Origin: an uncultured SAR86 cluster bacterium
Lineage (GTDB): Bacteria > Pseudomonadota > Gammaproteobacteria > Magnimaribacterales > D2472
Direction: 5' to 3'
DNA: 64,000 nucleotides
Assembly: GCA_902547295.1 (NCBI GenBank)
Contig: CACCNJ010000004.1
Coordinates: 18,575-82,574 of the forward strand
Numbering within the stretch: position 1 is the stretch's first letter; each line of letters opens with the position of its first letter. Under the pieces are notes generated by a model. It ran no database searches. It was not told where the DNA came from and worked only from the letters and a program-made list of their open reading frames with translations. Positions 1 through 64,000 of the stretch are shown here, piece by piece. The position numbers were made by a program, and so were the translations under genes.

Positions 1-1742
1 TTATTAACTTTATTATTAGGCTTATTTTTAAAATTTTTATTAGACTTACTACGTTGTGGATTATTTTTTCTTCTATATTTTCTTTGTGGTCTTTTATTTT
101 TTTTGGTTTCTTCAACTTCTATACCAGTGATAGACCTTAACCACTTCATTAAGCCAGATTTTTTTGATTTAGGCATTTTTGGAGGTTTAACACCATCAAC
201 TAATGGTTTCATTGTTTTTGACTTATTTTTAGAATCTCTCCAATTAATATCAGGTTCTGGACTATCTGGTGTCAATTTATAAGAATCTGTATTTTTAACA
301 TCTGAGCTTTTTATTCTTACGACTTTGTAATATGGCCTTGATTTATATGGATCAGCAATTACTAGAACTCTAACTTTATTTGTTTTTTCGATACTTATAA
401 TGTCATATCTTTTTTCATTCAAAAGATAGCTAGCAACATCTGATGGAACATAAACATGTATTTCGCCAGTATTTTCTTTTGCTGCATCTTCGCCAACAAT
501 TCTAAGAATTGAAAGCCCAAGAGATCTTGGACCTCGGACTAAAACGTGTTCAATGTCATAAGATTCATTTAATGAAGGACGCAATCTTTGTCTTGATATC
601 TCCAAAAGACCAAATCTAGATATATTTGATACTTGAACTCTGGCCCTATCGGAGTATATGGCTTTCCTAAATGCAGACTCAACTTTATTTTGATTATCTT
701 CATTCGTCATGTCTATGAAATCTATTACAACTAGACCACCGACATCTCTAAGTCTTAATTGCCTTGCAACTTCTGATGCTGCTTCTATATTTGTTTTAAA
801 AGCTGTTTCTTCAATATCTTTTCCTTTTGTAGATCTTGCAGAATTAACGTCAATTGTTGTCATGGCCTCAGTAGGATCAATAACAATGGAACCGCCTGAG
901 CTTAATGATATTTCTCTTTGAAAAGCTAACTCTATTTGAGATTCGATCTGATATCTATTAAATAGAGGTATCTCCTCGTCATAAAACTTAACTTTTTCAG
1001 AATGATCTGGAATAACAGCCTCAATAAATTCTTTAGCTTCATTAAAAATTTCTTTATCATCAATTAATATTTCTTCAATATCTTCTTTAAAATAATCTCT
1101 AACAACTCTTACAATTAATTTATCGTCTCTGTATATCAAAGATGGTGATGTTGCATTTGGAATTGTGTTATTTATTTCATCCCATAATGCAAGTAGATAG
1201 GCTAAATCTAAGCTTAGCTCCTCAACAGACCTGCCTAAACCATTTGTCCTAACAATTGCACTCATATTCTCAGGGATATTTAACTTATCAAGAGTATTTT
1301 TTATTTGGTCTCTTTCTTCCCCACTAATTCTTCTAGAAATTCCACCAGATCGGGAAGAATTTGGAATTAGTACTAAAAACCTCCCAGCGAGGCCAATCTG
1401 AGTTGTAAGAGCAGCTCCTTTAGTTCCTCTCTCTTCTTTTGTTACTTGAACAACAATTTCTTGACCTTCTTCTAAAGTACATATTGATTTACCTTTCTTG
1501 TCCTTTTTATAAAATTCACTTGAAAGATCCTTTAATGGTAAAAATCCATGCCTTTCTGAACCAAAATTTACAAACGCAGCATCTAAACTGGATTCAATTC
1601 TAGATACAGTTGCCTTAAATACACTTCCTTTAAGAAGTACTTTTTCAGGTGATTCTGTATCAAAGTCGTATAACTTGGCGCCATCAACAAGCGCTACTCG
1701 AAGTTCATCACCATAGGATGAATTTATTAATATTCTCTTCAT
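1..1742 (-). CDS. rne: Ribonuclease E (3' end runs off the window)
   Basis: Not in the ORF track. Minus-strand translation from the ATG at 1742 gives MKRILINSSYGDELRVALVDGAKLYDFD..., with RNase E motifs (AAFVNFGSERHGFLPL, KEERGTKGAALTT, GGLVVIDFIDM). SD GGGAG lies upstream, and the frame is open at the window edge. Confidence 0.95.
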   Translation of the reverse strand, partial: MKRILINSSYGDELRVALVDGAKLYDFDTESPEKVLLKGSVFKATVSRIESSLDAAFVNFGSERHGFLPLKDLSSEFYKKDKKGKSICTLEEGQEIVVQVTKEERGTKGAALTTQIGLAGRFLVLIPNSSRSGGISRRISGEERDQIKNTLDKLNIPENMSAIVRTNGLGRSVEELSLDLAYLLALWDEINNTIPNATSPSLIYRDDKLIVRVVRDYFKEDIEEILIDDKEIFNEAKEFIEAVIPDHSEKVKFYDEEIPLFNRYQIESQIELAFQREISLSSGGSIVIDPTEAMTTIDVNSARSTKGKDIEETAFKTNIEAASEVARQLRLRDVGGLVVIDFIDMTNEDNQNKVESAFRKAIYSDRARVQVSNISRFGLLEISRQRLRPSLNESYDIEHVLVRGPRSLGLSILRIVGEDAAKENTGEIHVYVPSDVASYLLNEKRYDIISIEKTNKVRVLVIADPYKSRPYYKVVRIKSSDVKNTDSYKLTPDSPEPDINWRDSKNKSKTMKPLVDGVKPPKMPKSKKSGLMKWLRSITGIEVEETKKNKRPQRKYRRKNNPQRSKSNKNFKNKPNNKVN

Positions 1743-1754
1743 TTTTTCTCCCTA

Positions 1755-1879
1755 AATAGGAAGATAATTCAGCAGTGTGCTTTTTAAGCGTTTATCAGTA
1801 AGTCTTACTCTTAGTGCTTACATGATCAGCTCTATTAAGAGCTTTTAAATATATAACTGTTGTATTTATCTTTCTTATT
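1755..1879 (-). ncRNA. Candidate structured RNA element in the rne 5' leader
   Basis: Nested inverted repeats: outer stem 1755-1776/1856-1879, inner hairpins 1779-1789, 1794-1826 and 1828-1843. The element ends next to the rne SD. Confidence 0.4.
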
Positions 1880-1919
1880 AATTTTCTAGGAAAACCTAGT
1901 TATTTAGATATATATCCTA

Positions 1920-1931
1920 TAGATTTGTATC
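1920..1931 (+). promoter_or_regulatory. Putative -10 element for a leaderless rluC transcript
   Basis: TAGATT, then 6 nt, then ATG. No SD. Confidence 0.4.
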
Positions 1932-2813
1932 ATGACTGTCAAAAAAATACTAATCAATGAAGATAATGAAGGTAGAAGAATAGATAATTTTTTAATATCG
2001 ATATTCAGTACAGTTCCTAAAAGTAAAATTTATAACATCATAAGAAAGGGTGAAGTTAGAGTTAATTCTTCTAGAAAAAAACCAAACTATAAACTTAAAT
2101 TAAATGACTTAATTAGAATACCACCTAATCTTGAAATCTTAGATAAGAAAATAAAGATAATAAAATCAGATCAAATTTCAAAACATACTAAAAATATAAT
2201 TTATGAAAATGATAATTTTTTAGTTGCTAATAAAAGAAATGATATAGCTGTTCATGGAGGATCAAAAAATTCCTATGGGTTGATTGATATATTTAGGAAA
2301 AGATATGGAAATAACCTGGATTTATGTCATAGACTAGATAAGTCAACATCAGGTTGCATTGTCTTTGCAAAAAACAAAAAAGCTGCAAAACACTTTAGCA
2401 AATGCTTAAATAATAAAGAAGTTAAGAAAATTTATTCAACAATCCTTAAGGGAAAGATAAAGAAAAATATTACTGTTGATATACCTATATATAAAAATTC
2501 TACTTTGAAATCTAAAGTAGCATTTTCTAAATTTATTTTAAAAAAGAAACTTAAAAATACATCACTTGTAGATGTTGAAATTGATACTGGGAGAACTCAT
2601 CAAATAAGAATACATGCATCTAAGTTAAACCATCATATTATTTTTGATAAAAAATATGGTGATAAAGATTTTGATAAATCTCTAAATATCGGAAATCATC
2701 AAATAGCACTTCATGCTAAAGAAATTATCTTCCCAGATTTAAACAATAAAGTGATAAGAGTTAAATCTAAACTTCCAGTGGAATTTAATAATTTGATTTT
2801 AAGTCTTGAATAA
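1932..2813 (+). CDS. rluC: 23S rRNA pseudouridine synthase RluC
   Basis: N-terminal S4 domain (GRRIDNFL...IRKGEVRVN), HRLDKSTSG catalytic motif, TGRTHQIRIH. Divergent from rne, as is typical. Confidence 0.9.
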   Translation: MTVKKILINEDNEGRRIDNFLISIFSTVPKSKIYNIIRKGEVRVNSSRKKPNYKLKLNDLIRIPPNLEILDKKIKIIKSDQISKHTKNIIYENDNFLVANKRNDIAVHGGSKNSYGLIDIFRKRYGNNLDLCHRLDKSTSGCIVFAKNKKAAKHFSKCLNNKEVKKIYSTILKGKIKKNITVDIPIYKNSTLKSKVAFSKFILKKKLKNTSLVDVEIDTGRTHQIRIHASKLNHHIIFDKKYGDKDFDKSLNIGNHQIALHAKEIIFPDLNNKVIRVKSKLPVEFNNLILSLE

Positions 2814-2868
2814 ATTTTCTGTTATTATCAATAAAATTTTGTTAGGATAGCGTTTTTTAGGGCATATT

Positions 2869-3078
2869 ATGGCGGTACAAAAAAGTAAAGTTACAAGGTC
2901 TAGAAGGGGTCAAAGAAGATCTCATGATGCTTTAAACTCTAAAACTTTATCAATTGATCCTGTTTCTGGTGAGAAACATCTTCGTCATCAAATGACGAAA
3001 GATGGTTTTTATAAAGGTAGATTGATTAAAGATCTAAGAAAACCTATCAAAGAAGAGTCAGAAGAAGTAACATCATAG
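2869..3078 (+). CDS. rpmF: 50S ribosomal protein L32
   Basis: [22 protein letters not shown]...GEKHLRH...DGFYKGR. Confidence 0.97.
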
Positions 3079-3080
3079 TT

Positions 3081-4001
3081 ATGCCTAGGCATATAAGTAT
3101 TCTTTTTCCAGGACAAGGTTCACAGTCGCTTGGAATGCTTAATCATCATTCAACAGACTTACTTATGTCATATGAAGAGGAAATAAACAATTTACTTGGT
3201 TTCAATATCATAGATGTGATAAATAATGGGCCCATTGAAGATTTAAACAAGACATCTATAACACAACCTGCAATTCTTCTAGCATCGATTTTAGATTTTA
3301 AAAATATTTTAAATAAACTAGGATTAAATCCTGATGTTTTATGCGGACATTCACTTGGAGAATATAGTGCTTTGGTTGCAGCAAATGCTATTTCTTTGCA
3401 AGAAGGCCTATCACTGGTTCACAAAAGAGGAAAACTCATGGAAAAGTGTCCAAAGGGATCAATGTGCGCTGTTCTTAATGTTGATCTTGATGTGATTAAT
3501 GAGATATGTTCCAAAGTTGAAGATGAAATCAAGACAATAGTTACACCAGCAAATCTTAATTCACCTAAACAAATTGTTGTTTCTGGCACCGAAGAAGGAG
3601 TTGATGAAGTTATTAATCGTTTAAAGGATTGTGGCTATAAAAAGTGCATTAAACTTAAAGTAAGTGTTGCTGCTCATTCTAAAGTAATGAGCAATGCTCT
3701 TGATCAATTTGAAAATGAGTTAAATAAAATTAATTTTTCTTTACCAGAGTATTCAATAATTCAAAATGTAAATAACAAAATTCCTAAAAATATTGATAAT
3801 CTAAAGGGAAATTTATTAAGTCAATTAGTCATGCCTGTCCAGTGGATTAATACAATGAAACATATTAAAAAATATGATGGTATTGTTATCGAATGTGGTC
3901 CGAATAAGGTTTTATCTGGTTTAGCTAAAGCTAATGGTATTGAAAATGTGTACTCGACTTCATCTGAAGATTTTTTTGATAAAATTAAGGAAAAACTATG
4001 A
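3081..4001 (+). CDS. fabD: Malonyl-CoA:ACP transacylase
   Basis: FPGQGSQ, TQPAI, GHSLGEY, VSVAAHS motifs. Confidence 0.96.
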   Translation: MPRHISILFPGQGSQSLGMLNHHSTDLLMSYEEEINNLLGFNIIDVINNGPIEDLNKTSITQPAILLASILDFKNILNKLGLNPDVLCGHSLGEYSALVAANAISLQEGLSLVHKRGKLMEKCPKGSMCAVLNVDLDVINEICSKVEDEIKTIVTPANLNSPKQIVVSGTEEGVDEVINRLKDCGYKKCIKLKVSVAAHSKVMSNALDQFENELNKINFSLPEYSIIQNVNNKIPKNIDNLKGNLLSQLVMPVQWINTMKHIKKYDGIVIECGPNKVLSGLAKANGIENVYSTSSEDFFDKIKEKL

Positions 4002-4714
4002 GTAATGGTAATGTTTTTATTTCTGGCGCATCAAGAGGAATTGGTAATTCAATTGCTTATCATTTTGCTGAAAATGATTATGTAGTTGTTGGAACATCCA
4101 GAAATGAATTCGAGTTTGATAAAAAAATTAAAAATCTTATCCCTGTAAAACTTGATGTTACATCTAGAGAAGATATTCAAAATTGTTTTAATGATTTGAA
4201 AACAAAGAATTTACTACCAGACATACTTATCAATAATGCAGGTATTACCTCAGACCAGATTTTTTTAAGAATGAAAGATGAAGAATGGGATAACGTTATT
4301 GATACTAATCTTAATGGAGTTTTCAACCTTTCAAAAATTTTTGTAAAAAATATGATCAAAAATAGAAAAGGTAGAATAATAAACATATCATCTATTTCTG
4401 GATTAATGGGTAACTCAGGACAAGTCAATTATTCTTCATCAAAGTCAGCACTTAATGGTTTTACTAAGTCACTTGCAAAGGAATTGGGTTCTAGAAACAT
4501 AACTGTAAATTGCGTTGCTCCAGGATATATAGACACAGATATGACATCTTTTTTAGATGAAGATTCTAAAAAACAAATAGAAAAATCTATTCCTCTCGGT
4601 CGTTTGGGTAGCGGTGAAGATATATCTAAATTGGTAGCATTTCTAGCTTCTGATGAGGCCTCATATATTACAGGTCAAACCATATCAATTGATGGTGGTT
4701 TGCTTATGTACTAA
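3998..4714 (+). CDS. fabG: 3-oxoacyl-ACP reductase
   Basis: GASRGIG, NNAGIT, GQVNYSSSK, VAPGYIDTDMT. Located between fabD and acpP. Confidence 0.95.
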   Translation: MSNGNVFISGASRGIGNSIAYHFAENDYVVVGTSRNEFEFDKKIKNLIPVKLDVTSREDIQNCFNDLKTKNLLPDILINNAGITSDQIFLRMKDEEWDNVIDTNLNGVFNLSKIFVKNMIKNRKGRIINISSISGLMGNSGQVNYSSSKSALNGFTKSLAKELGSRNITVNCVAPGYIDTDMTSFLDEDSKKQIEKSIPLGRLGSGEDISKLVAFLASDEASYITGQTISIDGGLLMY

Positions 4715-4721
4715 TAAAAAT

Positions 4722-4750
4722 GTGCAACTTTGAACTATTACATGTAAAAT
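4722..4750 (+). promoter_or_regulatory. Putative sigma70 promoter of acpP
   Basis: GTGCAA-17 bp-TAAAAT. SD GGAG precedes the acpP ATG. Confidence 0.45.
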
Positions 4751-4784
4751 GTGTCAAATTTCAATATAGGGTAATGGAGATATT

Positions 4785-5015
4785 ATGAGTGTTGAAGATA
4801 GAGTCAAAAAAATTGTAAGTGATCAATTAGGTAAATCTGTTGAAGAAATTCAAAGTGATTCATCCTTCGTTGATGATCTAGGAGCTGATTCATTAGATAC
4901 TGTTGAGCTTGTAATGGCGCTTGAAGAAGAATTTGATCTTGAAATTGCTGACGAAGACGCTGAAAAAATTTCTACAGTAAATGAAGCTGTTGAATACATA
5001 AATTCAAATTCGTAA
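4785..5015 (+). CDS. acpP: Acyl carrier protein
   Basis: [21 protein letters not shown] phosphopantetheine motif. Confidence 0.98.
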
Positions 5016-5075
5016 AAATTTAATTTTTTAAATCTTTTTAAATGTTTACAATAACTTTTTATTTAAACATTTAAT

Positions 5076-6032
5076 ATGCATTTTATAAGATCCCTAATAA
5101 TTTGTAGCTTACTAATATCATTATCAATATATGCTCCTTACAAAGCATTTTTTGATCATGTTCCTCAAAATAAAAACTTAGTTATAAATATCGAAAGGGG
5201 CGATACTATTTATGAAGTTTTTTCATTATTTTTACCAATAAATTTTGCTAATAAGCTTTTTTTAAAGATTTATTCTCTAAGAAATGATATTAATTTAATA
5301 CAATACGGCGAATATCAAATTGGTAATAAATCTATTTTAGATATTATTAACTTAATAAAATCGGGCGAAACAATTACCCATAAATTAAAAATTAATGAGG
5401 GATTGAATATTTATGATATAGAAAACTTAATTAATGATTCATACTTAATAAATGACTGTAGTTTTCTAAAATGTATCAACACCAATCTTTCATTTAGAGA
5501 GGGCATTCTTTATCCTGATACTTATTTTTATAAAAAAGGTATGAGTGCGTCTGAAATATTAAACGAAAGTTACACCAGATTAGAAAACTATTTAAATAAT
5601 AAATTAAAAAATAAAAGTACTTATACCTCATTGAATAAAGAAGAAGTTTTAATTCTTGCATCAATCATTGAAAAAGAAGCTGGTAATGATGATGAGAAAA
5701 TTAAAATTGCTAGTGTTTTTCTAAAAAGATTATCTATAGGCATGAGACTTCAGGCTGACCCAACAATCATTTATGGTTTATTACCAAATTTTGATGGAGA
5801 CATAAAAAAATCTGATATTCTAGATAAAAATAATAAATATAATACATATATGATTAATGGCTTACCTCCAACTCCTATTTCTATATCTTCCATATCATCT
5901 ATAAATGCATCAATTGATTCACTTCCAGGAGACTATTTATTTTTTGTTGCTGATTCAAAAACTTCACATTACTTTTCAAAGACTTATGAAGAGCATCTTA
6001 ATAAAATTAATGAATTAGGACTTAATAAATGA
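5076..6032 (+). CDS. mltG: Endolytic transglycosylase MltG (YceG)
   Basis: N-terminal TM segment, EGILYPDTY, LASIIEKE, MRLQADPT, YNTY..GLPPTPI. Confidence 0.93.
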   Translation: MHFIRSLIICSLLISLSIYAPYKAFFDHVPQNKNLVINIERGDTIYEVFSLFLPINFANKLFLKIYSLRNDINLIQYGEYQIGNKSILDIINLIKSGETITHKLKINEGLNIYDIENLINDSYLINDCSFLKCINTNLSFREGILYPDTYFYKKGMSASEILNESYTRLENYLNNKLKNKSTYTSLNKEEVLILASIIEKEAGNDDEKIKIASVFLKRLSIGMRLQADPTIIYGLLPNFDGDIKKSDILDKNNKYNTYMINGLPPTPISISSISSINASIDSLPGDYLFFVADSKTSHYFSKTYEEHLNKINELGLNK

Positions 6033-6619
6033 AAATAATATCATTTGAGGGAATTGAGGGTGTTGGTAAATCTACTCAATTAAGACTTCTAAAAGATTAT
6101 CTTGAATCAAAAAATTTTTTAGTAGATGTATATAGAGAACCTGGATCAACAAATACTGGTGAAAAAATAAGAGATATTCTATTAAATTCATCAAATGAAT
6201 TATCAAATGAAGCTGAACTTCTTTTAATGTTTGCATCAAGATCTGAGCTTATAAAACATAAGATAAATAAATGTAAATCAGACTATTTACTATTAGATAG
6301 ATTCTATGATGCTTCTATTACATATCAAGGTTATGGCAGAAAGCTTTCTATTCCTTTAATTGAATCTCTTATAACTTTTATAAATTGTCCAGTACCTAAT
6401 TATAGTATTTTGCTTGATATCCCAGTTGATGAGGGTTTTGCACGCAAATCTAATGATGATATTGATAGAATTGAATCATCAAGCAAAGCATTTTTTGAAA
6501 GAGTAAGAAAAGGTTATATCAAGATTGCAAAAGATAATAAGGATAGATTTATAAAAATTAATGCCTCTTTGGATATTGATCAAATTCATCAAAAAATAAT
6601 TAAACATATCGGGTTATAA
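6029..6619 (+). CDS. tmk: Thymidylate kinase
   Basis: FEGIEGVGKSTQ P-loop, REPG, DRF..ASITYQG. Confidence 0.96.
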   Translation: MKIISFEGIEGVGKSTQLRLLKDYLESKNFLVDVYREPGSTNTGEKIRDILLNSSNELSNEAELLLMFASRSELIKHKINKCKSDYLLLDRFYDASITYQGYGRKLSIPLIESLITFINCPVPNYSILLDIPVDEGFARKSNDDIDRIESSSKAFFERVRKGYIKIAKDNKDRFIKINASLDIDQIHQKIIKHIGL

Positions 6620-6621
6620 AG

Positions 6622-7587
6622 ATGAGTATTGATAACTACAGTTGGCTAAAAGAAATTTATAAAAATATTGATTTTGACAAGTTACCACATGGAATAATAA
6701 TTTCTGGGTCTAAAGGTATTGGTAAAAGACTTCTTGCAAATGAGATTGCTACAAAAATTCTTTCAAAAAAATTAGATTCAAATGAACTAGCACTTATCAA
6801 GTCTAATAACCATCCTGATTTTTTTAAACTAGATAAAGAAAAAATACTTCTGCACCATATCACTTATAGAAAAGATAAATGGGATGATGAAAAGGGCCAG
6901 AGAAATGTTAATGATTTCTTATCGGTAACTCCGTCAATTTCAAATAATAAGGTAGCTTTAATATTGAATGCTCAAACTATGAATGCCGAATGTCAAAATG
7001 CATTATTAAAATCTCTTGAGGAACCAGCTAAAAATACTTTCATTATTATTGTTACTGATAGAAACAAATCCTTATTAGATACAATATATAGTAGGTGTCA
7101 AATTATTAATGTACCCAATTTAAATGAATCAACTATTAATAATTGGTTAAGTAAAAATGGTATATCAGATATTAACTCCACATATTTTCCAAGTTTTATA
7201 TCTCCATTAGAGATTATTGAGGATATTCAAAACAACAAACATTTAAATTTTAGGGAGTTCCTTGAAATTATTTCTGACTTTATAGAAAATAAAATTGATG
7301 CTAATTCAGCCTTAAAAAATGTAGCAAATCTAGAAATTGATTTAATTACTAAAACAAATTATTTAATTGAATTTCTTAAGATACTCTTAAAATCAAGGTT
7401 ATTATCTGAAGAATTATCCGGTTCTTATATAAAATTTAATACATTTAAATTTAACAATTTAAAGATTTCAAATCTTATAAATGATTTAAATGATTTTCGA
7501 TATGATTATTTTAGAGTCCCACAAATCAATGAAACTCATGTTTTAAATTATTTTTTTAGCGAATTAAAAAATTCTATCAAGTTATAG
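6622..7587 (+). CDS. holB: DNA polymerase III delta-prime subunit
   Basis: GSKGIGK, NHPD, NALLKSLEEP, TIYSRCQ. Follows tmk. Confidence 0.9.
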   Translation: MSIDNYSWLKEIYKNIDFDKLPHGIIISGSKGIGKRLLANEIATKILSKKLDSNELALIKSNNHPDFFKLDKEKILLHHITYRKDKWDDEKGQRNVNDFLSVTPSISNNKVALILNAQTMNAECQNALLKSLEEPAKNTFIIIVTDRNKSLLDTIYSRCQIINVPNLNESTINNWLSKNGISDINSTYFPSFISPLEIIEDIQNNKHLNFREFLEIISDFIENKIDANSALKNVANLEIDLITKTNYLIEFLKILLKSRLLSEELSGSYIKFNTFKFNNLKISNLINDLNDFRYDYFRVPQINETHVLNYFFSELKNSIKL

Positions 7588-8344
7588 TTGTACCACCATC
7601 AACAACTATTGTTTGTCCGTTAATATAATTACCAGCATTAGAAGCAAGCATAACAGCAACACCAGCAATTTCATCTGGCTCACCGATCCTTCTCATAGGT
7701 GTTGAAGATAACACTGAATTTAAAATATCAGGGTTTTCCCATAATGCCTTCGCAAAATCTGTTTTTATAAGACCTGGTGCAATCGAATTTGCTCTAATAT
7801 TTTTATGACCAAATTCAGCAGCTATATTTTTAACAATCATAACATCGGCAGCTTTACTTATATTATAAGCACCAAGTATTGGGCTACCTTTAATAGCAGC
7901 GATACTAGATATAATAATAATTGAACCATCCTCACGATTAATCATATCTGGTAATACTAAGTTGCATAAGATTTGATTAGACTTAATATTATTATTCATA
8001 ACCTTGTCAAACTTTTCTGATGGCATATCAAGCATTGACCCCATAAATGGATTTGTTGCAGCATTGCAAATGAGGGTATCAATTCTTCCTAGTTTTTCTT
8101 TAGTTAATGATACTAAATCGTTTAGTTGATTTTCATTACTTATATTTGCTGGAATAGGGAAGGCAGCTTCTGTACCAACAGCTTTATTAATTTCACTAGC
8201 AGTAGCTTCACAAGCATCAAGTTTCCTACTAGAGATAATTACCTTGGCACCATGTAAAGCACAATGATGTGCAATACTTTTTCCTATACCCCTTGAAGAT
8301 CCTGTAATTAAAATTGATTTGTCTTTTAGGTTAAATAATGACAT
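7577..8344 (-). CDS. Short-chain dehydrogenase/reductase (DHRS4-like)
   Basis: TGSSRGIG, CNAATNP, YNISK, IAPGLIKTDFAKALW. Confidence 0.9.
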   Translation of the reverse strand: MSLFNLKDKSILITGSSRGIGKSIAHHCALHGAKVIISSRKLDACEATASEINKAVGTEAAFPIPANISNENQLNDLVSLTKEKLGRIDTLICNAATNPFMGSMLDMPSEKFDKVMNNNIKSNQILCNLVLPDMINREDGSIIIISSIAAIKGSPILGAYNISKAADVMIVKNIAAEFGHKNIRANSIAPGLIKTDFAKALWENPDILNSVLSSTPMRRIGEPDEIAGVAVMLASNAGNYINGQTIVVDGGTTIT

Positions 8345-8364
8345 ATTTTTATTATAATGAAATT
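8345..8364. promoter_or_regulatory. Putative bidirectional leaderless promoter (palindromic ATTATAAT)
   Basis: TATAAT on + (8353-8358) lies 6 nt before the grxC ATG at 8365. TATAAT on - (8356-8351) lies 6 nt before the SDR ATG at 8344. Confidence 0.6.
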
Positions 8365-8595
8365 ATGACTAAAAAAGTTGAAATATATTCCAGGTCAAAT
8401 TGCTCATATTGCGTTATGGCAATGAAATTCTTTGACTCAAAAGGAATTAAATATGATGTCTATAGTGCTGATGATCCAAAAGTTTTTGAAGAGATGTTAG
8501 AGCGAAATCCTCAAGCTAGAACAGTTCCTCAAATTTTTATAGATGATAAGTTGATTGGTGGATATACTGACTTAGTCGAAAATTATTCGGAATAA
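8365..8595 (+). CDS. grxC: Glutaredoxin 3 (dithiol)
   Basis: CSYC active site and RTVPQIFI..IGGY. Start moved from 8338 to 8365 (MTKKVEIY), which removes the overlap with the divergent gene. Confidence 0.9.
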   Translation: MTKKVEIYSRSNCSYCVMAMKFFDSKGIKYDVYSADDPKVFEEMLERNPQARTVPQIFIDDKLIGGYTDLVENYSE

Positions 8596-8599
8596 CTAT

Positions 8600-10267
8600 A
8601 TGGAACAATTTAATGCTTTTTTGGTATTACTTGATAGTAATTTAAGTGGATCTTGGTGGTTTCCAGCTTTATTAATTGGAACGGGTATATTTTTTACTAT
8701 TTATCTAGGATTTCCACAATTTAAGTATTTCAATAGCGCATTAAAAATAGTATCTGGAAAGACAAAAAACTCTGAATCAGATGGAGAAACAACTGGATTT
8801 CAAGCACTTACAACAGCTATGTCTGGCGCTGTGGGTACAGGTAATATTGGTGGTGTTGCTTTAGCAATTTGGACAGGCGGGCCTGCAGCAATATTTTGGA
8901 TGTGGATTACAGCAATTTTTGGAATGACAACAAAATATGTTGAAGTAACTTTAGGTCATAAATACAGAACAACTCTAAACGACGGCTCAATATCTGGTGG
9001 ACCAATGTATTACATTGAACAAGGTTTAAATATGAAATGGGTTGCTATTCTATTTGCATTCTTAATGATGATTACAGCTATCGGTTCTGGAAATATGCCT
9101 CAAATTAATAATATCGCTTTGGTAATGAACACTGAATTTGCTGTGCCTAAACTATTTACTGGATTATTTTTGGGAGCTTTGCTTTGGATAATTATTATTG
9201 GAGGAATAAAAAGAATTGCATCTGTTGCTAGTAGAATTATTCCAATAATGGGTCTTATATACTTTGGTGGCGCATTAATAATATTGGCAGAAAATTATCA
9301 AAATATAATTCCTTCATTTAACGCAATATTTGCACAAGTCTTTACTGGATCTGCCGCAGTTGGAGGATTTCTTGGTGCTAGTTTTGCAATGAGTTTAAAA
9401 TATGGTGTTGCTCGTGGCCTATATTCAAATGAGGCTGGTCAGGGATCATCTCCAATTGCTCATGCTTCATCAAAAAATAAATCAATTGATCAAGGCGTTG
9501 TTTCTATACTCGAACCTTTTATCGATACCATTGTTGTATGTAGTGTTACAGCGTTGGTAATTTTATCAAGTGGAGTATGGACTCAAAAATTTGATACAAC
9601 CTTCTCAAAGACAGATATGATAATTCTTGAAGGAATTTATTCTGATGAAAAAAATGTAGATGGTGAATATATTTATCCAGATCATATAAACGAATTAACA
9701 AAATATGTTCAATCTATTGATTCAAATGTAAATGAATTTTCAGGCTCAATAGATATAAAAGATGGAAAAATATTATCAGAAAATATAACTGTAATTCATT
9801 CCAGATCAATTGCAGAAGACATAACAATTTCCAATTCAATTGAGGATAGTTTATTTTCAGGAAAACTTGATGTTAAAAATGGAAAAATATCAGAACAAGT
9901 TTCTATAAATGGTAAATCACTTGTAAGCTCGGCAGAATTAACAGCAAAAGCATTCTCACAAGGAATACTTGGTCAATATGGCGGTAAGTTAGTAGCTATA
10001 GCCTTATTATTATTTGCGTTTTCTACATCAATAACCTGGTGTTATTATGGGGATAGATCTACTGCGTATATATTTGGAGAGAAGGGCGTTGTTTGGTATA
10101 GAAATTTCTACGTTTTATGTTTTGTTTTAGCTGCAGTTATTGATACAACTGTAGTTTGGAACATTGCTTATGTTGTTGTAGCACTTGTATCAATACCAAA
10201 TTTAATTGCAATGTTTGTTCTTAGAAAGGAAATGAAATCTCTTTCAGATAATTTTGACATCAAATAA
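8600..10267 (+). CDS. Alanine/glycine:cation symporter (AGCS family)
   Basis: GAVGTGNIGGVA, GGPAAIFWMW, GGPMYYI, GVARGLYSNEAGQGS, FIDTIVVC, FAFSTSITWCYYG. Confidence 0.93.
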   Translation: MEQFNAFLVLLDSNLSGSWWFPALLIGTGIFFTIYLGFPQFKYFNSALKIVSGKTKNSESDGETTGFQALTTAMSGAVGTGNIGGVALAIWTGGPAAIFWMWITAIFGMTTKYVEVTLGHKYRTTLNDGSISGGPMYYIEQGLNMKWVAILFAFLMMITAIGSGNMPQINNIALVMNTEFAVPKLFTGLFLGALLWIIIIGGIKRIASVASRIIPIMGLIYFGGALIILAENYQNIIPSFNAIFAQVFTGSAAVGGFLGASFAMSLKYGVARGLYSNEAGQGSSPIAHASSKNKSIDQGVVSILEPFIDTIVVCSVTALVILSSGVWTQKFDTTFSKTDMIILEGIYSDEKNVDGEYIYPDHINELTKYVQSIDSNVNEFSGSIDIKDGKILSENITVIHSRSIAEDITISNSIEDSLFSGKLDVKNGKISEQVSINGKSLVSSAELTAKAFSQGILGQYGGKLVAIALLLFAFSTSITWCYYGDRSTAYIFGEKGVVWYRNFYVLCFVLAAVIDTTVVWNIAYVVVALVSIPNLIAMFVLRKEMKSLSDNFDIK

Positions 10268-10268
10268 A

Positions 10269-11279
10269 TTATTCAATCATTTTTAATACAGATATTATCT
10301 CTAGATGATTTTTATTTGGAAATTGATCAAACAATTCTATCTTTGTAATTTTATGTGACCTAATTAAATTTATATCTCTAATATAAGTTTCAGCATTACA
10401 AGAAACATAAATAATATTTTTAAAATTTGAGGCTAAATTAATTACATCCTCTGTTAATCCAGACCGAGGAGGATCCAAAAGAATATGTGAAAAATTAAAG
10501 TCAGATATAGTTTTTGAATTCATTCGGTTGAAAATTTTTCCTTTAAATAATTTTGATACTTCATCAGATGAAAGACGAGCATTATGAATGTTTGAAATAT
10601 TATTTTCTTTTAAAGATTTGTTAAGGCATTTAATAGAGTTTCTATTATTTTCTGTTGCTAGAACTTTGTTGAATATAAATGATAACGGAATAGTAAAAGT
10701 ACCTATCCCACAATATAACTCTAATAAGTCATCTGGATTCTCTATGAAATCAATTACTTTAAATATCATTTTATCAACTAAATATTTATTTGATTGTGTA
10801 AAAGTATTATCAGTCTGATAAATTTTTAAATTTTTATAAATGAGTGTATCGTCTAAATATAGACCCCTTGTTTCATATTTATAGTTTTTAGATCGAATGA
10901 TAATATTTATTTTTAGATCTTCAGATACTTGATTCACAAGATTTATTAGGGATTTATCTATTATTTTGTGATAAATCATTGTGACCATAATTTTATTGTG
11001 TTGATTTGATCTAAAATTAACTTGAAATAACTTTTGGTTTATTTCGTTATTCTCATTTATTCTCTTTAAAAGTACTGGCATTAAGTTCTGAATACTTAAT
11101 GATGCGTCTTTAAAAGTTTTGATGTAAATTTTTTCATTAATATCATGCATAACATAATGATTTTTTCTATAAGAAAATTCACAACGACTTCTAAATGATG
11201 TTGCGGGACTGAGGTTAATTGCTACTTTATCGTCATAATTGTTTTTAATGTCGTCTTGAAATCTATCAAATTTATTCAT
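10269..11279 (-). CDS. trmA: tRNA (uracil-5-)-methyltransferase TrmA
   Basis: FRSRCEF, FTQSN, DLLELYCGIGTF, LDPPRSG, YVSCN, FDQFP..HLE. Confidence 0.88.
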   Translation of the reverse strand: MNKFDRFQDDIKNNYDDKVAINLSPATSFRSRCEFSYRKNHYVMHDINEKIYIKTFKDASLSIQNLMPVLLKRINENNEINQKLFQVNFRSNQHNKIMVTMIYHKIIDKSLINLVNQVSEDLKINIIIRSKNYKYETRGLYLDDTLIYKNLKIYQTDNTFTQSNKYLVDKMIFKVIDFIENPDDLLELYCGIGTFTIPLSFIFNKVLATENNRNSIKCLNKSLKENNISNIHNARLSSDEVSKLFKGKIFNRMNSKTISDFNFSHILLDPPRSGLTEDVINLASNFKNIIYVSCNAETYIRDINLIRSHKITKIELFDQFPNKNHLEIISVLKMIE

Positions 11280-11440
11280 ATTAAAAGAGTTGTAACAATT
11301 AAAACTAAACCTATAAATATCACATTAATACTAATGAATAAAAAAATAATTTTTCCAAATGAAATATTATTTAGATCATCTGACAGTTGTTCTTTTTTTC
11401 TAATTCCTAAAAAAGAACTTATAATCCTATATAACCACAT
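11276..11440 (-). CDS. Small membrane protein, DUF2970-like (54 aa, not in ORF track)
   Basis: MWLYRIISSFLGIRKKEQLSDDLNNISFGKIIFLFISINVIFIGLVLIVTTLLI*. Pattern is SFLG-basic-D followed by a TM helix. The stop overlaps the trmA start (ATGA). Confidence 0.75.
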   Translation of the reverse strand: MWLYRIISSFLGIRKKEQLSDDLNNISFGKIIFLFISINVIFIGLVLIVTTLLI

Positions 11441-11446
11441 ATAAAT

Positions 11447-12037
11447 ATGAATGAAATAATTAATATCACAAAATCTGCTGAAGAATACTTGGCAAAATTA
11501 ATTCAAGATAAGAATGAAACAGACTTATCTATTAGAATTTTTATTTCTGATCCCGGCACTCCAAAAGCTGAAACTTGCCTAGCATATTGTAAACCAGATG
11601 AAGCCATGCCAGACGATATGATTTTAAATCTTGATTTAATAAATGTTAATATCGAAAAAAGAAGTATTCCATTTTTAAAAGATTGTGAGGTAAATTTTGA
11701 TAATGATACTTTTGGTGGCCAACTTACCATTAAAGCCCCTAATGCAAGACTACCAAATATATCTCCTGATAGCCCAGTTGAAGACAGAATTAATTATGTA
11801 ATTTATAACGAAATTAACCCCATGCTTGAATCTCATGGCGGTGAGGTTTCTCTTGTTGAATTTAATGACAAAAACATTGCAGTTCTTCAATTTGGAGGAG
11901 GTTGTCAGGGCTGTGGAATGGTAGATGTAACACTTAAAGATGGAATCGAGAAGACTCTCATCGATCAAATTCCAGAAGTAAAAGCGGTCAAAGATCTTAC
12001 TGATCATTCAATAAATGACAACGCTTATTATAAATAA
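11447..12037 (+). CDS. nfuA: Fe-S cluster biogenesis protein NfuA
   Basis: PGTPKAETCLAYC, GGQLTIKAPNA, INPMLESHGG, FGGGCQGCGMVDVTLKDGIE. Confidence 0.96.
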   Translation: MNEIINITKSAEEYLAKLIQDKNETDLSIRIFISDPGTPKAETCLAYCKPDEAMPDDMILNLDLINVNIEKRSIPFLKDCEVNFDNDTFGGQLTIKAPNARLPNISPDSPVEDRINYVIYNEINPMLESHGGEVSLVEFNDKNIAVLQFGGGCQGCGMVDVTLKDGIEKTLIDQIPEVKAVKDLTDHSINDNAYYK

Positions 12038-12682
12038 CTAAATTTCACTTACAGAAACTACTACTCCAAAATATGGATGATCGAAAAAGTGAATTTCTTC
12101 ATTAAATATTCTTTTTTCATTATCAATGAAGATTTTTATATTAGAGTTTCTTGTATATGAATTTCCTAAGTATGCCTTAAGATCAATATGCATGAATCTC
12201 TTTTTATAGAACTTTATAAGAAAGCCATAATTATTTTGGCTTTGATATGACAAAAAATTTGATGATTCATTATCTGGAATAGTTTGGATCCAAGATTTTG
12301 TATCAAGTAAAATATAGTTTTTATCATTAGCAATTTTTCTTTTTAGCTTATTTAAAACAGTTAAATTATCATTATCTCTATATAGAGGTTTTGGTAATTC
12401 CATAACATCTATTTCATCAACATTATTAAATAAGTTTTTATAAAATTCTGACATATTTGAAAAGTTACTATGTTCGGTCTTGTCAGATAAGGAGGCCTCA
12501 TCATATAAATAAACTAAGTCTTTATTAGGTACTTTTAATTTTGTATTGAAGGTTTCAATAGTCTCAAAATCCTTATACTTAAATATGATTAATTCTATTT
12601 TATATTCAGCCGCATCTTCATGAGCAAAAGAAATATTTATTAATAATATTAATAATAAAGATCTTTTTTTAAAAAATTTCAT
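12038..12682 (-). CDS. CsiV-like exported peptidoglycan-binding protein
   Basis: Signal peptide, YKIELIIF, SWIQ, C-terminal EIHFFDHPYFGVVV. Sits downstream of mfd as in other gammaproteobacteria. Confidence 0.7.
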   Translation of the reverse strand: MKFFKKRSLLLILLINISFAHEDAAEYKIELIIFKYKDFETIETFNTKLKVPNKDLVYLYDEASLSDKTEHSNFSNMSEFYKNLFNNVDEIDVMELPKPLYRDNDNLTVLNKLKRKIANDKNYILLDTKSWIQTIPDNESSNFLSYQSQNNYGFLIKFYKKRFMHIDLKAYLGNSYTRNSNIKIFIDNEKRIFNEEIHFFDHPYFGVVVSVSEI

Positions 12683-15600
12683 CTAATAGCTCATTTATAT
12701 TTTGTCTTCTAATCTCAGAGTTTAATTCATGATACTTATAAATAAATTTATTATTTGAATTAATTTGATATTTTTGAGGCTTATCTTGAGCAAGGCTAAC
12801 TAATTTATTTAAATGTTCGTCTTTTATATCATTTGTTAATTCAAAATTTGTATTTTTTTCATTTGACTTAATACACTTAATTCCAGTGTTCAATACTTTC
12901 AAATAAAATCTTTTGTTATCAATTAAATTTTTGGTTTCAATTGGTATCTTTCCGCATCTGTCCCTAAGATTAGTATTTAAAGTTTTTAAATCTTTTAAAG
13001 TTAAAAGTTCATCAAGTTTTTTATAAATTTTTAATCGCTCAAGAGGTGAGGGTAAATAATCTTCACTAATATATGCAGAATCATAGAAATTTATCTCTAT
13101 ATCCTTCTTAATTGATTCTTTAGTCTCTTTCTGAGAATTTATTGCATCTTTTAGCATCGATAAATACAAAGATAATCCAATGTTATCTATGTGACCACTT
13201 TGTTTATCTCCTAACATTTCTCCTCCACCTCTAAGTTCAAGATCTTCTTCTGCTATTAAAAATCCTTCTCCAAGATTAGAGTGTCTAATTATTGAATCCA
13301 ATCTATTTCTAGAAAGTTTTGGTATTTCCAATGTTGGTATTAAAAAATAGCAATAACCTTGTTTCTCTGACCTCCCAACTCTTCCTCTTAGTTGGTGAAG
13401 TTGTGATAGTCCAAAATTATGTGAGTTGATAATTACTATTGTATTAGCATTAGGTATATCAAGACCCATCTCGATAATAGTTGTGCAAATTAATCCGTCT
13501 ATCTCACCATTTTTAAACTCATGCATCACTTTTTTTATTTCTTTTTTTGAAAGTCTTCCGTGAGCAATCGATACGTTAAAATCAGGTAACAAATTATTAA
13601 TTTCTTTTTTTATGTTTTCCATTTTATCTATATCATTTTGAACAATAAAACATTGACCACCCCTTACTTTTTCTCTTGTTAGAGCCTCTTTAAGAAGTTG
13701 TGAGGTTTGTATTTTTAAAAATGATTTTATGTTAATTCTATTTGTTGGTGGAGTTTGTAGAAAAGAAAAATCTTTTAAGCCCGAAAACACAAGATTCATT
13801 GTTCTTGGGATAGGGGTTGCTGATAAGTAAAGCACATGAACATTTGATTGCTTATCTTTAATGAAGTTTTTTTGTTTAATACCAAATTTATGTTCTTCAT
13901 CAATTATTAATAGACCGGTATTCTCATAATTAATACTATTATTAAAAACAATATGAGTAGCAATTAAGATATCAGTTTTGTTTGAATTAAAATTATTAAT
14001 TATATGTTCTTTTTTTTTATTTGATGTATGTCTATTTAACTTATTTATAGATACTGGAAAATTCTCAAATCTTTTAATAAATGAATCATAATGTTGATCG
14101 CAAAGTACTGTACTCGGTGTAATAATAATTACTTGTTTGTTAGATGATACTGCGATAAATGCTGCTCGCATTGCAACTTCTGTTTTTCCAAATCCTACAT
14201 CTCCACATAAAACACGATTCATTGGCTTTATAAGAGAAAGGTCTTTTTTTATAGATAGAATAGATTCAATTTGATCTGGTGTTTCGTTATATGGAAATTC
14301 TTTTTCAAAATTTAAAAATAAATCTTTATCTGCCTTTAAACTTGATGAATTTGCATTATTCCTTCTTGATTCAATATCTAATATTTCAGCTGCGTGATCA
14401 ATAACTCTTTTATTTGCTTTTGATTTTTTAATAGACCACTTGTTTGATGAAAGTGAATCAATTTTAATATTGATGTTGTTATTTTTATGATAATTTGAAA
14501 TCTTATTAATATTTCTCAGTGGAACATATAAAACTTCATTTTTGTCATATGTTATTTTTATATATTCACTTAATTTTTTATTAGCTTCTACAACTTCCAA
14601 TCCCTCATATATACCTAAACCATAATCCTCATGAACTACTAAGTCTCCGATCTGAAAAAGTTTTGATAAAGTATCTTTTTTTTGCGAATTAGCGTTTGAT
14701 GAATCTATTTTAAATTCTGATTTATCAATATATTCTTTATGAAAAACAAGTATATTTTTATCTGCAATATTGATTGGTCTTACAATATCACCATGTATTA
14801 ATGAAACGTCTTTTTTGATCTCACCAATATTTTTAATTCTTATTGTTTCGGTTTTATATTTTTCTTTTAATTTCTCAATTTCTGAAGGTACAGATGACAT
14901 TAATACTATTTTTTTACCAGCGAATTTATGTTTTTGGATTGCTTCTTCAACCTTTTTAAATGATTCAAATGAATAATCAATTTCATTAGCATCAATTTTT
15001 TTGATTGATTCAGTAAAATTTATTACATCTTCACAATTTAAGAATAAATCTGATGGTTTAATTAATGGTCTGCTAGAGTCATGAGATTCATCCTCATACC
15101 TGTTTTCAATTAGATGATTATATTTATTTATGCTGTTATTCAAGTCATGATATTTAATATAGTCATAGTTATTAAATATCTCTATAAAGGTTGATGTTTT
15201 TTCAAAAAAAAATGGAAAATATATCTCAATACCTTCTGCTACTTCATTATTTTTTATTTTTTGAAATAATGAACAATATCTTTCATCTATATCTGTAAAA
15301 TATTCTCGCCATTTTTTAATGAATGACGAAACCTTCGAATCATCTAGGCTAAATAAACTTCCTTTAGAAATTGAAAATTGCTCAATATTTTTTATTGATA
15401 ATTGTGATTCAATTTCAAATAGTCTTATAGATTCAATATGATCATCAAATATTTCAATTCTTAACGGGTTTTTATAAATAGGTGAAAAAATATCAATAAT
15501 TCCTCCTCTTAATGAATACTCATTAATATTCTCTACATTCGTTTTCTTTTGATAATTCAAGGATTCAACAATTTTTATAATACTATCAATAGGTAGCTTA

Positions 15601-15953
15601 TCGTTTAGGGAAAATGTCTCTTCAGACTTAAAAAAGTATCTATCTGGGAATATTTCAAATAAATTTCTTACCGAGCTAATTAAAATATGCTTTTCTTTAT
15701 TTCTGTTGTTTATTAGTTGAAATCTCTGTTTAGTTATTTCTTCTGGAATTGAAAAATGATCATACGGAAGAATATCGTTCTCAGGAAAGAGTAGGATTGG
15801 CTTATTTTCAATTAAAATTGAAAGCTCATTAAAAATATACTTTGATTCAGTATTGTCCTTTGTAATAAGACAGAAAGAATTCGAAGATTTATCAAAATAT
15901 TTCTTAATAGAATATGCATAATTTTGATATTTATTTTGTTTATTTTTAGTCAT
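12669..15953 (-). CDS. mfd: Transcription-repair coupling factor
   Basis: LPYDHFS, RGGIIDIF, CarD-like VVHEDYGLG, CGDVGFGKTEVA, IIDEEHKFG, SATPIPRT, QLRGRVGRS, DLELRGGG. Confidence 0.96.
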   Translation of the reverse strand: MTKNKQNKYQNYAYSIKKYFDKSSNSFCLITKDNTESKYIFNELSILIENKPILLFPENDILPYDHFSIPEEITKQRFQLINNRNKEKHILISSVRNLFEIFPDRYFFKSEETFSLNDKLPIDSIIKIVESLNYQKKTNVENINEYSLRGGIIDIFSPIYKNPLRIEIFDDHIESIRLFEIESQLSIKNIEQFSISKGSLFSLDDSKVSSFIKKWREYFTDIDERYCSLFQKIKNNEVAEGIEIYFPFFFEKTSTFIEIFNNYDYIKYHDLNNSINKYNHLIENRYEDESHDSSRPLIKPSDLFLNCEDVINFTESIKKIDANEIDYSFESFKKVEEAIQKHKFAGKKIVLMSSVPSEIEKLKEKYKTETIRIKNIGEIKKDVSLIHGDIVRPINIADKNILVFHKEYIDKSEFKIDSSNANSQKKDTLSKLFQIGDLVVHEDYGLGIYEGLEVVEANKKLSEYIKITYDKNEVLYVPLRNINKISNYHKNNNINIKIDSLSSNKWSIKKSKANKRVIDHAAEILDIESRRNNANSSSLKADKDLFLNFEKEFPYNETPDQIESILSIKKDLSLIKPMNRVLCGDVGFGKTEVAMRAAFIAVSSNKQVIIITPSTVLCDQHYDSFIKRFENFPVSINKLNRHTSNKKKEHIINNFNSNKTDILIATHIVFNNSINYENTGLLIIDEEHKFGIKQKNFIKDKQSNVHVLYLSATPIPRTMNLVFSGLKDFSFLQTPPTNRINIKSFLKIQTSQLLKEALTREKVRGGQCFIVQNDIDKMENIKKEINNLLPDFNVSIAHGRLSKKEIKKVMHEFKNGEIDGLICTTIIEMGLDIPNANTIVIINSHNFGLSQLHQLRGRVGRSEKQGYCYFLIPTLEIPKLSRNRLDSIIRHSNLGEGFLIAEEDLELRGGGEMLGDKQSGHIDNIGLSLYLSMLKDAINSQKETKESIKKDIEINFYDSAYISEDYLPSPLERLKIYKKLDELLTLKDLKTLNTNLRDRCGKIPIETKNLIDNKRFYLKVLNTGIKCIKSNEKNTNFELTNDIKDEHLNKLVSLAQDKPQKYQINSNNKFIYKYHELNSEIRRQNINELLDEIF

Positions 15954-16015
15954 CTAGTTGTGTATAATGAGGACCTTATTCTATCAATCAAATTTAATAT
16001 ATAAAGAAAAAAAAT

Positions 16016-17197
16016 ATGGATATAAACTTTAGTAAAGAAGATATTGCTTTTAGAGATGAAGTTAGAGATTGGTTAGCTAACGATTATCCAAAGCATGTAA
16101 AAGAAAAAACTGATGCTGGTATTACAATTAGTAAAGAAGATTTAATAGATTTTCATAAGGCATTATCAAATAAAGGCTGGATGGGCTATAACTGGCCTGT
16201 TGAGTATGGTGGAACTGGTTGGTCAGCTTCGAAATTATATATTTTTAATAAAGAGCTTGGTTTAGCTGGATGTCCACCAATTCTCCCTTTTGGTGTTGGT
16301 ATGGTTGGTCCTGTAATTTACACGTTTGGTAATGATGAACAAAAAGAAAGATTTTTGCCTGATATACTCAATTTTAATACATGGTGGTGTCAGGGTTACT
16401 CTGAGCCAGGTTCAGGCTCAGATTTAGCTTCATTAAAAACAAAAGCTGTTTTAAGAAATGATCTTGATGAAGATTACTATGTTGTAAATGGATCTAAGAC
16501 ATGGACAACATTAGCTCAGAATGCTGACTGGATATTCTGTTTAGTTAGAACAGACAACAGTGGCATTAAGCAAGAAGGAATTTCATTTCTACTTATCGAT
16601 ATGAAATCACCAGGAATTGAGGTTAAACCAATAATAACTATTGACGGTGATCATGAAGTTAACTCAGTATTTTTTACTGACGTTAAAGTGCCAGCAAAAA
16701 ATCTAATAGGTGAAGAGGGTAAAGGATGGACATACGCCAAATTCTTACTAGCGCATGAAAGATTTGGTATTGCTGGTGTAGGAGCTTCTATGAGACAGCT
16801 TAATAGATTAAAAGAGATAATCTCTAAACTTGATAATTCTGATCTACAAAAAAAGGTTAATGAGCTTGAGGTTGCATTATCAGCAATTGAAATCACAGAA
16901 TTGAGACTTCTATCAGCTCTTGAAAACGGTGGTCATCCTGGAGCTGAATCATCAATATTAAAAATTAAAGGAACTGAAATGCAACAAGCCTTATCAGAAC
17001 TATTTGTAGAAGCATCAGGAGAATATGCTTTAATGTATCCAGGACCACATGGGTATGAAAATAATGATAAACCTGCTGGTCCAGATTATGCTGCTGAAGG
17101 CTTGTCTGGATTTTTAAATCTTAGAAAAACATCTATATATGGTGGAAGTAATGAAATTCAAAAAAATATCTTGTCCAAGTTTGTATTGGGTGTTTAA
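16016..17197 (+). CDS. Acyl-CoA dehydrogenase (PimC-like large subunit)
   Basis: WCQGYSEPGSGSDLASL, GWTYAKFLLAHER, SIYGGSNEIQKNI. Confidence 0.9.
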   Translation: MDINFSKEDIAFRDEVRDWLANDYPKHVKEKTDAGITISKEDLIDFHKALSNKGWMGYNWPVEYGGTGWSASKLYIFNKELGLAGCPPILPFGVGMVGPVIYTFGNDEQKERFLPDILNFNTWWCQGYSEPGSGSDLASLKTKAVLRNDLDEDYYVVNGSKTWTTLAQNADWIFCLVRTDNSGIKQEGISFLLIDMKSPGIEVKPIITIDGDHEVNSVFFTDVKVPAKNLIGEEGKGWTYAKFLLAHERFGIAGVGASMRQLNRLKEIISKLDNSDLQKKVNELEVALSAIEITELRLLSALENGGHPGAESSILKIKGTEMQQALSELFVEASGEYALMYPGPHGYENNDKPAGPDYAAEGLSGFLNLRKTSIYGGSNEIQKNILSKFVLGV

Positions 17198-17200
17198 TTA

Positions 17201-18292
17201 ATGAATCTCGATTATAACGATGAACAAAATATGCTGCGAGAGCAGATTCAAAAATTTTGTGAATCTGAATATGATTTTTATAAACGAGAAGAAATAGTTA
17301 AATCATCAAATGATTTTGATGAAAATGTATGGAATTTGTTTGCTGAACAAGGATGGCTGTCAATGCCATTTTCAGAACAGTCTGGTGGCCTTGGTTTTGG
17401 TCCAATTGAATTATCAATTTTGTTTGAAGAATTTGGAAAAGCGCTTGTAATAGAGCCATATCTATCAACTGTTGTTCTCTCCGGAACATTGTTAGATAAA
17501 TCAACATTTTCTGAAAAGAATGACTTGATTGAAAAAATTTGTACAGGATCTATACATATTTCACTCGCTTATGCTGAAGTTGATAATGGATATGATTATT
17601 TAAATCCAAGCACAACTTTAGATTCAAAATTTGTTATGAATGGTACTAAAACATTAGTTCTTAATGGATCTAACGCTGAAAAAATTATTGTAACTTGCAC
17701 TAATGACGATACTTTAAATATTGTTGTACTAGATGCAAATACACCTGGCGTTTCAATTAATTCATTTTCAACAGTAGACGGTCAATCATGCTCAGAAATT
17801 TCTTTTGAAAATGTTAAATTAGATAAATCAAATATTATTGCTATTGGTAATGATGCTGAAAACTTATTAAAAGAAACAATCAATCTTGCTACTTTATGTA
17901 TATGCGCAGAGGCTGTTGGTTGCATGGAGTCTTGTTATCATAAGACATTAGAATATACAAAAGGCAGAGAGCAATTTGGTCAACCCATATCTGGTTTTCA
18001 AGTTTTACAGCATAGGATGGTCGATATGTTTATTGAGTCAGAACTAGCAAAATCACTATTAATAAAAGCAATGTTAGAAGTTAATAATAGGTCTGATGAA
18101 ATGTATAAACATGTTTCTGCACTTAAATCGTATGTTGGTAAATCTGGAAAACTTTCAGCTAAAGAAGCTGTTCAACTTCATGGAGGTATGGGGGTTAGTG
18201 AGGAAATGATGATTGGACATTATCTTAAAAAAATGATTTCAATTGATGCATTATTTGGAAATGCTGACTATCATCTTAAAACTTTTTCCTGA
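17201..18292 (+). CDS. Acyl-CoA dehydrogenase (PimD-like partner subunit)
   Basis: REQFGQPISGFQVLQHRMVDM and VQLHGGMG. Shorter subunit lacking the SEPxxGSD motif, tandem with the preceding gene. Confidence 0.87.
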   Translation: MNLDYNDEQNMLREQIQKFCESEYDFYKREEIVKSSNDFDENVWNLFAEQGWLSMPFSEQSGGLGFGPIELSILFEEFGKALVIEPYLSTVVLSGTLLDKSTFSEKNDLIEKICTGSIHISLAYAEVDNGYDYLNPSTTLDSKFVMNGTKTLVLNGSNAEKIIVTCTNDDTLNIVVLDANTPGVSINSFSTVDGQSCSEISFENVKLDKSNIIAIGNDAENLLKETINLATLCICAEAVGCMESCYHKTLEYTKGREQFGQPISGFQVLQHRMVDMFIESELAKSLLIKAMLEVNNRSDEMYKHVSALKSYVGKSGKLSAKEAVQLHGGMGVSEEMMIGHYLKKMISIDALFGNADYHLKTFS

Positions 18293-18322
18293 TACTTTAT
18301 TTAGGTATTTCATTAAACGATT

Positions 18323-18334
18323 TATAATCAGATC
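18323..18334 (+). promoter_or_regulatory. Putative -10 element for a leaderless gap transcript
   Basis: TATAAT, then 6 nt (cagatc), then ATG. No SD. Confidence 0.5.
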
Positions 18335-19837
18335 ATGAGTGATAATAGGGATATCAATCTTCAGTCTACTAAAAGACAAAAAAGGATCTTACCTGAAGAT
18401 TCTTTTGGTGATTGGAAATGGAGAGAAGGTCTTGCAGAGCTTATGGTTCCAATTATTGGTTCTCTATATAGAAATGGCATTAATATACTAATTTACGGAA
18501 AATCCCTGGTAAATGAATCTCCAGTTGCAATAATGAAAGCACATCGCTTTGCTAGACAGTCTGATAATAACGAACTCAGTGAATTAGAAACTTATCCAAT
18601 ACTTAAATATATAGAAACTTTAGATTTATCTGACTGCGAAATTGATGTAGGTGAAATAGCAGTTAAATGTCCATTTTTTGAAGATATAAAAAATGACGAT
18701 TCTAACATAGGTGATTATATTGATGCTGAACTTGAATCTGTAATAAATAAGAAATCAAATAGGCCTTCTGAACCTGCAAACATAGTCTTGTATGGCTTTG
18801 GAAGGATTGGAAGACTTGTTGCAAGAATGATGACACAAACTACAGGACCAGGTAATTATTTTAAACTAAGAGCTATTGTCATTAGAAAAGCTACAGATGA
18901 CGATATATTTAAACGAGCAAGCTTGTTAACGAAAGATTCTGTTCATGGGCCTTTTGATGGAACAGTAAGAGTTGATGAAGAAAACTCAAGTTTAGTAATC
19001 AATGGAAATCCTGTTAAGGTTATTTACGCCTCAGGTCCTGATAAAGTTAAATATTCAGATCATGGCATTAATGATCCAGTTGTAATTGATAATACTGGTA
19101 TTTGGAGAGATGAAGAAGCATTATCTGTTCATATTAAATCAGGAGCCTTAAAGGTAATCTTAACTGCTCCTGCAAATGGAGATATCAAAAATATTGTTTA
19201 CGGAATAAATGATTCAATTCTTGAAGAAAATGATCATCTTATATCTGCTGCATCATGTACAACAAATGCGATTGTTCCTGTGCTTAAAACCATTAATGAT
19301 GAGTTTAAAATTAATGGAGGCCATATTGAAACTGTTCACGCATATACAAATGATCAAAATCTAATCGATAACTTTCATAAGAAAGACAGAAGAGGAAGAG
19401 GTGCTCCACTTAACATGGTTATAACTTCAACTGGAGCTGTAAATGCAGTAGCAAAAGCTTTACCAGAACTTAAAGGGAAACTTACTGGTAATGCTATTCG
19501 TGTGCCAACTCCTAATGTTAGTCTTGCAATATTATCGTTGGAATTAGATAAAAAAGTTAGTGTTGAAATAGTTAATGATTATCTTAGATCGATGGCTTTT
19601 CACTCTGAATATAGAGAAATAATTGGATTTGTTAACTCATCTGAGGTCGTTTCTACTGATTTTTATTCGTCACCATTTGCTACTGTAATTGACTCTCAGG
19701 CTACTATAACTAATGACAAAAGAGTAACTCTTTATTGTTGGTACGATAATGAATATGGCTATACTAAACAAGTTATAAACTTAGCAAAGAAAGTAGCTAA
19801 AATTAATCTACCTAGATTACCTAAACCAATTAGCTAA
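18335..19837 (+). CDS. gap: Glyceraldehyde-3-phosphate dehydrogenase, long form with N-terminal extension
   Basis: VLYGFGRIGR, ASCTTN, RVPTPNVS, WYDNEYGY. About 145-aa N-terminal extension typical of the long GAPDH class. Confidence 0.94.
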   Translation: MSDNRDINLQSTKRQKRILPEDSFGDWKWREGLAELMVPIIGSLYRNGINILIYGKSLVNESPVAIMKAHRFARQSDNNELSELETYPILKYIETLDLSDCEIDVGEIAVKCPFFEDIKNDDSNIGDYIDAELESVINKKSNRPSEPANIVLYGFGRIGRLVARMMTQTTGPGNYFKLRAIVIRKATDDDIFKRASLLTKDSVHGPFDGTVRVDEENSSLVINGNPVKVIYASGPDKVKYSDHGINDPVVIDNTGIWRDEEALSVHIKSGALKVILTAPANGDIKNIVYGINDSILEENDHLISAASCTTNAIVPVLKTINDEFKINGGHIETVHAYTNDQNLIDNFHKKDRRGRGAPLNMVITSTGAVNAVAKALPELKGKLTGNAIRVPTPNVSLAILSLELDKKVSVEIVNDYLRSMAFHSEYREIIGFVNSSEVVSTDFYSSPFATVIDSQATITNDKRVTLYCWYDNEYGYTKQVINLAKKVAKINLPRLPKPIS

Positions 19838-19883
19838 AAACATAGAATCCTAGGCGCTTTAGCCTTATAATTCTATTGTTTTT
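19836..19883 (+). terminator. Imperfect hairpin between gap and nqrA (possible terminator, overlapping a TATAAT at 19866)
   Basis: aaaaacatagaat...aggc/gcct...attctattgttttt inverted repeat ending in a T-run. Confidence 0.35.
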
Positions 19884-19921
19884 TATTGTTTCAAACGTAA
19901 CTTTATAAAGGCACACAAAAA

Positions 19922-21238
19922 GTGATAAAAATATCAAAAGGTCTTGATTTACCAATATCAGGCTCGCCCGTAAATACAATCTCTGACGAACCTAAAGTTT
20001 CGTCTGTAGCTTTATTGTCTAATGATTTTATTGGTATGAAACCAACCATGCTAGTGAAAGAAGGAGAAACTGTTAAAGCTGGTCAAAAAATTTTTGAAGA
20101 TAAAAAAAATAATGGAGTTTATTTTACTTCTCCAGCAGGTGGTATTGTTAAGGATATAAATAGAGGAGATAAAAGAAGATTTTTATCAATCGAAATAGAC
20201 ATAAAAGATACTGAAAAATTTGTTAATTTTGATATGGATGACTCAGTTGATCAAATTAAAGATTGTCTTATTGATTCTGGTTTATGGAATGCTTTTAGAA
20301 CTAGGCCCTTCAATAGGACACCTGGCATAAATGAAATTCCTGATGCTGTCTTTATTAACTGCTGTGATTCAAATCCTCTTTCTATAGATCCGTATGAAAT
20401 AATATTGCTTAACAAAAACGAGTTTGATGAAGGACTTAATGTTTTAACAGACTTCTTTAGATGTAATATTAATCTCTGTTATCAAAATGACAATTTTGAT
20501 ACATCTATTGAAAAGATAAACTACTATCAATTCAAAGGCCCACATCCTTCAGGACTATCAAGTACTCACATTTCTAAAATTTATCCAGTGAATTTAAATA
20601 GAAAAGTTTGGACAATCAATTATCAAGATATTATTTCAATTGGATACCTTAAGCAAAATAAAGAAATTAGAACTTCAAAATATATTTCTTTAGCTGGTCC
20701 TTTAGTTTATGAACCATCGCTGATAAAGGTAAGAATCGGAGGAAACATTGACGAAATAACTGCAGGTAAAATTGAACCGAATTCAAGGATTATATCTGGT
20801 TCTGTTCTTCATGGTCATCAATCTGAAGGAGTCATGAACTATCTTGGATATTACGATTCTCAAATATCTGTTATTGCAGATGAAGTTAATAATATTTTTA
20901 TGAATTGGCTTATGCCAGGTTCATCATTACATTCAAAATTAAATGTTTTTTTATCATCATTTATAAAACCGGAAAAATTTACTTTTAATACTTCTATTGG
21001 TGGCGGTAATAGGGCCATAGTTCCAATTTCATCATACGAAGAAGTAATTCCAATGGATATTTTAGTAACACAACTTTTGAAAGCACTAGTCGTCTCAGAT
21101 ATAGATATGGCTATAGATTTAGGTATGTTAGAGCTAGTGCCAGAAGATTTGGCATTATGTTCATATGTATGTCCTAGTAAATATGATTATTCATCGATAT
21201 TAATGGATAACCTCAACAAACTTTATTTAGAATCATGA
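19922..21238 (+). CDS. nqrA: Na+-translocating NADH:quinone reductase subunit A
   Basis: IKISKGLDLPISG, GMKPTMLVKEG, FRTRPF, GPHPSG, EDLALCSYVCPSKYDY. GTG start. Confidence 0.96.
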   Translation: MIKISKGLDLPISGSPVNTISDEPKVSSVALLSNDFIGMKPTMLVKEGETVKAGQKIFEDKKNNGVYFTSPAGGIVKDINRGDKRRFLSIEIDIKDTEKFVNFDMDDSVDQIKDCLIDSGLWNAFRTRPFNRTPGINEIPDAVFINCCDSNPLSIDPYEIILLNKNEFDEGLNVLTDFFRCNINLCYQNDNFDTSIEKINYYQFKGPHPSGLSSTHISKIYPVNLNRKVWTINYQDIISIGYLKQNKEIRTSKYISLAGPLVYEPSLIKVRIGGNIDEITAGKIEPNSRIISGSVLHGHQSEGVMNYLGYYDSQISVIADEVNNIFMNWLMPGSSLHSKLNVFLSSFIKPEKFTFNTSIGGGNRAIVPISSYEEVIPMDILVTQLLKALVVSDIDMAIDLGMLELVPEDLALCSYVCPSKYDYSSILMDNLNKLYLES

Positions 21239-22464
21239 AAATTTTAAGAAATTATCTTGATAATATAAAACCAAATTTTGTAAGTGATGGTAAGCACGTT
21301 AAGTGGTTCCCATTATTTGATGCTATTGAAAATTTATTTTTCTCTTATGGTAAAAAAACAAAAAATCCAATCCATGTAAGAGATGCTGTTGATATTCAAA
21401 AAGTAATGGTTACCGTATGGTTAGCAACATTTCCAGCTATGTTTTTTGGTATGTATAATCTTGGTGCGAACTCTCTTGAATATTTAGAATCAATCAATCA
21501 ACAAAATACTGGAGATTGGCATCATTATTTTGTCAGTATAGTTGGATATGATTCAAGTAGTTTTCTAAGCAAGCTTTGGTTTGGTGCGTGTTATTTTCTG
21601 CCAATATACTTTGTTGTTTTTACAGTTGGGATTGCTTGGGAGGCTTTATTTGCAATTGTTAGAAAACATGAAATAAATGAAGGAGCTTTTGTTTCTACAG
21701 TTCTTTTTGCTCTCAGTTGTCCACCTGATATTCCTCTTTGGCAAGCTGCTATGGGTATTTCATTTGGACTTGTTATAGGAAAAGAAATATTTGGTGGAAC
21801 TGGTAAAAATTTCTTAAATCCTGCACTTACTGGCCGAGCATTTTTATACTTTGCTTATCCTGCACAGATATCTGGGGATAAGGTATGGGTTGCAGGCATT
21901 TCCGACTACAACATAATTCCTGAGGGTTATAGTGGAGCAACAGCCTTGGGAGTAGCTGCTGAAAGTGGTATGGCTGGAATAACTAACTCCTATACATGGA
22001 TGGATGCATTTCTTGGGAACATTCCTGGTTCAGTAGGTGAAACATCCATTATTGCTATATTGATCGGATTAGCAGTTTTATTAATTACTAAAGTTGCATC
22101 TTATAGAATTGTATTAGGAACTTTTGTTGGAATGATATTAATGTCATCTCTATTAAATATAGTTGGTTCTGATTCAAATCCAATGTTTGCTATTCCTTGG
22201 TATTGGCATGCTGTTATTGGAAGTTTTGCTTTTGGTTTGGTATTTATGGCAACAGAGCCAGTTTCAGGTTCAGGAACTAATACTGGAAGATGGATATATG
22301 GAATTGTAATTGGAGTTACAGTGATTTTAATTCGTGTTATTAATCCAGCGTTCCCTGAAGGCATGATGTTAGCAATTTTATTTGCAAATTTATTAGCACC
22401 TGTTATTGACCATATGGTTGTTATGTCTAATATAAAAAGAAGAAAGGCTTTATATAATGAATGA
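21235..22464 (+). CDS. nqrB: Na+-NQR subunit B
   Basis: HVRDAVD, KEIFGGTGKNFLNPAL, SGAT FMN attachment site, GSVGETS. Confidence 0.97.
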   Translation: MKILRNYLDNIKPNFVSDGKHVKWFPLFDAIENLFFSYGKKTKNPIHVRDAVDIQKVMVTVWLATFPAMFFGMYNLGANSLEYLESINQQNTGDWHHYFVSIVGYDSSSFLSKLWFGACYFLPIYFVVFTVGIAWEALFAIVRKHEINEGAFVSTVLFALSCPPDIPLWQAAMGISFGLVIGKEIFGGTGKNFLNPALTGRAFLYFAYPAQISGDKVWVAGISDYNIIPEGYSGATALGVAAESGMAGITNSYTWMDAFLGNIPGSVGETSIIAILIGLAVLLITKVASYRIVLGTFVGMILMSSLLNIVGSDSNPMFAIPWYWHAVIGSFAFGLVFMATEPVSGSGTNTGRWIYGIVIGVTVILIRVINPAFPEGMMLAILFANLLAPVIDHMVVMSNIKRRKALYNE

Positions 22465-23230
22465 ATCAATAGTTAAAACAATTGGAGTTGCATTTGCAGT
22501 TTGTTTAATTTGCTCATTGGTTGTTTCTGCATCAGCAGTAAGTCTTAGGGATCTTCAAAAAGAGAATAAGCTCAATGATAAAAGAATAAAAATACTTCAA
22601 GTCGCAGATATATATGATCCTAACATTTCTATTGCTGAACAATTTTCTGAATTAGAGTCTAAGTTTATTGATTTTAATACTGGATTAATGATGGACGAAT
22701 ACAATAATTTTAGTATAGATGACTATGATCAAATCGTTGTTACAAAAGACCCTAATTTATCATCCAAAGTTCCAACTTCAGAAGATATTGCAATTATAAA
22801 AAATAGAGAAAATGTTGGAAAAATTTATATATTGAGAGATGAGATAGGTACTATTGAGAAATTAGTACTTCCCATAAGAGGTTACGGACTCTGGGGAACT
22901 TTATATGGTTATATTTCAATTGAAGATGATTTTAATACTGTTTCTGGAATAGAATTTTATGATCATAAAGAAACACCCGGTTTAGGTGCAGAAGTTGATA
23001 ATCCAAAATGGAAAGCTCAATGGAAAGGAAAAAAAATATATAAAGACAATAAAGTTAATTTAGTAGTAATTAAAGGAAAGGTTGAAGCAGATGATTCTGA
23101 ATCAACATACAAAATTGATGGTTTATCTGGTGCTACTATTACAAGCAGGGGAGTTACAAACATGGTAGCTTATTGGTTTGGTGAGTCAGGATATTCGTCA
23201 TTATTAAGAGAACTAGACTATGAATCTTAA
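22457..23230 (+). CDS. nqrC: Na+-NQR subunit C
   Basis: [28 protein letters not shown] flavinylation motif. Confidence 0.97.
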
Positions 23231-23906
23231 AAAGTATCAAGATGTAATTGTTAAACCTCTTATAGATGAGAATCCTATTACATTACAAATTCTTGGTATT
23301 TGTTCTGCATTAGCAGTTACGAATAATCTGTCAGTTACAATGGTAATGTGTGTAGCTGTAATAAGTGTAATTTCCTTTTCAAACCTATTTATATCATTAA
23401 TCAGGAACTATATTCCTTCGAGTATTAGAATTATTGTTCAAATGACAATAATCGCATCACTTGTAATTGTTGTGGATGAATTATTAAAAGCATACGATTA
23501 TGAAACTAGTAAAAAGCTGTCTGTTTTTGTTGGATTAATAATAACGAATTGTATTGTAATGGGTCGTGCTGAAGCTTTTGCAATGAAAGAAAAACCATTA
23601 TTAAGCTTTTTAGATGGTCTTGGAAATGGTCTTGGATATAGTCTAATTTTGATTGCAGTAGCAACAATAAGAGAGCTATTTGGAGCTGGGACTTTATTTG
23701 GTTATGAAATTCTTCCACTCATATCTAATGGTGGCTGGTATATGGGTAATAATTTATTACTCTTACCCCCAAGCTCATTTATTATTATAGGTTTATTTAT
23801 TTGGTTAATAAGATCACTAAAATCTGATCAGATTGAAGAGGATGATTTCTTTGTCTCTAAACACTCAACCAGTCCTGATTTATCAAAAAGAGAAATAAAT
23901 GTTTGA
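23220..23906 (+). CDS. nqrD: Na+-NQR subunit D
   Basis: [35 protein letters not shown]. Confidence 0.97.
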
Positions 23907-24510
23907 ACATTATTTAAATATTTTTATAACAACAGTATTTATTGAAAATATTGCATTGTCTCTTTTTCTTGGAATGTGCACATTTATAGCTATATCTAAA
24001 AAAATTGATGCTGCTTTTGGACTTGGAATTGCTGTAATTGTTGTTTGTTTGATCACGGTGCCTTTAAATAACTTAATTTATAACTATATATTAAGAGAAG
24101 ACGCATTAACTTGGATTGGTATTGAAGGCACAAATCTAGAATTTGTTGAATTGATTAGTTACATAGGTGTCATTGCAGCAAGTGTTCAAATATTAGAAAT
24201 GTTCTTAGATAAATATGTACCTGCTTTATACAACGCTCTTGGTCAATTTTTACCACTAATTACAGTCAATTGTGCAATTTTAGGTGCTTCTTTATTTATG
24301 GTCGAAAAAGATTTAATGTTTGTAGAAAGTATTGTTTATGGATTTGGGGCAGGTTTTGGATGGGCTTTGGCAATTGTAGTTTTAGCTGGTATTCGAGAAA
24401 AACTTAAATATTCTGATATACCAGATGGATTAAAAGGTCTTGGCACAACATTTATTATTGTAGGACTAATGAGTTTTGGTTTTATGTCATTTGGAGGTAT
24501 TTCACTTTAA
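23899..24510 (+). CDS. nqrE: Na+-NQR subunit E
   Basis: [40 protein letters not shown]. Confidence 0.97.
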
Positions 24511-24511
24511 T

Positions 24512-25738
24512 ATGAGTATAGATTTAATTTTAGGTGTTACCGCTTTTAGTGGAATTATTCTTCTACTTGTTCTTGTAATAATATTTGCAAGATCAAAGCT
24601 TGTATCAACAGGGAATGTTTCTATTGAAATTAATGGTGATGCTTCCAATCCAATAGTTGTACCAGCTGGAGCCAAGCTATTGCAAACATTAGCTGACAAT
24701 AACATATTTCTTGCTTCTGCTTGCGGTGGCGGTGGGACCTGTAGTCAATGTAAATGTCAGGTATTCGAAGGCGGAGGTTCTATACTAGCTGCAGAAGAGT
24801 CACATTTTAATTCAACACAACAAAAAGATGGTTGGAGATTGTCATGCCAGGTACCAGTAAAGAATGATTTAAAAATTGCAGTTCCTGAGGATGTTTTTGG
24901 TGTTAAAGAATGGGAATGCGAAGTTATATCTAATGAAAATGTTGCGACATTTATTAAAGAGCTGATTCTTAAATTACCAGAAGGTGAAAATGTAGATTTT
25001 AGAGCTGGTGGTTACGTTCAACTTGAAGCTCCTGCTTATGATCTTGATTATAAAGAATTTGATATTGAAAAAGAATATCACGAAGATTGGGATAGATTTA
25101 AAATCTGGGACAACAAATCATCTACTAATGAACCAGTTATTAGAGCATACTCTATGGCAAATTATCCTGAAGAAAAGGGTATTATCAAATTTAATATAAG
25201 AATTGCATCACCACCTCCAGGACAAGACGTTCCACCAGGATTAATGTCGTCTTGGACTTTTGGTCTTAAGCCAGGTGATAAAGTTAAAGTGTTTGGACCA
25301 TTTGGAGAGTTTTTTGCTAAAGAAACAGATGCAGAAATGGTTTTTGTAGGAGGCGGCGCTGGTATGGCACCAATGAGATCTCATATATTCGACCAATTAC
25401 TAAGAATAAACACTAATAGGAAAATAACTTTTTGGTATGGAGCTAGAAGTCTTAAAGAAATGTTTTATGTAAATGAATTTGACGAATTAGCGAAGAAATA
25501 TGATAACTTTGAATGGCATGTTGCATTATCTGATCCATTGCCTGAAGATGACTGGGACGGTGAAACGGGCTTCATACATAATGTTTTGTATGAAAATTAT
25601 CTTAAAACCCATGATGCACCAGAAGATTGTGAATATTATATGTGTGGTCCTCCAATGATGAACAAAGCTGTAATTGATATGTTAATTAATTTAGGTGTAG
25701 AGCCTGAAAACATTGCTTTAGACGACTTTGGTGGTTAA
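24512..25738 (+). CDS. nqrF: Na+-NQR subunit F
   Basis: 2Fe-2S motif [12 protein letters not shown]...[35 protein letters not shown]. Start placed at the ATG at 24512. Confidence 0.97.
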
Positions 25739-25752
25739 TAAATCTTAATAAA

Positions 25753-26745
25753 GTGTCTAGATATTTTTTTTCTAAAGTAATAGCTCTTTTTGCTGGAATT
25801 ATTCTATTACTCATTGCATATAATCATAATGTTAATTCTTTATATGTAATATCAGGCAACGCATATGGAACTACTTGGTCTGTTTCCTCGCCTCAATATA
25901 TTGCAGATAATCATAAAGAAGCTATTAAAAATATTATTAATGATATCGATTATGTAGCTTCAAACTACAAATCAGAATCTGAAATTTCTAAAATTAATAT
26001 GAACTTTAAAGAATTTCAATTTGTTTCAGATGAATTATTCGATATTTTAAAAATTGCTAAAAGTGTAGAAGCTAATTCGGAGGGATATTACAACATAATG
26101 TTGGGCAAAATTTCTAGCAGCTTAGGATTTGCACCAGATTTTGGAAAAAATCTACTCCAAAAAAAATTGTCTACATATGAATTAGATGAAACAAATAGAT
26201 CACTAATTAGATACTCTGAGAATTGGTTTGACTTGTCATCGATTGCTAAAGGATATGCGGTACAAAAGATACATGAATATCTGTCATTATCCAGCCTCAA
26301 TAATCATCTTATTGATATAGGAGGGGAAATAATAATAAGTGGAAGTAAAAATGGTAGGCCATGGAATGTTGGTATACAAAATCCTTTATCAAATATAGAT
26401 AGTTCAACCACAACTATAAATAATGAAAACAATGATTTTCTTGCTATTGCAACTTCAGGAGAATATAGAAATTTTAAATTAGACAATGATGGAAATAAAA
26501 TTACTCACACCATCAATCCACTTACTCTCTCATCTATTGATAATGATATTTTGTCGGTAACTGTAATAAATGAATACTCTGCAACATATTCAGATGCTTA
26601 TGCAACTGCTTTTAATGCAATGGGAATGAACAAAGCAATTGAAATAGCTAATAAAAATGAAATCGCTGCCATGATTATTTATAGAAATGATAATGATGTT
26701 ATAGATATTGTTTTTTCAGATAAATGGTATGATTTGTTTATATGA
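25753..26745 (+). CDS. apbE: FAD:protein FMN transferase ApbE
   Basis: GTTW, DLSSIAKGY, DIGGE, ATSGEYR, HTINP, DAYATA. Follows nqrF. Confidence 0.93.
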   Translation: MSRYFFSKVIALFAGIILLLIAYNHNVNSLYVISGNAYGTTWSVSSPQYIADNHKEAIKNIINDIDYVASNYKSESEISKINMNFKEFQFVSDELFDILKIAKSVEANSEGYYNIMLGKISSSLGFAPDFGKNLLQKKLSTYELDETNRSLIRYSENWFDLSSIAKGYAVQKIHEYLSLSSLNNHLIDIGGEIIISGSKNGRPWNVGIQNPLSNIDSSTTTINNENNDFLAIATSGEYRNFKLDNDGNKITHTINPLTLSSIDNDILSVTVINEYSATYSDAYATAFNAMGMNKAIEIANKNEIAAMIIYRNDNDVIDIVFSDKWYDLFI

Positions 26746-26918
26746 ATGAGTTAATACTGTCATTTTTAATAATAGCTTTTGCATTTACAGGCTTAGCAGT
26801 TGGCCTTATTTTTAAAAATCAACCAATCAAAGGTTCATGTGGAGGAATGGCTAATCTTAAGGATGGCTCCACTTGCGAAATATGTGGAAGATCAGATCCA
26901 GAAAATTGTAGAGATTAG
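26742..26918 (+). CDS. nqrM: Na+-NQR maturation factor NqrM (58 aa, not in ORF track)
   Basis: MNELILSFLIIAFAFTGLAVGLIFKNQPIKGSCGGMANLKDGSTCEICGRSDPENCRD*: TM helix, IKGSCGG and four Cys. Confidence 0.92.
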   Translation: MNELILSFLIIAFAFTGLAVGLIFKNQPIKGSCGGMANLKDGSTCEICGRSDPENCRD

Positions 26919-26930
26919 ATCATAATATTT

Positions 26931-28142
26931 ATGGTTAATGGTCATTGCGACGAAAAATTCTCTGAACTTAAAAATATCTTAGAACAACAACTAAATTCTG
27001 ATTTTGAATTAGGTGCTTCCGTTGCTGTTGAATGGAAAGGCAAAGAGGTTGTTAATCTTTACGGTGGCTACAAAGATGAAAATAAAAATTCAAAATGGAA
27101 TGAAAATACTATTGTTAATGTATTTTCAGTAACGAAAGCTATTTCAGGAATTTGTATTACAAGATTAATTGATGCAGGTTTATTAGATGTAAATAAAAAT
27201 GTTGGCCATTACTGGCCTGAATATGCTTGTAATGGTAAAGAAAATACAAAAGTTATTGATTTTCTTACCCATAGAGCAGGTATGTTTGGATTTGAAAATG
27301 ATATTCCACAAGCTAGCTGGAATGATTGGGATGTTTATGTAAAAGCTTTAGAAAAGCAAAAACCATTTGTAACTCCAGGATCATCTCAAGGATACCACGC
27401 AGTTACATTTGCATGGTTAGTAGGCGAATTATTCAAGAGAGTTGAGGGTAGAACTATTGGAAGATACTTTAAAGAAGAAATAGCTGAACCTTTAGATATT
27501 GATTTTCATATTGGTTTAAATGAAGATCAAATTAATAGATGTGCATCGATTACATCATTTGATAGATTAGACTCAATTAAACCTCCCATCGATTTTATAA
27601 AATTTATACCTAATTTTGTTCTTAATGATGAATTGATTAATCTGAAAAAATCTCTTAAATCAAAACATTTCTTAAAAGCATTTATGCCAGAACCTTTTCA
27701 AGAGAATGATGTAAATTCAATTGACTTCAGGTCGGCTGAACTACCAGCTGGTAATGGTCATGGAACAGCAGCTGGTCTTGCAAAACTATTTGGTATTCTT
27801 GCATCAGGATGTAATAGAGATAATATTAAAATAATGGATGATAAAACCTTAGATCAAGCAACAAGAGTATATTCAAGTGGTCCTGATTCTGTTCTATTTG
27901 GAGTAAAACTTAAATTTGGATATTGCTTTATGTTAGATGGTAACAAGAAGTCCAATATAAATTTTGCTCCAATATTTTATCAAGGTGCTTTTGGACATGC
28001 TGGAATAGGGGGTTCAGTTGCTTTTGGAGACAAAAAAAATCAGTTAGGATACAGTTTTGTATGCAATAAACAGCAAAAATCTTCTAGTCTTTATAAGACA
28101 TCTAATATGCTTACAAAAGCACTATATGATGCAATTAGTTAA
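26931..28142 (+). CDS. Serine hydrolase, beta-lactamase/EstB (family VIII esterase) type
   Basis: FSVTK (SxxK), LTHRAG, GYHA, AELPAGNG, FGHAGIGGS. Confidence 0.88.
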   Translation: MVNGHCDEKFSELKNILEQQLNSDFELGASVAVEWKGKEVVNLYGGYKDENKNSKWNENTIVNVFSVTKAISGICITRLIDAGLLDVNKNVGHYWPEYACNGKENTKVIDFLTHRAGMFGFENDIPQASWNDWDVYVKALEKQKPFVTPGSSQGYHAVTFAWLVGELFKRVEGRTIGRYFKEEIAEPLDIDFHIGLNEDQINRCASITSFDRLDSIKPPIDFIKFIPNFVLNDELINLKKSLKSKHFLKAFMPEPFQENDVNSIDFRSAELPAGNGHGTAAGLAKLFGILASGCNRDNIKIMDDKTLDQATRVYSSGPDSVLFGVKLKFGYCFMLDGNKKSNINFAPIFYQGAFGHAGIGGSVAFGDKKNQLGYSFVCNKQQKSSSLYKTSNMLTKALYDAIS

Positions 28143-29719
28143 AATTGATTCATAGTATTATCTTTACCAGCAGCCTTTAAAGCAGCCTCGCCAGCAAAGT
28201 ATTCTTTATGGTCATCACCCATATCAGAACCAGACATATTTTGATGTTTTACACATGCAATACCTTGACGAATTTCTTTTCTTTGGACATTCGCAACATA
28301 TCCAAGCATTCCTTCAGATCCAAAATATTCTTTTGCTAAGTTGTCAGTAGAAAGAGCTGCAGTATGATATGTAGGCAATGTTATTAAATGGTGAAATATT
28401 CCAGCCTCTTTAGAAGCATCAGCTTGGAAAGTTCTAATTTTATCATCAGCCAGTTTTGCTATCTCAGTTTCATCATATTTCTCATTCATTAAGTCTTCTC
28501 TATCATATTGTGAGACATCGTCACCAGATTCACTCATTTCATCAAACACTTGTTGTCTGAAATTTAATGTCCAATTAAAGGACGGACTATTGTTATATAC
28601 TAATTTAGCATTAGGTATAACTTTTTTAATTTCATTCATCATCGCAGCAATCTGACCAATATGAGGTTTTTCAGTTTCAATCCAAATTAAATCAGCGCCA
28701 TTTTGTAGACTTGTAATAGAATCAAGAATACATCTAGCTTCACCAGTTCCTTTTCTAAATTGATATAAATTTGAAGGTAATCTTTTTGGACGAACAATTT
28801 TTCCATTTTGACTAATCATTACATCACCATGATTCATATTTTTATCATTTATTTCTTCGACATCTAAGAATGAATTATATTGATCACCTAAATCACCTTC
28901 TTCATTTGTAATTGCTATTTGTTTTGTTAAACCAGCACCTAAAGAGTCTGTTCTAGCAACAATAATTCCATCATCGACTCCTAGTTCTAAGAACGCATAT
29001 CGAACAGCATTTATTTTTGCTAAAAAGTCTGCATGGGGCACAGTTACCTTACCATCCTGATGCCCACATTGTTTCTCATCAGATACTTGGTTTTCTATTT
29101 GAATTGCACATGCGCCAGCTTCAATCATCTGTTTTGCCATCAAATATGTTGCTTCTTCATTTCCAAAACCAGCATCAATATCGGCAATTATTGGAACAAT
29201 ATGTGTTTCAAAATTATCTATCTTTTCTTGAATGGCAGGTTTATCTTTATCAGATGCACTATCTAATTCTCTAAATAAACCTCCTAATTCTCTGGCATCA
29301 GCCTGTTTTAAAAATGTATATAGTTCATTTATAAGACTTGCTACTGAGGTTTTTTCATGCATTGATTGATCAGGTAACGGTCCAAATTGAGATCTAAGAG
29401 CAGCAATCATCCAACCAGATAAATATAAATATTTTTTATTATTTGTACCAAAGTGTTTTTTTATAGAAATTAATTTTTGTTGCCCTATAAAACCATGCCA
29501 ACAACCAAGTGATTGAGTATAGGCAGCAGGGTCCTTATCATATTCATCCATATCTTTACGCATTATTGATGCAGTATATTTAGCAATATCAATACCAGTT
29601 TTAAATTGGTTTTGGAGTCTCATTCGAGCAACATAATTAGGATTTATTGCATCCCAATTAGATGTATCGATATCAGATATAGACGAAGCTTCTTCCAATG
29701 AATTATTGTATTTTGACAT
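28139..29719 (-). CDS. aceA: Isocitrate lyase (long, QCGHQDGK type)
   Basis: QSLGCWHG, YLSGWMIAALRS, PIIADIDAGFG, IENQVSDEKQCGHQDGK, YNNSPSFNW, HLITLPTYH. Confidence 0.95.
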   Translation of the reverse strand: MSKYNNSLEEASSISDIDTSNWDAINPNYVARMRLQNQFKTGIDIAKYTASIMRKDMDEYDKDPAAYTQSLGCWHGFIGQQKLISIKKHFGTNNKKYLYLSGWMIAALRSQFGPLPDQSMHEKTSVASLINELYTFLKQADARELGGLFRELDSASDKDKPAIQEKIDNFETHIVPIIADIDAGFGNEEATYLMAKQMIEAGACAIQIENQVSDEKQCGHQDGKVTVPHADFLAKINAVRYAFLELGVDDGIIVARTDSLGAGLTKQIAITNEEGDLGDQYNSFLDVEEINDKNMNHGDVMISQNGKIVRPKRLPSNLYQFRKGTGEARCILDSITSLQNGADLIWIETEKPHIGQIAAMMNEIKKVIPNAKLVYNNSPSFNWTLNFRQQVFDEMSESGDDVSQYDREDLMNEKYDETEIAKLADDKIRTFQADASKEAGIFHHLITLPTYHTAALSTDNLAKEYFGSEGMLGYVANVQRKEIRQGIACVKHQNMSGSDMGDDHKEYFAGEAALKAAGKDNTMNQF

Positions 29720-29743
29720 TTAATTTCCCCTGTTTTGTAGTGA

Positions 29744-29772
29744 AGTAGATAATATAATGTATATTGTGTCAA
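29744..29772 (-). promoter_or_regulatory. Putative aceA promoter
   Basis: TTGACA (minus strand, 29772-29767), 17 bp, then TCTACT. The -35 sits inside the palindrome TATATTG-tgt-CAATATA. Confidence 0.4.
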
Positions 29773-29836
29773 TATATTTAAAAAATCCTTTAATTATCGG
29801 ATTATTTGAGTAGTTCTACTACAAATAACTACTAAT

Positions 29837-31183
29837 TTACACTTTTTTTGCTAGGCCAATATATTTAGCTGGAGTTAAAGAAAGAAGTTTTTCTTTGGAT
29901 TTATCTGATATATCTAGTGAATTTACAAAGTTTTTATATGAACTTTTATCTAGCTTTTTGCCTCTTGATAAATTTTTTAATTGCTCATATGCATCATCAA
30001 TACCTTCATAACGCATTATTGTTTGGACAGCCTCAGTTAAAACTTCCCAATTATTATCAAGCTCATTTAAAATAAATTCTTTATTTGGTGCAATTTTCTG
30101 CAATCCATTTTGTAAAGAAGTTATTCCAATTTTTGTATATCCAAATGACATACCAATATTTCTTAAAACAGTGCTATCTGATAGATCTCTTTGAAGTCTA
30201 GACCTAGGAAGCTTATTAATGAAATAATCATTTAAGGAATTAGATATTCCAAAATTACCTTCTGCGTTTTCAAAATCTATCGGATTTACCTTATGAGGCA
30301 TAGTTGATGAACCTACCTCATTCTTGTTAAGTTTAAGTTTGAAAATTTCATTTGAAATATATATCCACATATCCTGCGACATATCAATGCAGATATTATT
30401 TGTCCTCGTCATTGTTTGTAATAATTCAGCTATCCAATCATGAGGTTCTATCTGAGTTGTTACAGGATTTTGAACAACATTGAATGTTTTAATAAATTTA
30501 TTTGTAAATGTAATCCAATTAATTCGACCCTCAGCAATATCAAAAGCATGATAGTTGCCTACAGCTCCACTAAATTTTGCTAGTGGGACCGTTGAATTTA
30601 ATTTTTTAATCTCTCTGTTAATTCTCGTTTGAAATACTTTTATTTCTTTACCTATTGTTGTGGGGGAGGCGGCTTGACCATGAGTTCGAGAGAGAAGCGG
30701 GATATTTGACCATTTTGATGATAGTTTTTTTAAGTTTGTATTAAGATTTTTTAAATCTTTTTCATAAACCTTTAAACCATCATTAATCATAATTGCATAT
30801 GACAAAGAATTAATATCTTCACTTGTTAAACCGAAATGAATTAAATGGATATATTTATTTAAAACTTTATCTTTTTTGAAGAAATTTTTAATATAGTACT
30901 CAACTGCTTTAACATCATGATTTGTTACTTTTTCAATTTTTTTTATTTCTAAAACACTTTTATCATCAAAAGAATCACGAAATTTAATAATCTTATTTTT
31001 TGATTGATTTGATAATTTAGAAAAATAATTAGGATATTTTTGACATAAATATAACAACCAATTAATTTCAATGAGAAATCTTGTCTTTAATAAACTATAT
31101 TCAGAAAAAATACTTCTTATATCTTCAATTTTAGACAGGTATCTATTATCAAGTGGAGAAATATTATTATGATCAAATTTCAT
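29837..31183 (-). CDS. purB: Adenylosuccinate lyase
   Basis: ISPLDNRY, TNHDVKAVEY, HFGLTSEDIN, RTHGQ, GSSTMPHKVNPIDFEN. Confidence 0.97.
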   Translation of the reverse strand: MKFDHNNISPLDNRYLSKIEDIRSIFSEYSLLKTRFLIEINWLLYLCQKYPNYFSKLSNQSKNKIIKFRDSFDDKSVLEIKKIEKVTNHDVKAVEYYIKNFFKKDKVLNKYIHLIHFGLTSEDINSLSYAIMINDGLKVYEKDLKNLNTNLKKLSSKWSNIPLLSRTHGQAASPTTIGKEIKVFQTRINREIKKLNSTVPLAKFSGAVGNYHAFDIAEGRINWITFTNKFIKTFNVVQNPVTTQIEPHDWIAELLQTMTRTNNICIDMSQDMWIYISNEIFKLKLNKNEVGSSTMPHKVNPIDFENAEGNFGISNSLNDYFINKLPRSRLQRDLSDSTVLRNIGMSFGYTKIGITSLQNGLQKIAPNKEFILNELDNNWEVLTEAVQTIMRYEGIDDAYEQLKNLSRGKKLDKSSYKNFVNSLDISDKSKEKLLSLTPAKYIGLAKKV

Positions 31184-31209
31184 AGACTAATCTTAATTTG
31201 CTATGGCTA

Positions 31210-32295
31210 TTATGCGCTTTTAGAAATAATTCCTCCACCCAAACATATATTCTTATCATAAAAAACAGCAGATTGACCTGAAGCAACTCCCCTAATTGGC
31301 TCAGAAAACTCAACATTAAAAATTTTATCCTTTATGGATATTTTACAATCTATCGGTGTATGTTGATGTCTAACTTGAACGCTACAATTTTTTGGAAAAG
31401 AATGATCGATATTATTAATCCAGGAAACATTCTCACATTCCAAACGTTTACTTAAAAGCAACTCATTATTTATACCCTGACACACAAAGATTTCATTTTT
31501 ATCGATATCTTTGTCAAAAACATACCAAGGCAGATCCTCTCTACCTCTAACACCACCAATATTTAAACCTTGTCTTTGTCCTTTAGTGAAGAGGGTAGCA
31601 CCATTATGTGTTCCAACTTCAGTTCCAAATTCATCATAAATTATTCCTTTTTCTAATTTTATGAATCTACCTAAAAAATCTTTTAGATTTCTTTCACCAA
31701 CAAAACATATGCCTACAGAATCTTTTTTTGAGGATACTGGTAAATTTATTTTTTTAGCAATTTCTCTTACTTCTGTTTTAAGAAGATTCTCTAGTGGAAA
31801 GATACATTTTTCAAATTCTTTTTCTTTAACCTCATGGAGAAAATATGTTTGATCCTTTTCCAAGTCTTTTGCTCTTACGAGTAGCTTCATACCATCAACA
31901 TCATTTAGTGATGCATAATGCCCCGTAGCAATGTAATCCGCACCAATATTAAATGCATAATCAAGAAATGACTTAAATTTAATTTCACGATTACATAAAA
32001 TATCAGGATTGGGTGTTCTACCTTTCTTATGTTCATTTAAAAACTCTTCAAATACTCTATCCCAATATTCATCTGAAAAGTTAGCTTTGTGTAGTGGTAT
32101 GTCTAACATATCACAGACCTTTGAAGCATCCTCAAAATCAATTTCTGAGGTACAAACTTCACCAGGCTCGCTTTGCCAGTTTTGCATAAATAATCCGACC
32201 ACTTTATATCCTTTCTCTTTTAATAAATAAGCTGATACAGATGAATCAACGCCACCTGACATTCCAACTACAATTGTTTTTTTACTATTATTCAT
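31210..32295 (-). CDS. mnmA: tRNA 2-thiouridylase MnmA
   Basis: GMSGGVDSSV, TPNPDILCNREIKF, ATGHY, KDQTYFL, KKDSVGICF, GQSAVFY. Confidence 0.97.
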   Translation of the reverse strand: MNNSKKTIVVGMSGGVDSSVSAYLLKEKGYKVVGLFMQNWQSEPGEVCTSEIDFEDASKVCDMLDIPLHKANFSDEYWDRVFEEFLNEHKKGRTPNPDILCNREIKFKSFLDYAFNIGADYIATGHYASLNDVDGMKLLVRAKDLEKDQTYFLHEVKEKEFEKCIFPLENLLKTEVREIAKKINLPVSSKKDSVGICFVGERNLKDFLGRFIKLEKGIIYDEFGTEVGTHNGATLFTKGQRQGLNIGGVRGREDLPWYVFDKDIDKNEIFVCQGINNELLLSKRLECENVSWINNIDHSFPKNCSVQVRHQHTPIDCKISIKDKIFNVEFSEPIRGVASGQSAVFYDKNICLGGGIISKSA

Positions 32296-32385
32296 ATCTC
32301 AAAATGAATTCATAAATTAATATTTTAGGAGTATAATTATCACCGATTTTAACTGCAAATAACGAATTAAGAGAGTTATTATTCT

Positions 32386-33639
32386 ATGCCTTACAAGAAA
32401 ATAAAAGTCCCAAAAAAAGGCTCTAAAATTACCTTCGAGAATGGGAAGATTAACATCCCTGATAATCCTATCATTCCTTACATTGAGGGTGACGGAATTG
32501 GTGTTGATATAACACCGCCAATGATAAATGTTGTAAATGAAGCTGTAAAAATAGCTTATAAAGATAAAAAGAAAATTGAATGGATGGAGGTATATTGTGG
32601 AGAGAAAGCTACTCAAGTTTATTCAAAAGACACATGGCTACCTGATGAGACTATAGATGCATTAAAAGAATTTGTTGTAAGCATCAAAGGTCCTTTAACA
32701 ACTCCAGTAGGTGGTGGAATAAGATCATTAAACGTTTCGTTGAGACAAATATTAGATTTATATGTGTGTTTAAGACCAATTAGATATTTTGATGGTGTTC
32801 CTTCGCCAGTAAAAAGACCTCAAGACGTAGATATGGTTATATTTAGAGAAAATTCAGAAGATATATATTGTGGTGTAGAGTTTGAGGGAAATTCAAAAGA
32901 AGCAAAGAGTTTGGTTAAAACACTTAAAACAAGATTTGATGTTTCAAAAATTAGATTTGATGAGAATGTGGGCATAGGTGTTAAACCAATATCTAAAAGT
33001 GGAACCTCAAGACTTGTAAAAAAAGCAATAGACTATGCTATTGATAATAATCGTTCATCAGTAACCCTAGTTCATAAAGGTAATATTATGAAATACACCG
33101 AAGGTGCATTTAGAGATTGGGGATATGAATTAGCAAAAAATGAATACGGTGGCATTGAAATTGACGATGGGCCATGGCAGGAGATTGTTAATCCAAATAA
33201 TGGTAAAAAAATCGTAATTAAAGATGTAATTTGTGATGCATTTCTTCAGCAAATATTATTAAGACCTACTGAATATGATGTCATAGCAACAATGAATCTT
33301 AATGGCGACTATATATCTGATGCTTTGGCTGCAATGGTAGGTGGAATTGGTATAGCGCCAGGAGCAAATATATCTGATGAATATGCAGTTTTTGAAGCCA
33401 CTCATGGAACCGCACCGAAATATGCTGGACAAAATAAAGTAAATCCAGGAAGTCTTATTCTTTCTGCAGAGATGATGTTAAGACATATGGGTTGGATAGA
33501 AGCAGCAGATTTAATTATGTCGTCAATGGACAGAGCAATTGGTGCAAAAAAGGTAACCTATGATTTTGCAAGAATGATGAGTGATGCAGATCTTGTTTCT
33601 TCATCAGGATTTGCAGATGAGATGATCAAAAGAATGTAA
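32386..33639 (+). CDS. icd: Isocitrate dehydrogenase (dimeric, E. coli type)
   Basis: [53 protein letters not shown]. Confidence 0.97.
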
Positions 33640-33983
33640 TGTTTAAGTTATCTCAGGATAATGACAATGACTCAACTTCATCAGATCTTGGGGCGGTTGT
33701 TCTTGAAAAAGAACCTGAAGTCAAAGAACCACCATCATACCAAGTAGTCCTAATTAATGATGACTATACTCCTATGGAGTTTGTTGTTTTTGTTCTTCAA
33801 ACTGTATTTGGACATACTCATCAAAAATCTACAGAAATAATGATGACAGTTCATACAAAAGGTAAGGGTGTTTGTGGTATATTCTCTAAAGAGATCGCTG
33901 AAATGATGTCATATGAAGTCAACACTATGGCAAAAGATCATGGACATCCTCTTTTAAGTGAAATAGAACCTTTAACAGATTAA
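33639..33983 (+). CDS. clpS: ClpS N-degron adaptor
   Basis: YQVVLINDDYTPMEFVV, VHTKGKGVCG, HPL. Confidence 0.96.
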   Translation: MFKLSQDNDNDSTSSDLGAVVLEKEPEVKEPPSYQVVLINDDYTPMEFVVFVLQTVFGHTHQKSTEIMMTVHTKGKGVCGIFSKEIAEMMSYEVNTMAKDHGHPLLSEIEPLTD

Positions 33984-33986
33984 TAA

Positions 33987-36224
33987 ATGTTTAGTAAAGA
34001 ATTAGAATTATCTATAGCAGCGTTATTTGATAAAGCTCATGAGGCTAATATTCAATATATTACTGTTGAGCATTTGTTATTAATGATAATGAGCGATTTT
34101 GATGTTAAAGAGTTTTTTAAATCTAAAGGAATTAGTATTGACTCACTTAAAGATGATTTAAATAATCATTTAAATAAAAATGTTGTATCAAAAATTGACC
34201 AACAAAAACCTGTACAACCAACACTAGGTTTTCAAAGAGTTCTTCAAAGAGCTGTATTCCATATCCAATCATCAGGCAAAGGAGTTGTTAAACCAATTAA
34301 TATTCTAGTTGCTATTTTTTCTGAAAAAGAATCACATTCTGTCTTTTTGCTCAACAAATATAAATTGAGCAGACTTGATGTGGTTACTTATTTATCACAT
34401 GGTCCTAAAACTTCATCAGTAGATAATAAGACTGTTGAAAATGATCCATCGGATGAAAAAGAATTATCTTCTGAAAATGAATTTTTAATTAACCTAAATA
34501 ATTTAGTATCAAATAATAAAATAGATAAAATCATTGGTAGAAAAAAAGAAATTGAAAGGTTAGTTCAAATATTATCAAGAAGAAATAAAAATAATCCATT
34601 ACTAGTTGGTGAATCTGGTGTTGGAAAAACAGCTATTGCAGAGGGTTTGGCATATTTAATTTCAAAAAAAGAAGTGCCATCAATAATGGAAAATAATGTT
34701 GTTTATTCATTAGATATAGCAGCTTTAATAGCTGGAACTAAATATAGAGGTGATTTTGAAAAACGTTTAAAACAAGTTTTATCGTTTTTATCTAAACAAG
34801 ATAATCCAATATTATTTATTGATGAAATACACACTATTATCGGAGCGGGATCCGCATCAGGTGGCTCATTAGATGTATCAAATTTGCTCAAGCCTGCACT
34901 AGGAAAGGGTGAAATTAGATGTATTGGCTCAACAACTTTTCAAGAATATAGAGGAATATTTAATCAAAACCAGGCTTTATCTCGAAGATTTCAAAAAATT
35001 GATGTCGTCGAACCCAATTTTGATGAATGTGAAGAAATTCTATATGGAATTAAGGATGTTTATGAGGAATATCATGACGTTAAATATACCGATGAAGCTA
35101 TCAAATCATCTATTGAACTCTCTTCAAAATATATAAATGATAGATTCTTACCAGATAAAGCTATAGATGTAATTGATGAAACAGGTGCATTATTAAATAT
35201 CAATAGAAAAAATGATAAAACAATTAAAGTCTCAAAAAATGATATTGAAATGACCATATCAAAAATTACTAAAATACCAGAACAAACGATCACAACCAGC
35301 GATAAAAAAGATCTTAAGAATTTAGAAGAAAATTTAAAAAGAGTTATTTTTGGTCAAGATAAGGCAGTTGAGACATTATCTAATGCTATAAAGTTATCAA
35401 GGGTAGGTCTCAGAGATGAAAATAAGACTATTGGTTCATTTTTGTTTACAGGCCCAACTGGAGTAGGTAAAACAGAAATATCTAAACAATTATCTGAAAT
35501 ACTTGGTATTGATCTTGTTAGATTTGATATGAGTGAATATATGGAAAGACATACTGTATCTCGATTAATAGGAGCTCCTCCAGGCTATGTCGGCTTTGAT
35601 CAAGGCGGACTTTTAACAGAAGCAATAGTAAAGTCACCTCATTGTGTTCTGTTGTTAGATGAAATTGAAAAAGCTCATCCGGATATTTTCAATATACTTC
35701 TACAAGTAATGGATGCTGGTCAATTAACTGATAACAATGGCCGTAAATCAGATTTTAGAAATGTAATATTAATAATGACGACAAATATTGGTGCTGAACT
35801 TTTAAGTAAGAGAAATATTGGTTTTGCAGAATCATCTAATGAATCAGATGCGATGAATTCTCTTAAAAGATTATTTTCACCTGAGTTTAGAAATAGACTA
35901 GATGAAACAATACAATTTAATTACTTAGATAAGAGTGTCATTCTATCAATTGTTGATAAGTTTCTTACAAAACTTCAAGCACAACTCGATAAAAGAAATG
36001 TTGAAATACAAGTCTCGAAAAAAGTTATTGAATGGATTGCTGAAAATGGATATGACAAAGAAATGGGTGCAAGACCTATGGAGAGGTTTATATCTCAAAA
36101 CATTAAAAAACCTCTTGTAGATAAATTATTATTTGGAAATCTTAAAAGTGGTGGGTTAATTAAATTAGATATTGTAAAGGGTAAGTTAAAATTTACCGAT
36201 GCTAAGACAAAGGTAAAAGCCTAA
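33987..36224 (+). CDS. clpA: ATP-dependent Clp protease ATP-binding subunit ClpA
   Basis: QPTLGFQRVLQRA, two AAA modules (GESGVGKT, GPTGVGKTE), RFDMSEYMERHTVSRLIGAPPGYVG. Follows clpS. Confidence 0.96.
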   Translation: MFSKELELSIAALFDKAHEANIQYITVEHLLLMIMSDFDVKEFFKSKGISIDSLKDDLNNHLNKNVVSKIDQQKPVQPTLGFQRVLQRAVFHIQSSGKGVVKPINILVAIFSEKESHSVFLLNKYKLSRLDVVTYLSHGPKTSSVDNKTVENDPSDEKELSSENEFLINLNNLVSNNKIDKIIGRKKEIERLVQILSRRNKNNPLLVGESGVGKTAIAEGLAYLISKKEVPSIMENNVVYSLDIAALIAGTKYRGDFEKRLKQVLSFLSKQDNPILFIDEIHTIIGAGSASGGSLDVSNLLKPALGKGEIRCIGSTTFQEYRGIFNQNQALSRRFQKIDVVEPNFDECEEILYGIKDVYEEYHDVKYTDEAIKSSIELSSKYINDRFLPDKAIDVIDETGALLNINRKNDKTIKVSKNDIEMTISKITKIPEQTITTSDKKDLKNLEENLKRVIFGQDKAVETLSNAIKLSRVGLRDENKTIGSFLFTGPTGVGKTEISKQLSEILGIDLVRFDMSEYMERHTVSRLIGAPPGYVGFDQGGLLTEAIVKSPHCVLLLDEIEKAHPDIFNILLQVMDAGQLTDNNGRKSDFRNVILIMTTNIGAELLSKRNIGFAESSNESDAMNSLKRLFSPEFRNRLDETIQFNYLDKSVILSIVDKFLTKLQAQLDKRNVEIQVSKKVIEWIAENGYDKEMGARPMERFISQNIKKPLVDKLLFGNLKSGGLIKLDIVKGKLKFTDAKTKVKA

Positions 36225-36225
36225 A

Positions 36226-36444
36226 TTATCTGCCTCTAAAAGTTATTCTTCCAACAGTCAAATCGTAAGGCGTCATTTCAACTTTTACTTTGTCACCAGT
36301 AAGAATTCTAATATAGTGTTTTCTCATTTTCCCAGAGATATGAGCAGTGATAATATGACCATTCTCTAACTTTACTTTGAATTTAGTATTGGGAAGCGTT
36401 TCAATAACTTCTCCTTCAAATTCTAACTGATCTTCTTTTGACAT
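36226..36444 (-). CDS. infA: Translation initiation factor IF-1
   Basis: [36 protein letters not shown]. Confidence 0.98.
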
Positions 36445-36487
36445 GTGTGTATTCTACACTATAAGAATATCTTGTTATTACTTATCT

Positions 36488-36886
36488 TTATCTATTTTTA
36501 AATAGAAAAATAAAAGAAACTGATTGAATAATACCAATAATAATAAATACAAATATATTTGCCGGTATACCAAAAGGATTTGGTTCTTCTATACCTTCAC
36601 CAATTGAAACGCCACCATAAAGTGACATTGTAAATATTGCTGAAAAAAAACCTAACACAATACATGAACTAAGTAGTGCTGGTAATAATAAATAATTACT
36701 TGCCCATAATAGATATAAACCTATTACCGCTATGAATATGTTTGTTGATAATCTCCATACCTCATGAACTCTTGAATGAGCATCCCAATCTGGATTTAGT
36801 AAATGTGTGTGTCCAGTATCAACAATTAATGGGAGCATAGTCCCTAATATTAAACAAATTGTAGTTAAATACTTACTAGTCTTCAT
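36488..36886 (-). CDS. Hypothetical 4-TM membrane protein with His-rich motif (DUF6640-like)
   Basis: Hydrophobic helices and THLLNPDWDAHSRVHEVW. Overlaps the end of the FAH gene. Confidence 0.6.
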   Translation of the reverse strand: MKTSKYLTTICLILGTMLPLIVDTGHTHLLNPDWDAHSRVHEVWRLSTNIFIAVIGLYLLWASNYLLLPALLSSCIVLGFFSAIFTMSLYGGVSIGEGIEEPNPFGIPANIFVFIIIGIIQSVSFIFLFKNR

Positions 36887-37781
36887 CTGAGGGTATTCTA
36901 GATTTTATAAACTCAGGAAGATGATCAGCATTAGAATGTTCCTTCACTTTTACACATTTATTTTCTAGTGTTCCAATTCCTTCAATCGAGGTTTTTAATA
37001 TATCTCCATCCTTTAGGAATTTACCTTGTGTTCCTCCCACACCTGCTGGCGTTCCAGTAAATATGAGATCTCCTACGTTTAACGTAATAAATTCTGAAAT
37101 GTATGAAATTAAATAAGGTATATCAAATATTAGATCATCAGTGTTTGAGTCTTGACGTTTTTCATCGTTTACCCAGCACTCAATTTTTAATGATTCTTTG
37201 TTTTTTAGTTCATCTGTAGAGACAATATATGGTCCTATAGGCCCAAATGTATCAAATGATTTTCCTAAACTGAATTGAGGAGGGGCAGCATGAAACTGCA
37301 CAGCTCGATCTGATATATCTTGTCCCACAGTAAGACCTGCAACATGATCCCATGCGTTATCTTTTGATATATCTTTACCACCTTTACCTATTACAAATAC
37401 CAATTCAGCTTCGTAATCAACTAAATCACTCTTCATCTCTATATTTGAACTTGGTCCACTTAAACAAGTAGAAAGTCTTGTAAATATTAAAGGAAATTGA
37501 GGTATTTCCATATTTGATTCTTCAGCATGCGCTTTATAGTTCAAGCCAACGGCAAAAACATTGTTTGGTACAACAGGGGGGTCTAAAGAAACATCATTTA
37601 AACTCCCATTTGGTTTAAATTCATCAAGTTTAGAATTTAAGATACTTAACTTTTCAGATGATGCTAAAGCCTCAATAGAATTGGATGAAACTTCACCATT
37701 TGATATTGTTTCTATATCAAAATAATCATTATCATTTATTAAAACAGCTTTATTATTAATACTACCTAACTTAAAACCCAT
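36876..37781 (-). CDS. Fumarylacetoacetate hydrolase (FAH) family protein
   Basis: AVGLNY..H, DYEAEL, QDISDR..Q, GKSFDTFGPIGP, GDLIFTGTPAGVG. Start at 37781, after SD GGAGAGG. Confidence 0.92.
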   Translation of the reverse strand: MGFKLGSINNKAVLINDNDYFDIETISNGEVSSNSIEALASSEKLSILNSKLDEFKPNGSLNDVSLDPPVVPNNVFAVGLNYKAHAEESNMEIPQFPLIFTRLSTCLSGPSSNIEMKSDLVDYEAELVFVIGKGGKDISKDNAWDHVAGLTVGQDISDRAVQFHAAPPQFSLGKSFDTFGPIGPYIVSTDELKNKESLKIECWVNDEKRQDSNTDDLIFDIPYLISYISEFITLNVGDLIFTGTPAGVGGTQGKFLKDGDILKTSIEGIGTLENKCVKVKEHSNADHLPEFIKSRIPSDED

Positions 37782-37806
37782 AAACACCTCTCCACAATCA
37801 AATTCT

Positions 37807-37820
37807 TAGTCAGATGACTA
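37807..37820. promoter_or_regulatory. Palindromic operator candidate, copy 1 (TAGTCAGATGACTA)
   Basis: Perfect 6-2-6 palindrome adjoining a minus-strand TATACT -10 element upstream of the FAH gene. Confidence 0.65.
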
Positions 37821-37942
37821 GTATATATATTTTAATTAATATTTAAAGCTCTAAAATTAATACTTTCTGATCAAAATATTTATACCATTAGCTAAAAGCA
37901 TTAGTTTAATCAACATTCTCTTAATATATCAAAATTATATAT

Positions 37943-37989
37943 TTGAAAAAAATATATAATTTAATTAAACTAAACTAACCAAACGGTTA
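37943..37989 (+). promoter_or_regulatory. TonB-receptor promoter with operator candidate, copy 2 (TAACCAAACGGTTA)
   Basis: TTGAAA (37943)-17 bp-TAAACT (37966). A near-palindrome at 37976-37989 covers the expected transcription start. Confidence 0.55.
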
Positions 37990-38012
37990 AAACAAATTTT
38001 TGGGGAGAAAAT

Positions 38013-40397
38013 ATGTACAAATTATTACTTAAATCGACGTTTATTATATCTATTTCATTTATGCCTTTTTATGCTTTCTCACAAGATAGCTCTGGTATTG
38101 AAGAGGTTGTAGTTACTGCAGAGAAGAGAGAACAAAACCTTCAAGATGTTCCGTCATCAATTACTGCTATTTCTGATACTGAAATTGAAAGAGCTACTTA
38201 TCAAAATATGTTTGATTTACAGACATCTGTTCCAAGTCTAGTTGTTGGTTCAGCTGGTGCTTCGAGACCTTTCTTGTTTATAAGAGGTGTAGGTAGTAGA
38301 AAATTTGATCCAGGAACAGAAGGTGCAGTTGGTGTATTTGTAGATGAGATCTATAACACTAGATTCACTAATCAAATGATGGATATTGTTGATTTAGAAA
38401 GAGTTGAAGTCTTAAAAGGTCCACAAGGAACTCTTTATGGAAGAAACACTATTGGCGGTGCAATTTCTCTTTATACTAAAAAACCAACGCAAGAGACTGA
38501 AGGTAAAATTAAACTTGGTTTTGGTGATGAAGGTTATAGTAAATTAGCTGCGACATATTCAGGTGGCCTAACAGATACAATGGTAGGAAGAATAACTTTC
38601 TCATCAAAAACTGATGATGGAAGTAGTACTCATAAAGCAACTGGTAAAAATAATGGGGGAGATAGTGATGCTTTGAGACTTTCTTTAATCAAAGAAATGA
38701 ATAATGGTTCTGAGCTTTCATTTACCTATCAAGATACTTCATATGAATCTTCAGCACATTTAGCAGAGGCATTTTTAGAGTGTGGTCCAACTATTGATCC
38801 TAATGGATCTCCAAACTTTATGTCTGTTGCATATTTCAGAGTAGGTGCAGCCGCGTCTCAACTTGCAGCCGCTGGTATCATGCCAAATGATTGTTACTCA
38901 ACAGGTCATTTATTACCTTTCTTCCCGGCAGGTCCAAGAGCAGGTCAAATTAATGCAGCTGCATTACCAGTAATTGGTGCTGATATTGTTCAAAATATGA
39001 TTCGAGCTGATGTAGCTGATGGCCCAAGAATTATAGATAATGATCATCCTGGTTTTAATAATATTGAGACATCGCTGATGTCTTTAAAATATGTAACTGA
39101 TTTATCTGACACATTGACATTGACTGGTATATTTTCAACAACTGATGTGGAGAATCAATCTAGTTTAGATTTCGATGCAACATCCAGAAATTCTGTAGTG
39201 AATTATGTCGATGAAGAATCAGAACAAACATCTACCGAAATTAGATTAAATTATAACGGCGATAGATTTAACTGGGTTGGTGGTATATATCTTCTAGATG
39301 ATGATATTTACAGAAATGATAACTTTACTTCTAACATAGAGTCCACATTTGGAATTGTTCAAATTATGCAAATGATGGCTGGTATGACACCTGTTGCCTC
39401 TGATAATATGCAAACCTCAAACGCTAATGTTACTTCAGAAGCAATTTATTGGCAGGGCACATATGCAGTTAATGACAAACTTAATGCAACACTTGGCGTA
39501 AGAAAAAGTGATGATGAAAGTGATTATAGTATTGCTGTAGCAACAACATCACCTGGTATTCCTTTTGTTCAGGTACCAGGCGAATGGTCTGAAGTTTTAA
39601 CATTTGGCTCGACAGATCCAAAGTTTGTTTTGGATTACACATTTAACAATAATTCAATGGCATATATTTCATTTGCATCTGGCTATAAAAGTGGAGGATT
39701 CTCATTTGCAACATGGGCTGAATCTGAGTCAAGAGGCGGTTTTACTGAAGAAGAATTAGATTCTACCGAAATTGGCTACAAATTTAAGTCTGCTGATAAT
39801 AGACTTGTTGCAAATTTCGCTTATTACGAGTATGACTACACCGATCAACAACAACAAATTATTGTAGTTACTCGATCTGGTTCATTAGCTGGTAAAACGT
39901 TTAATGCTGGACAGTCAGAAATGACAGGCTGGGAATTAGAAACAAAGTATGCGATAACTGATAATACTCAAGTTGATTTTAATTATTATTCTGCTGATAC
40001 TGAATTTAAATCTTTTGAACTTGCTACAACTGTACCGCCTTTAAGTTTTACTGGTAATCAAATGAATTATTCTCCAGAAAGTGCATACAATATTGCTCTT
40101 ACAACTACTTCAAATGATGGTTCTGGAGTTTTACGACTTGCATATTCATTCAAAGACGAATTTTTCATGGATCCTAGTAATAGATATATCAGTCTTCAAG
40201 ATAGATATGGCATATATAACATGAGCTATACCAAGTACTTAACTGATAATTGGACAGTAAAAGCGTTCTGTACAAACTGTACTGATGTTATTTATAAAAC
40301 ACAAGTTACTACATTTGCAGTGCCATATGGTGGTGGTGGTAGAAATTATTATGCAAATGGAAGACGGGTAGGGATAGAGATTACTCGTAATTTTTAA
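38013..40397 (+). CDS. TonB-dependent outer-membrane receptor
   Basis: Signal peptide, IEEVVVTAEKREQNLQDVP, plug motif ERVEVLKGPQGTLYGRN, GYKSGG, terminal Phe. Confidence 0.95.
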   Translation: MYKLLLKSTFIISISFMPFYAFSQDSSGIEEVVVTAEKREQNLQDVPSSITAISDTEIERATYQNMFDLQTSVPSLVVGSAGASRPFLFIRGVGSRKFDPGTEGAVGVFVDEIYNTRFTNQMMDIVDLERVEVLKGPQGTLYGRNTIGGAISLYTKKPTQETEGKIKLGFGDEGYSKLAATYSGGLTDTMVGRITFSSKTDDGSSTHKATGKNNGGDSDALRLSLIKEMNNGSELSFTYQDTSYESSAHLAEAFLECGPTIDPNGSPNFMSVAYFRVGAAASQLAAAGIMPNDCYSTGHLLPFFPAGPRAGQINAAALPVIGADIVQNMIRADVADGPRIIDNDHPGFNNIETSLMSLKYVTDLSDTLTLTGIFSTTDVENQSSLDFDATSRNSVVNYVDEESEQTSTEIRLNYNGDRFNWVGGIYLLDDDIYRNDNFTSNIESTFGIVQIMQMMAGMTPVASDNMQTSNANVTSEAIYWQGTYAVNDKLNATLGVRKSDDESDYSIAVATTSPGIPFVQVPGEWSEVLTFGSTDPKFVLDYTFNNNSMAYISFASGYKSGGFSFATWAESESRGGFTEEELDSTEIGYKFKSADNRLVANFAYYEYDYTDQQQQIIVVTRSGSLAGKTFNAGQSEMTGWELETKYAITDNTQVDFNYYSADTEFKSFELATTVPPLSFTGNQMNYSPESAYNIALTTTSNDGSGVLRLAYSFKDEFFMDPSNRYISLQDRYGIYNMSYTKYLTDNWTVKAFCTNCTDVIYKTQVTTFAVPYGGGGRNYYANGRRVGIEITRNF

Positions 40398-40400
40398 TTT

Positions 40401-40430
40401 TATAGCCCTCTCTTAGGAGAGGGTTTATAT
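40401..40430 (+). terminator. Rho-independent terminator-like hairpin after the TonB receptor
   Basis: gccctctc-ttag-gagagggt followed by ttatat. Confidence 0.6.
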
Positions 40431-40501
40431 CTTACATAAAGATATAATTTTTATAATTTATTATATAAATATTAAGACTTATATTAATGATTGGTAATTA
40501 A

Positions 40502-41353
40502 ATGAATAACTATGTTTTATATGGATATGGTGAGTCTGTTGCATCTAATGTTGTAAGACTTGCCTTAGCAGAAAAAAATATATCTTACGACTACAAATTA
40601 TTATATCTAGAATCAAGAGGTGATCATCTTAAGGCTGATTATAAAAAGTTAAATCCAAAGACTCTTCTTCCAACACTTACTGTGAATGAAAAGCCAATAT
40701 CTGAAAGTATTGATATTATGAGATTTATTGATAATGAACATACTGATCAGGGCTCAACATTATTTCCAAAAAATCAAGATGAAGAATTTGATAATTTATT
40801 AGATTACTTATTTCTTGATGACACAAAAGAATTAGGTGAAACATTTGGAACAACTGGTGGAGGTATATCGGTTCCTGTTCTTGCTAAGTTGTTATGCAAA
40901 AGATCTTTTTTTTCAGTTTTATGGGATTATTTAAAAAATCACGGAGTTAGCAAAAGAAAATTTATTTTTGTTATGGTTAGATATTTTGGCGGACCACCTC
41001 CAGGCCTATATGAGAAAATGATGTACTTTTTAGCTAAACATTTGGTCTACACAGAAAATTACTTAAATCATGGAAAAACTTATATATATGGTAATGATTA
41101 CACTGCAGCTGATTGCCTTTTAACACCATTATTACACAGAGTTAATGAGATGAGATTTCATGGTGTGTTTGATGGTAGTAAATTTCCTAACTTATCAAGA
41201 TATTGGGATACCATATCTAATAGACCAAGTTATAAGGAAGCAATTATTAATTATGAAACTGGTGAATGGAAACCAGTATTAGAGGACTTATACGGTGATG
41301 GGCCTAACTTGTATAATGATTTATTATGGTCTGAAATAGAAAAAATTAGATAG
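40502..41353 (+). CDS. Glutathione S-transferase family protein
   Basis: SVASNVVRLALAEK, LNPKTLLPTL, ESIDIMRFID, YTAAD, PNLSRYW...RPS. Confidence 0.85.
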   Translation: MNNYVLYGYGESVASNVVRLALAEKNISYDYKLLYLESRGDHLKADYKKLNPKTLLPTLTVNEKPISESIDIMRFIDNEHTDQGSTLFPKNQDEEFDNLLDYLFLDDTKELGETFGTTGGGISVPVLAKLLCKRSFFSVLWDYLKNHGVSKRKFIFVMVRYFGGPPPGLYEKMMYFLAKHLVYTENYLNHGKTYIYGNDYTAADCLLTPLLHRVNEMRFHGVFDGSKFPNLSRYWDTISNRPSYKEAIINYETGEWKPVLEDLYGDGPNLYNDLLWSEIEKIR

Positions 41354-41363
41354 GAGATTATTT

Positions 41364-42455
41364 ATGACAGAACCAATTTGTAAAGTAGCAGATATTATTT
41401 ATGTTAGGTTTGAACTTACAGAGTTCGAAGAACAGAAAAAGTACTTTGATCATTTTGGGTTGATGCTCGCATATGAAGATGAAAATAGTATTTTTTTTAG
41501 AGGTTCTGGAACTGCGCCTTATGCATATGTTGCAACTAAAGGTAAAGAAAATAAATACATTGGAACAGCATATAAGGCTAATGAGTACTCTGACTTAGAA
41601 GCATTATCAAAAGAATTTAATGTTGATATTATTGAAAATACTGAGCCTGGTGGTGGCCATAAAGTAACCGTAATAGATCCTGACGGTATTGAAGTTGAAG
41701 TATGCCACGGAATGACGCCTGCTGAACCAGTAGCAGTTGTATCTAAAGTTTTAAATACAGGTCAATCAAAACAAAGAGAAAACGAACTTCAACGTTTTGG
41801 AAAAGCTGCTGATGAATGGCAGGTTGAAGGAGATAAGTGGGTATATAAACTTAAATCTAATGTGAAAAGACTAGGACACACTGCAATTAACTGTAGGGAT
41901 GCCAAAGCATCAGTAGATTGGTATTCTCGTGTTTTAGGCTTCCTAGTAAGTGATGATGTTTTAGGCCCAGATGGTAATTCAATTGGAGCTTTTATGAGAT
42001 GTGATCAAGGAGATAAACCTGTAGATCATCATACTCTTAATAACATTCAACTTCCTGGTGATAACTATCCTGGTCCTTATGGCCATTCTGGTTATGAGGT
42101 TACCGACTCTGTAGATGATTTAATGGCTGGCCATTATCATATGAAGACTATTGATGAGTATTATCATGAATGGGGAGTTGGAAGACATCTTTTGGGAAGT
42201 CAAATGTATGATTATTGGAGAGATACTCATGGTTTTACACATGAACATTGGACAGACGGCGATCTGTTGGATGCAAGTATACCTGAAAACAAAGCGTCGT
42301 TTAGAGATGTTGTTATGGCTCAATATGGACCAACTCCACCAATAACATTTGGTGTAACATTGCCTGTTGACCAAATAGATAAAGTTAGAGCAGAGCAACC
42401 AACGCTTCCTGACCTAATTAAAGAAATGGAAATCGCTGCTAAGAAAGGAGCATAA
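41364..42455 (+). CDS. Two-domain VOC extradiol-type dioxygenase, 2,4,5-trihydroxytoluene oxygenase (DntD)-like
   Basis: RLGH, VDHHT and HEWGVGRHLLGSQMYDYWRD..GFTHEHWTDGD, the signature of the THT-oxygenase C-terminal domain (His/His/Glu metal ligands). Confidence 0.8.
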   Translation: MTEPICKVADIIYVRFELTEFEEQKKYFDHFGLMLAYEDENSIFFRGSGTAPYAYVATKGKENKYIGTAYKANEYSDLEALSKEFNVDIIENTEPGGGHKVTVIDPDGIEVEVCHGMTPAEPVAVVSKVLNTGQSKQRENELQRFGKAADEWQVEGDKWVYKLKSNVKRLGHTAINCRDAKASVDWYSRVLGFLVSDDVLGPDGNSIGAFMRCDQGDKPVDHHTLNNIQLPGDNYPGPYGHSGYEVTDSVDDLMAGHYHMKTIDEYYHEWGVGRHLLGSQMYDYWRDTHGFTHEHWTDGDLLDASIPENKASFRDVVMAQYGPTPPITFGVTLPVDQIDKVRAEQPTLPDLIKEMEIAAKKGA

Positions 42456-42459
42456 CAAT

Positions 42460-43122
42460 ATGATTGAATTTACAGACGATCAGAAGAAAGCTATTGCTGC
42501 TGCTCAAGAGAAATTCACTGATTTAAAAGATAAAGTTGATAGTCTATCTGATGATCAATTAAATTTATTGTTTGGTGAAGCCAGAAGTATGAATGGTTGG
42601 CAGGATAAAGATGTATCTGATGATATCTTAAATCAATTATATTCACTAACTAAAATGGGACCAACAAGTACAAATTGTTGTCCTGCTAGATTTATTTTTA
42701 TTAAATCAGATGAACAGAAAGAGTTAATTAAAGAGGCACTATTACCTAATAACGTAGATAAATGCATGTCTGCACCTGTTATAGCTATCATTGGTTATGA
42801 TTTAGATTTTTCTGATCATATGGGCAAGCTTTTCCCACATATGGACGTTGCTCCAATGTATAAGGGGAATCCTGATATGAACTTATCAACTGCATTTAGG
42901 AACTCTAGTCTTCAAGGGGCTTATATGATGATGGTTGCTAGAGCTATTGGCTTAGATTGTGGTCCCATGTCAGGCTTTAATAATGACTTAGTTGATGAAA
43001 TATTCTTTAAAGACACTAATATAAAATCTAATTTTCTTTGTTGTTTAGGTTATGGTGATCCTTCAAAAATATTTATGAGATTACCTAGATTTGAGTTTGA
43101 TGAGGTTTGTAAAATTATTTAA
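42460..43122 (+). CDS. Nitroreductase-superfamily flavoprotein, HadB/RutE subfamily
   Basis: GPTSTNCCPARF, AFRNSSLQGAY, GLDCGPMSGF, LGYGD, RLPRFEF. Confidence 0.88.
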   Translation: MIEFTDDQKKAIAAAQEKFTDLKDKVDSLSDDQLNLLFGEARSMNGWQDKDVSDDILNQLYSLTKMGPTSTNCCPARFIFIKSDEQKELIKEALLPNNVDKCMSAPVIAIIGYDLDFSDHMGKLFPHMDVAPMYKGNPDMNLSTAFRNSSLQGAYMMMVARAIGLDCGPMSGFNNDLVDEIFFKDTNIKSNFLCCLGYGDPSKIFMRLPRFEFDEVCKII

Positions 43123-43128
43123 TTATCT

Positions 43129-43983
43129 TTAGAAATCTACAAGATCTGTGAGATATTTACCTTTCAATTTATTATAAATTTTTAATATAAACTTGGTTAT
43201 TTTCAGTAAAAATATTGGGTTAGCTTCTTTATTAAAATTATTGTCTTTATCTAATTTATCGAACCAATTTTTAACGTTTTTATATTTATCTATTGGAATA
43301 CCGGCTGCATATAAACGTTTTGTAGAAACATACCATGCTAAGTCAACAATCGTAAACTCATCTCCTTTAAGAAAGTTTTGATTTTTTAAGATAGTATCAA
43401 ATTTTGAATATATATCTTTAAATTTATTTCCACTTTCAATAACTTCATCGTCTGTAATGCCATGATCATAATGTTTTTTCCAAAAAGATATTTCTTTTTC
43501 TTTATAAGCATCACTTTGTCCTTGAATAGTTCCATCATGTGATTCTTTAAAATCAATTTTTCTAGGATCTTTTTTACCAAGAATATGAGGTACTAGATAT
43601 CTGAATGTTAATCTTCTAAGATCAAAATGTAAGCTGTCCTCATAATCTAAGTCTTTTTTAATATCATCAATTAAATTTGTCGGAAATAATTTTGTGTTTG
43701 GAAACTCTTGATCTAAGTATGTCATTATATCGTTACTTTCAATATGAACATCACCATTATGAACTAGAGTCGGTACTAATCCTCTTGGATTTATTCCAAG
43801 ATACCATTCTGAGAATTGATCTCCTTTTATAAGATTAACTTCATGGGAGACCCAATCAATATTTTTATAATTTAAAAAAATTCTTAATTTTTGTGAACAA
43901 GCTGAGCCTTGAAAATGAAATAAATGAACACCTTTCCATTCCAATACTTCGGTTGTTTTAATATCAAGCTTATCTAGTTTCAT
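43129..43983 (-). CDS. Glutathione S-transferase family protein (SxCS type)
   Basis: LFHFQGSACSQKLR, INPRGLVPTL, ESNDIMTYLD, FTIVDLAW. Confidence 0.87.
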   Translation of the reverse strand: MKLDKLDIKTTEVLEWKGVHLFHFQGSACSQKLRIFLNYKNIDWVSHEVNLIKGDQFSEWYLGINPRGLVPTLVHNGDVHIESNDIMTYLDQEFPNTKLFPTNLIDDIKKDLDYEDSLHFDLRRLTFRYLVPHILGKKDPRKIDFKESHDGTIQGQSDAYKEKEISFWKKHYDHGITDDEVIESGNKFKDIYSKFDTILKNQNFLKGDEFTIVDLAWYVSTKRLYAAGIPIDKYKNVKNWFDKLDKDNNFNKEANPIFLLKITKFILKIYNKLKGKYLTDLVDF

Positions 43984-43992
43984 TTAAAAAAA

Positions 43993-45546
43993 TTATTTAG
44001 ATGCTTTAAGCTTTCTGATTGAAAATATTACAGCAGTTAACAAAAGGATAAATCCAATAAAATAATATTTAAAAGCGAGAATCATAACCCAAACTATAAT
44101 GAAAAAACTTTTAGTTGGAGAAGGGTATTCACTTATATCATAGTCCATTTCAAGCCAAGGTGACCCAATTACAGGACCTCCCTCAGTGTCTCCATAGTTA
44201 TAAAAGTGTGCTGGGTCAATTATTGGAATTACTTCCCTTTGTTTCATGTCCATCATAGTTTCTTTCATTGAGTTAAAAACCTCTACTTCAATCTCAGACA
44301 AATCCTTTGTTTCAAATGGATCATCATTTACATTGAATAATGAATAAGTTCCTTCTACATCAAGCATTACTGGTTTTCGAAAATGCAACTTCCATTCATC
44401 GTTAAATAAAGCTCGTTCATCAAATACGATTTTTGCTCCAACAAAATCATTATTTGGTGCTATAAGATCACCAGTTATTAAACTTTGCCATTTGTCAGTT
44501 CCATCAAAGGTTATCTTATCGCTTACTTCTATTTCTGCTGCAGATAACAAGGTTGGAAGTAGATCCTGAACAAATATATATTGATCGCTTTTTGAGTTAT
44601 CTAAAACTCCTTTCCACATTATACTTGCAGGAACTCTTATGCCTCCTTCATGTGCAGAACTTTTACTTCCACGGAGTCCAGCTGTACTCCCTCTGGAATG
44701 GGTCAAGCCTGGTGCTAATACAGCAACGACAGGGTTTATATCAAATACTGGACCATTATCACTAAAAAAAACAATTATTGTTTCTTCTAATATTCCTTGA
44801 TCTTCAATTGTATGAATTATTTTTCCAATCTCAGTATCCAAAGCATTAACATTTGCTGCATATGCTCTATCCAGTGGATCTTCAATATAACTAAATAATT
44901 CTATATTCTTTTCAGGAGCCTGAATTGGAGTGTGGGGTGCGTTAAAAGCAACATAAAGAAAAAGGGGTCGATTTGGATCTTTGTTTTCAATAATTCTAAT
45001 TGCTTCATTTGCTATAAGCTCAGTTGAATAACCATCTTCATATAGAGGCTCCTCGTTTCTATGCCAATCTAATCTTGATGAATGTACATGGTCAAAGTAT
45101 CCAATCCCTCCAAGCATGTGGCCATAACTTTGATCAAAACCTCTGTTTGTAGGCCAATATTCTTTCAAATGAAGTCCCAAATGCCATTTACCTGAGAGGG
45201 CTGTTTGATAGCCTGCTTCTTTGAAAAACTGAGGCATTATTTTTAAATCTGCCGGCAGCCCATATTGCTCTGCAGTTGGATTTGCCAAGGGTCTAATAAT
45301 GCCATGATTAAATATATGAAGACCTGTTAACAATGATGCTCTTGTCGGACTACAAACAGGACTTGCGTAAAATCTGTTGAGTTCAAGACCATTTTTAGCT
45401 AATGCATCTATGTTTGGGGTTGGAATATGTCCTCCATGATATGAGACATCACCCCAGCCCATATCGTCTGTGAGTATGATAATTACATTTGGCTTGGAGT
45501 GAATGTTTGCACTTAAAAGCAACATTATTAATATTAATATTTTCAT
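43993..45546 (-). CDS. Exported arylsulfatase (S1, Cys-type) with C-terminal membrane anchor
   Basis: Signal peptide, PNVIIILTDDMG, CSPTRASLLTG, GKWHLG, NAPHTP, FSDNG, EGGIRVP. Hydrophobic C-terminus followed by basic residues. Confidence 0.92.
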   Translation of the reverse strand: MKILILIMLLLSANIHSKPNVIIILTDDMGWGDVSYHGGHIPTPNIDALAKNGLELNRFYASPVCSPTRASLLTGLHIFNHGIIRPLANPTAEQYGLPADLKIMPQFFKEAGYQTALSGKWHLGLHLKEYWPTNRGFDQSYGHMLGGIGYFDHVHSSRLDWHRNEEPLYEDGYSTELIANEAIRIIENKDPNRPLFLYVAFNAPHTPIQAPEKNIELFSYIEDPLDRAYAANVNALDTEIGKIIHTIEDQGILEETIIVFFSDNGPVFDINPVVAVLAPGLTHSRGSTAGLRGSKSSAHEGGIRVPASIMWKGVLDNSKSDQYIFVQDLLPTLLSAAEIEVSDKITFDGTDKWQSLITGDLIAPNNDFVGAKIVFDERALFNDEWKLHFRKPVMLDVEGTYSLFNVNDDPFETKDLSEIEVEVFNSMKETMMDMKQREVIPIIDPAHFYNYGDTEGGPVIGSPWLEMDYDISEYPSPTKSFFIIVWVMILAFKYYFIGFILLLTAVIFSIRKLKASK

Positions 45547-46130
45547 TTCTTAATAATTTTCTTAAGTCCAGATTCTCTTGCTTCAAAAAAGAATTTCATA
45601 AAAACTTTTTTATCATTTGCAGACATCTCTAACACTTCATCAATATACTTTTCCATTGAAGCCAAGCCAAATTCAACAACCATAGCTATTGCCACAGCTG
45701 ATTTAATTTCAGAATTTGGTTTTTTTAAATTTTTTAATTTTGTAAGTTGTTCAAGTGTGTTTCTTGAAACAGATAAATTTGAATCTATTTGAACTCTTAC
45801 TAAATCCATTTGATCATCAAGTACAGCTCTTATAACTGCTTTGAAGTAATCGTCAGTTATAGTTGATAGGGGTTCGTCTCCAAGATTAGTGGGAGATACA
45901 TTTCTCCTTTCTAATTGTTGAACATGTTCAAATGCCAATTGTTTGTAGGTTGCAATTAATAAACCTTTTTTTCCACCAAAATAATGATGAATTTGAGCAT
46001 GATTTACACCAGCATGGTCAGCAATGTCTCTAATAGTGAGTTGATTTGGGCCTACCGATCCAACAAGATATGATGCAGAATCTATCAGACGCTTTTCAAC
46101 ATTTTTTCTACCTCTTTTATTATCTGCCAT
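45543..46130 (-). CDS. TetR-family transcriptional regulator
   Basis: HTH motif LTIRDIADHAGVNHAQIHHYFGGKKGLL. Start placed at MADNKRGR (46130). Confidence 0.9.
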   Translation of the reverse strand: MADNKRGRKNVEKRLIDSASYLVGSVGPNQLTIRDIADHAGVNHAQIHHYFGGKKGLLIATYKQLAFEHVQQLERRNVSPTNLGDEPLSTITDDYFKAVIRAVLDDQMDLVRVQIDSNLSVSRNTLEQLTKLKNLKKPNSEIKSAVAIAMVVEFGLASMEKYIDEVLEMSANDKKVFMKFFFEARESGLKKIIKK

Positions 46131-46143
46131 TTTTATATGAATA

Positions 46144-47724
46144 TTAATCCTTAAAAAACTCTCCTTTGAGTTTTGTAATAAGTTTATCAATATTATTAAT
46201 AATATCTACATTATCCACACAACCATATATATGTTGATCTGGTCGAATTATTGCAACAGATATATTATTTTCTTTAGCCCAATTACAAATCTTTTTATCT
46301 TGATTAAATTTATTATCTTCTGTCATTAGATGAATATTATTCTCAAAAATTTTTGCTGATTCTAAATTTTTAATTTCATTGAATACATTTGAATCATTTT
46401 CAAATAGTAAAATTCCAAAATTGTTGCCAAGATATTGATCAAATAATTTATTATCAACTTTAATATCAAGGGAAGGGTGAGGAATAATTACACCATTAAC
46501 ATCATTAGGGAATAGATCATTATCAATCATTCCATTTTTAATTTTCCATGGCTTCTGAAATTTTAAAGGTTTTAGAAGTTTTGGTATATAACTAGCAACA
46601 TTAAGATAAATGTCTCTTAAGGTTGCTGTTAACCAATCTTGACTTCCAATTATATCGCCTTGTTTCATTGCGCCTTTTATTACAAAATCTACAATTCCTT
46701 TTCTTTCTAATGAATATGTATTAAGAATTTCTTTATTAAAAATGTTATTCATTACGCCTGACAATTTCCAACATAAGTTATATGAATCCTTTATACCTTG
46801 GCATAGACCTTGTCCTAAAAACGGAGGCATTTGATGGGCAGCATCACCTAAAAGAAAACAATTATTAAATTTAAAATTTTTTGCTAATAGGCCATGAAAT
46901 GTATAAGCACTAGATCTTAACAACTTACCACTATTCAGTGGAATTTCTGGATTTAGCCTCCAAAGATGTGGCTTCATCATTTTACGTATATTTTTTTCGT
47001 CTTCTAATGTCGCTAAATTATCATCAGGATTAACCTTAAATTCCCATCTTACGTGTTGTCCTGTTATTGGAACAATTGTTGTTGGTCTCTTATAGTCACA
47101 TATCTGATATCGATCAGTGTTAATCTTATATTTATCATCTACCTGATAATCTACAACCACCCAATCTTGGTCACATTTATAATCAAATGATTCTATATTT
47201 AATGCCTTTCTAACAAAACTATTAGCACCATCACAAGCTAAAACATAGTTACTTGTTATATATTCATTTTCTTCGTTGTTTATATTTAATAAAGTTAAAT
47301 TATTAATAGATTCTTGAGCATCAATATTTGTTAACTTATAGCCAAGTTTTATATCAATATTATTATGTTTAATAGCTTCACTTCTTAAAAAATTTTCAAA
47401 TATAGGTTGATTAAAGAAAACACTCTCATCATAACCATTAATTGGCTCATCAAGCTTAAGATTAATATTTACAATTGATTTACCTTTATTATTTAAAAAA
47501 TTAATTCCTTCCATTGGATGAATAATTTTTGAAATTTCACCCATAAAGCCCATTGTTTGAAATATTCTTTGAGTTTGTCCATCAAAATGAACAGCCCTTG
47601 GAATATCCCAAATTTCTTTTTTTGGTTCTATTACAATTGTATTGAAACCTTTTTGTCCAAATAAATTTGCTGTTACAGCACCGACAGGACCATAACCTAT
47701 AATTGCAATATCATAATTTTTCAT
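46144..47724 (-). CDS. FAD-dependent phenolic monooxygenase, MhpA-like
   Basis: GYGPVG, PRAVHFD, FNQP..E, CDGANS.VR, RWEF, GDAAHQMPPFLGQGLCQGIKD, IIRPD. Confidence 0.9.
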   Translation of the reverse strand: MKNYDIAIIGYGPVGAVTANLFGQKGFNTIVIEPKKEIWDIPRAVHFDGQTQRIFQTMGFMGEISKIIHPMEGINFLNNKGKSIVNINLKLDEPINGYDESVFFNQPIFENFLRSEAIKHNNIDIKLGYKLTNIDAQESINNLTLLNINNEENEYITSNYVLACDGANSFVRKALNIESFDYKCDQDWVVVDYQVDDKYKINTDRYQICDYKRPTTIVPITGQHVRWEFKVNPDDNLATLEDEKNIRKMMKPHLWRLNPEIPLNSGKLLRSSAYTFHGLLAKNFKFNNCFLLGDAAHQMPPFLGQGLCQGIKDSYNLCWKLSGVMNNIFNKEILNTYSLERKGIVDFVIKGAMKQGDIIGSQDWLTATLRDIYLNVASYIPKLLKPLKFQKPWKIKNGMIDNDLFPNDVNGVIIPHPSLDIKVDNKLFDQYLGNNFGILLFENDSNVFNEIKNLESAKIFENNIHLMTEDNKFNQDKKICNWAKENNISVAIIRPDQHIYGCVDNVDIINNIDKLITKLKGEFFKD

Positions 47725-47731
47725 AGTAAAT

Positions 47732-47773
47732 AGTTTATGAGTTGATTTATTTTAGTCAAGTGGATAGGATATT
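47732..47773. promoter_or_regulatory. Divergent promoter pair with operator candidate, copy 3 (TAGTCAAGTGGATA, 47753-47766)
   Basis: Plus strand: TTGATT (47742)-17-TAGGAT (47765). Minus strand: TTGACT (47759-47754)-16-TAAACT (47737-47732), 7 nt before the monooxygenase ATG. Confidence 0.6.
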
Positions 47774-47807
47774 ATGTTTAAATCAGTTAAAGATTGGGAG
47801 AAATAAA

Positions 47808-48221
47808 ATGGTCGAATTTGAAATTAGTAATAACTTCTCTATTGGATTTATAGGGCGGGTAATGTTTATGTTTGCCATGTTATTCTTGTTATGGATGGTG
47901 TTTAAAGCTATTGCTTTAGCTCACGAAAGAGGTTCAAATTTATTTCAAAAAATACTTGGAACAACAATTTCTGGATGTGTTTTGATTTTTAATTTATTAG
48001 CATGGAATAGATTTCCAGCATTCTTCAACAATTGGGCTTACAGTTTGTCTCAATTAGACTCTTTGAGTCCAGGTGGACAAAGGTTTGTAGATAATATGGA
48101 GCCTACTGGCTATCTTGACGCAGGATTAGTACCCTCTGATCCAGTAAGCACAGTTTTTTGGCTTGGCATAGCCATTGCTCTATTGATGGGAATATGGACA
48201 GCTCCTAAGCCTAAAGCTTAA
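47808..48221 (+). CDS. Hypothetical 3-TM membrane protein (paralog of the gene at 63767)
   Basis: SD GGGAG, then ATG at 47808 (MVEFEISNNFSIGFIG...). Three hydrophobic segments and a basic C-terminus. Confidence 0.7.
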   Translation: MVEFEISNNFSIGFIGRVMFMFAMLFLLWMVFKAIALAHERGSNLFQKILGTTISGCVLIFNLLAWNRFPAFFNNWAYSLSQLDSLSPGGQRFVDNMEPTGYLDAGLVPSDPVSTVFWLGIAIALLMGIWTAPKPKA

Positions 48222-48320
48222 ATAAAAGCCTTTAGAGCGGTCTTTTAAAATTTAAAATCTTAATTATTTTCAAGGCAAACATATTTAAGATATTATCCTT
48301 TCTTAGTATATAGTTAATGG

Positions 48321-48353
48321 GTTGATTTATTTTAGTCAACTGGTTAGGATATT
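48321..48353 (+). repeat. 33-bp direct repeat of 47741-47773: promoter plus operator candidate, copy 4 (TAGTCAACTGGTTA)
   Basis: gttgatttattttagtcaa[c/g]tgg[t/a]taggatatt, 31 of 33 nt identical. Contains TTGATT-17-TAGGAT. Confidence 0.8.
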
Positions 48354-48382
48354 TAGACCAACTTATTATAAAGGGGAGTTTT

Positions 48383-49870
48383 ATGTACAAAGTTGATCAC
48401 TTTATTAACGGAAAATCATCGTCTGAATCTAATAAAACATCAAAAATATATAATCCTTCATATGGAACTGAAATTGGAGAAGTCTTATGTGCAACAAATG
48501 AGGTTGCTGCAGAGGCTGTTGAATCTGCCTATGAAGCATCAAAAGCTTGGTCAAAAACTGGATTAATCTATAGATCAGAGTTAATTCTAAAATTTAGACA
48601 AAATGTCATTAATAGGTCTAAAGAAATAATTGATTTAGGTATAAGTGAGGCTGGAAAAACTCGACCAGATGCTGAGGCTGAGCTTGATAGGGCAGTTCAA
48701 GCATTGACTCATATTGCTGGCGTTCAACACTTTTACCCATCTCACTATAGTCAAAATGTTGCAGGTGGAATTGATATAGCTGACTTAAGATTTCCTATTG
48801 GTGTTGTCGTTGGCGTGGGTCCTTTTAATTTTCCAATCTTGATTCCATTATTGCACAGCGCCATGGCATTGGTGACTGGAAATACTTATATTGGCAAACC
48901 CAGCGAAAAAGTTCCCTCTGTCTCTAGGCTATATGCTGATATATGGAAAGAATCTGGCCTTCCAGATGGTTGTTATAATGTTGTTAATGGTGACAAAGAA
49001 ACAGTTGAATTTTTGATCTGTCATGAAAAAGTTGATGGCTTAGCATTTATCGGTAGTACAGCTGCTGCAAAGAGCTTAAAAATGCTCGGAGTTGAACATA
49101 ATACAAAAGTTCAAGCTCTGGGTGGTGCCAAAAATCATATGATTGTTCTTCCTGATGCTGACTTAGATATGTCAGCAGATGCTGCAGTTTCTGCTAGTTT
49201 TGGTGCTGCTGGCCAGAGATGCATGGCTGTATCTGTAGTTGTTGCTGTTGGTGATATAGCAGATGAACTCTTAGATAAAATTAAAGAAAGGATGCCGAAT
49301 TTAATTATGGGTGTTACTGATGATGATAAAACACAATTAGGACCAGTTATCTCACCTGAAAATAAAGATAGAATTTATTCATTTATTGATAGTGCTGAAC
49401 CTGATGGGGCAACTTTAGTTGTAGATGGAAGAATTAGATCTAATTCATTGGAGGGATGTTTTGTGGGTCCGACATTAATTGATAACGTTAAACCAGGTAT
49501 GGCTGTATATGAAAATGAAATTTTTGGACCTGTATTATCTTTTGTCAGAGCTAAAACTTATGATGAAGCTATGAAAATTACTAATTCAAATAATTTCGGA
49601 AATGGAGCTGCTTTATTTACACGTGATGGTGGAGTCGCAAAAAAATGGTCTGATGAGATTCAGGCTGGTTCAGTGGGTATTAATGTACCAATTCCTTTGC
49701 CAACTTATGCGCATAGTTTTGGTGGTTGGAAGGACAGTGCATTCTCGGAAACTAAAGGTTTTGGTCCATCAGCAATTGAGTTTTATACAAAGACCAAGTC
49801 CTTATCAACTCGTTGGCCAGATCCTGCTGACAGTAAGGTTGATTTAGGATTCCCAAGAAATGATAACTAA
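48383..49870 (+). CDS. mmsA: CoA-acylating (methyl)malonate-semialdehyde dehydrogenase
   Basis: PFNFP, KPSEKVP, VQALGGAKNH, FGAAGQRCMA, EIFGPVL, FGNGAALFT, GINVPIP, FGGWK. Confidence 0.88.
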   Translation: MYKVDHFINGKSSSESNKTSKIYNPSYGTEIGEVLCATNEVAAEAVESAYEASKAWSKTGLIYRSELILKFRQNVINRSKEIIDLGISEAGKTRPDAEAELDRAVQALTHIAGVQHFYPSHYSQNVAGGIDIADLRFPIGVVVGVGPFNFPILIPLLHSAMALVTGNTYIGKPSEKVPSVSRLYADIWKESGLPDGCYNVVNGDKETVEFLICHEKVDGLAFIGSTAAAKSLKMLGVEHNTKVQALGGAKNHMIVLPDADLDMSADAAVSASFGAAGQRCMAVSVVVAVGDIADELLDKIKERMPNLIMGVTDDDKTQLGPVISPENKDRIYSFIDSAEPDGATLVVDGRIRSNSLEGCFVGPTLIDNVKPGMAVYENEIFGPVLSFVRAKTYDEAMKITNSNNFGNGAALFTRDGGVAKKWSDEIQAGSVGINVPIPLPTYAHSFGGWKDSAFSETKGFGPSAIEFYTKTKSLSTRWPDPADSKVDLGFPRNDN

Positions 49871-51098
49871 TTTCTTAGATCGATTACTAAGCATCCTTTC
49901 TTATATCGTATTTGTATTTATTGATATATATATAAATCTTCGTATATTCTTCAGAGGTACTTCATCAAACAAAAAACTAAATTTTAAGGAATATTTTGTT
50001 TCAATTGAAAATGATAATCATACAATTAGTGAGATTGGTGATCACCAAGCAACTTCAGATAAAACCTTATTGTTAATTGGTGGTATACCAACAGATCCAA
50101 TTGAATCAATGTCATGGTTGGCATATGAGCTTCATAAAATAGATTCAACCCTTAGGATAATTATTTTTAATATGCCTCATTATGATGAACACTTTGATAT
50201 CGAATATTCTGAGGAATTTGCCATTTCTAATGGCGAAAGTTTCATAACTCGAAAAGAAATTGATTTTTCAACTCATAAAATTGATCCAAAATTTAGCCAT
50301 GTTAATCAATCAAAAACAGTTAACTTATTAATGAATAAAATAGAAATTGATGCTGCTCATGTTATTGGGCACGATAGGGGGGCTGTTATTCTAGAAAATC
50401 TTTGTATTAATAACCCAGAAAAGGTAATTACCTACTCAAGAGCCGCGCAAGTTTGGAATTATATAGAGCCTGAATGGAAAAATTTAGCTCCAAAAATTCC
50501 TATTGGCCCTCCACATAAATTAATGTCTATATATCATCAATTTAGAATATTATTCTTTCAAGTCTTGAATTTCAATAAACCAATTCGTTTACTTTCTGAA
50601 ACTTTTGAAATTAATGCAAAATCATCAAAAAAAGATAATGATCTTTATGATAGATACACAATTCTAAAGTATAAATCTCAAGTTTCTTATAAAAAATATT
50701 TCAAAAAAATTCAGCAATCTTTTATTCAAGGAGGTCTGGATATTGAGGTGCAGAATAGAATAAAACTAAAAAATACTTCGATACCCATAATGCAATTCCA
50801 AGGGGAGGATGAATTTAAAAGAGCGTCTAATGGATCTCTTATTTCTGATCAGCCATATTTTGGAAAATATAATTTATTTAGAAATGAAATTGAAGATATT
50901 TACCCATCGGCTGTAGATCAATCTTCAGTACCTCTTAAAAAAGAATATCTTTCTGATTTAGGTTTATATAAAGAAATTCAATTAAAGGAAGGGGCTACAT
51001 TCAATAAATTTTGTTTAATTCCAGATGCTGCACATTTTAATGTAATTGAAAATCCAAGAGCATGTGCACATGCCATTTATGATTTTATTAACACATAA
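49860..51098 (+). CDS. Divergent membrane-anchored alpha/beta hydrolase (Asp nucleophile)
   Basis: N-terminal TM segment, LLIGGIP in place of HGxP, IGHDRG nucleophile elbow, QGEDE, IPDAAHF..IENP. Confidence 0.65.
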   Translation: MITNFLDRLLSILSYIVFVFIDIYINLRIFFRGTSSNKKLNFKEYFVSIENDNHTISEIGDHQATSDKTLLLIGGIPTDPIESMSWLAYELHKIDSTLRIIIFNMPHYDEHFDIEYSEEFAISNGESFITRKEIDFSTHKIDPKFSHVNQSKTVNLLMNKIEIDAAHVIGHDRGAVILENLCINNPEKVITYSRAAQVWNYIEPEWKNLAPKIPIGPPHKLMSIYHQFRILFFQVLNFNKPIRLLSETFEINAKSSKKDNDLYDRYTILKYKSQVSYKKYFKKIQQSFIQGGLDIEVQNRIKLKNTSIPIMQFQGEDEFKRASNGSLISDQPYFGKYNLFRNEIEDIYPSAVDQSSVPLKKEYLSDLGLYKEIQLKEGATFNKFCLIPDAAHFNVIENPRACAHAIYDFINT

Positions 51099-51136
51099 GT
51101 CTTAGAGGATACTTAAACCTCTAATATTTGATAACT

Positions 51137-51991
51137 ATGAAAAAATATATAGATGTTAAAGGTAAAAAATTAGCTTACATTGATAAGGGTAAGGGTGATG
51201 CAATTGTATTTATTCATGGAAATCCAGCATCGTCTTATTTGTGGAGAAATATTGCTCCTAATTTTATTAAATCACATAGGATAATTGTTCCGGATTTAAT
51301 TGGCATGGGAGACTCAGAAAAACTTGGAGGCGTTGATAACTCTGAATACTCATTTAATGGCCATTATAATTTTTTGGATGAATTTTTAATCAAATTAAAT
51401 CTTGGAGAAAAAATCAACCTTGTAATTCATGATTGGGGTTGCGGTCTAGGACTAAAGTTTGCAAGACTGCACCCTGAGATAATTTCATCAATAACATTCA
51501 TGGAAGGGATTACAGTTCCGCTTAAATGGGAACAATGGCCAGAAGCTGGAACAAAGATATTTAAATTATTTCGATCTGAAGTCGGAGAAGAGTTAATTCT
51601 TGATAAAAACATCTTTGTAGAAAGAATTTTATTTGCCGATCCTATAACGCCAATGTCAGACGAAACAAAAGAGGAGTATCTAAGACCTTTTTTAAATCCA
51701 GGTGAAGATAGAAGACCAACTTTAACTTTTCCAAGAAATATTCCTCTTGATGGAGAGCCTAATGATACTTACGTTGAAATCAATAAAAATGCAGAATTTC
51801 ATAAAAATTCAAATATACCAAAATTATTTATTAATGCTGATCCAGGATTTCTTCTGGTTGGATCTCAACGCGACGAGGTAAGAGACTGGAATAATCTTAA
51901 AGAAGTAACTGTAAAAGGTAACCATTTCATCCAAGAAGATTCCCCTGATGAAATTACAGCTCATATAAAAGATTTTATAAATAATTTATAA
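51137..51991 (+). CDS. Haloalkane dehalogenase (LinB/DhaA-like)
   Basis: HGNPASSYLWRNI, PDLIGMGDS, VIHDWG, FMEG, RRPTLTFPRNIP, GNHFIQEDSPDEI. Start placed at the ATG at 51137. Confidence 0.9.
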   Translation: MKKYIDVKGKKLAYIDKGKGDAIVFIHGNPASSYLWRNIAPNFIKSHRIIVPDLIGMGDSEKLGGVDNSEYSFNGHYNFLDEFLIKLNLGEKINLVIHDWGCGLGLKFARLHPEIISSITFMEGITVPLKWEQWPEAGTKIFKLFRSEVGEELILDKNIFVERILFADPITPMSDETKEEYLRPFLNPGEDRRPTLTFPRNIPLDGEPNDTYVEINKNAEFHKNSNIPKLFINADPGFLLVGSQRDEVRDWNNLKEVTVKGNHFIQEDSPDEITAHIKDFINNL

Positions 51992-52033
51992 AGGTGTTTA
52001 ATAATAATTATATTAGTTTTTTAAGGAGCAAAA

Positions 52034-52345
52034 ATGGCAAATATTAATGTATATGTAGTGGTAAATTTAACTATAAATGATGCGGACGAATACAGGATTT
52101 ATGAAAAAGGATTTTTTCCAATTTTAAAAAAACATAATGGAACATTTATTACATATGATGATTCACCAGATGTACTGGAAGGACCAAAACCATTACCTGG
52201 AAGAGCAATTATTTTTTCTTTTCCAACTGAAAAAGATGCTAATAATTGGTGGAATGATGTTGATTATCAAGAATTAAGTAAACATAGAAGGGCAGGAACA
52301 AATGCAACTATTCAAAGAATTAAAGGACTTCCTCCAAGAGAATAA
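52034..52345 (+). CDS. DUF1330-family dimeric alpha/beta-barrel protein
   Basis: KHNG.F, VLEG, IIFSFPT..DA..WWND.DYQ...HR. Confidence 0.8.
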   Translation: MANINVYVVVNLTINDADEYRIYEKGFFPILKKHNGTFITYDDSPDVLEGPKPLPGRAIIFSFPTEKDANNWWNDVDYQELSKHRRAGTNATIQRIKGLPPRE

Positions 52346-52887
52346 TGATTGATTATCTAAGAATACAAAAAATTATCCATTGGTTGATGGCGATTATCAT
52401 AATGCTTGATTTAAATGTTGCTCAAAAATTTGGGGGTGAAATGGAACTTTTGGATCGTTTAGAATCAAGAGTTGATCATGCAACAGCTGGAATGATAGTT
52501 ACTTTCTTGTTTGTTTTAAGAATAATTTTAAGATATCGCTATGGAGCGCCAAGTCTCCCGCAGACAATGCCTTTATGGCAAACATATTTGGCAAAATTAG
52601 GTCATTTTGGACTTTATTTTCTTATGGGCTTATTAATTGTGTCTGGAATAACAGCAGCTAATTTTACAAATGATCCAATTGTGGTGTTTGGCTTATTTAA
52701 TTTGTCATCAGAAGTAGATAATTTATATATGTTTGAGTTAATTCGAGGCATTCACGAGTTTGCAACAAATGCAATTATTGCTTTAATAACTATCCATATA
52801 TTAGCGGCTATCTATCATCACTTTATAGTAAAAGACGATACCACTAAAAATATGCTTAAATTTTGGACAAGAAAGTCTGTTAGATGA
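52345..52887 (+). CDS. Cytochrome b561 (CybB/YceJ-like)
   Basis: Four TM helices with His residues: IHWLMA, DHATAG, GHFGLY, IHEF, IHILAAIYHH. Confidence 0.85.
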   Translation: MIDYLRIQKIIHWLMAIIIMLDLNVAQKFGGEMELLDRLESRVDHATAGMIVTFLFVLRIILRYRYGAPSLPQTMPLWQTYLAKLGHFGLYFLMGLLIVSGITAANFTNDPIVVFGLFNLSSEVDNLYMFELIRGIHEFATNAIIALITIHILAAIYHHFIVKDDTTKNMLKFWTRKSVR

Positions 52888-53357
52888 TAATCCAAAGCCA
52901 ATTAGAAATTAATAAACAACCTGATACGGTTATTGATTTAATTAAAAGCGAGAATAACCTTGAAAAATTTCATCCTTTTTGTAAAAAAAATATAGTAATT
53001 AAATGGGATCAGGAAAACTCTGAAGATATTGTTATATATCATAGTGGAAAACAATACTTGAGAAAATTTACTGAATGGAATGAAAATGGTTATAAGCTTG
53101 AAATATTTGAGGATAGAAAACTTGCAGATATTACTTGGCAGATTGAAGATTCTAAAAACAAATCTATTATAAAAATTACGGCAAAACCATATTTACCTTA
53201 TAAATATAATCTTATAAACGTAATAGTATTCAATGTTTATGTTAAGTATGTGCTTCAAAGTTACTTAAATTCAGTCGTAAAAGGTCTTAAATATTACTTA
53301 GAATCAAATAAAACAGTATTACATAATCAATTTGGTAAACATATATGGTATTCTTGA
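52884..53357 (+). CDS. Hypothetical protein, SRPBCC/START-like fold suspected
   Basis: About 157 aa, NLEKFHPFC, C-terminal helix ending GLKYYLE. Translationally coupled to the upstream gene. Confidence 0.5.
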   Translation: MIIQSQLEINKQPDTVIDLIKSENNLEKFHPFCKKNIVIKWDQENSEDIVIYHSGKQYLRKFTEWNENGYKLEIFEDRKLADITWQIEDSKNKSIIKITAKPYLPYKYNLINVIVFNVYVKYVLQSYLNSVVKGLKYYLESNKTVLHNQFGKHIWYS

Positions 53358-53407
53358 TATATATTATTTAACATAATATATATTATGCGAACCTATATAT
53401 CTTAATC

Positions 53408-54433
53408 CTACGAAGATACACCTATAGCAACTGGCCTAATTGGTGATGCTGAACTACCCTTCGTCATTAAAGGTAATATTATTACGCATGACAGCTCTAC
53501 ATTATCTTCAGCTAACTCTTTAAGTTTGAAATTCTCAAGCGTATGGACACCTGATTGTGTTAAAAAATAATGATGTGCTGGATTTGCAATACCTTTTGGA
53601 TTTTGGGATCTTTCAGGACCATATTCAGATTCATCTGCAAATGTATCAACACCCCATGTATCCAACCCTACTCCAACAACTTTTTTGTCACTAAGGTACT
53701 TAACAAGATTGTAAGAAACACCAGGTGCTTTGGTATAGTAAAGTCCAAGTTCATCAGGGTCTTGATAATTGTCACTCCAACCAGTGTTAATTAGTACAAC
53801 ATCACCTGGTAATATTCCTCTGTCTTTTAATTTAGTTTTACTAATAGTATCTTTAACATGTTTAACTGTTACGTATTCACCTGCTTTCATGGCTCGTCCA
53901 TCAAATATGTGCTTTCTTACATCCAAGAAAACAGCAGTTGTAATAATGGGTGGTACCGTTTCGATACCAAGTTTGTTTAATGGCGAATCTGGCTTTGGTT
54001 TTACCTCTTTTCCATCAAAATCACCAAAATATTTTAATGATGATAAATCAGCCTCACCATTGCCATCCCAAACTTCGTCTGTATAACCAAAGTGACCTAA
54101 TGCATCCATTTGCGTTCCTTGATTTCCGTCGTTTACGTCTTCATTAAGAACATCCATTGTAAAAACCTGTCTTGATCCTGCCCATGGTATTTCTGGTAGA
54201 AATTTTGGTTTATATTCACCTGCAAAGGGAGATAAAGGCATAGAAGATGTTCTTTCATATGATAATTCATATACCTTTGCATTAGGGTCGCTCATTTGTT
54301 GTGCACACCTTTTATATGTCTCTATACCAAGTAACTTCGTCATTCCTCTTTGATCATCAAAATTATCTGCAGAAATTATAGAGCTTATAAAATATAGAGT
54401 AATAATTATGTGAATTTGTGATTTAAATATCAT
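53408..54433 (-). CDS. Cyclase-family (kynurenine formamidase/isatin hydrolase-like) metal amidohydrolase with signal peptide
   Basis: QGTQMDALGHF, GDVVLINTGW, VGLDTW, HHYFL..GVHTLEN, KGSSASPIRPVA. Start placed at 54433 (MIFKSQIHIIITLYFISSIISAD). Confidence 0.82.
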   Translation of the reverse strand: MIFKSQIHIIITLYFISSIISADNFDDQRGMTKLLGIETYKRCAQQMSDPNAKVYELSYERTSSMPLSPFAGEYKPKFLPEIPWAGSRQVFTMDVLNEDVNDGNQGTQMDALGHFGYTDEVWDGNGEADLSSLKYFGDFDGKEVKPKPDSPLNKLGIETVPPIITTAVFLDVRKHIFDGRAMKAGEYVTVKHVKDTISKTKLKDRGILPGDVVLINTGWSDNYQDPDELGLYYTKAPGVSYNLVKYLSDKKVVGVGLDTWGVDTFADESEYGPERSQNPKGIANPAHHYFLTQSGVHTLENFKLKELAEDNVELSCVIILPLMTKGSSASPIRPVAIGVSS

Positions 54434-54728
54434 GATGGGGTTCTCCACAAATTGTTGCTTTTAATCCTGATGCGCCACCTTCTAATAAAGGCTCCAAAAT
54501 ATCTAGTAATCCAGTCTCTACTCTCCAGTTTAAGTATTTTGCTTGATGTTCAAGCGATTCCCAATCCTCAATTAAATGAATAGTATTAGATGCGTCCTCT
54601 ATATAAGTTACAACTGAGATACATCCATCAAATGATCTTGTATCTGGTAAAGCAGCTTTTAAAGTTTCTTTAAGATTTTCTAACATGCCCTCTTTTGCAG
54701 GAAAAGAAACAATTACTAAATTTTTCAT
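54423..54728 (-). CDS. Antibiotic biosynthesis monooxygenase (ABM)-family protein
   Basis: LPDTRSFDGC, IEDWES.EH..Y..WR. Confidence 0.8.
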   Translation of the reverse strand: MKNLVIVSFPAKEGMLENLKETLKAALPDTRSFDGCISVVTYIEDASNTIHLIEDWESLEHQAKYLNWRVETGLLDILEPLLEGGASGLKATICGEPHHDI

Positions 54729-54799
54729 ATTAACTCCATTAATTTATACTTTTATTATATTATTCAATATAAACATATACATCTTATTGGGGTAATAAA

Positions 54800-57640
54800 A
54801 TGCACATAAAAACACTTTCTCTATTATTAGTTTCATTAAATATTAGTGCTAATACATTAATGGAACCTACTTCAAAGTCAGAAGATTTATATGATGGTGT
54901 TATTTTAGATGGGACATATTCTAGTGAAATTGATAGACCATCAGTTTATTTAGGATTTGAAGTTGGAGAACGTGTTGCAGCGCCCTATCAAATATCCAAT
55001 GCAGTATTAGCATGGTCAAAACAATCTGATCGAATGATAGTTAAGGAGTATGCAAAAAGTCATGAAGGTCGTCCGCTGTATGCAATCTTTATATCATCAC
55101 CAGAGAACCTATCAAAATTAGATGAAATAAAAGAGAACATAAATTTATTATCTGACGGTGAGAATACAAATGGAAATAAAGCGAGAGCTTTAATTGATGA
55201 GTTGCCTGCAATTGCATGGATGGCATATTCAATTCATGGAAATGAAACCTCTGGTGCAGATGCTGCATTGGCAGCAATATATCATTTCATAGCTAGCGAG
55301 GATCCTGAAACTCTTGATATGCTAGATAAAATGCTGATCATTATTGATCCAATGATGAATCCTGACGGAAGAGCAAGATTTGCTAAATCATTGCAAGAAT
55401 ATAGAGGAACAGCACCCAATTATGACGATCAATCGCTACTTCATACAGGTGATTGGCCCTATGGAAGAACAAATCATTATTTCTTTGATTTAAATAGAGA
55501 TTGGATATATTTAACTCAACCTGAGACTCAAGGAAGAGTAAAACTTATTAATGAGTGGAGTCCTCAAATATTAGTAGACGCTCATGAAATGGGACCACAA
55601 GATACCTTTATGACAGGACCGCCACGAGAGCCTATAAACAAAAATATTGATAAAGACTTACTTAAATGGGGAAATATATTTGCACAAGATCAAGGTAACG
55701 CATTTGATGAAAGAGATTGGCGTTTTTATACAGGTGAATGGCATGAAGATTTATATCCTGGTTATTCATTTTATGTTCAATTCAGGGGCACTTTAGGAAT
55801 TTTATATGAACAATCAAGAATGGCAGAAGATGGCGTAAGAAGACCTGAAGGAACAATTCAATCATATAAGGAATCAGTTCATCATCAATATGTAAGTACT
55901 ATGGTGAACCTTAAGACTCTTCTCAAAAACTCAAAATCAATGTATCAAGACTTTTGGGAAGGAAGAAGATATAACGTTTCTAGAGATAGCAACTATGCCA
56001 ATAGAACATTTGTAATATTACCAACTAAAAATAATACAAGAATTAATACACTTGCTGAAAAATTAAAATTTCAAGATATTCAACTCTATAAAAATGAGAA
56101 ACCTATTCTTGTAAAAAATATTTTAAAACAAACAGGTGATGTTGAAGAAAATTTTACTATTCCGCCAGGAAGTATGATTATTCCGAATAGACAAGCTGAG
56201 GCCCCTCTTATATCAGCAATAATGGAATTTGATGCCGATATAGATGAAGAAGTATTGATTGAAGAAAAACAAAGTGTTCTTAGAGACGGTTCATCAATAA
56301 TGTACGACACAACAGCATTTAATTTTTCTATGGTTTATGGTCTCGAGGCTATAACTGTTCCAGAAAATATAAGTTCTAATTTAGTTGATTGGGAGTCATC
56401 AAATCAATCTATTGAAGTTAGTAATGAAGCAGTAATATGGGCAACTGATGGAGTTGATGATAATTCTGTAGCCTTTGCTGCTAGATTGATGGAACAAGAT
56501 GTTCAAGTAAGAATAATAGATAAAGAAGCAAGCCTTTCAGGGTATAACTTATCAAGAGGAAGCGTAGCTGTCATTCGCATGGATAATCCCAATATAACTA
56601 ATTTAAGTGAAATTGTTAGTAAAGTAGCATCAGAATTAAATATTTCAATTGTTTCCCTTGATTCAGGTTTTGGTCCTGAAGAACTACCAGATTGGGGCGG
56701 AAGACATTTTAGATTACTTAAAAAACCACAGATCGCTATATTAAGTCATGAAGGATTTAATTCTTATGACGTTGGTGTTAGCTGGTGGTCAATCGATCAT
56801 CATTTAGGAATTAGACACAGCCAACTCAATACGTCTATCTTAAGTTACGCTGACTTAAGAAGATACAACACAATAGTTGTTCCTAGTGGATGGGCTTTAG
56901 ATGATAATTCAAAAAAATCATTAAATGACTGGGTTAGACAAGGTGGTACTTTAATTGCTCATAATTATGGTACTAGATCTCTTATTGGTGATAATGGAAT
57001 TGGTAATGTAAAACACTTAAGTGATACATTTGATAATAGTGAAGATTACAATTTTGATTTGCAGAGAGAGATTTATTCTCTTGAAGATAATATTAACAAA
57101 GAAGATGCTTTAAATAACAAAGTTAACCTAAATATAAATTATCCCTGGGAAAGTGCAGATAAAATTTCTGAGGACTTAAAAAAACGAGATAAGTGGCAAT
57201 CAATTTTTATGCCCTCTGGTGCAATGGTTGCAGGACGAACAGACCAGAAACATTGGCTAACATTTGGAGCTATAGACGTATTACCTGTTTTATATGGTAA
57301 CTACCCTATTCTTATGACTAGTGACAATGCTCAAGCAGCAGTAAGAATTGGTGAATTAATTAACGATCCAACAAAAGAAAGTGTACGTGCTATAAATTGG
57401 TCAACGATTCCAGCTGGTAAAGATATTAACGTAAGAATGAGTGGTCTAGTTTGGCCTGAAGCATCACAAAGAATTGCAAATTCAGCCTATTTAACTCGAG
57501 AAAAAGTTGGCAAAGGTCAGGTTATACTATTTTCAGGTGAGCCAAATTATAGAGGTTCCGCTCTAGGTACCAATAGACTTTGGCTTAATGCCGTAGTCTA
57601 TGGAGCTGGTCTAGGATCCAATTCAGAAATTGATTTATAA
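54800..57640 (+). CDS. Exported M14-family zinc carboxypeptidase with C-terminal glutamine-amidotransferase-like domain
   Basis: Signal peptide, SIHGNE, NPDGR, NHYFFDLNRDW, DAHEMG, WVRQGGTLIA, GKGQVILF..PNYR. Confidence 0.88.
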   Translation: MHIKTLSLLLVSLNISANTLMEPTSKSEDLYDGVILDGTYSSEIDRPSVYLGFEVGERVAAPYQISNAVLAWSKQSDRMIVKEYAKSHEGRPLYAIFISSPENLSKLDEIKENINLLSDGENTNGNKARALIDELPAIAWMAYSIHGNETSGADAALAAIYHFIASEDPETLDMLDKMLIIIDPMMNPDGRARFAKSLQEYRGTAPNYDDQSLLHTGDWPYGRTNHYFFDLNRDWIYLTQPETQGRVKLINEWSPQILVDAHEMGPQDTFMTGPPREPINKNIDKDLLKWGNIFAQDQGNAFDERDWRFYTGEWHEDLYPGYSFYVQFRGTLGILYEQSRMAEDGVRRPEGTIQSYKESVHHQYVSTMVNLKTLLKNSKSMYQDFWEGRRYNVSRDSNYANRTFVILPTKNNTRINTLAEKLKFQDIQLYKNEKPILVKNILKQTGDVEENFTIPPGSMIIPNRQAEAPLISAIMEFDADIDEEVLIEEKQSVLRDGSSIMYDTTAFNFSMVYGLEAITVPENISSNLVDWESSNQSIEVSNEAVIWATDGVDDNSVAFAARLMEQDVQVRIIDKEASLSGYNLSRGSVAVIRMDNPNITNLSEIVSKVASELNISIVSLDSGFGPEELPDWGGRHFRLLKKPQIAILSHEGFNSYDVGVSWWSIDHHLGIRHSQLNTSILSYADLRRYNTIVVPSGWALDDNSKKSLNDWVRQGGTLIAHNYGTRSLIGDNGIGNVKHLSDTFDNSEDYNFDLQREIYSLEDNINKEDALNNKVNLNINYPWESADKISEDLKKRDKWQSIFMPSGAMVAGRTDQKHWLTFGAIDVLPVLYGNYPILMTSDNAQAAVRIGELINDPTKESVRAINWSTIPAGKDINVRMSGLVWPEASQRIANSAYLTREKVGKGQVILFSGEPNYRGSALGTNRLWLNAVVYGAGLGSNSEIDL

Positions 57641-57641
57641 A

Positions 57642-58586
57642 TTACTCAACTGAAGATCTGATAATATTTAAATCTTTAGTCAATATACTACCAACTGCTG
57701 TATGCGACAAATCATCGCGTTTAATACCTATAATGCTAGCAATTTCGTTAGCAGCATGAATACCTGTGCAATGACCACCCATAAATTTTGTTAATCCATT
57801 ATCCTTAAACCAGTTAGCTGTGTTAATGATTGTTTCATCATCTGCTCTAAATAAATGAAATCCTCCAATTGCTCCATATACCGGAACATTTTTAATTGAT
57901 TGAAGTTTTTTAGCAGTATTTATAATTCCTGAATGTCCGCATCCTGACATCATTACCCAACCTTTATCTGTTAACATCCCGACAGATTGATCATCCTTTA
58001 TAATATCAGGCTTAGTTAATTCAACATCTGTATAAATACCTTTTGGTCCATTGAAATATTCGTCAGTTCTTTCTACTGTGCCCGTTGCATAAAGATTTCT
58101 GGAAACTAAAAAATGATTGTCTAAAATTATAAAATCTATGCCCTCTTTTTCAGCAGCAATTTTGAATTCATTTGAATCATCAAAATTACCAGGTCCTACT
58201 TTCTGACCATTTTCAAGATAACGCTGCTCAAAAAAACCTCTTGCAACATATACCTTAGAAAATGATTTTGGGTTTATTTCTTTATATGTTTGCCTTAATT
58301 TAATTAAGCCACCAGTATGGTCACTATGAAAATGACTTAATACAACTTTTTCAACTTTTGATAGATCCTTATTTAATATTTTCGCATTATGCAGAACTGT
58401 ATCCTCGTGAAAGCCAGTATCAAATAATATTGATTCATCATCGTTTTCATACAAAGCTGAAAAGCTCCATTCACCAAAGCCCCCATAGTTAGAAATATTA
58501 GTGGCTAAAACAGTTATTTCATATTCATTAGTAAAACTAAAAGTTGAAATTAAACTTATAAAAAATAGTTTTATTTTATTTATCAA
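57642..58586 (-). CDS. MBL-fold metallo-hydrolase with signal peptide
   Basis: ILFDTG, LSHFHSDHTGG, GCGHSG, IGGFHL, GHCTG. Confidence 0.85.
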   Translation of the reverse strand: MINKIKLFFISLISTFSFTNEYEITVLATNISNYGGFGEWSFSALYENDDESILFDTGFHEDTVLHNAKILNKDLSKVEKVVLSHFHSDHTGGLIKLRQTYKEINPKSFSKVYVARGFFEQRYLENGQKVGPGNFDDSNEFKIAAEKEGIDFIILDNHFLVSRNLYATGTVERTDEYFNGPKGIYTDVELTKPDIIKDDQSVGMLTDKGWVMMSGCGHSGIINTAKKLQSIKNVPVYGAIGGFHLFRADDETIINTANWFKDNGLTKFMGGHCTGIHAANEIASIIGIKRDDLSHTAVGSILTKDLNIIRSSVE

Positions 58587-59107
58587 TCTACTCTTTTTAT
58601 TAGTGAATATTGTTTTTCTAACTTTCCATCTAAATTTAACGAAGCATCAACTTTCACACTATCAGTACCTGTAAAAGTCCATCCAATAGATTCAACAAAG
58701 TTGTGATGTTCTGGATGATATCCAGGTGAAGGATCTGATTTAAGTTGTATTGAGTTTTCACTCAGTTTATCAACAGTGAACATTGGTTCTGTACCAAGAG
58801 CACAATAATGTTTTATCACAAGCTCACCATCTTTATCTGAGTATGTGGTCATCATTTCTACTCCGTCTTCAACCAATTTTTCAACAATTGTATTTCCATT
58901 TGAAACAAGTTTAAATTCAGAAGATGTATCAACTACAGCACCTGATTGTTGATATAGTTTTCCTTCCCATTTTCCTAACATTTTTTTAATTTGTTCAAAT
59001 GCCTTACTATTATTAACTTCACCCATATCAACATCGCCAATAGTAGTATTTTGTGCAATTGAAGAAACAGACATTACAAATAGTCCTAGTATTAAATAAA
59101 ATTTCAT
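58583..59107 (-). CDS. Exported hypothetical protein (HYC motif, beta-rich)
   Basis: Signal peptide, AFEQIKKMLGKWEG, EMMTTY, HYCALGTEP. Confidence 0.65.
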   Translation of the reverse strand: MKFYLILGLFVMSVSSIAQNTTIGDVDMGEVNNSKAFEQIKKMLGKWEGKLYQQSGAVVDTSSEFKLVSNGNTIVEKLVEDGVEMMTTYSDKDGELVIKHYCALGTEPMFTVDKLSENSIQLKSDPSPGYHPEHHNFVESIGWTFTGTDSVKVDASLNLDGKLEKQYSLIKRVD

Positions 59108-59205
59108 AAAATCTCCCTATCAAATAAATTTATATTTAAAATATATCAATAAATATATCATTTTATACTACTAATAAGTGTCTTAAATCTATATATTAAT
59201 AACAT

Positions 59206-60228
59206 ATGATCTACTCAAATATCCTTGAAACTATTGGAAATACTCCGTCTATAAAGGTTAAAAATATTTCTATAAATAACACAAATATTTATGTGAAAGC
59301 TGAATTCTTTAATCCTGCTAGTTCAGTAAAAGATCGTTTAGCTATAAGCATTATTGAGAATGCAGAAAAAAATGGATCTATAGAAAAAGGTCAGACGGTT
59401 GTTGAAGCAACTAGTGGTAATACAGGTATTGGTCTAGCAATGGTTTGTGCGGCCAAGAATTATCCTCTAGTGGTAACTATGCCAGATAGCGCATCTATAG
59501 AAAGACGAAAATTAATGAGATTTCTTGGAGCAAGAGTAATTTTAACACCTGCATCTGAGGGAGGAACTGGTGCATACGATATTGCAAAAAGATTAGTTCA
59601 TAAAAACAACTGGTTTTTTGCGAGACAATTTGAAAATGAAGATAACGCAAATATTCACGAAGAAACAACAGGAATGGAAATTTATAATGACTTTAAAGAT
59701 ATTGGATTAGACTATTGGGTATCAGGATATGGGACTGGAGGTACTTTCACTGGAGTATCTAGAACCTTAAGAGAAAAACTTCCTAACACTAAATTAATTT
59801 TAACAGAACCAGATGTTGCACCATTAATAGGCAGTGATAAAAAGCAAAGTAGAAATAATGATGGTTCAGCGTCAGAATCACATCCTGCATGGAATCCTCA
59901 TCCTATACAAGGCTGGACTACTGATTTCATCCCTCTTGTTTTGCAAGAATCAATTGATAAAAAATATTATGATGAATTAATTCCAGTATCTGGTGATGAT
60001 GGTCTATTTTGGTCACATGAATTAGCAAAAAAAGAAGGTATTATCACAGGAGTTTCCGGTGGATCAACATTCGCAATTGCTATAGAAGTTGCCAAAAATG
60101 CCAAGGAAGGGTCAAATATTTTATGCATGCTTCCTGATACAGCTGAAAGATATATGTCTAGTATTTTATTTGATTCAATTGAACCAGAAATGAATGAGGA
60201 GGAGAAAAAGCTACTTAATTCTGTTTAA
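59206..60228 (+). CDS. cysK: Cysteine synthase (O-acetylserine sulfhydrylase family, PLP)
   Basis: KAEFFNPASSVKDR, EATSGNTG, QFEN, GTGGT, HPIQG, PDTAERY.S. Confidence 0.9.
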   Translation: MIYSNILETIGNTPSIKVKNISINNTNIYVKAEFFNPASSVKDRLAISIIENAEKNGSIEKGQTVVEATSGNTGIGLAMVCAAKNYPLVVTMPDSASIERRKLMRFLGARVILTPASEGGTGAYDIAKRLVHKNNWFFARQFENEDNANIHEETTGMEIYNDFKDIGLDYWVSGYGTGGTFTGVSRTLREKLPNTKLILTEPDVAPLIGSDKKQSRNNDGSASESHPAWNPHPIQGWTTDFIPLVLQESIDKKYYDELIPVSGDDGLFWSHELAKKEGIITGVSGGSTFAIAIEVAKNAKEGSNILCMLPDTAERYMSSILFDSIEPEMNEEEKKLLNSV

Positions 60229-60232
60229 AGAG

Positions 60233-60949
60233 TTAAAGCTTTTTAGCAGGAATTCCAGCAACAGTTGTTTCAGCTTCAACATCCTTCAGAACAAGACTTC
60301 CTGCAGCCACTTTTGCATTTTTACCAATAGTGATATTTCCTAACACAGTACTTGATGCAAAAATTGAAACACCTGATTTTATTTTTGGATGCCTATCGCC
60401 TATTTCAAAACCTTTACCACCAAGTGTAACTCCTTGATATATAGATACATTTTCGTCAATTTTAGAGGTCTCTCCTATTACAACTCCAGTAGCATGATCA
60501 ATCATTACACCGCCCTTAATTTCAGCTGCAGGATGAATATCTACACCAAAAACCTCTGATGCTCTATTTTGAAAGAATAGTGCCATTGTATGTCTATCAT
60601 TATTCCATAAGCAGTGGGCAGCTCTATAAGTTGCTAGACCTTGAAAGCCTTTATAGAACAAGATTGGTGTTGAGAAGTACTTGCATGCTGGATCATGATC
60701 TTTAAAAAAAACGATATCATTTATCAAGTCTTCTTCTATATGATCACACTTATGATATACATCTAAAATAAACTCTTTTATTTTATCTGATGATAAAGCA
60801 TCACTACTTAGTTTGGATGCTAAAACAGAGGCAACTGAGTTAATTAAGTTATCTTGAGATAGTATTAATTGATTTAAATAGGGTTCAAGTGAAGGTTCGG
60901 CTTCAATTCTTAATTTCACTTCATTTTGAATTTCATTCCAAATATTCAT
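60233..60949 (-). CDS. cysE: Serine O-acetyltransferase
   Basis: DPAC, YKGF, FGVDIHPAA, IDHATGVVIGET, QGVTLGG, RHPKI, AGIPAK. Confidence 0.94.
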   Translation of the reverse strand: MNIWNEIQNEVKLRIEAEPSLEPYLNQLILSQDNLINSVASVLASKLSSDALSSDKIKEFILDVYHKCDHIEEDLINDIVFFKDHDPACKYFSTPILFYKGFQGLATYRAAHCLWNNDRHTMALFFQNRASEVFGVDIHPAAEIKGGVMIDHATGVVIGETSKIDENVSIYQGVTLGGKGFEIGDRHPKIKSGVSIFASSTVLGNITIGKNAKVAAGSLVLKDVEAETTVAGIPAKKL

Positions 60950-60975
60950 ATGTGCTTTTATTGAAAATAATAAAC

Positions 60976-62376
60976 TTATTCTATATACAAACCAAAGCCT
61001 TCTTGAAGACCTACGATGTCATTGTATGTATTTTTATTAGATGATAAATAAAAATCTTTAGATTCTTTATTAAATAGTATGTAATTTAATAGATCGGTAT
61101 CTTTTTTTGAAAAGTCTTTAATATTATTTGATTTACAAAAATTAGAAAAATCTTTTCTATACTCACTTATTGTCATATTTTCAGATTCGTTGTCTGGGAT
61201 ATTTTTATCGATTTTTTTGAGAAGTTTTGAGTTAATTTTTCCAGGGATTTGTCCATACTTGCCGTTAACTAAGTCAACAAATTCTTTATTAATGGTCTTA
61301 TATCTTTCTCCATCTAAAACATTCATTAATGCCTGTGCACCAACTATTTGTGAGGATGGAGTGACAAGAGGCACAAAACCAACATCTTCTCTAATTCTTG
61401 GAATTTCATCAATTAGATCTTTTAATCTATGTTGTTTATTGAGATCAACTAACTGTTTTTCTAAAATACTCAACATACCTCCAGGAACTTGATATAAGAG
61501 CATATTAATATCTACTCCCCTCATAGACCCTTCGTATTGAACATATTTAGGTCTAACAGATTGAAAATGTTCAGCTATATTTGTTAAAAGATTCATATCG
61601 AATGGATTTTCATCATCTTTATAAATCATTGAAATAAAACTTTCAGTTGCTGTATGAGCATATAAATTGCTGAATGACGATATCGAAGTATCAATATTAT
61701 CAACCCCTGCCTCATATGCTTTTAGATTTGTTGCATCTGCTAAACCAGTAGTTGAATGTGTATGCAAATGAATTGGTATTTTAAGATTTTTTTTAAGTTT
61801 TTTAATTAGCTCATAACCAACATTAGGTCTCAAAAGTCCTGCCATATCTTTTATAGCTAGAGATTTTGCCCCAATATCTTCAATATCTTTTGCTAATTTT
61901 ATCCAGTATTTTTCATTATGAACGGGGCTAGTTGTATAACAAATTGTGCCCTGAGAGTTTTCTTTTTCATTATTTACAAACTCTATAGATGATTTAATGT
62001 TTTCAATATCATTTAGGGCATCAAAAATTCTAAAAATATTTATACCCTCTTTTGCTGCATTTTTTATAAAAAGTTCAATAACAGAATCGTCATATTCTTT
62101 ATAACCAACTAAATTTTTACCTCTAAGTAACATTTGAAGTTTGGTTTTTTTAAATTTCTTTTTGAAAACTTTTAATCTATCCCAAGGGTTTTCATTTAAA
62201 AACCTTAAACAGCAATCATATGTGGCACCACCCCAAACCTCTAGAGATGAGTAACCTACATTATCTAGCTTTGATAACACGGGTAACATGTCTTCAGTTT
62301 TCATTCTTGTTGCAATCAATGATTGCTGACCATCTCTTAGAACGACCTCTGTTATATTTGGTTTTTTAGAAGGCAT
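60976..62376 (-). CDS. Pyruvate/oxaloacetate carboxyltransferase (OadA/PycB catalytic domain, no biotinyl domain)
   Basis: LRDGQQSLIATRM, EVWGGATYD, QMLLRG, RIFDALND, IKDMAG, HTHST, QVPGGM, PLVTPSSQIVG. No AMKM motif. Confidence 0.88.
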   Translation of the reverse strand: MPSKKPNITEVVLRDGQQSLIATRMKTEDMLPVLSKLDNVGYSSLEVWGGATYDCCLRFLNENPWDRLKVFKKKFKKTKLQMLLRGKNLVGYKEYDDSVIELFIKNAAKEGINIFRIFDALNDIENIKSSIEFVNNEKENSQGTICYTTSPVHNEKYWIKLAKDIEDIGAKSLAIKDMAGLLRPNVGYELIKKLKKNLKIPIHLHTHSTTGLADATNLKAYEAGVDNIDTSISSFSNLYAHTATESFISMIYKDDENPFDMNLLTNIAEHFQSVRPKYVQYEGSMRGVDINMLLYQVPGGMLSILEKQLVDLNKQHRLKDLIDEIPRIREDVGFVPLVTPSSQIVGAQALMNVLDGERYKTINKEFVDLVNGKYGQIPGKINSKLLKKIDKNIPDNESENMTISEYRKDFSNFCKSNNIKDFSKKDTDLLNYILFNKESKDFYLSSNKNTYNDIVGLQEGFGLYIE

Positions 62377-62424
62377 AAATAAATAGATATATTAACTACA
62401 CCTATTTTAATTTATATTCCTATA

Positions 62425-62458
62425 AATATAAAACTAGCCATGAGGCTAGTTTTATATT
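62425..62458 (-). terminator. Rho-independent terminator downstream of the cupin gene
   Basis: Perfect 15-bp stem: aatataaaactagcc-atga-ggctagttttatatt. Confidence 0.8.
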
Positions 62459-62467
62459 GATGATTTT

Positions 62468-62872
62468 TTAGTCAATAAAAATCGTATGCTCTTTTCCTGA
62501 TTCAGATACTCTAATTACAAGTAAATCTGAGCATGAATCTTCTAATTCAGGCGCATCTGACTCTCCACCATGAACCCAATCAGATCTTTCAAACCAATAT
62601 TCATTATCTTTGTAAGTTTTCCACTCTCCAGATGATTTAGATTGAGAAAGACCCTCCAAAACATATACTAATGTGCCTGCAGCAGGATGAAAATGTTTAG
62701 GTATAGTACCTTGATCACATGTTTTCCTTCTTTCAATATGCATTTCCATTCCATTACCCATACTAAAAACTTCAGTTGAAACTAAGCCAGGAAAGGATTG
62801 TTCAGCTGACTCATCAGCAAATAAGTTAACTGATAAGAAAGTGATTAGAAATAAATTAAATATTTTTTTCAT
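62468..62872 (-). CDS. Exported cupin-domain protein
   Basis: SD GGAG, then MKKIFNLFLITFLSVNLFA signal peptide. Cupin motifs PKHFHP..LVYVLEG and WFE..WVHG. Confidence 0.75.
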   Translation of the reverse strand: MKKIFNLFLITFLSVNLFADESAEQSFPGLVSTEVFSMGNGMEMHIERRKTCDQGTIPKHFHPAAGTLVYVLEGLSQSKSSGEWKTYKDNEYWFERSDWVHGGESDAPELEDSCSDLLVIRVSESGKEHTIFID

Positions 62873-62873
62873 A

Positions 62874-63611
62874 TTATTCTCCAGTATAAAATTTAACAAA
62901 TTGAACCATTTCACTGCTAACGTTACTAATCATATCTAATGTATCAGCTGTATAATCTTTATAAGACTTTGTGGTTCTTATTTTTGCTATAGAATCATTT
63001 AGCTCACTTACTGAATTAGCTCCAATATATACCATATGATTTGCGTATCTATTTCCATATGCAACTGCATTTAATCCAAAAGATCCAGAAGTGTTATCTA
63101 CTTGATCAGACATCATGGATTTCCATGCTTTAACATATTCAGCCTCTTTACCTCTTGCAACTTGAAAATTAAATTTTGCAAATGAAGTATTTGTCTGCCA
63201 TGTACGTCCAGAAAGGACATTTTGAGTTACCCAATTCCATGACTTTGATACATCTGTAGTTTTTGATATTTTTACAAGCATATCAGCTGATTCTTTACAT
63301 GAAGAAAAAATAGCTCTTCCCTTTTCCATTAAATCCCAATTTTCATAAGAAACTAAAATAAAATGAGTTGATGATCCTGAGCCTCTTAAAGCCCATAAAC
63401 TTACATTAACTTTTGATTCATCTCTCCATTTATTACCGCATTCAGATTTATCAAACTCATCAAGAGCCATCATAAAGTTAATTGGATCAGTGACTGTTAC
63501 ATAGTTAAACTCTCCAACAGTACCATCAGACTCTATTTTTACATTATGATCATCAGCAATAAGATTAAAAGATAAAATTAATGAAAGTGAAATAATATTT
63601 TTTATAAACAT
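62874..63611 (-). CDS. Exported hypothetical protein with an internal two-fold repeat
   Basis: Signal peptide ending LIA-DDH. Two similar halves, each containing G-x(3-4)-[T/N]H followed by hydrophobic residues. SD GAGG. Confidence 0.7.
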   Translation of the reverse strand: MFIKNIISLSLILSFNLIADDHNVKIESDGTVGEFNYVTVTDPINFMMALDEFDKSECGNKWRDESKVNVSLWALRGSGSSTHFILVSYENWDLMEKGRAIFSSCKESADMLVKISKTTDVSKSWNWVTQNVLSGRTWQTNTSFAKFNFQVARGKEAEYVKAWKSMMSDQVDNTSGSFGLNAVAYGNRYANHMVYIGANSVSELNDSIAKIRTTKSYKDYTADTLDMISNVSSEMVQFVKFYTGE

Positions 63612-63766
63612 TGTTTATATCCTCCTCTAATAAATATCATAGATTTTTTTTTCAGAAGCTTCCAGAAATATACTTCTAATTTATATATATATTTTTTTTT
63701 ATCTATATAACTAAATTAAAATATTTATATTATTATAGGTATTCAATCATTAAGGGAGAATTAATT

Positions 63767-64000
63767 ATGACTGAATATCAAATATTTAACATGATGTATG
63801 TTGGATTTATTAGCAACTCTATGTACTTTGTTGGTATGGTTTTATTAACTTGGTTAGGTTTTAGAATGGCTAATAATATCTATAATAGCCCTGACGCAAA
63901 CATGGCTGCAAAAGTTTTTACTTCTGTATATTGTGTTCTTGTTGGAATCATGTTTTTCTATACTCAGCAGATAGGAGCGGCCATATTAGAAACTGCAGCT
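63767..64000 (+). CDS. Hypothetical membrane protein, truncated by the window edge (paralog of 47808-48221)
   Basis: SD GGGAG, then MTEYQIFNMMYVGFISNSMYFVGMVLLTWLGFRMANNIYNSPDANMAAKVFTSVYCVLVGIMFF... The frame is open to position 64000. Confidence 0.75.
   Translation, partial: MTEYQIFNMMYVGFISNSMYFVGMVLLTWLGFRMANNIYNSPDANMAAKVFTSVYCVLVGIMFFYTQQIGAAILETAA

What the first reader, a model, noticed from the sequence alone, without database searches (positions are those of the whole stretch)
36488..51991. Candidate undescribed 'phenolic utilisation locus': TonB import, desulfation/dehalogenation and a DntB/C/D/G/E-like hydroxyquinol meta-cleavage route
Seen: within about 15 kb there is a TonB receptor, an exported sulfatase, an MhpA-like FAD monooxygenase, a HadB/RutE flavoreductase, a THT-oxygenase-type VOC dioxygenase, an FAH hydrolase, a CoA-acylating (methyl)malonate-semialdehyde dehydrogenase, two GSTs, two Asp-nucleophile hydrolases and a TetR, linked by a shared operator-like palindrome. 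Known: the Burkholderia 2,4-dinitrotoluene lower pathway uses a flavoprotein monooxygenase (DntB), a quinone reductase activity (DntC), THT oxygenase (DntD), an FAH-family hydrolase (DntG) and a methylmalonate-semialdehyde dehydrogenase (DntE), yielding pyruvate plus an acyl-CoA. HadB/TcpB-type proteins act as quinone reductases in chlorophenol pathways. Inference: this streamlined marine bacterium imports a natural substituted phenolic (for example an algal aryl sulfate or bromophenol), strips the substituents, forms a 1,2,4-trihydroxybenzene and cleaves it to pyruvate plus (methyl)malonate semialdehyde. It could be a natural-substrate counterpart of the xenobiotic dnt pathway, arranged like a polysaccharide utilisation locus. 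The substrate cannot be read from sequence.
Basis: partly seen in the sequence, partly recalled or inferred. Interest (0 to 1): 0.9.

Follow-up and report, generated by a model that had tools for sequence, protein, structure and literature searches.

The report
Sulfatase-linked phenolic breakdown island
A small-genome marine bacterium carries an optional, jointly regulated block of genes that most likely imports a sulfated or otherwise substituted phenolic compound, strips it, opens the ring and feeds the pieces into central metabolism; the substrate is unknown.

Summary
A conserved operator-like motif, TTAGTCA-NN-TGRNTAG, sits in all three promoter regions.

The block is an accessory island downstream of clpA. 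It is gained and lost as a unit. In 41 genomes of the genus, the VOC dioxygenase, the RutE-like reductase and a true MMSDH occur only inside this island, in 8-9 genomes.

Six loci from three other genera of the family keep the same core: FAH, TonB receptor, GST, VOC, RutE-like, sulfatase, TetR, MhpA-like hydroxylase and MMSDH. Porticoccaceae and Cellvibrionales MAGs keep much of it in a different order.

The VOC is a two-domain type I extradiol dioxygenase with all catalytic residues. It lies in a separate, uncharacterised marine clade. Grouping with DntD could not be tested, because no DntD sequence was obtainable. The closest named relative is MhqB, at 32% identity.

The dnt-like reading is chemically coherent but inferred: hydroxylation, meta-cleavage, FAH hydrolysis to pyruvate plus (methyl)malonate semialdehyde. 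Desulfation is well supported by context. Dehalogenation is weaker, because the HLD gene is optional.

Verdict: a new variant of a known kind, moderately interesting.

The parts
36488..36886 (-). 132-aa membrane protein of unknown family. It overlaps the FAH stop by 11 nt and travels with FAH.
   Evidence: No Pfam or NCBIfam family; only a sub-threshold DUF6640 match at E 0.011. Found next to FAH in G024, G005, G009, G007, G052, G053, G094 and G131. Weaker matches in G032 and G119.
36876..37787 (-). FAH-family enzyme. Proposed role: hydrolase of the 2,4-diketo acid (acylpyruvate) made by ring fission.
   Evidence: PF01557, 222 bits. Below every NCBIfam equivalog cut-off; best matches are 2,4-didehydro-3-deoxy-L-rhamnonate hydrolase (186 bits) and HpaG C-terminal domain (173 bits). 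PDB: 6v77 putative HpcE, 1gtt HpcE, 8gsr L-2,4-diketo-3-deoxyrhamnonate hydrolase. Lies next to VOC in 66 of 80 loci.
37806..37821 (.). Operator-like palindrome TTAGTCAGATGACTAG in the divergent FAH|TonB-receptor promoter region.
   Evidence: Conserved block in alignment A3 of 7 genomes. Regex hits in L013, L015, L016, L112 and L113.
38013..40397 (+). TonB-dependent outer-membrane receptor.
   Evidence: Plug plus beta-barrel. Below all NCBIfam siderophore, B12 and haem cut-offs. 70-99% identical within the genus. In other genera a different paralogue (24-29% identity) holds the same position. 44% identical in Porticoccaceae and Cellvibrionales loci.
40502..41353 (+). GST1, 283 aa, with a zeta/delta-like N-terminal domain. 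It ends 10 nt upstream of VOC. Proposed role: glutathione-dependent isomerase or dehalogenase.
   Evidence: GST_N and GST_C Pfam domains. maiA N-terminal match of 70.8 bits, below the 171 cut-off. PDB matches to delta GSTs and to maleylpyruvate/maleylacetoacetate isomerases are weak. Directly upstream of VOC in 8 of the 10 marine-clade loci L026-L034 and L037 and in all six L115-L120.
41364..42455 (+). Two-domain type I extradiol ring-cleavage dioxygenase (VOC) of an uncharacterised marine clade.
   Evidence: AF2 pLDDT 92.7. Foldseek top hits: 3b59, LapB, XylE, HPCD, BphC. H172/H241/E294 and H222-223/H275/Y284 align with the ligands and catalytic residues of BphC and HPCD. The clade has 100/100 support and a stem of 1.38.
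42460..43122 (+). RutE-like FMN reductase (nitroreductase family), starting 4 nt after VOC. Proposed role: malonate-semialdehyde reductase or quinone reductase.
   Evidence: NF003768, 269 bits against a cut-off of 152. In 41 genus genomes it occurs in 8, always beside VOC. About 52% identical to plasmid genes annotated as malonic semialdehyde reductase.
43129..43983 (-). GST2, 284 aa. Optional member of the island.
   Evidence: GST domains. 34% identical to GST1 over the N-terminal 100 residues only. Missing in G128, G105, G101, G094 and G131.
43993..45546 (-). S1-family (formylglycine-type) sulfatase, exported and membrane-anchored. It is the only sulfatase in this genome.
   Evidence: PF00884. 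The CSPTR motif, signal peptide and C-terminal hydrophobic tail were read from the translation. Best PDB match is human GalNAc-4-sulfatase 1fsu (213 bits), followed by carrageenan sulfatases and AtsA. Single copy in G000. A core member of all six loci from other genera, at 58-90% identity.
45543..46190 (-). TetR-family regulator. The start is probably the ATG at 46130. Presumed repressor of the island.
   Evidence: PF00440. Conserved beside the hydroxylase in all cluster loci.
46144..47724 (-). Group A flavoprotein phenol hydroxylase (MhpA-like).
   Evidence: PF01494. NF004829, 396.7 bits against a cut-off of 390. Best PDB matches: phenol 2-monooxygenase 8r2u, PnpA 6ain, 3-hydroxybenzoate hydroxylase 2dkh. 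A homologue lies beside VOC in 59 of 80 loci.
47719..48353 (.). Duplicated 55-nt promoter/operator segment (47719-47773 and 48299-48353), each carrying TTAGTCA-NN-TGG-N-TAG. The copies flank a 580-bp insertion that holds a 137-aa membrane ORF (47808-48221, +).
   Evidence: The insertion and the ORF were found only in G024 (98.5% identity). There is a weak 30% match elsewhere in L119.
48383..49870 (+). CoA-acylating (methyl)malonate-semialdehyde dehydrogenase.
   Evidence: TIGR01722, 502.7 against 448.5. Over the cut-off in 8 of 41 genus genomes. All of these are cluster carriers, or contig fragments of the cluster.
49860..51098 (+). 412-aa membrane-anchored alpha/beta hydrolase with an Asp at the nucleophile elbow. 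Function unknown.
   Evidence: GGIPT, GHDRGA (D172) and AAHF (H392) are invariant in 7 sequences. Weak PDB sequence matches to epoxide hydrolases. The AF2 model is poor (pLDDT 56.6), but D172 sits between a strand and a helix. Foldseek top hits are epoxide hydrolases, haloalkane dehalogenases and fluoroacetate dehalogenase.
51128..51991 (+). Haloalkane dehalogenase. Optional member of the island.
   Evidence: NF002938, 333 against 241. Present in G024, G119 (69%) and G101 (90%). A second sulfatase takes its place in G009, G007, G052 and G053.
52034..54448 (.). DUF1330, cytochrome b561, a 157-aa ORF and a cyclase-family gene. They belong to the same variable region and may belong to the regulon.
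   Evidence: Pfam. Absent with the island in G002 and G018. The operator motif lies upstream of DUF1330 in G009, G052 and G053. A cytochrome b561 homologue lies near VOC in 4 of 80 distant loci and a DUF1330 homologue in 1 of 80.

Best explanation
This is a TetR-controlled accessory catabolic island of four operons that share one operator. It serves the uptake and complete breakdown of a substituted phenolic compound, most likely a sulfate ester.

Proposed order of events:
1. The TonB receptor imports the compound.
2. The membrane-anchored periplasmic S1 sulfatase removes the sulfate.
3. In the cytoplasm the MhpA-like flavoprotein hydroxylates the phenol, giving a ring with vicinal hydroxyls, probably a 1,2,4-trihydroxy (hydroxyquinol-type) ring.
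4. The type I extradiol dioxygenase opens the ring next to the diol.
5. The adjacent zeta-like GST isomerises the product.
6. The FAH-family enzyme cleaves the resulting 2,4-diketo acid into pyruvate and (methyl)malonate semialdehyde.
7. MMSDH converts the semialdehyde to acetyl- or propionyl-CoA.
8. The RutE-like flavoprotein either reduces surplus malonate semialdehyde or reduces a hydroxyquinone intermediate.

Shown: the gene families, the catalytic residues of the dioxygenase, the shared operator, and co-inheritance and co-conservation. Inferred: every substrate, the order of the steps, and the roles of the GSTs, the 412-aa hydrolase and the dehalogenase.
For: The VOC fold and its active site come.

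Regulon. The operator motif is in all three promoter regions of the window. It is also in the hydroxylase|MMSDH spacer of 11 of 11 related loci, and it is an invariant block in alignments A2 and A3.

Co-inheritance in 41 genus genomes:
- VOC in 7, plus one fragment at a contig end.
- RutE-like in the same 8 genomes.
- True MMSDH in 8, of which 7 are in that set and 1 lies on a short contig.
- G002 and G018 have no island at the clpA site.

Conservation beyond the genus:
- FAH, TBDR, GST1, VOC, RutE-like, sulfatase, TetR, hydroxylase and MMSDH are in all six loci from three other genera.
- Sulfatase, TetR, ABH412, hydroxylase, MMSDH, TBDR, GST1, VOC and RutE-like appear in another order in a Porticoccaceae MAG. 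A Cellvibrionales MAG locus has the same set except the sulfatase.
- G032, from another family, has u132, FAH, hydroxylase, sulfatase (61% identity), VOC, GST and TBDR.
- A non-orthologous variant island at the same site in G014 again joins GST, a small VOC, FAH, an FAD monooxygenase and a sulfatase.

Precedent. The dnt lower pathway uses a flavoprotein monooxygenase, THT oxygenase, a bifunctional isomerase/hydrolase and a CoA-dependent MMSDH, and yields pyruvate plus propionyl-CoA (passages of PMC10602510). MhqA and MhqB lie with an FAH gene on a Burkholderia plasmid. The fde/ifc flavonoid A-ring route uses an FAD monooxygenase plus a 'glyoxalase' dioxygenase (PMC11069340).

The FAH's best family match is a 2,4-diketo-acid hydrolase.

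Contigs at least 90% alike from four marine metatranscriptome runs of four studies cover 24-29 of 30 bins of the island.
Against: - No enzyme here has a tested function, and the VOC clade has no characterised member.
- Grouping with DntD could not be examined.
- The FAH scores almost as well against HpcE-type decarboxylase/isomerases. The Porticoccaceae and Cellvibrionales loci show no FAH within the DNA held, which reached to within a few hundred bases of the contig end for one and 10 kb either side of VOC for the other.
- The sulfatase's closest solved relatives are carbohydrate sulfatases and human ARSB, not a dedicated bacterial arylsulfatase.
- No formylglycine-generating enzyme was found in any of 6 island genomes, two of them 93-94% complete. 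No anaerobic maturase was found in any of 5.
- No inner-membrane transporter is evident.
- The hydroxylase is only 24% identical to MhqA and barely passes its NCBIfam subfamily cut-off.
- RNA-library contigs can contain DNA and do not show strand or level.
Confidence: 0.5

Rival explanations
1. A homoprotocatechuate-like or catechol-type meta pathway by the dehydrogenative branch. The hydroxylase makes an ordinary substituted catechol and the VOC cleaves it. The aldehyde dehydrogenase oxidises the ring-fission semialdehyde. The FAH-family protein acts as an HpcE-type decarboxylase/isomerase, not as a hydrolase.
For: The VOC's best NCBIfam match, far below cut-off, is HpaD (48 bits). The FAH matches HpaG C-terminal domain at 173 bits, and its top PDB hits are HpcE proteins 6v77 and 1gtt. 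An HpcH/HpaI aldolase lies near the Cellvibrionales cluster.
Against: The dehydrogenase passes the MMSDH cut-off (502.7 against 448.5). It scores only 251 against HpaE (cut-off 638) and 243 against 2-hydroxymuconic semialdehyde dehydrogenase (cut-off 693). No hydratase, aldolase or tautomerase is in the island. The RutE-like protein and the GSTs have no role in this scheme.
Confidence: 0.13
2. A para-diol (gentisate/homogentisate/hydroquinone-like) route. The hydroxylase adds a para hydroxyl and the VOC cleaves a hydroquinone. The zeta-like GST isomerises a maleyl product to a fumaryl product, and the FAH enzyme hydrolyses that.
For: GST plus FAH is the classic maleyl-isomerase and fumaryl-hydrolase pair. 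Both GSTs resemble maleylacetoacetate or maleylpyruvate isomerases at their N-termini. The nearest named VOC relative, MhqB, belongs to a methylhydroquinone pathway (a citing sentence in PMC4572682).
Against: The VOC keeps the full catechol-type set of residues: the His/His/Glu ligands in the C-terminal domain plus the His/His/Tyr catalytic residues. From recall only, hydroquinone-cleaving VOCs of the PcpA/LinE type arrange their ligands differently. The GST matches stay far below the maiA cut-off (70 against 171). MMSDH and the RutE-like protein would have no substrate.
Confidence: 0.1
3. The ring-cleavage module and the sulfatase act on different parts of a larger conjugate, or on unrelated compounds. 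Examples are a steroid or terpenoid sulfate, a sulfolipid or a sulfated sugar. Alternatively the island is a co-regulated mixed detoxification set (GSTs, dehalogenase, nitroreductase-type reductase, sulfatase) and not one linear pathway.
For: The sulfatase's solved relatives are mainly carbohydrate sulfatases and steryl or GalNAc sulfatases. The SAR86 literature proposes steroid, lipid and sulfoglycolipid use, and a general solubilising role for the many GSTs (passages of PMC11582366). The site is a hypervariable region with a changing gene complement. HLD and GST2 come and go.
Against: The core of nine genes is kept together across four genera and in another gene order in other orders. One operator serves the operons. 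MMSDH and the RutE-like protein are found in the genus only here. VOC, FAH and the hydroxylase form a module in 59-66 of 80 loci.
Confidence: 0.15
4. A polyphenol (flavonoid- or phlorotannin-type) A-ring cleavage system of the fde/ifc kind. The hydroxylase adds a hydroxyl to a resorcinol- or phloroglucinol-type ring of a larger molecule, and the VOC opens that ring. This uses the same chemistry as the best explanation but a bulky natural substrate.
For: FdeE/IfcA (group A FAD monooxygenase) plus FdeC/IfcB (annotated 'glyoxalase') hydroxylate and then cleave the flavonoid A-ring (PMC11069340). A TonB receptor suits a bulky substrate. A cupin gene lies beside a VOC homologue with FAH genes in Cupriavidus necator N-1, and IfcD is a cupin.
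Against: No FdeC or IfcB sequence was available for comparison. No cupin or C-C hydrolase of the ifc type is in the island. MMSDH and the RutE-like protein point to a small C3 semialdehyde product, which a fused-ring substrate would not give directly.
Confidence: 0.1

Closest known systems
Lower 2,4-dinitrotoluene pathway of Burkholderia (DntB, DntC, DntD, DntG, DntE)
   Same: It uses the same set of enzyme families: a flavoprotein monooxygenase, an extradiol VOC dioxygenase, an FAH-family isomerase/hydrolase and a CoA-dependent MMSDH. The end products would be pyruvate plus an acyl-CoA (passages of PMC10602510). A reductase that could stand in for DntC is present.
   Different: Sequence grouping with DntD, DntB and DntG was not tested, because no sequences were obtainable. 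The marine VOC forms its own clade. The island adds a TonB receptor, a periplasmic sulfatase, zeta-like GSTs, a TetR operator system and optional dehalogenases. It has no initial Rieske dioxygenase. The host is a roughly 1.3-Mb pelagic bacterium, not a soil xenobiotic degrader.
mhqA-mhqB methylhydroquinone genes on fenitrothion-degrader Burkholderia plasmids
   Same: A flavoprotein monooxygenase gene lies next to a VOC dioxygenase with an FAH-family gene nearby. The VOC is the nearest named relative found, at 31.7% identity over 325 residues. The FAH is 40% identical.
   Different: The hydroxylase is only 24% identical to MhqA, and over only half its length. MhqB sits in a different, well-separated clade. 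That locus has no sulfatase, TonB receptor, MMSDH or RutE-like gene.
fde/ifc flavonoid A-ring cleavage clusters (Herbaspirillum, Variovorax)
   Same: The logic is the same: a group A FAD monooxygenase hydroxylates a resorcinol-type ring, and a 'glyoxalase'-family dioxygenase then opens it (PMC11069340).
   Different: The downstream enzymes there are cupins and an alpha/beta C-C hydrolase. There is no MMSDH and no sulfatase. Homology of the dioxygenases was not tested.
Polysaccharide utilisation loci and other TonB-receptor-centred substrate loci of marine bacteria
   Same: An outer-membrane TonB receptor, a periplasmic sulfatase and cytoplasmic catabolic enzymes are encoded together under one regulator.
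   Different: No SusD-like gene and no glycoside hydrolase is present. The catabolic part is an aromatic ring-cleavage route.

Membership tests
Type I (two-domain VOC) extradiol ring-cleavage dioxygenases | Two tandem VOC domains with the fold of catechol 2,3-dioxygenase, BphC or HPCD | tested here: met
   AF2 model with pLDDT 92.7 and pTM 0.91. Foldseek probability 1.00 to 3b59, 3hpy, 1mpy, HPCD entries and 1kmy.
Type I (two-domain VOC) extradiol ring-cleavage dioxygenases | 2-His-1-carboxylate metal site in the C-terminal domain, plus the catalytic His, His and Tyr | tested here: met
   H172, H241, E294, H222/H223, H275 and Y284 are invariant in 30 sequences. In the profile alignments they fall on the LGH, HH(F)MLEV and HHTL positions of BphC (1han) and on the GRH...Y.Y...E stretch of HPCD (1f1r). 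The residue numbers of the solved enzymes are recalled; PDB titles naming H200 and Y257 variants appear.
Type I (two-domain VOC) extradiol ring-cleavage dioxygenases | O2-dependent ring fission of a vicinal diol | not testable with these tools
   Needs an enzyme assay.
DntD-type 2,4,5-trihydroxytoluene oxygenases | Groups with DntD in a tree or in the CDD THT_oxygenase models | not testable with these tools
   No DntD sequence or CDD model was reachable (searches returned none by name). The nearest named relative is MhqB at 31.7% identity, in a different clade.
DntD-type 2,4,5-trihydroxytoluene oxygenases | Genomic association with an FAH-family hydrolase and a CoA-acylating MMSDH | tested here: met
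   Both are in the island and in all six loci from other genera.
CoA-acylating methylmalonate-semialdehyde dehydrogenase (TIGR01722) | Score above the curated cut-off | tested here: met
   502.7 bits against 448.5. The next family scores 287.
RutE-type malonic semialdehyde reductase (NF003768) | Score above the curated equivalog cut-off | tested here: met
   269.2 bits against 152.
HadB/TcpB quinone reductases | Sequence grouping with HadB or TcpB | not tested
   No HadB or TcpB sequence was at hand. Their quinone-reductase role is taken from passages of PMC6922536. The Cupriavidus locus I fetched carried no annotation.
S1 formylglycine-dependent sulfatases | Sulfatase domain with the C-x-P-x-R maturation motif | tested here: met
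   PF00884, 192 bits. CSPTR read in the translation.
S1 formylglycine-dependent sulfatases | A maturation enzyme (FGE or anSME) in the genome | tested here: not met
   PF03781 was found in none of 6 island genomes (G000 at 77% complete; G009 at 93% and G052 at 94%). TIGR03942 was found in none of 5. From recall, some bacteria mature Cys-type sulfatases by an unidentified route, so this result weakens the function but does not exclude it.
Haloalkane dehalogenase (NF002938) | Score above the curated cut-off | tested here: met
   333.2 bits against 241. HGNP, HDWG and HF.QED motifs are seen in the translation; the motif meanings are recalled.
Asp-nucleophile alpha/beta hydrolases (epoxide hydrolase / dehalogenase group), for the 412-aa protein | Asp at the nucleophile elbow, a C-terminal catalytic His, and an alpha/beta fold | tested here: inconclusive
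   GHDRGA and AAHF are invariant. D172 lies between strand 166-171 and helix 173-184. The Foldseek top hits are epoxide hydrolases and dehalogenases, but the model has pLDDT 56.6 and TM scores of 0.4-0.5. The Pfam Abhydrolase_1 match is sub-threshold.
Bacteroidota-type polysaccharide utilisation locus | SusC/SusD pair with glycan-active enzymes | tested here: not met
   Pfam found no SusD-like or glycoside hydrolase family among the ORFs scanned.
TetR-controlled regulon | A TetR gene plus a repeated palindromic site in the promoters it would control | tested here: met
   TetR_N domain. The motif is at 37806, 47752 and 48332 and is conserved in relatives. Binding itself was not tested.

The most novel reading that the evidence does not exclude
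The island is a 'phenolic sulfate utilisation locus'. It would be a dedicated, widely distributed system by which abundant small-genome pelagic Gammaproteobacteria, and with variants other marine Proteobacteria, take up sulfated algal phenolics through a TonB receptor. They would desulfate them in the periplasm and burn them through a natural hydroxyquinol meta-cleavage route ending in pyruvate plus malonate semialdehyde. That would make it the natural ancestor-type of the xenobiotic dnt lower pathway and an unrecognised sink for aromatic marine dissolved organic matter.
Probability: 0.25. Interest if true: 0.75.

Novelty: new variant of a known kind. Interest (0 to 1): 0.55.

Why it matters
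Which compounds the most abundant small-genome ocean bacteria eat is an open question. Genome surveys of SAR86-type bacteria note many ring-cleaving dioxygenases, GSTs, arylsulfatases and TonB receptors, but do not connect them (passages of PMC11582366).

Here these four classes are tied into one regulated, transferable unit with a predictable chemistry and a repressor. The repressor's ligand would name the substrate. Sequence nearly identical to the island is in 14 marine metagenome runs of 9 studies, each holding at least half of the sampled words. Contigs at least 90% alike are in four metatranscriptome runs of four studies.

If the proposed route is right, it would give a natural function to the VOC-FAH-hydroxylase module that is widespread in Proteobacteria. 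It would also give a natural context for the origin of the dnt and mhq xenobiotic pathways. If it is wrong, the TetR operator and the small gene set still make the system easy to test.

Tried and rejected
1. Obtaining DntD for a tree. Three searches returned no DntD by name, so the DntD grouping test was dropped: the VOC homologue search, tblastn against plasmids and a homologue search seeded with the MhqB-like protein of plasmid CP003092. The Johnson 2002 paper is not held by DOI.

2. The protein-atlas search on the VOC gave only generic 'VOC family' clusters.

3. The palindrome as first read, TTGATTTATTTTAGTCAA. It has 2 copies against 0.92 expected, and 22 of 100 shuffles reach 2, so it is not significant alone. 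Its left half is not conserved in G009 and G053. I replaced it with the conserved core TTAGTCA-NN-TGRNTAG. The loose form TAGTCANNTGACTA with 2 mismatches is also not significant: 5 found, 3.64 expected.

4. LinE/PcpA-type hydroquinone dioxygenase and lin/pcp-like chlorohydroquinone pathway. I considered these because of the HLD, GST, FAD monooxygenase and VOC combination. They were set aside as the main reading because the VOC has catechol-type residues and the HLD is optional.

5. MCP (Ser) C-C hydrolase role for the two alpha/beta hydrolases. Rejected, because both carry Asp at the elbow.

6. Mobility signals. There are no tRNA genes in the window, and no integrase or transposase family turned up among the ORFs I scanned.

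7. My 'mem159' query was out of frame, a coordinate slip (47809 instead of 47808). Its rows are invalid. I repeated the test correctly.

8. RNA contigs. Bins with no or low cover, such as 47106-47722 and 50191-52041, are not evidence of silence. Contigs cannot rank expression.

9. The Cupriavidus oxalaticus locus fetched to look for a tcp-like context had no annotation.

It remains an inference from four points: four families in the order, genomes of 0.9-1.8 Mb, about 30% G+C and marine metagenome holders.

11. Paper supplements were closed. Table S5 of PMC11582366 may list some of these genes by KEGG name.

12. Statements that this cluster is not described in print rest on searches. They also rest on the passages read. 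The library lacks most subscription journals.

Full report
**What is there.**
The window has about 30% G+C. It lies in a 1.05-Mb, 77%-complete genome assembly, G000, contig 4. Between clpA (33987-36224) and a small ABM-family gene (54423-54728) lie four tightly packed transcription units:
- u132 and FAH, on the minus strand;
- TonB receptor, GST1, VOC and RutE-like, on the plus strand, with gaps of 104, 10 and 4 nt;
- MhpA-like hydroxylase, TetR, sulfatase and GST2, on the minus strand, overlapping or 9 nt apart;
- MMSDH, ABH412 and HLD, on the plus strand, with an 11-nt overlap and a 29-nt gap.

Four proteins pass curated NCBIfam cut-offs:
- RutE-type reductase: 269 against 152.
- MMSDH: 502.7 against 448.5.
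- Haloalkane dehalogenase: 333 against 241.
- MhpA-like subfamily: 396.7 against 390, only just.

The FAH, the TonB receptor, both GSTs, the sulfatase and the VOC are clear superfamily members but fall below every specific cut-off.

**The dioxygenase.**
An AlphaFold model built on 30 homologues is confident (pLDDT 92.7). Its nearest solved folds are the two-domain extradiol enzymes: 3b59, LapB, XylE, homoprotocatechuate 2,3-dioxygenase and BphC. H172, H241 and E294, and also H222/H223, H275 and Y284, are invariant in the family alignment. In profile alignments to BphC and HPCD they fall on the metal ligands and on the catalytic His/His/Tyr positions.

So this is a complete catechol-type ring-cleaving enzyme. 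No homologue among the best 120 carries a functional name; all are 'VOC family' or generic names, from Porticoccaceae, Maricurvus, Congregibacter, Pseudomonadales and marine Alphaproteobacteria.

In a maximum-likelihood tree of 44 sequences, the roughly 360-residue marine clade is fully supported (100/100) on a long stem of 1.38. It is separate from a 308-residue alphaproteobacterial clade and from the clade of the MhqB-like protein next to mhqA on a Burkholderia plasmid. That protein is the nearest named relative, at 31.7% identity. I could not obtain DntD.

**One regulon.**
Aligning the hydroxylase|MMSDH spacers of six genomes shows an invariant block, ATTTATTTTAGTCAAGTGG-TA, in otherwise diverged DNA. 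The FAH|receptor spacers of seven genomes share TTAGTCA-NN-TG--TA.

The joint pattern TTAGTCA-NN-TGRNTAG occurs three times in 64 kb and in none of 100 shuffles. The pattern was chosen after seeing the sites, so this figure is partly circular. The sites are at 37806, 47752 and 48332, exactly the three promoter regions. A regular expression of the core finds the motif in the hydroxylase|MMSDH spacer of all 11 related loci that contain that spacer, across four genera. In three genomes it also lies upstream of DUF1330.

The two copies at 47752 and 48332 belong to a 55-nt duplication around a 580-bp insertion with a small membrane ORF. Only this genome and G024 have that insertion. The island's TetR is the obvious candidate repressor, but binding is inferred.

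**Inheritance as a unit.**
Counts among the 41 genomes of the genus:
- Full VOC in 7 genomes, plus a fragment at a contig end in G022.
- RutE-like gene in exactly those 8 genomes, always beside VOC.
- An aldehyde dehydrogenase above the MMSDH cut-off in 8 genomes. Seven of them are in that set. One, G019, has it at the start of a short contig. In G005 the contig ends after the RutE-like gene.

Gene order is the same in G024, G005, G009, G007, G052 and G053. The near-complete genomes G002 and G018 have no island after clpA; they have BipA and an M64 peptidase there.

G014 has a non-orthologous variant at the same place: a 281-aa GST, a 228-aa VOC, FAH, a 495-aa FAD monooxygenase and a sulfatase. 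G023 has TetR, GST, FAH and a sulfatase.

Across 155 genomes of the order at least 80% complete (plus G000), VOC copies at least 57% identical occur in 14 genomes in all. Thirteen are in four genera of this family, counting G000, and one is in another family. More distant paralogues, at 34-44% identity, are common in two other families.

**Conservation beyond the genus.**
Six loci from three other genera all keep FAH, a TonB receptor (a different paralogue, 24-29% identical), GST1, VOC, RutE-like, sulfatase (58-90%), TetR, hydroxylase and MMSDH. Four of the six keep ABH412, and two have the HLD.

Among 80 VOC-bearing loci from named public genomes, I counted homologues within the DNA held (tblastn E at most 1e-8, at least half the query covered). 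Many loci are cut short by contig ends:

| Gene | Loci of 80 |
|---|---|
| FAH | 66 |
| MhpA-like hydroxylase | 59 |
| GST1 | 12 |
| Sulfatase | 10 |
| GST2 | 8 |
| TonB receptor | 7 |
| RutE-like | 5 |
| MMSDH | 5 |
| TetR | 4 |

Ten of these loci hold a marine-clade VOC (L026-L034, L037):

| Gene | Loci of 10 |
|---|---|
| GST1 directly upstream of VOC | 8 |
| FAH | 7 |
| Hydroxylase | 7 |
| Sulfatase | 5 |
| TonB receptor | 5 |

A Porticoccaceae MAG holds sulfatase, TetR, ABH412, hydroxylase, MMSDH, receptor, GST1, VOC and RutE-like in a different order. A Cellvibrionales MAG holds the same set without the sulfatase. Neither locus shows an FAH. The Cellvibrionales one instead has cytochrome b561, a HAD hydrolase, an HpcH/HpaI aldolase and another alpha/beta hydrolase nearby.

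Plasmid-borne relatives in Microvirga, Burkholderia and Cupriavidus again pair the VOC with FAH, TetR and, in Microvirga, an MhpA-annotated hydroxylase.

**How it most likely works.**
Ring hydroxylation by a phenol hydroxylase-type flavoprotein would come first. Its best solved relatives are phenol 2-monooxygenase, PnpA and 3-hydroxybenzoate hydroxylase. Extradiol cleavage would follow. That combination is the established logic of three known systems:
- the dnt lower pathway (passages of PMC10602510);
- the mhq genes (a citing sentence in PMC4572682);
- the fde/ifc flavonoid A-ring route (PMC11069340).

What singles out a trihydroxy (hydroxyquinol-type) intermediate is what follows the dioxygenase. 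This step rests on general chemistry and is inference. Meta-cleavage of such a ring gives a 2,4-diketo acid, an acylpyruvate. FAH-family enzymes hydrolyse that kind of compound, giving pyruvate and a (methyl)malonate semialdehyde.

The island carries an FAH whose best family match is a 2,4-diketo-acid hydrolase. It also carries two enzymes whose families act on malonate semialdehyde, MMSDH and RutE. In this genus those two occur nowhere else. The zeta-like GST directly upstream of the VOC could supply the isomerase activity that DntG combines with hydrolysis.

The RutE-like protein could alternatively be the quinone reductase of such pathways. HadB and TcpB are quinone reductases (passages of PMC6922536), but I did not test homology to them.

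The sulfatase has a signal peptide, a CSPTR motif and a C-terminal anchor. It is the only sulfatase in the genome and a constant member of the island. Periplasmic desulfation of the imported compound is therefore the simplest reading.

**Weak points.**
- No member of the VOC clade has been characterised.
- The FAH resembles HpcE-type decarboxylases almost as much as it resembles hydrolases.
- The sulfatase's solved relatives are mostly carbohydrate sulfatases and human ARSB.
- Neither FGE nor the anaerobic maturase was found in island-bearing genomes: none of 6 and none of 5.
- There is no obvious inner-membrane transporter.
- The HLD and GST2 are dispensable, so dehalogenation is not a core step.
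- ABH412 has the motifs of Asp-nucleophile hydrolases, but its model is poor and its role is unknown.

**In the sea.**
Fourteen metagenome runs labelled marine, seawater, marine plankton or simply metagenome hold at least half of the sampled words of a 9.7-kb stretch of the island. They come from 9 studies, and one may be the source sample. Six metatranscriptome runs of 4 studies hold 23-39% of the words.

Contigs at least 90% alike from four RNA runs of four studies cover 28, 28, 24 and 29 of 30 bins of 36000-54500. Some contigs bridge VOC to RutE-like, sulfatase to TetR, and MMSDH to ABH412. This is compatible with transcription in situ. It is not proof, because RNA libraries can hold DNA and contigs give neither strand nor level.

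**Comparison and novelty.**
The SAR86 genome literature that I could read describes abundant catechol dioxygenases, GSTs, arylsulfatases and TonB transporters in general terms, but not this cluster (passages of PMC11582366 and PMC8371827). A 2026 preprint on polyphenol use by SAR116 deals with intradiol hydroxyquinol cleavage, not with this system. Other searches found nothing matching.

I rate the island a new variant of a known kind. It is a dnt/mhq/fde-like hydroxylase, extradiol and FAH route, extended by MMSDH and RutE-like genes. It is coupled to a TonB receptor and a periplasmic sulfatase under a TetR operator. It sits in a mobile hot spot of very small pelagic genomes.

Noticed in passing
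window 47719-48353: A 580-bp insertion carries a 137-aa membrane ORF (47808-48221). It is flanked by a 55-nt direct duplication of the hydroxylase|MMSDH promoter/operator (89% identity). It is present only here and in G024. In ten other island copies the two genes are about 75-210 nt apart.
   Followed up: yes
L109 (G014) 11500-17550 and L108 (G023) 2700-7400: At the same site downstream of clpA, other species of the genus carry a non-orthologous variant island. G014 has a GST, a 228-aa single VOC, FAH, a 495-aa FAD monooxygenase and a sulfatase. G023 has TetR, GST, FAH and a sulfatase. The site is a hot spot for sulfatase-linked aromatic modules.
   Followed up: partly
whole genomes G000, G009, G052, G024, G007, G053: The island's sulfatase has a Cys-type CSPTR motif. 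No formylglycine-generating enzyme (PF03781) and no anaerobic sulfatase maturase (TIGR03942) was found in these genomes. The maturation route is unexplained.
   Followed up: partly
window 52034-54448: DUF1330, cytochrome b561, a 157-aa ORF without a family and a PF04199 cyclase-family gene vary with the island. In G009, G052 and G053 the operator motif lies upstream of DUF1330. A cytochrome b561 homologue lies near VOC in 4 of 80 distant loci and a DUF1330 homologue in 1 of 80.
   Followed up: partly
L115-L120 (other genera of the family): The TonB receptor at the conserved position is only 24-29% identical to the one in the window, while the neighbouring enzymes are 55-90% identical. The receptor has apparently been exchanged for another paralogue, perhaps changing what is imported.
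   Followed up: no
G057 contig C15 (same coordinates as L026): One genome of a different family of the order carries a 76%-identical VOC with the island's gene set, in addition to that family's own 37%-identical paralogue. This looks like transfer of the island between families.
   Followed up: no
window 42120-42398 (-) and 53769-54086 (+): ORFs of 92 and 105 aa lie antisense inside the VOC and cyclase genes. They are most likely not genes.
   Followed up: no
L028 11876-15172 (Cellvibrionales MAG): In this relative the VOC and RutE-like pair is followed by cytochrome b561, a HAD-family (haloacid dehalogenase-like) hydrolase, an HpcH/HpaI aldolase and a Ser-type alpha/beta hydrolase. No FAH is found within 10 kb, so the downstream steps may differ.
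   Followed up: partly
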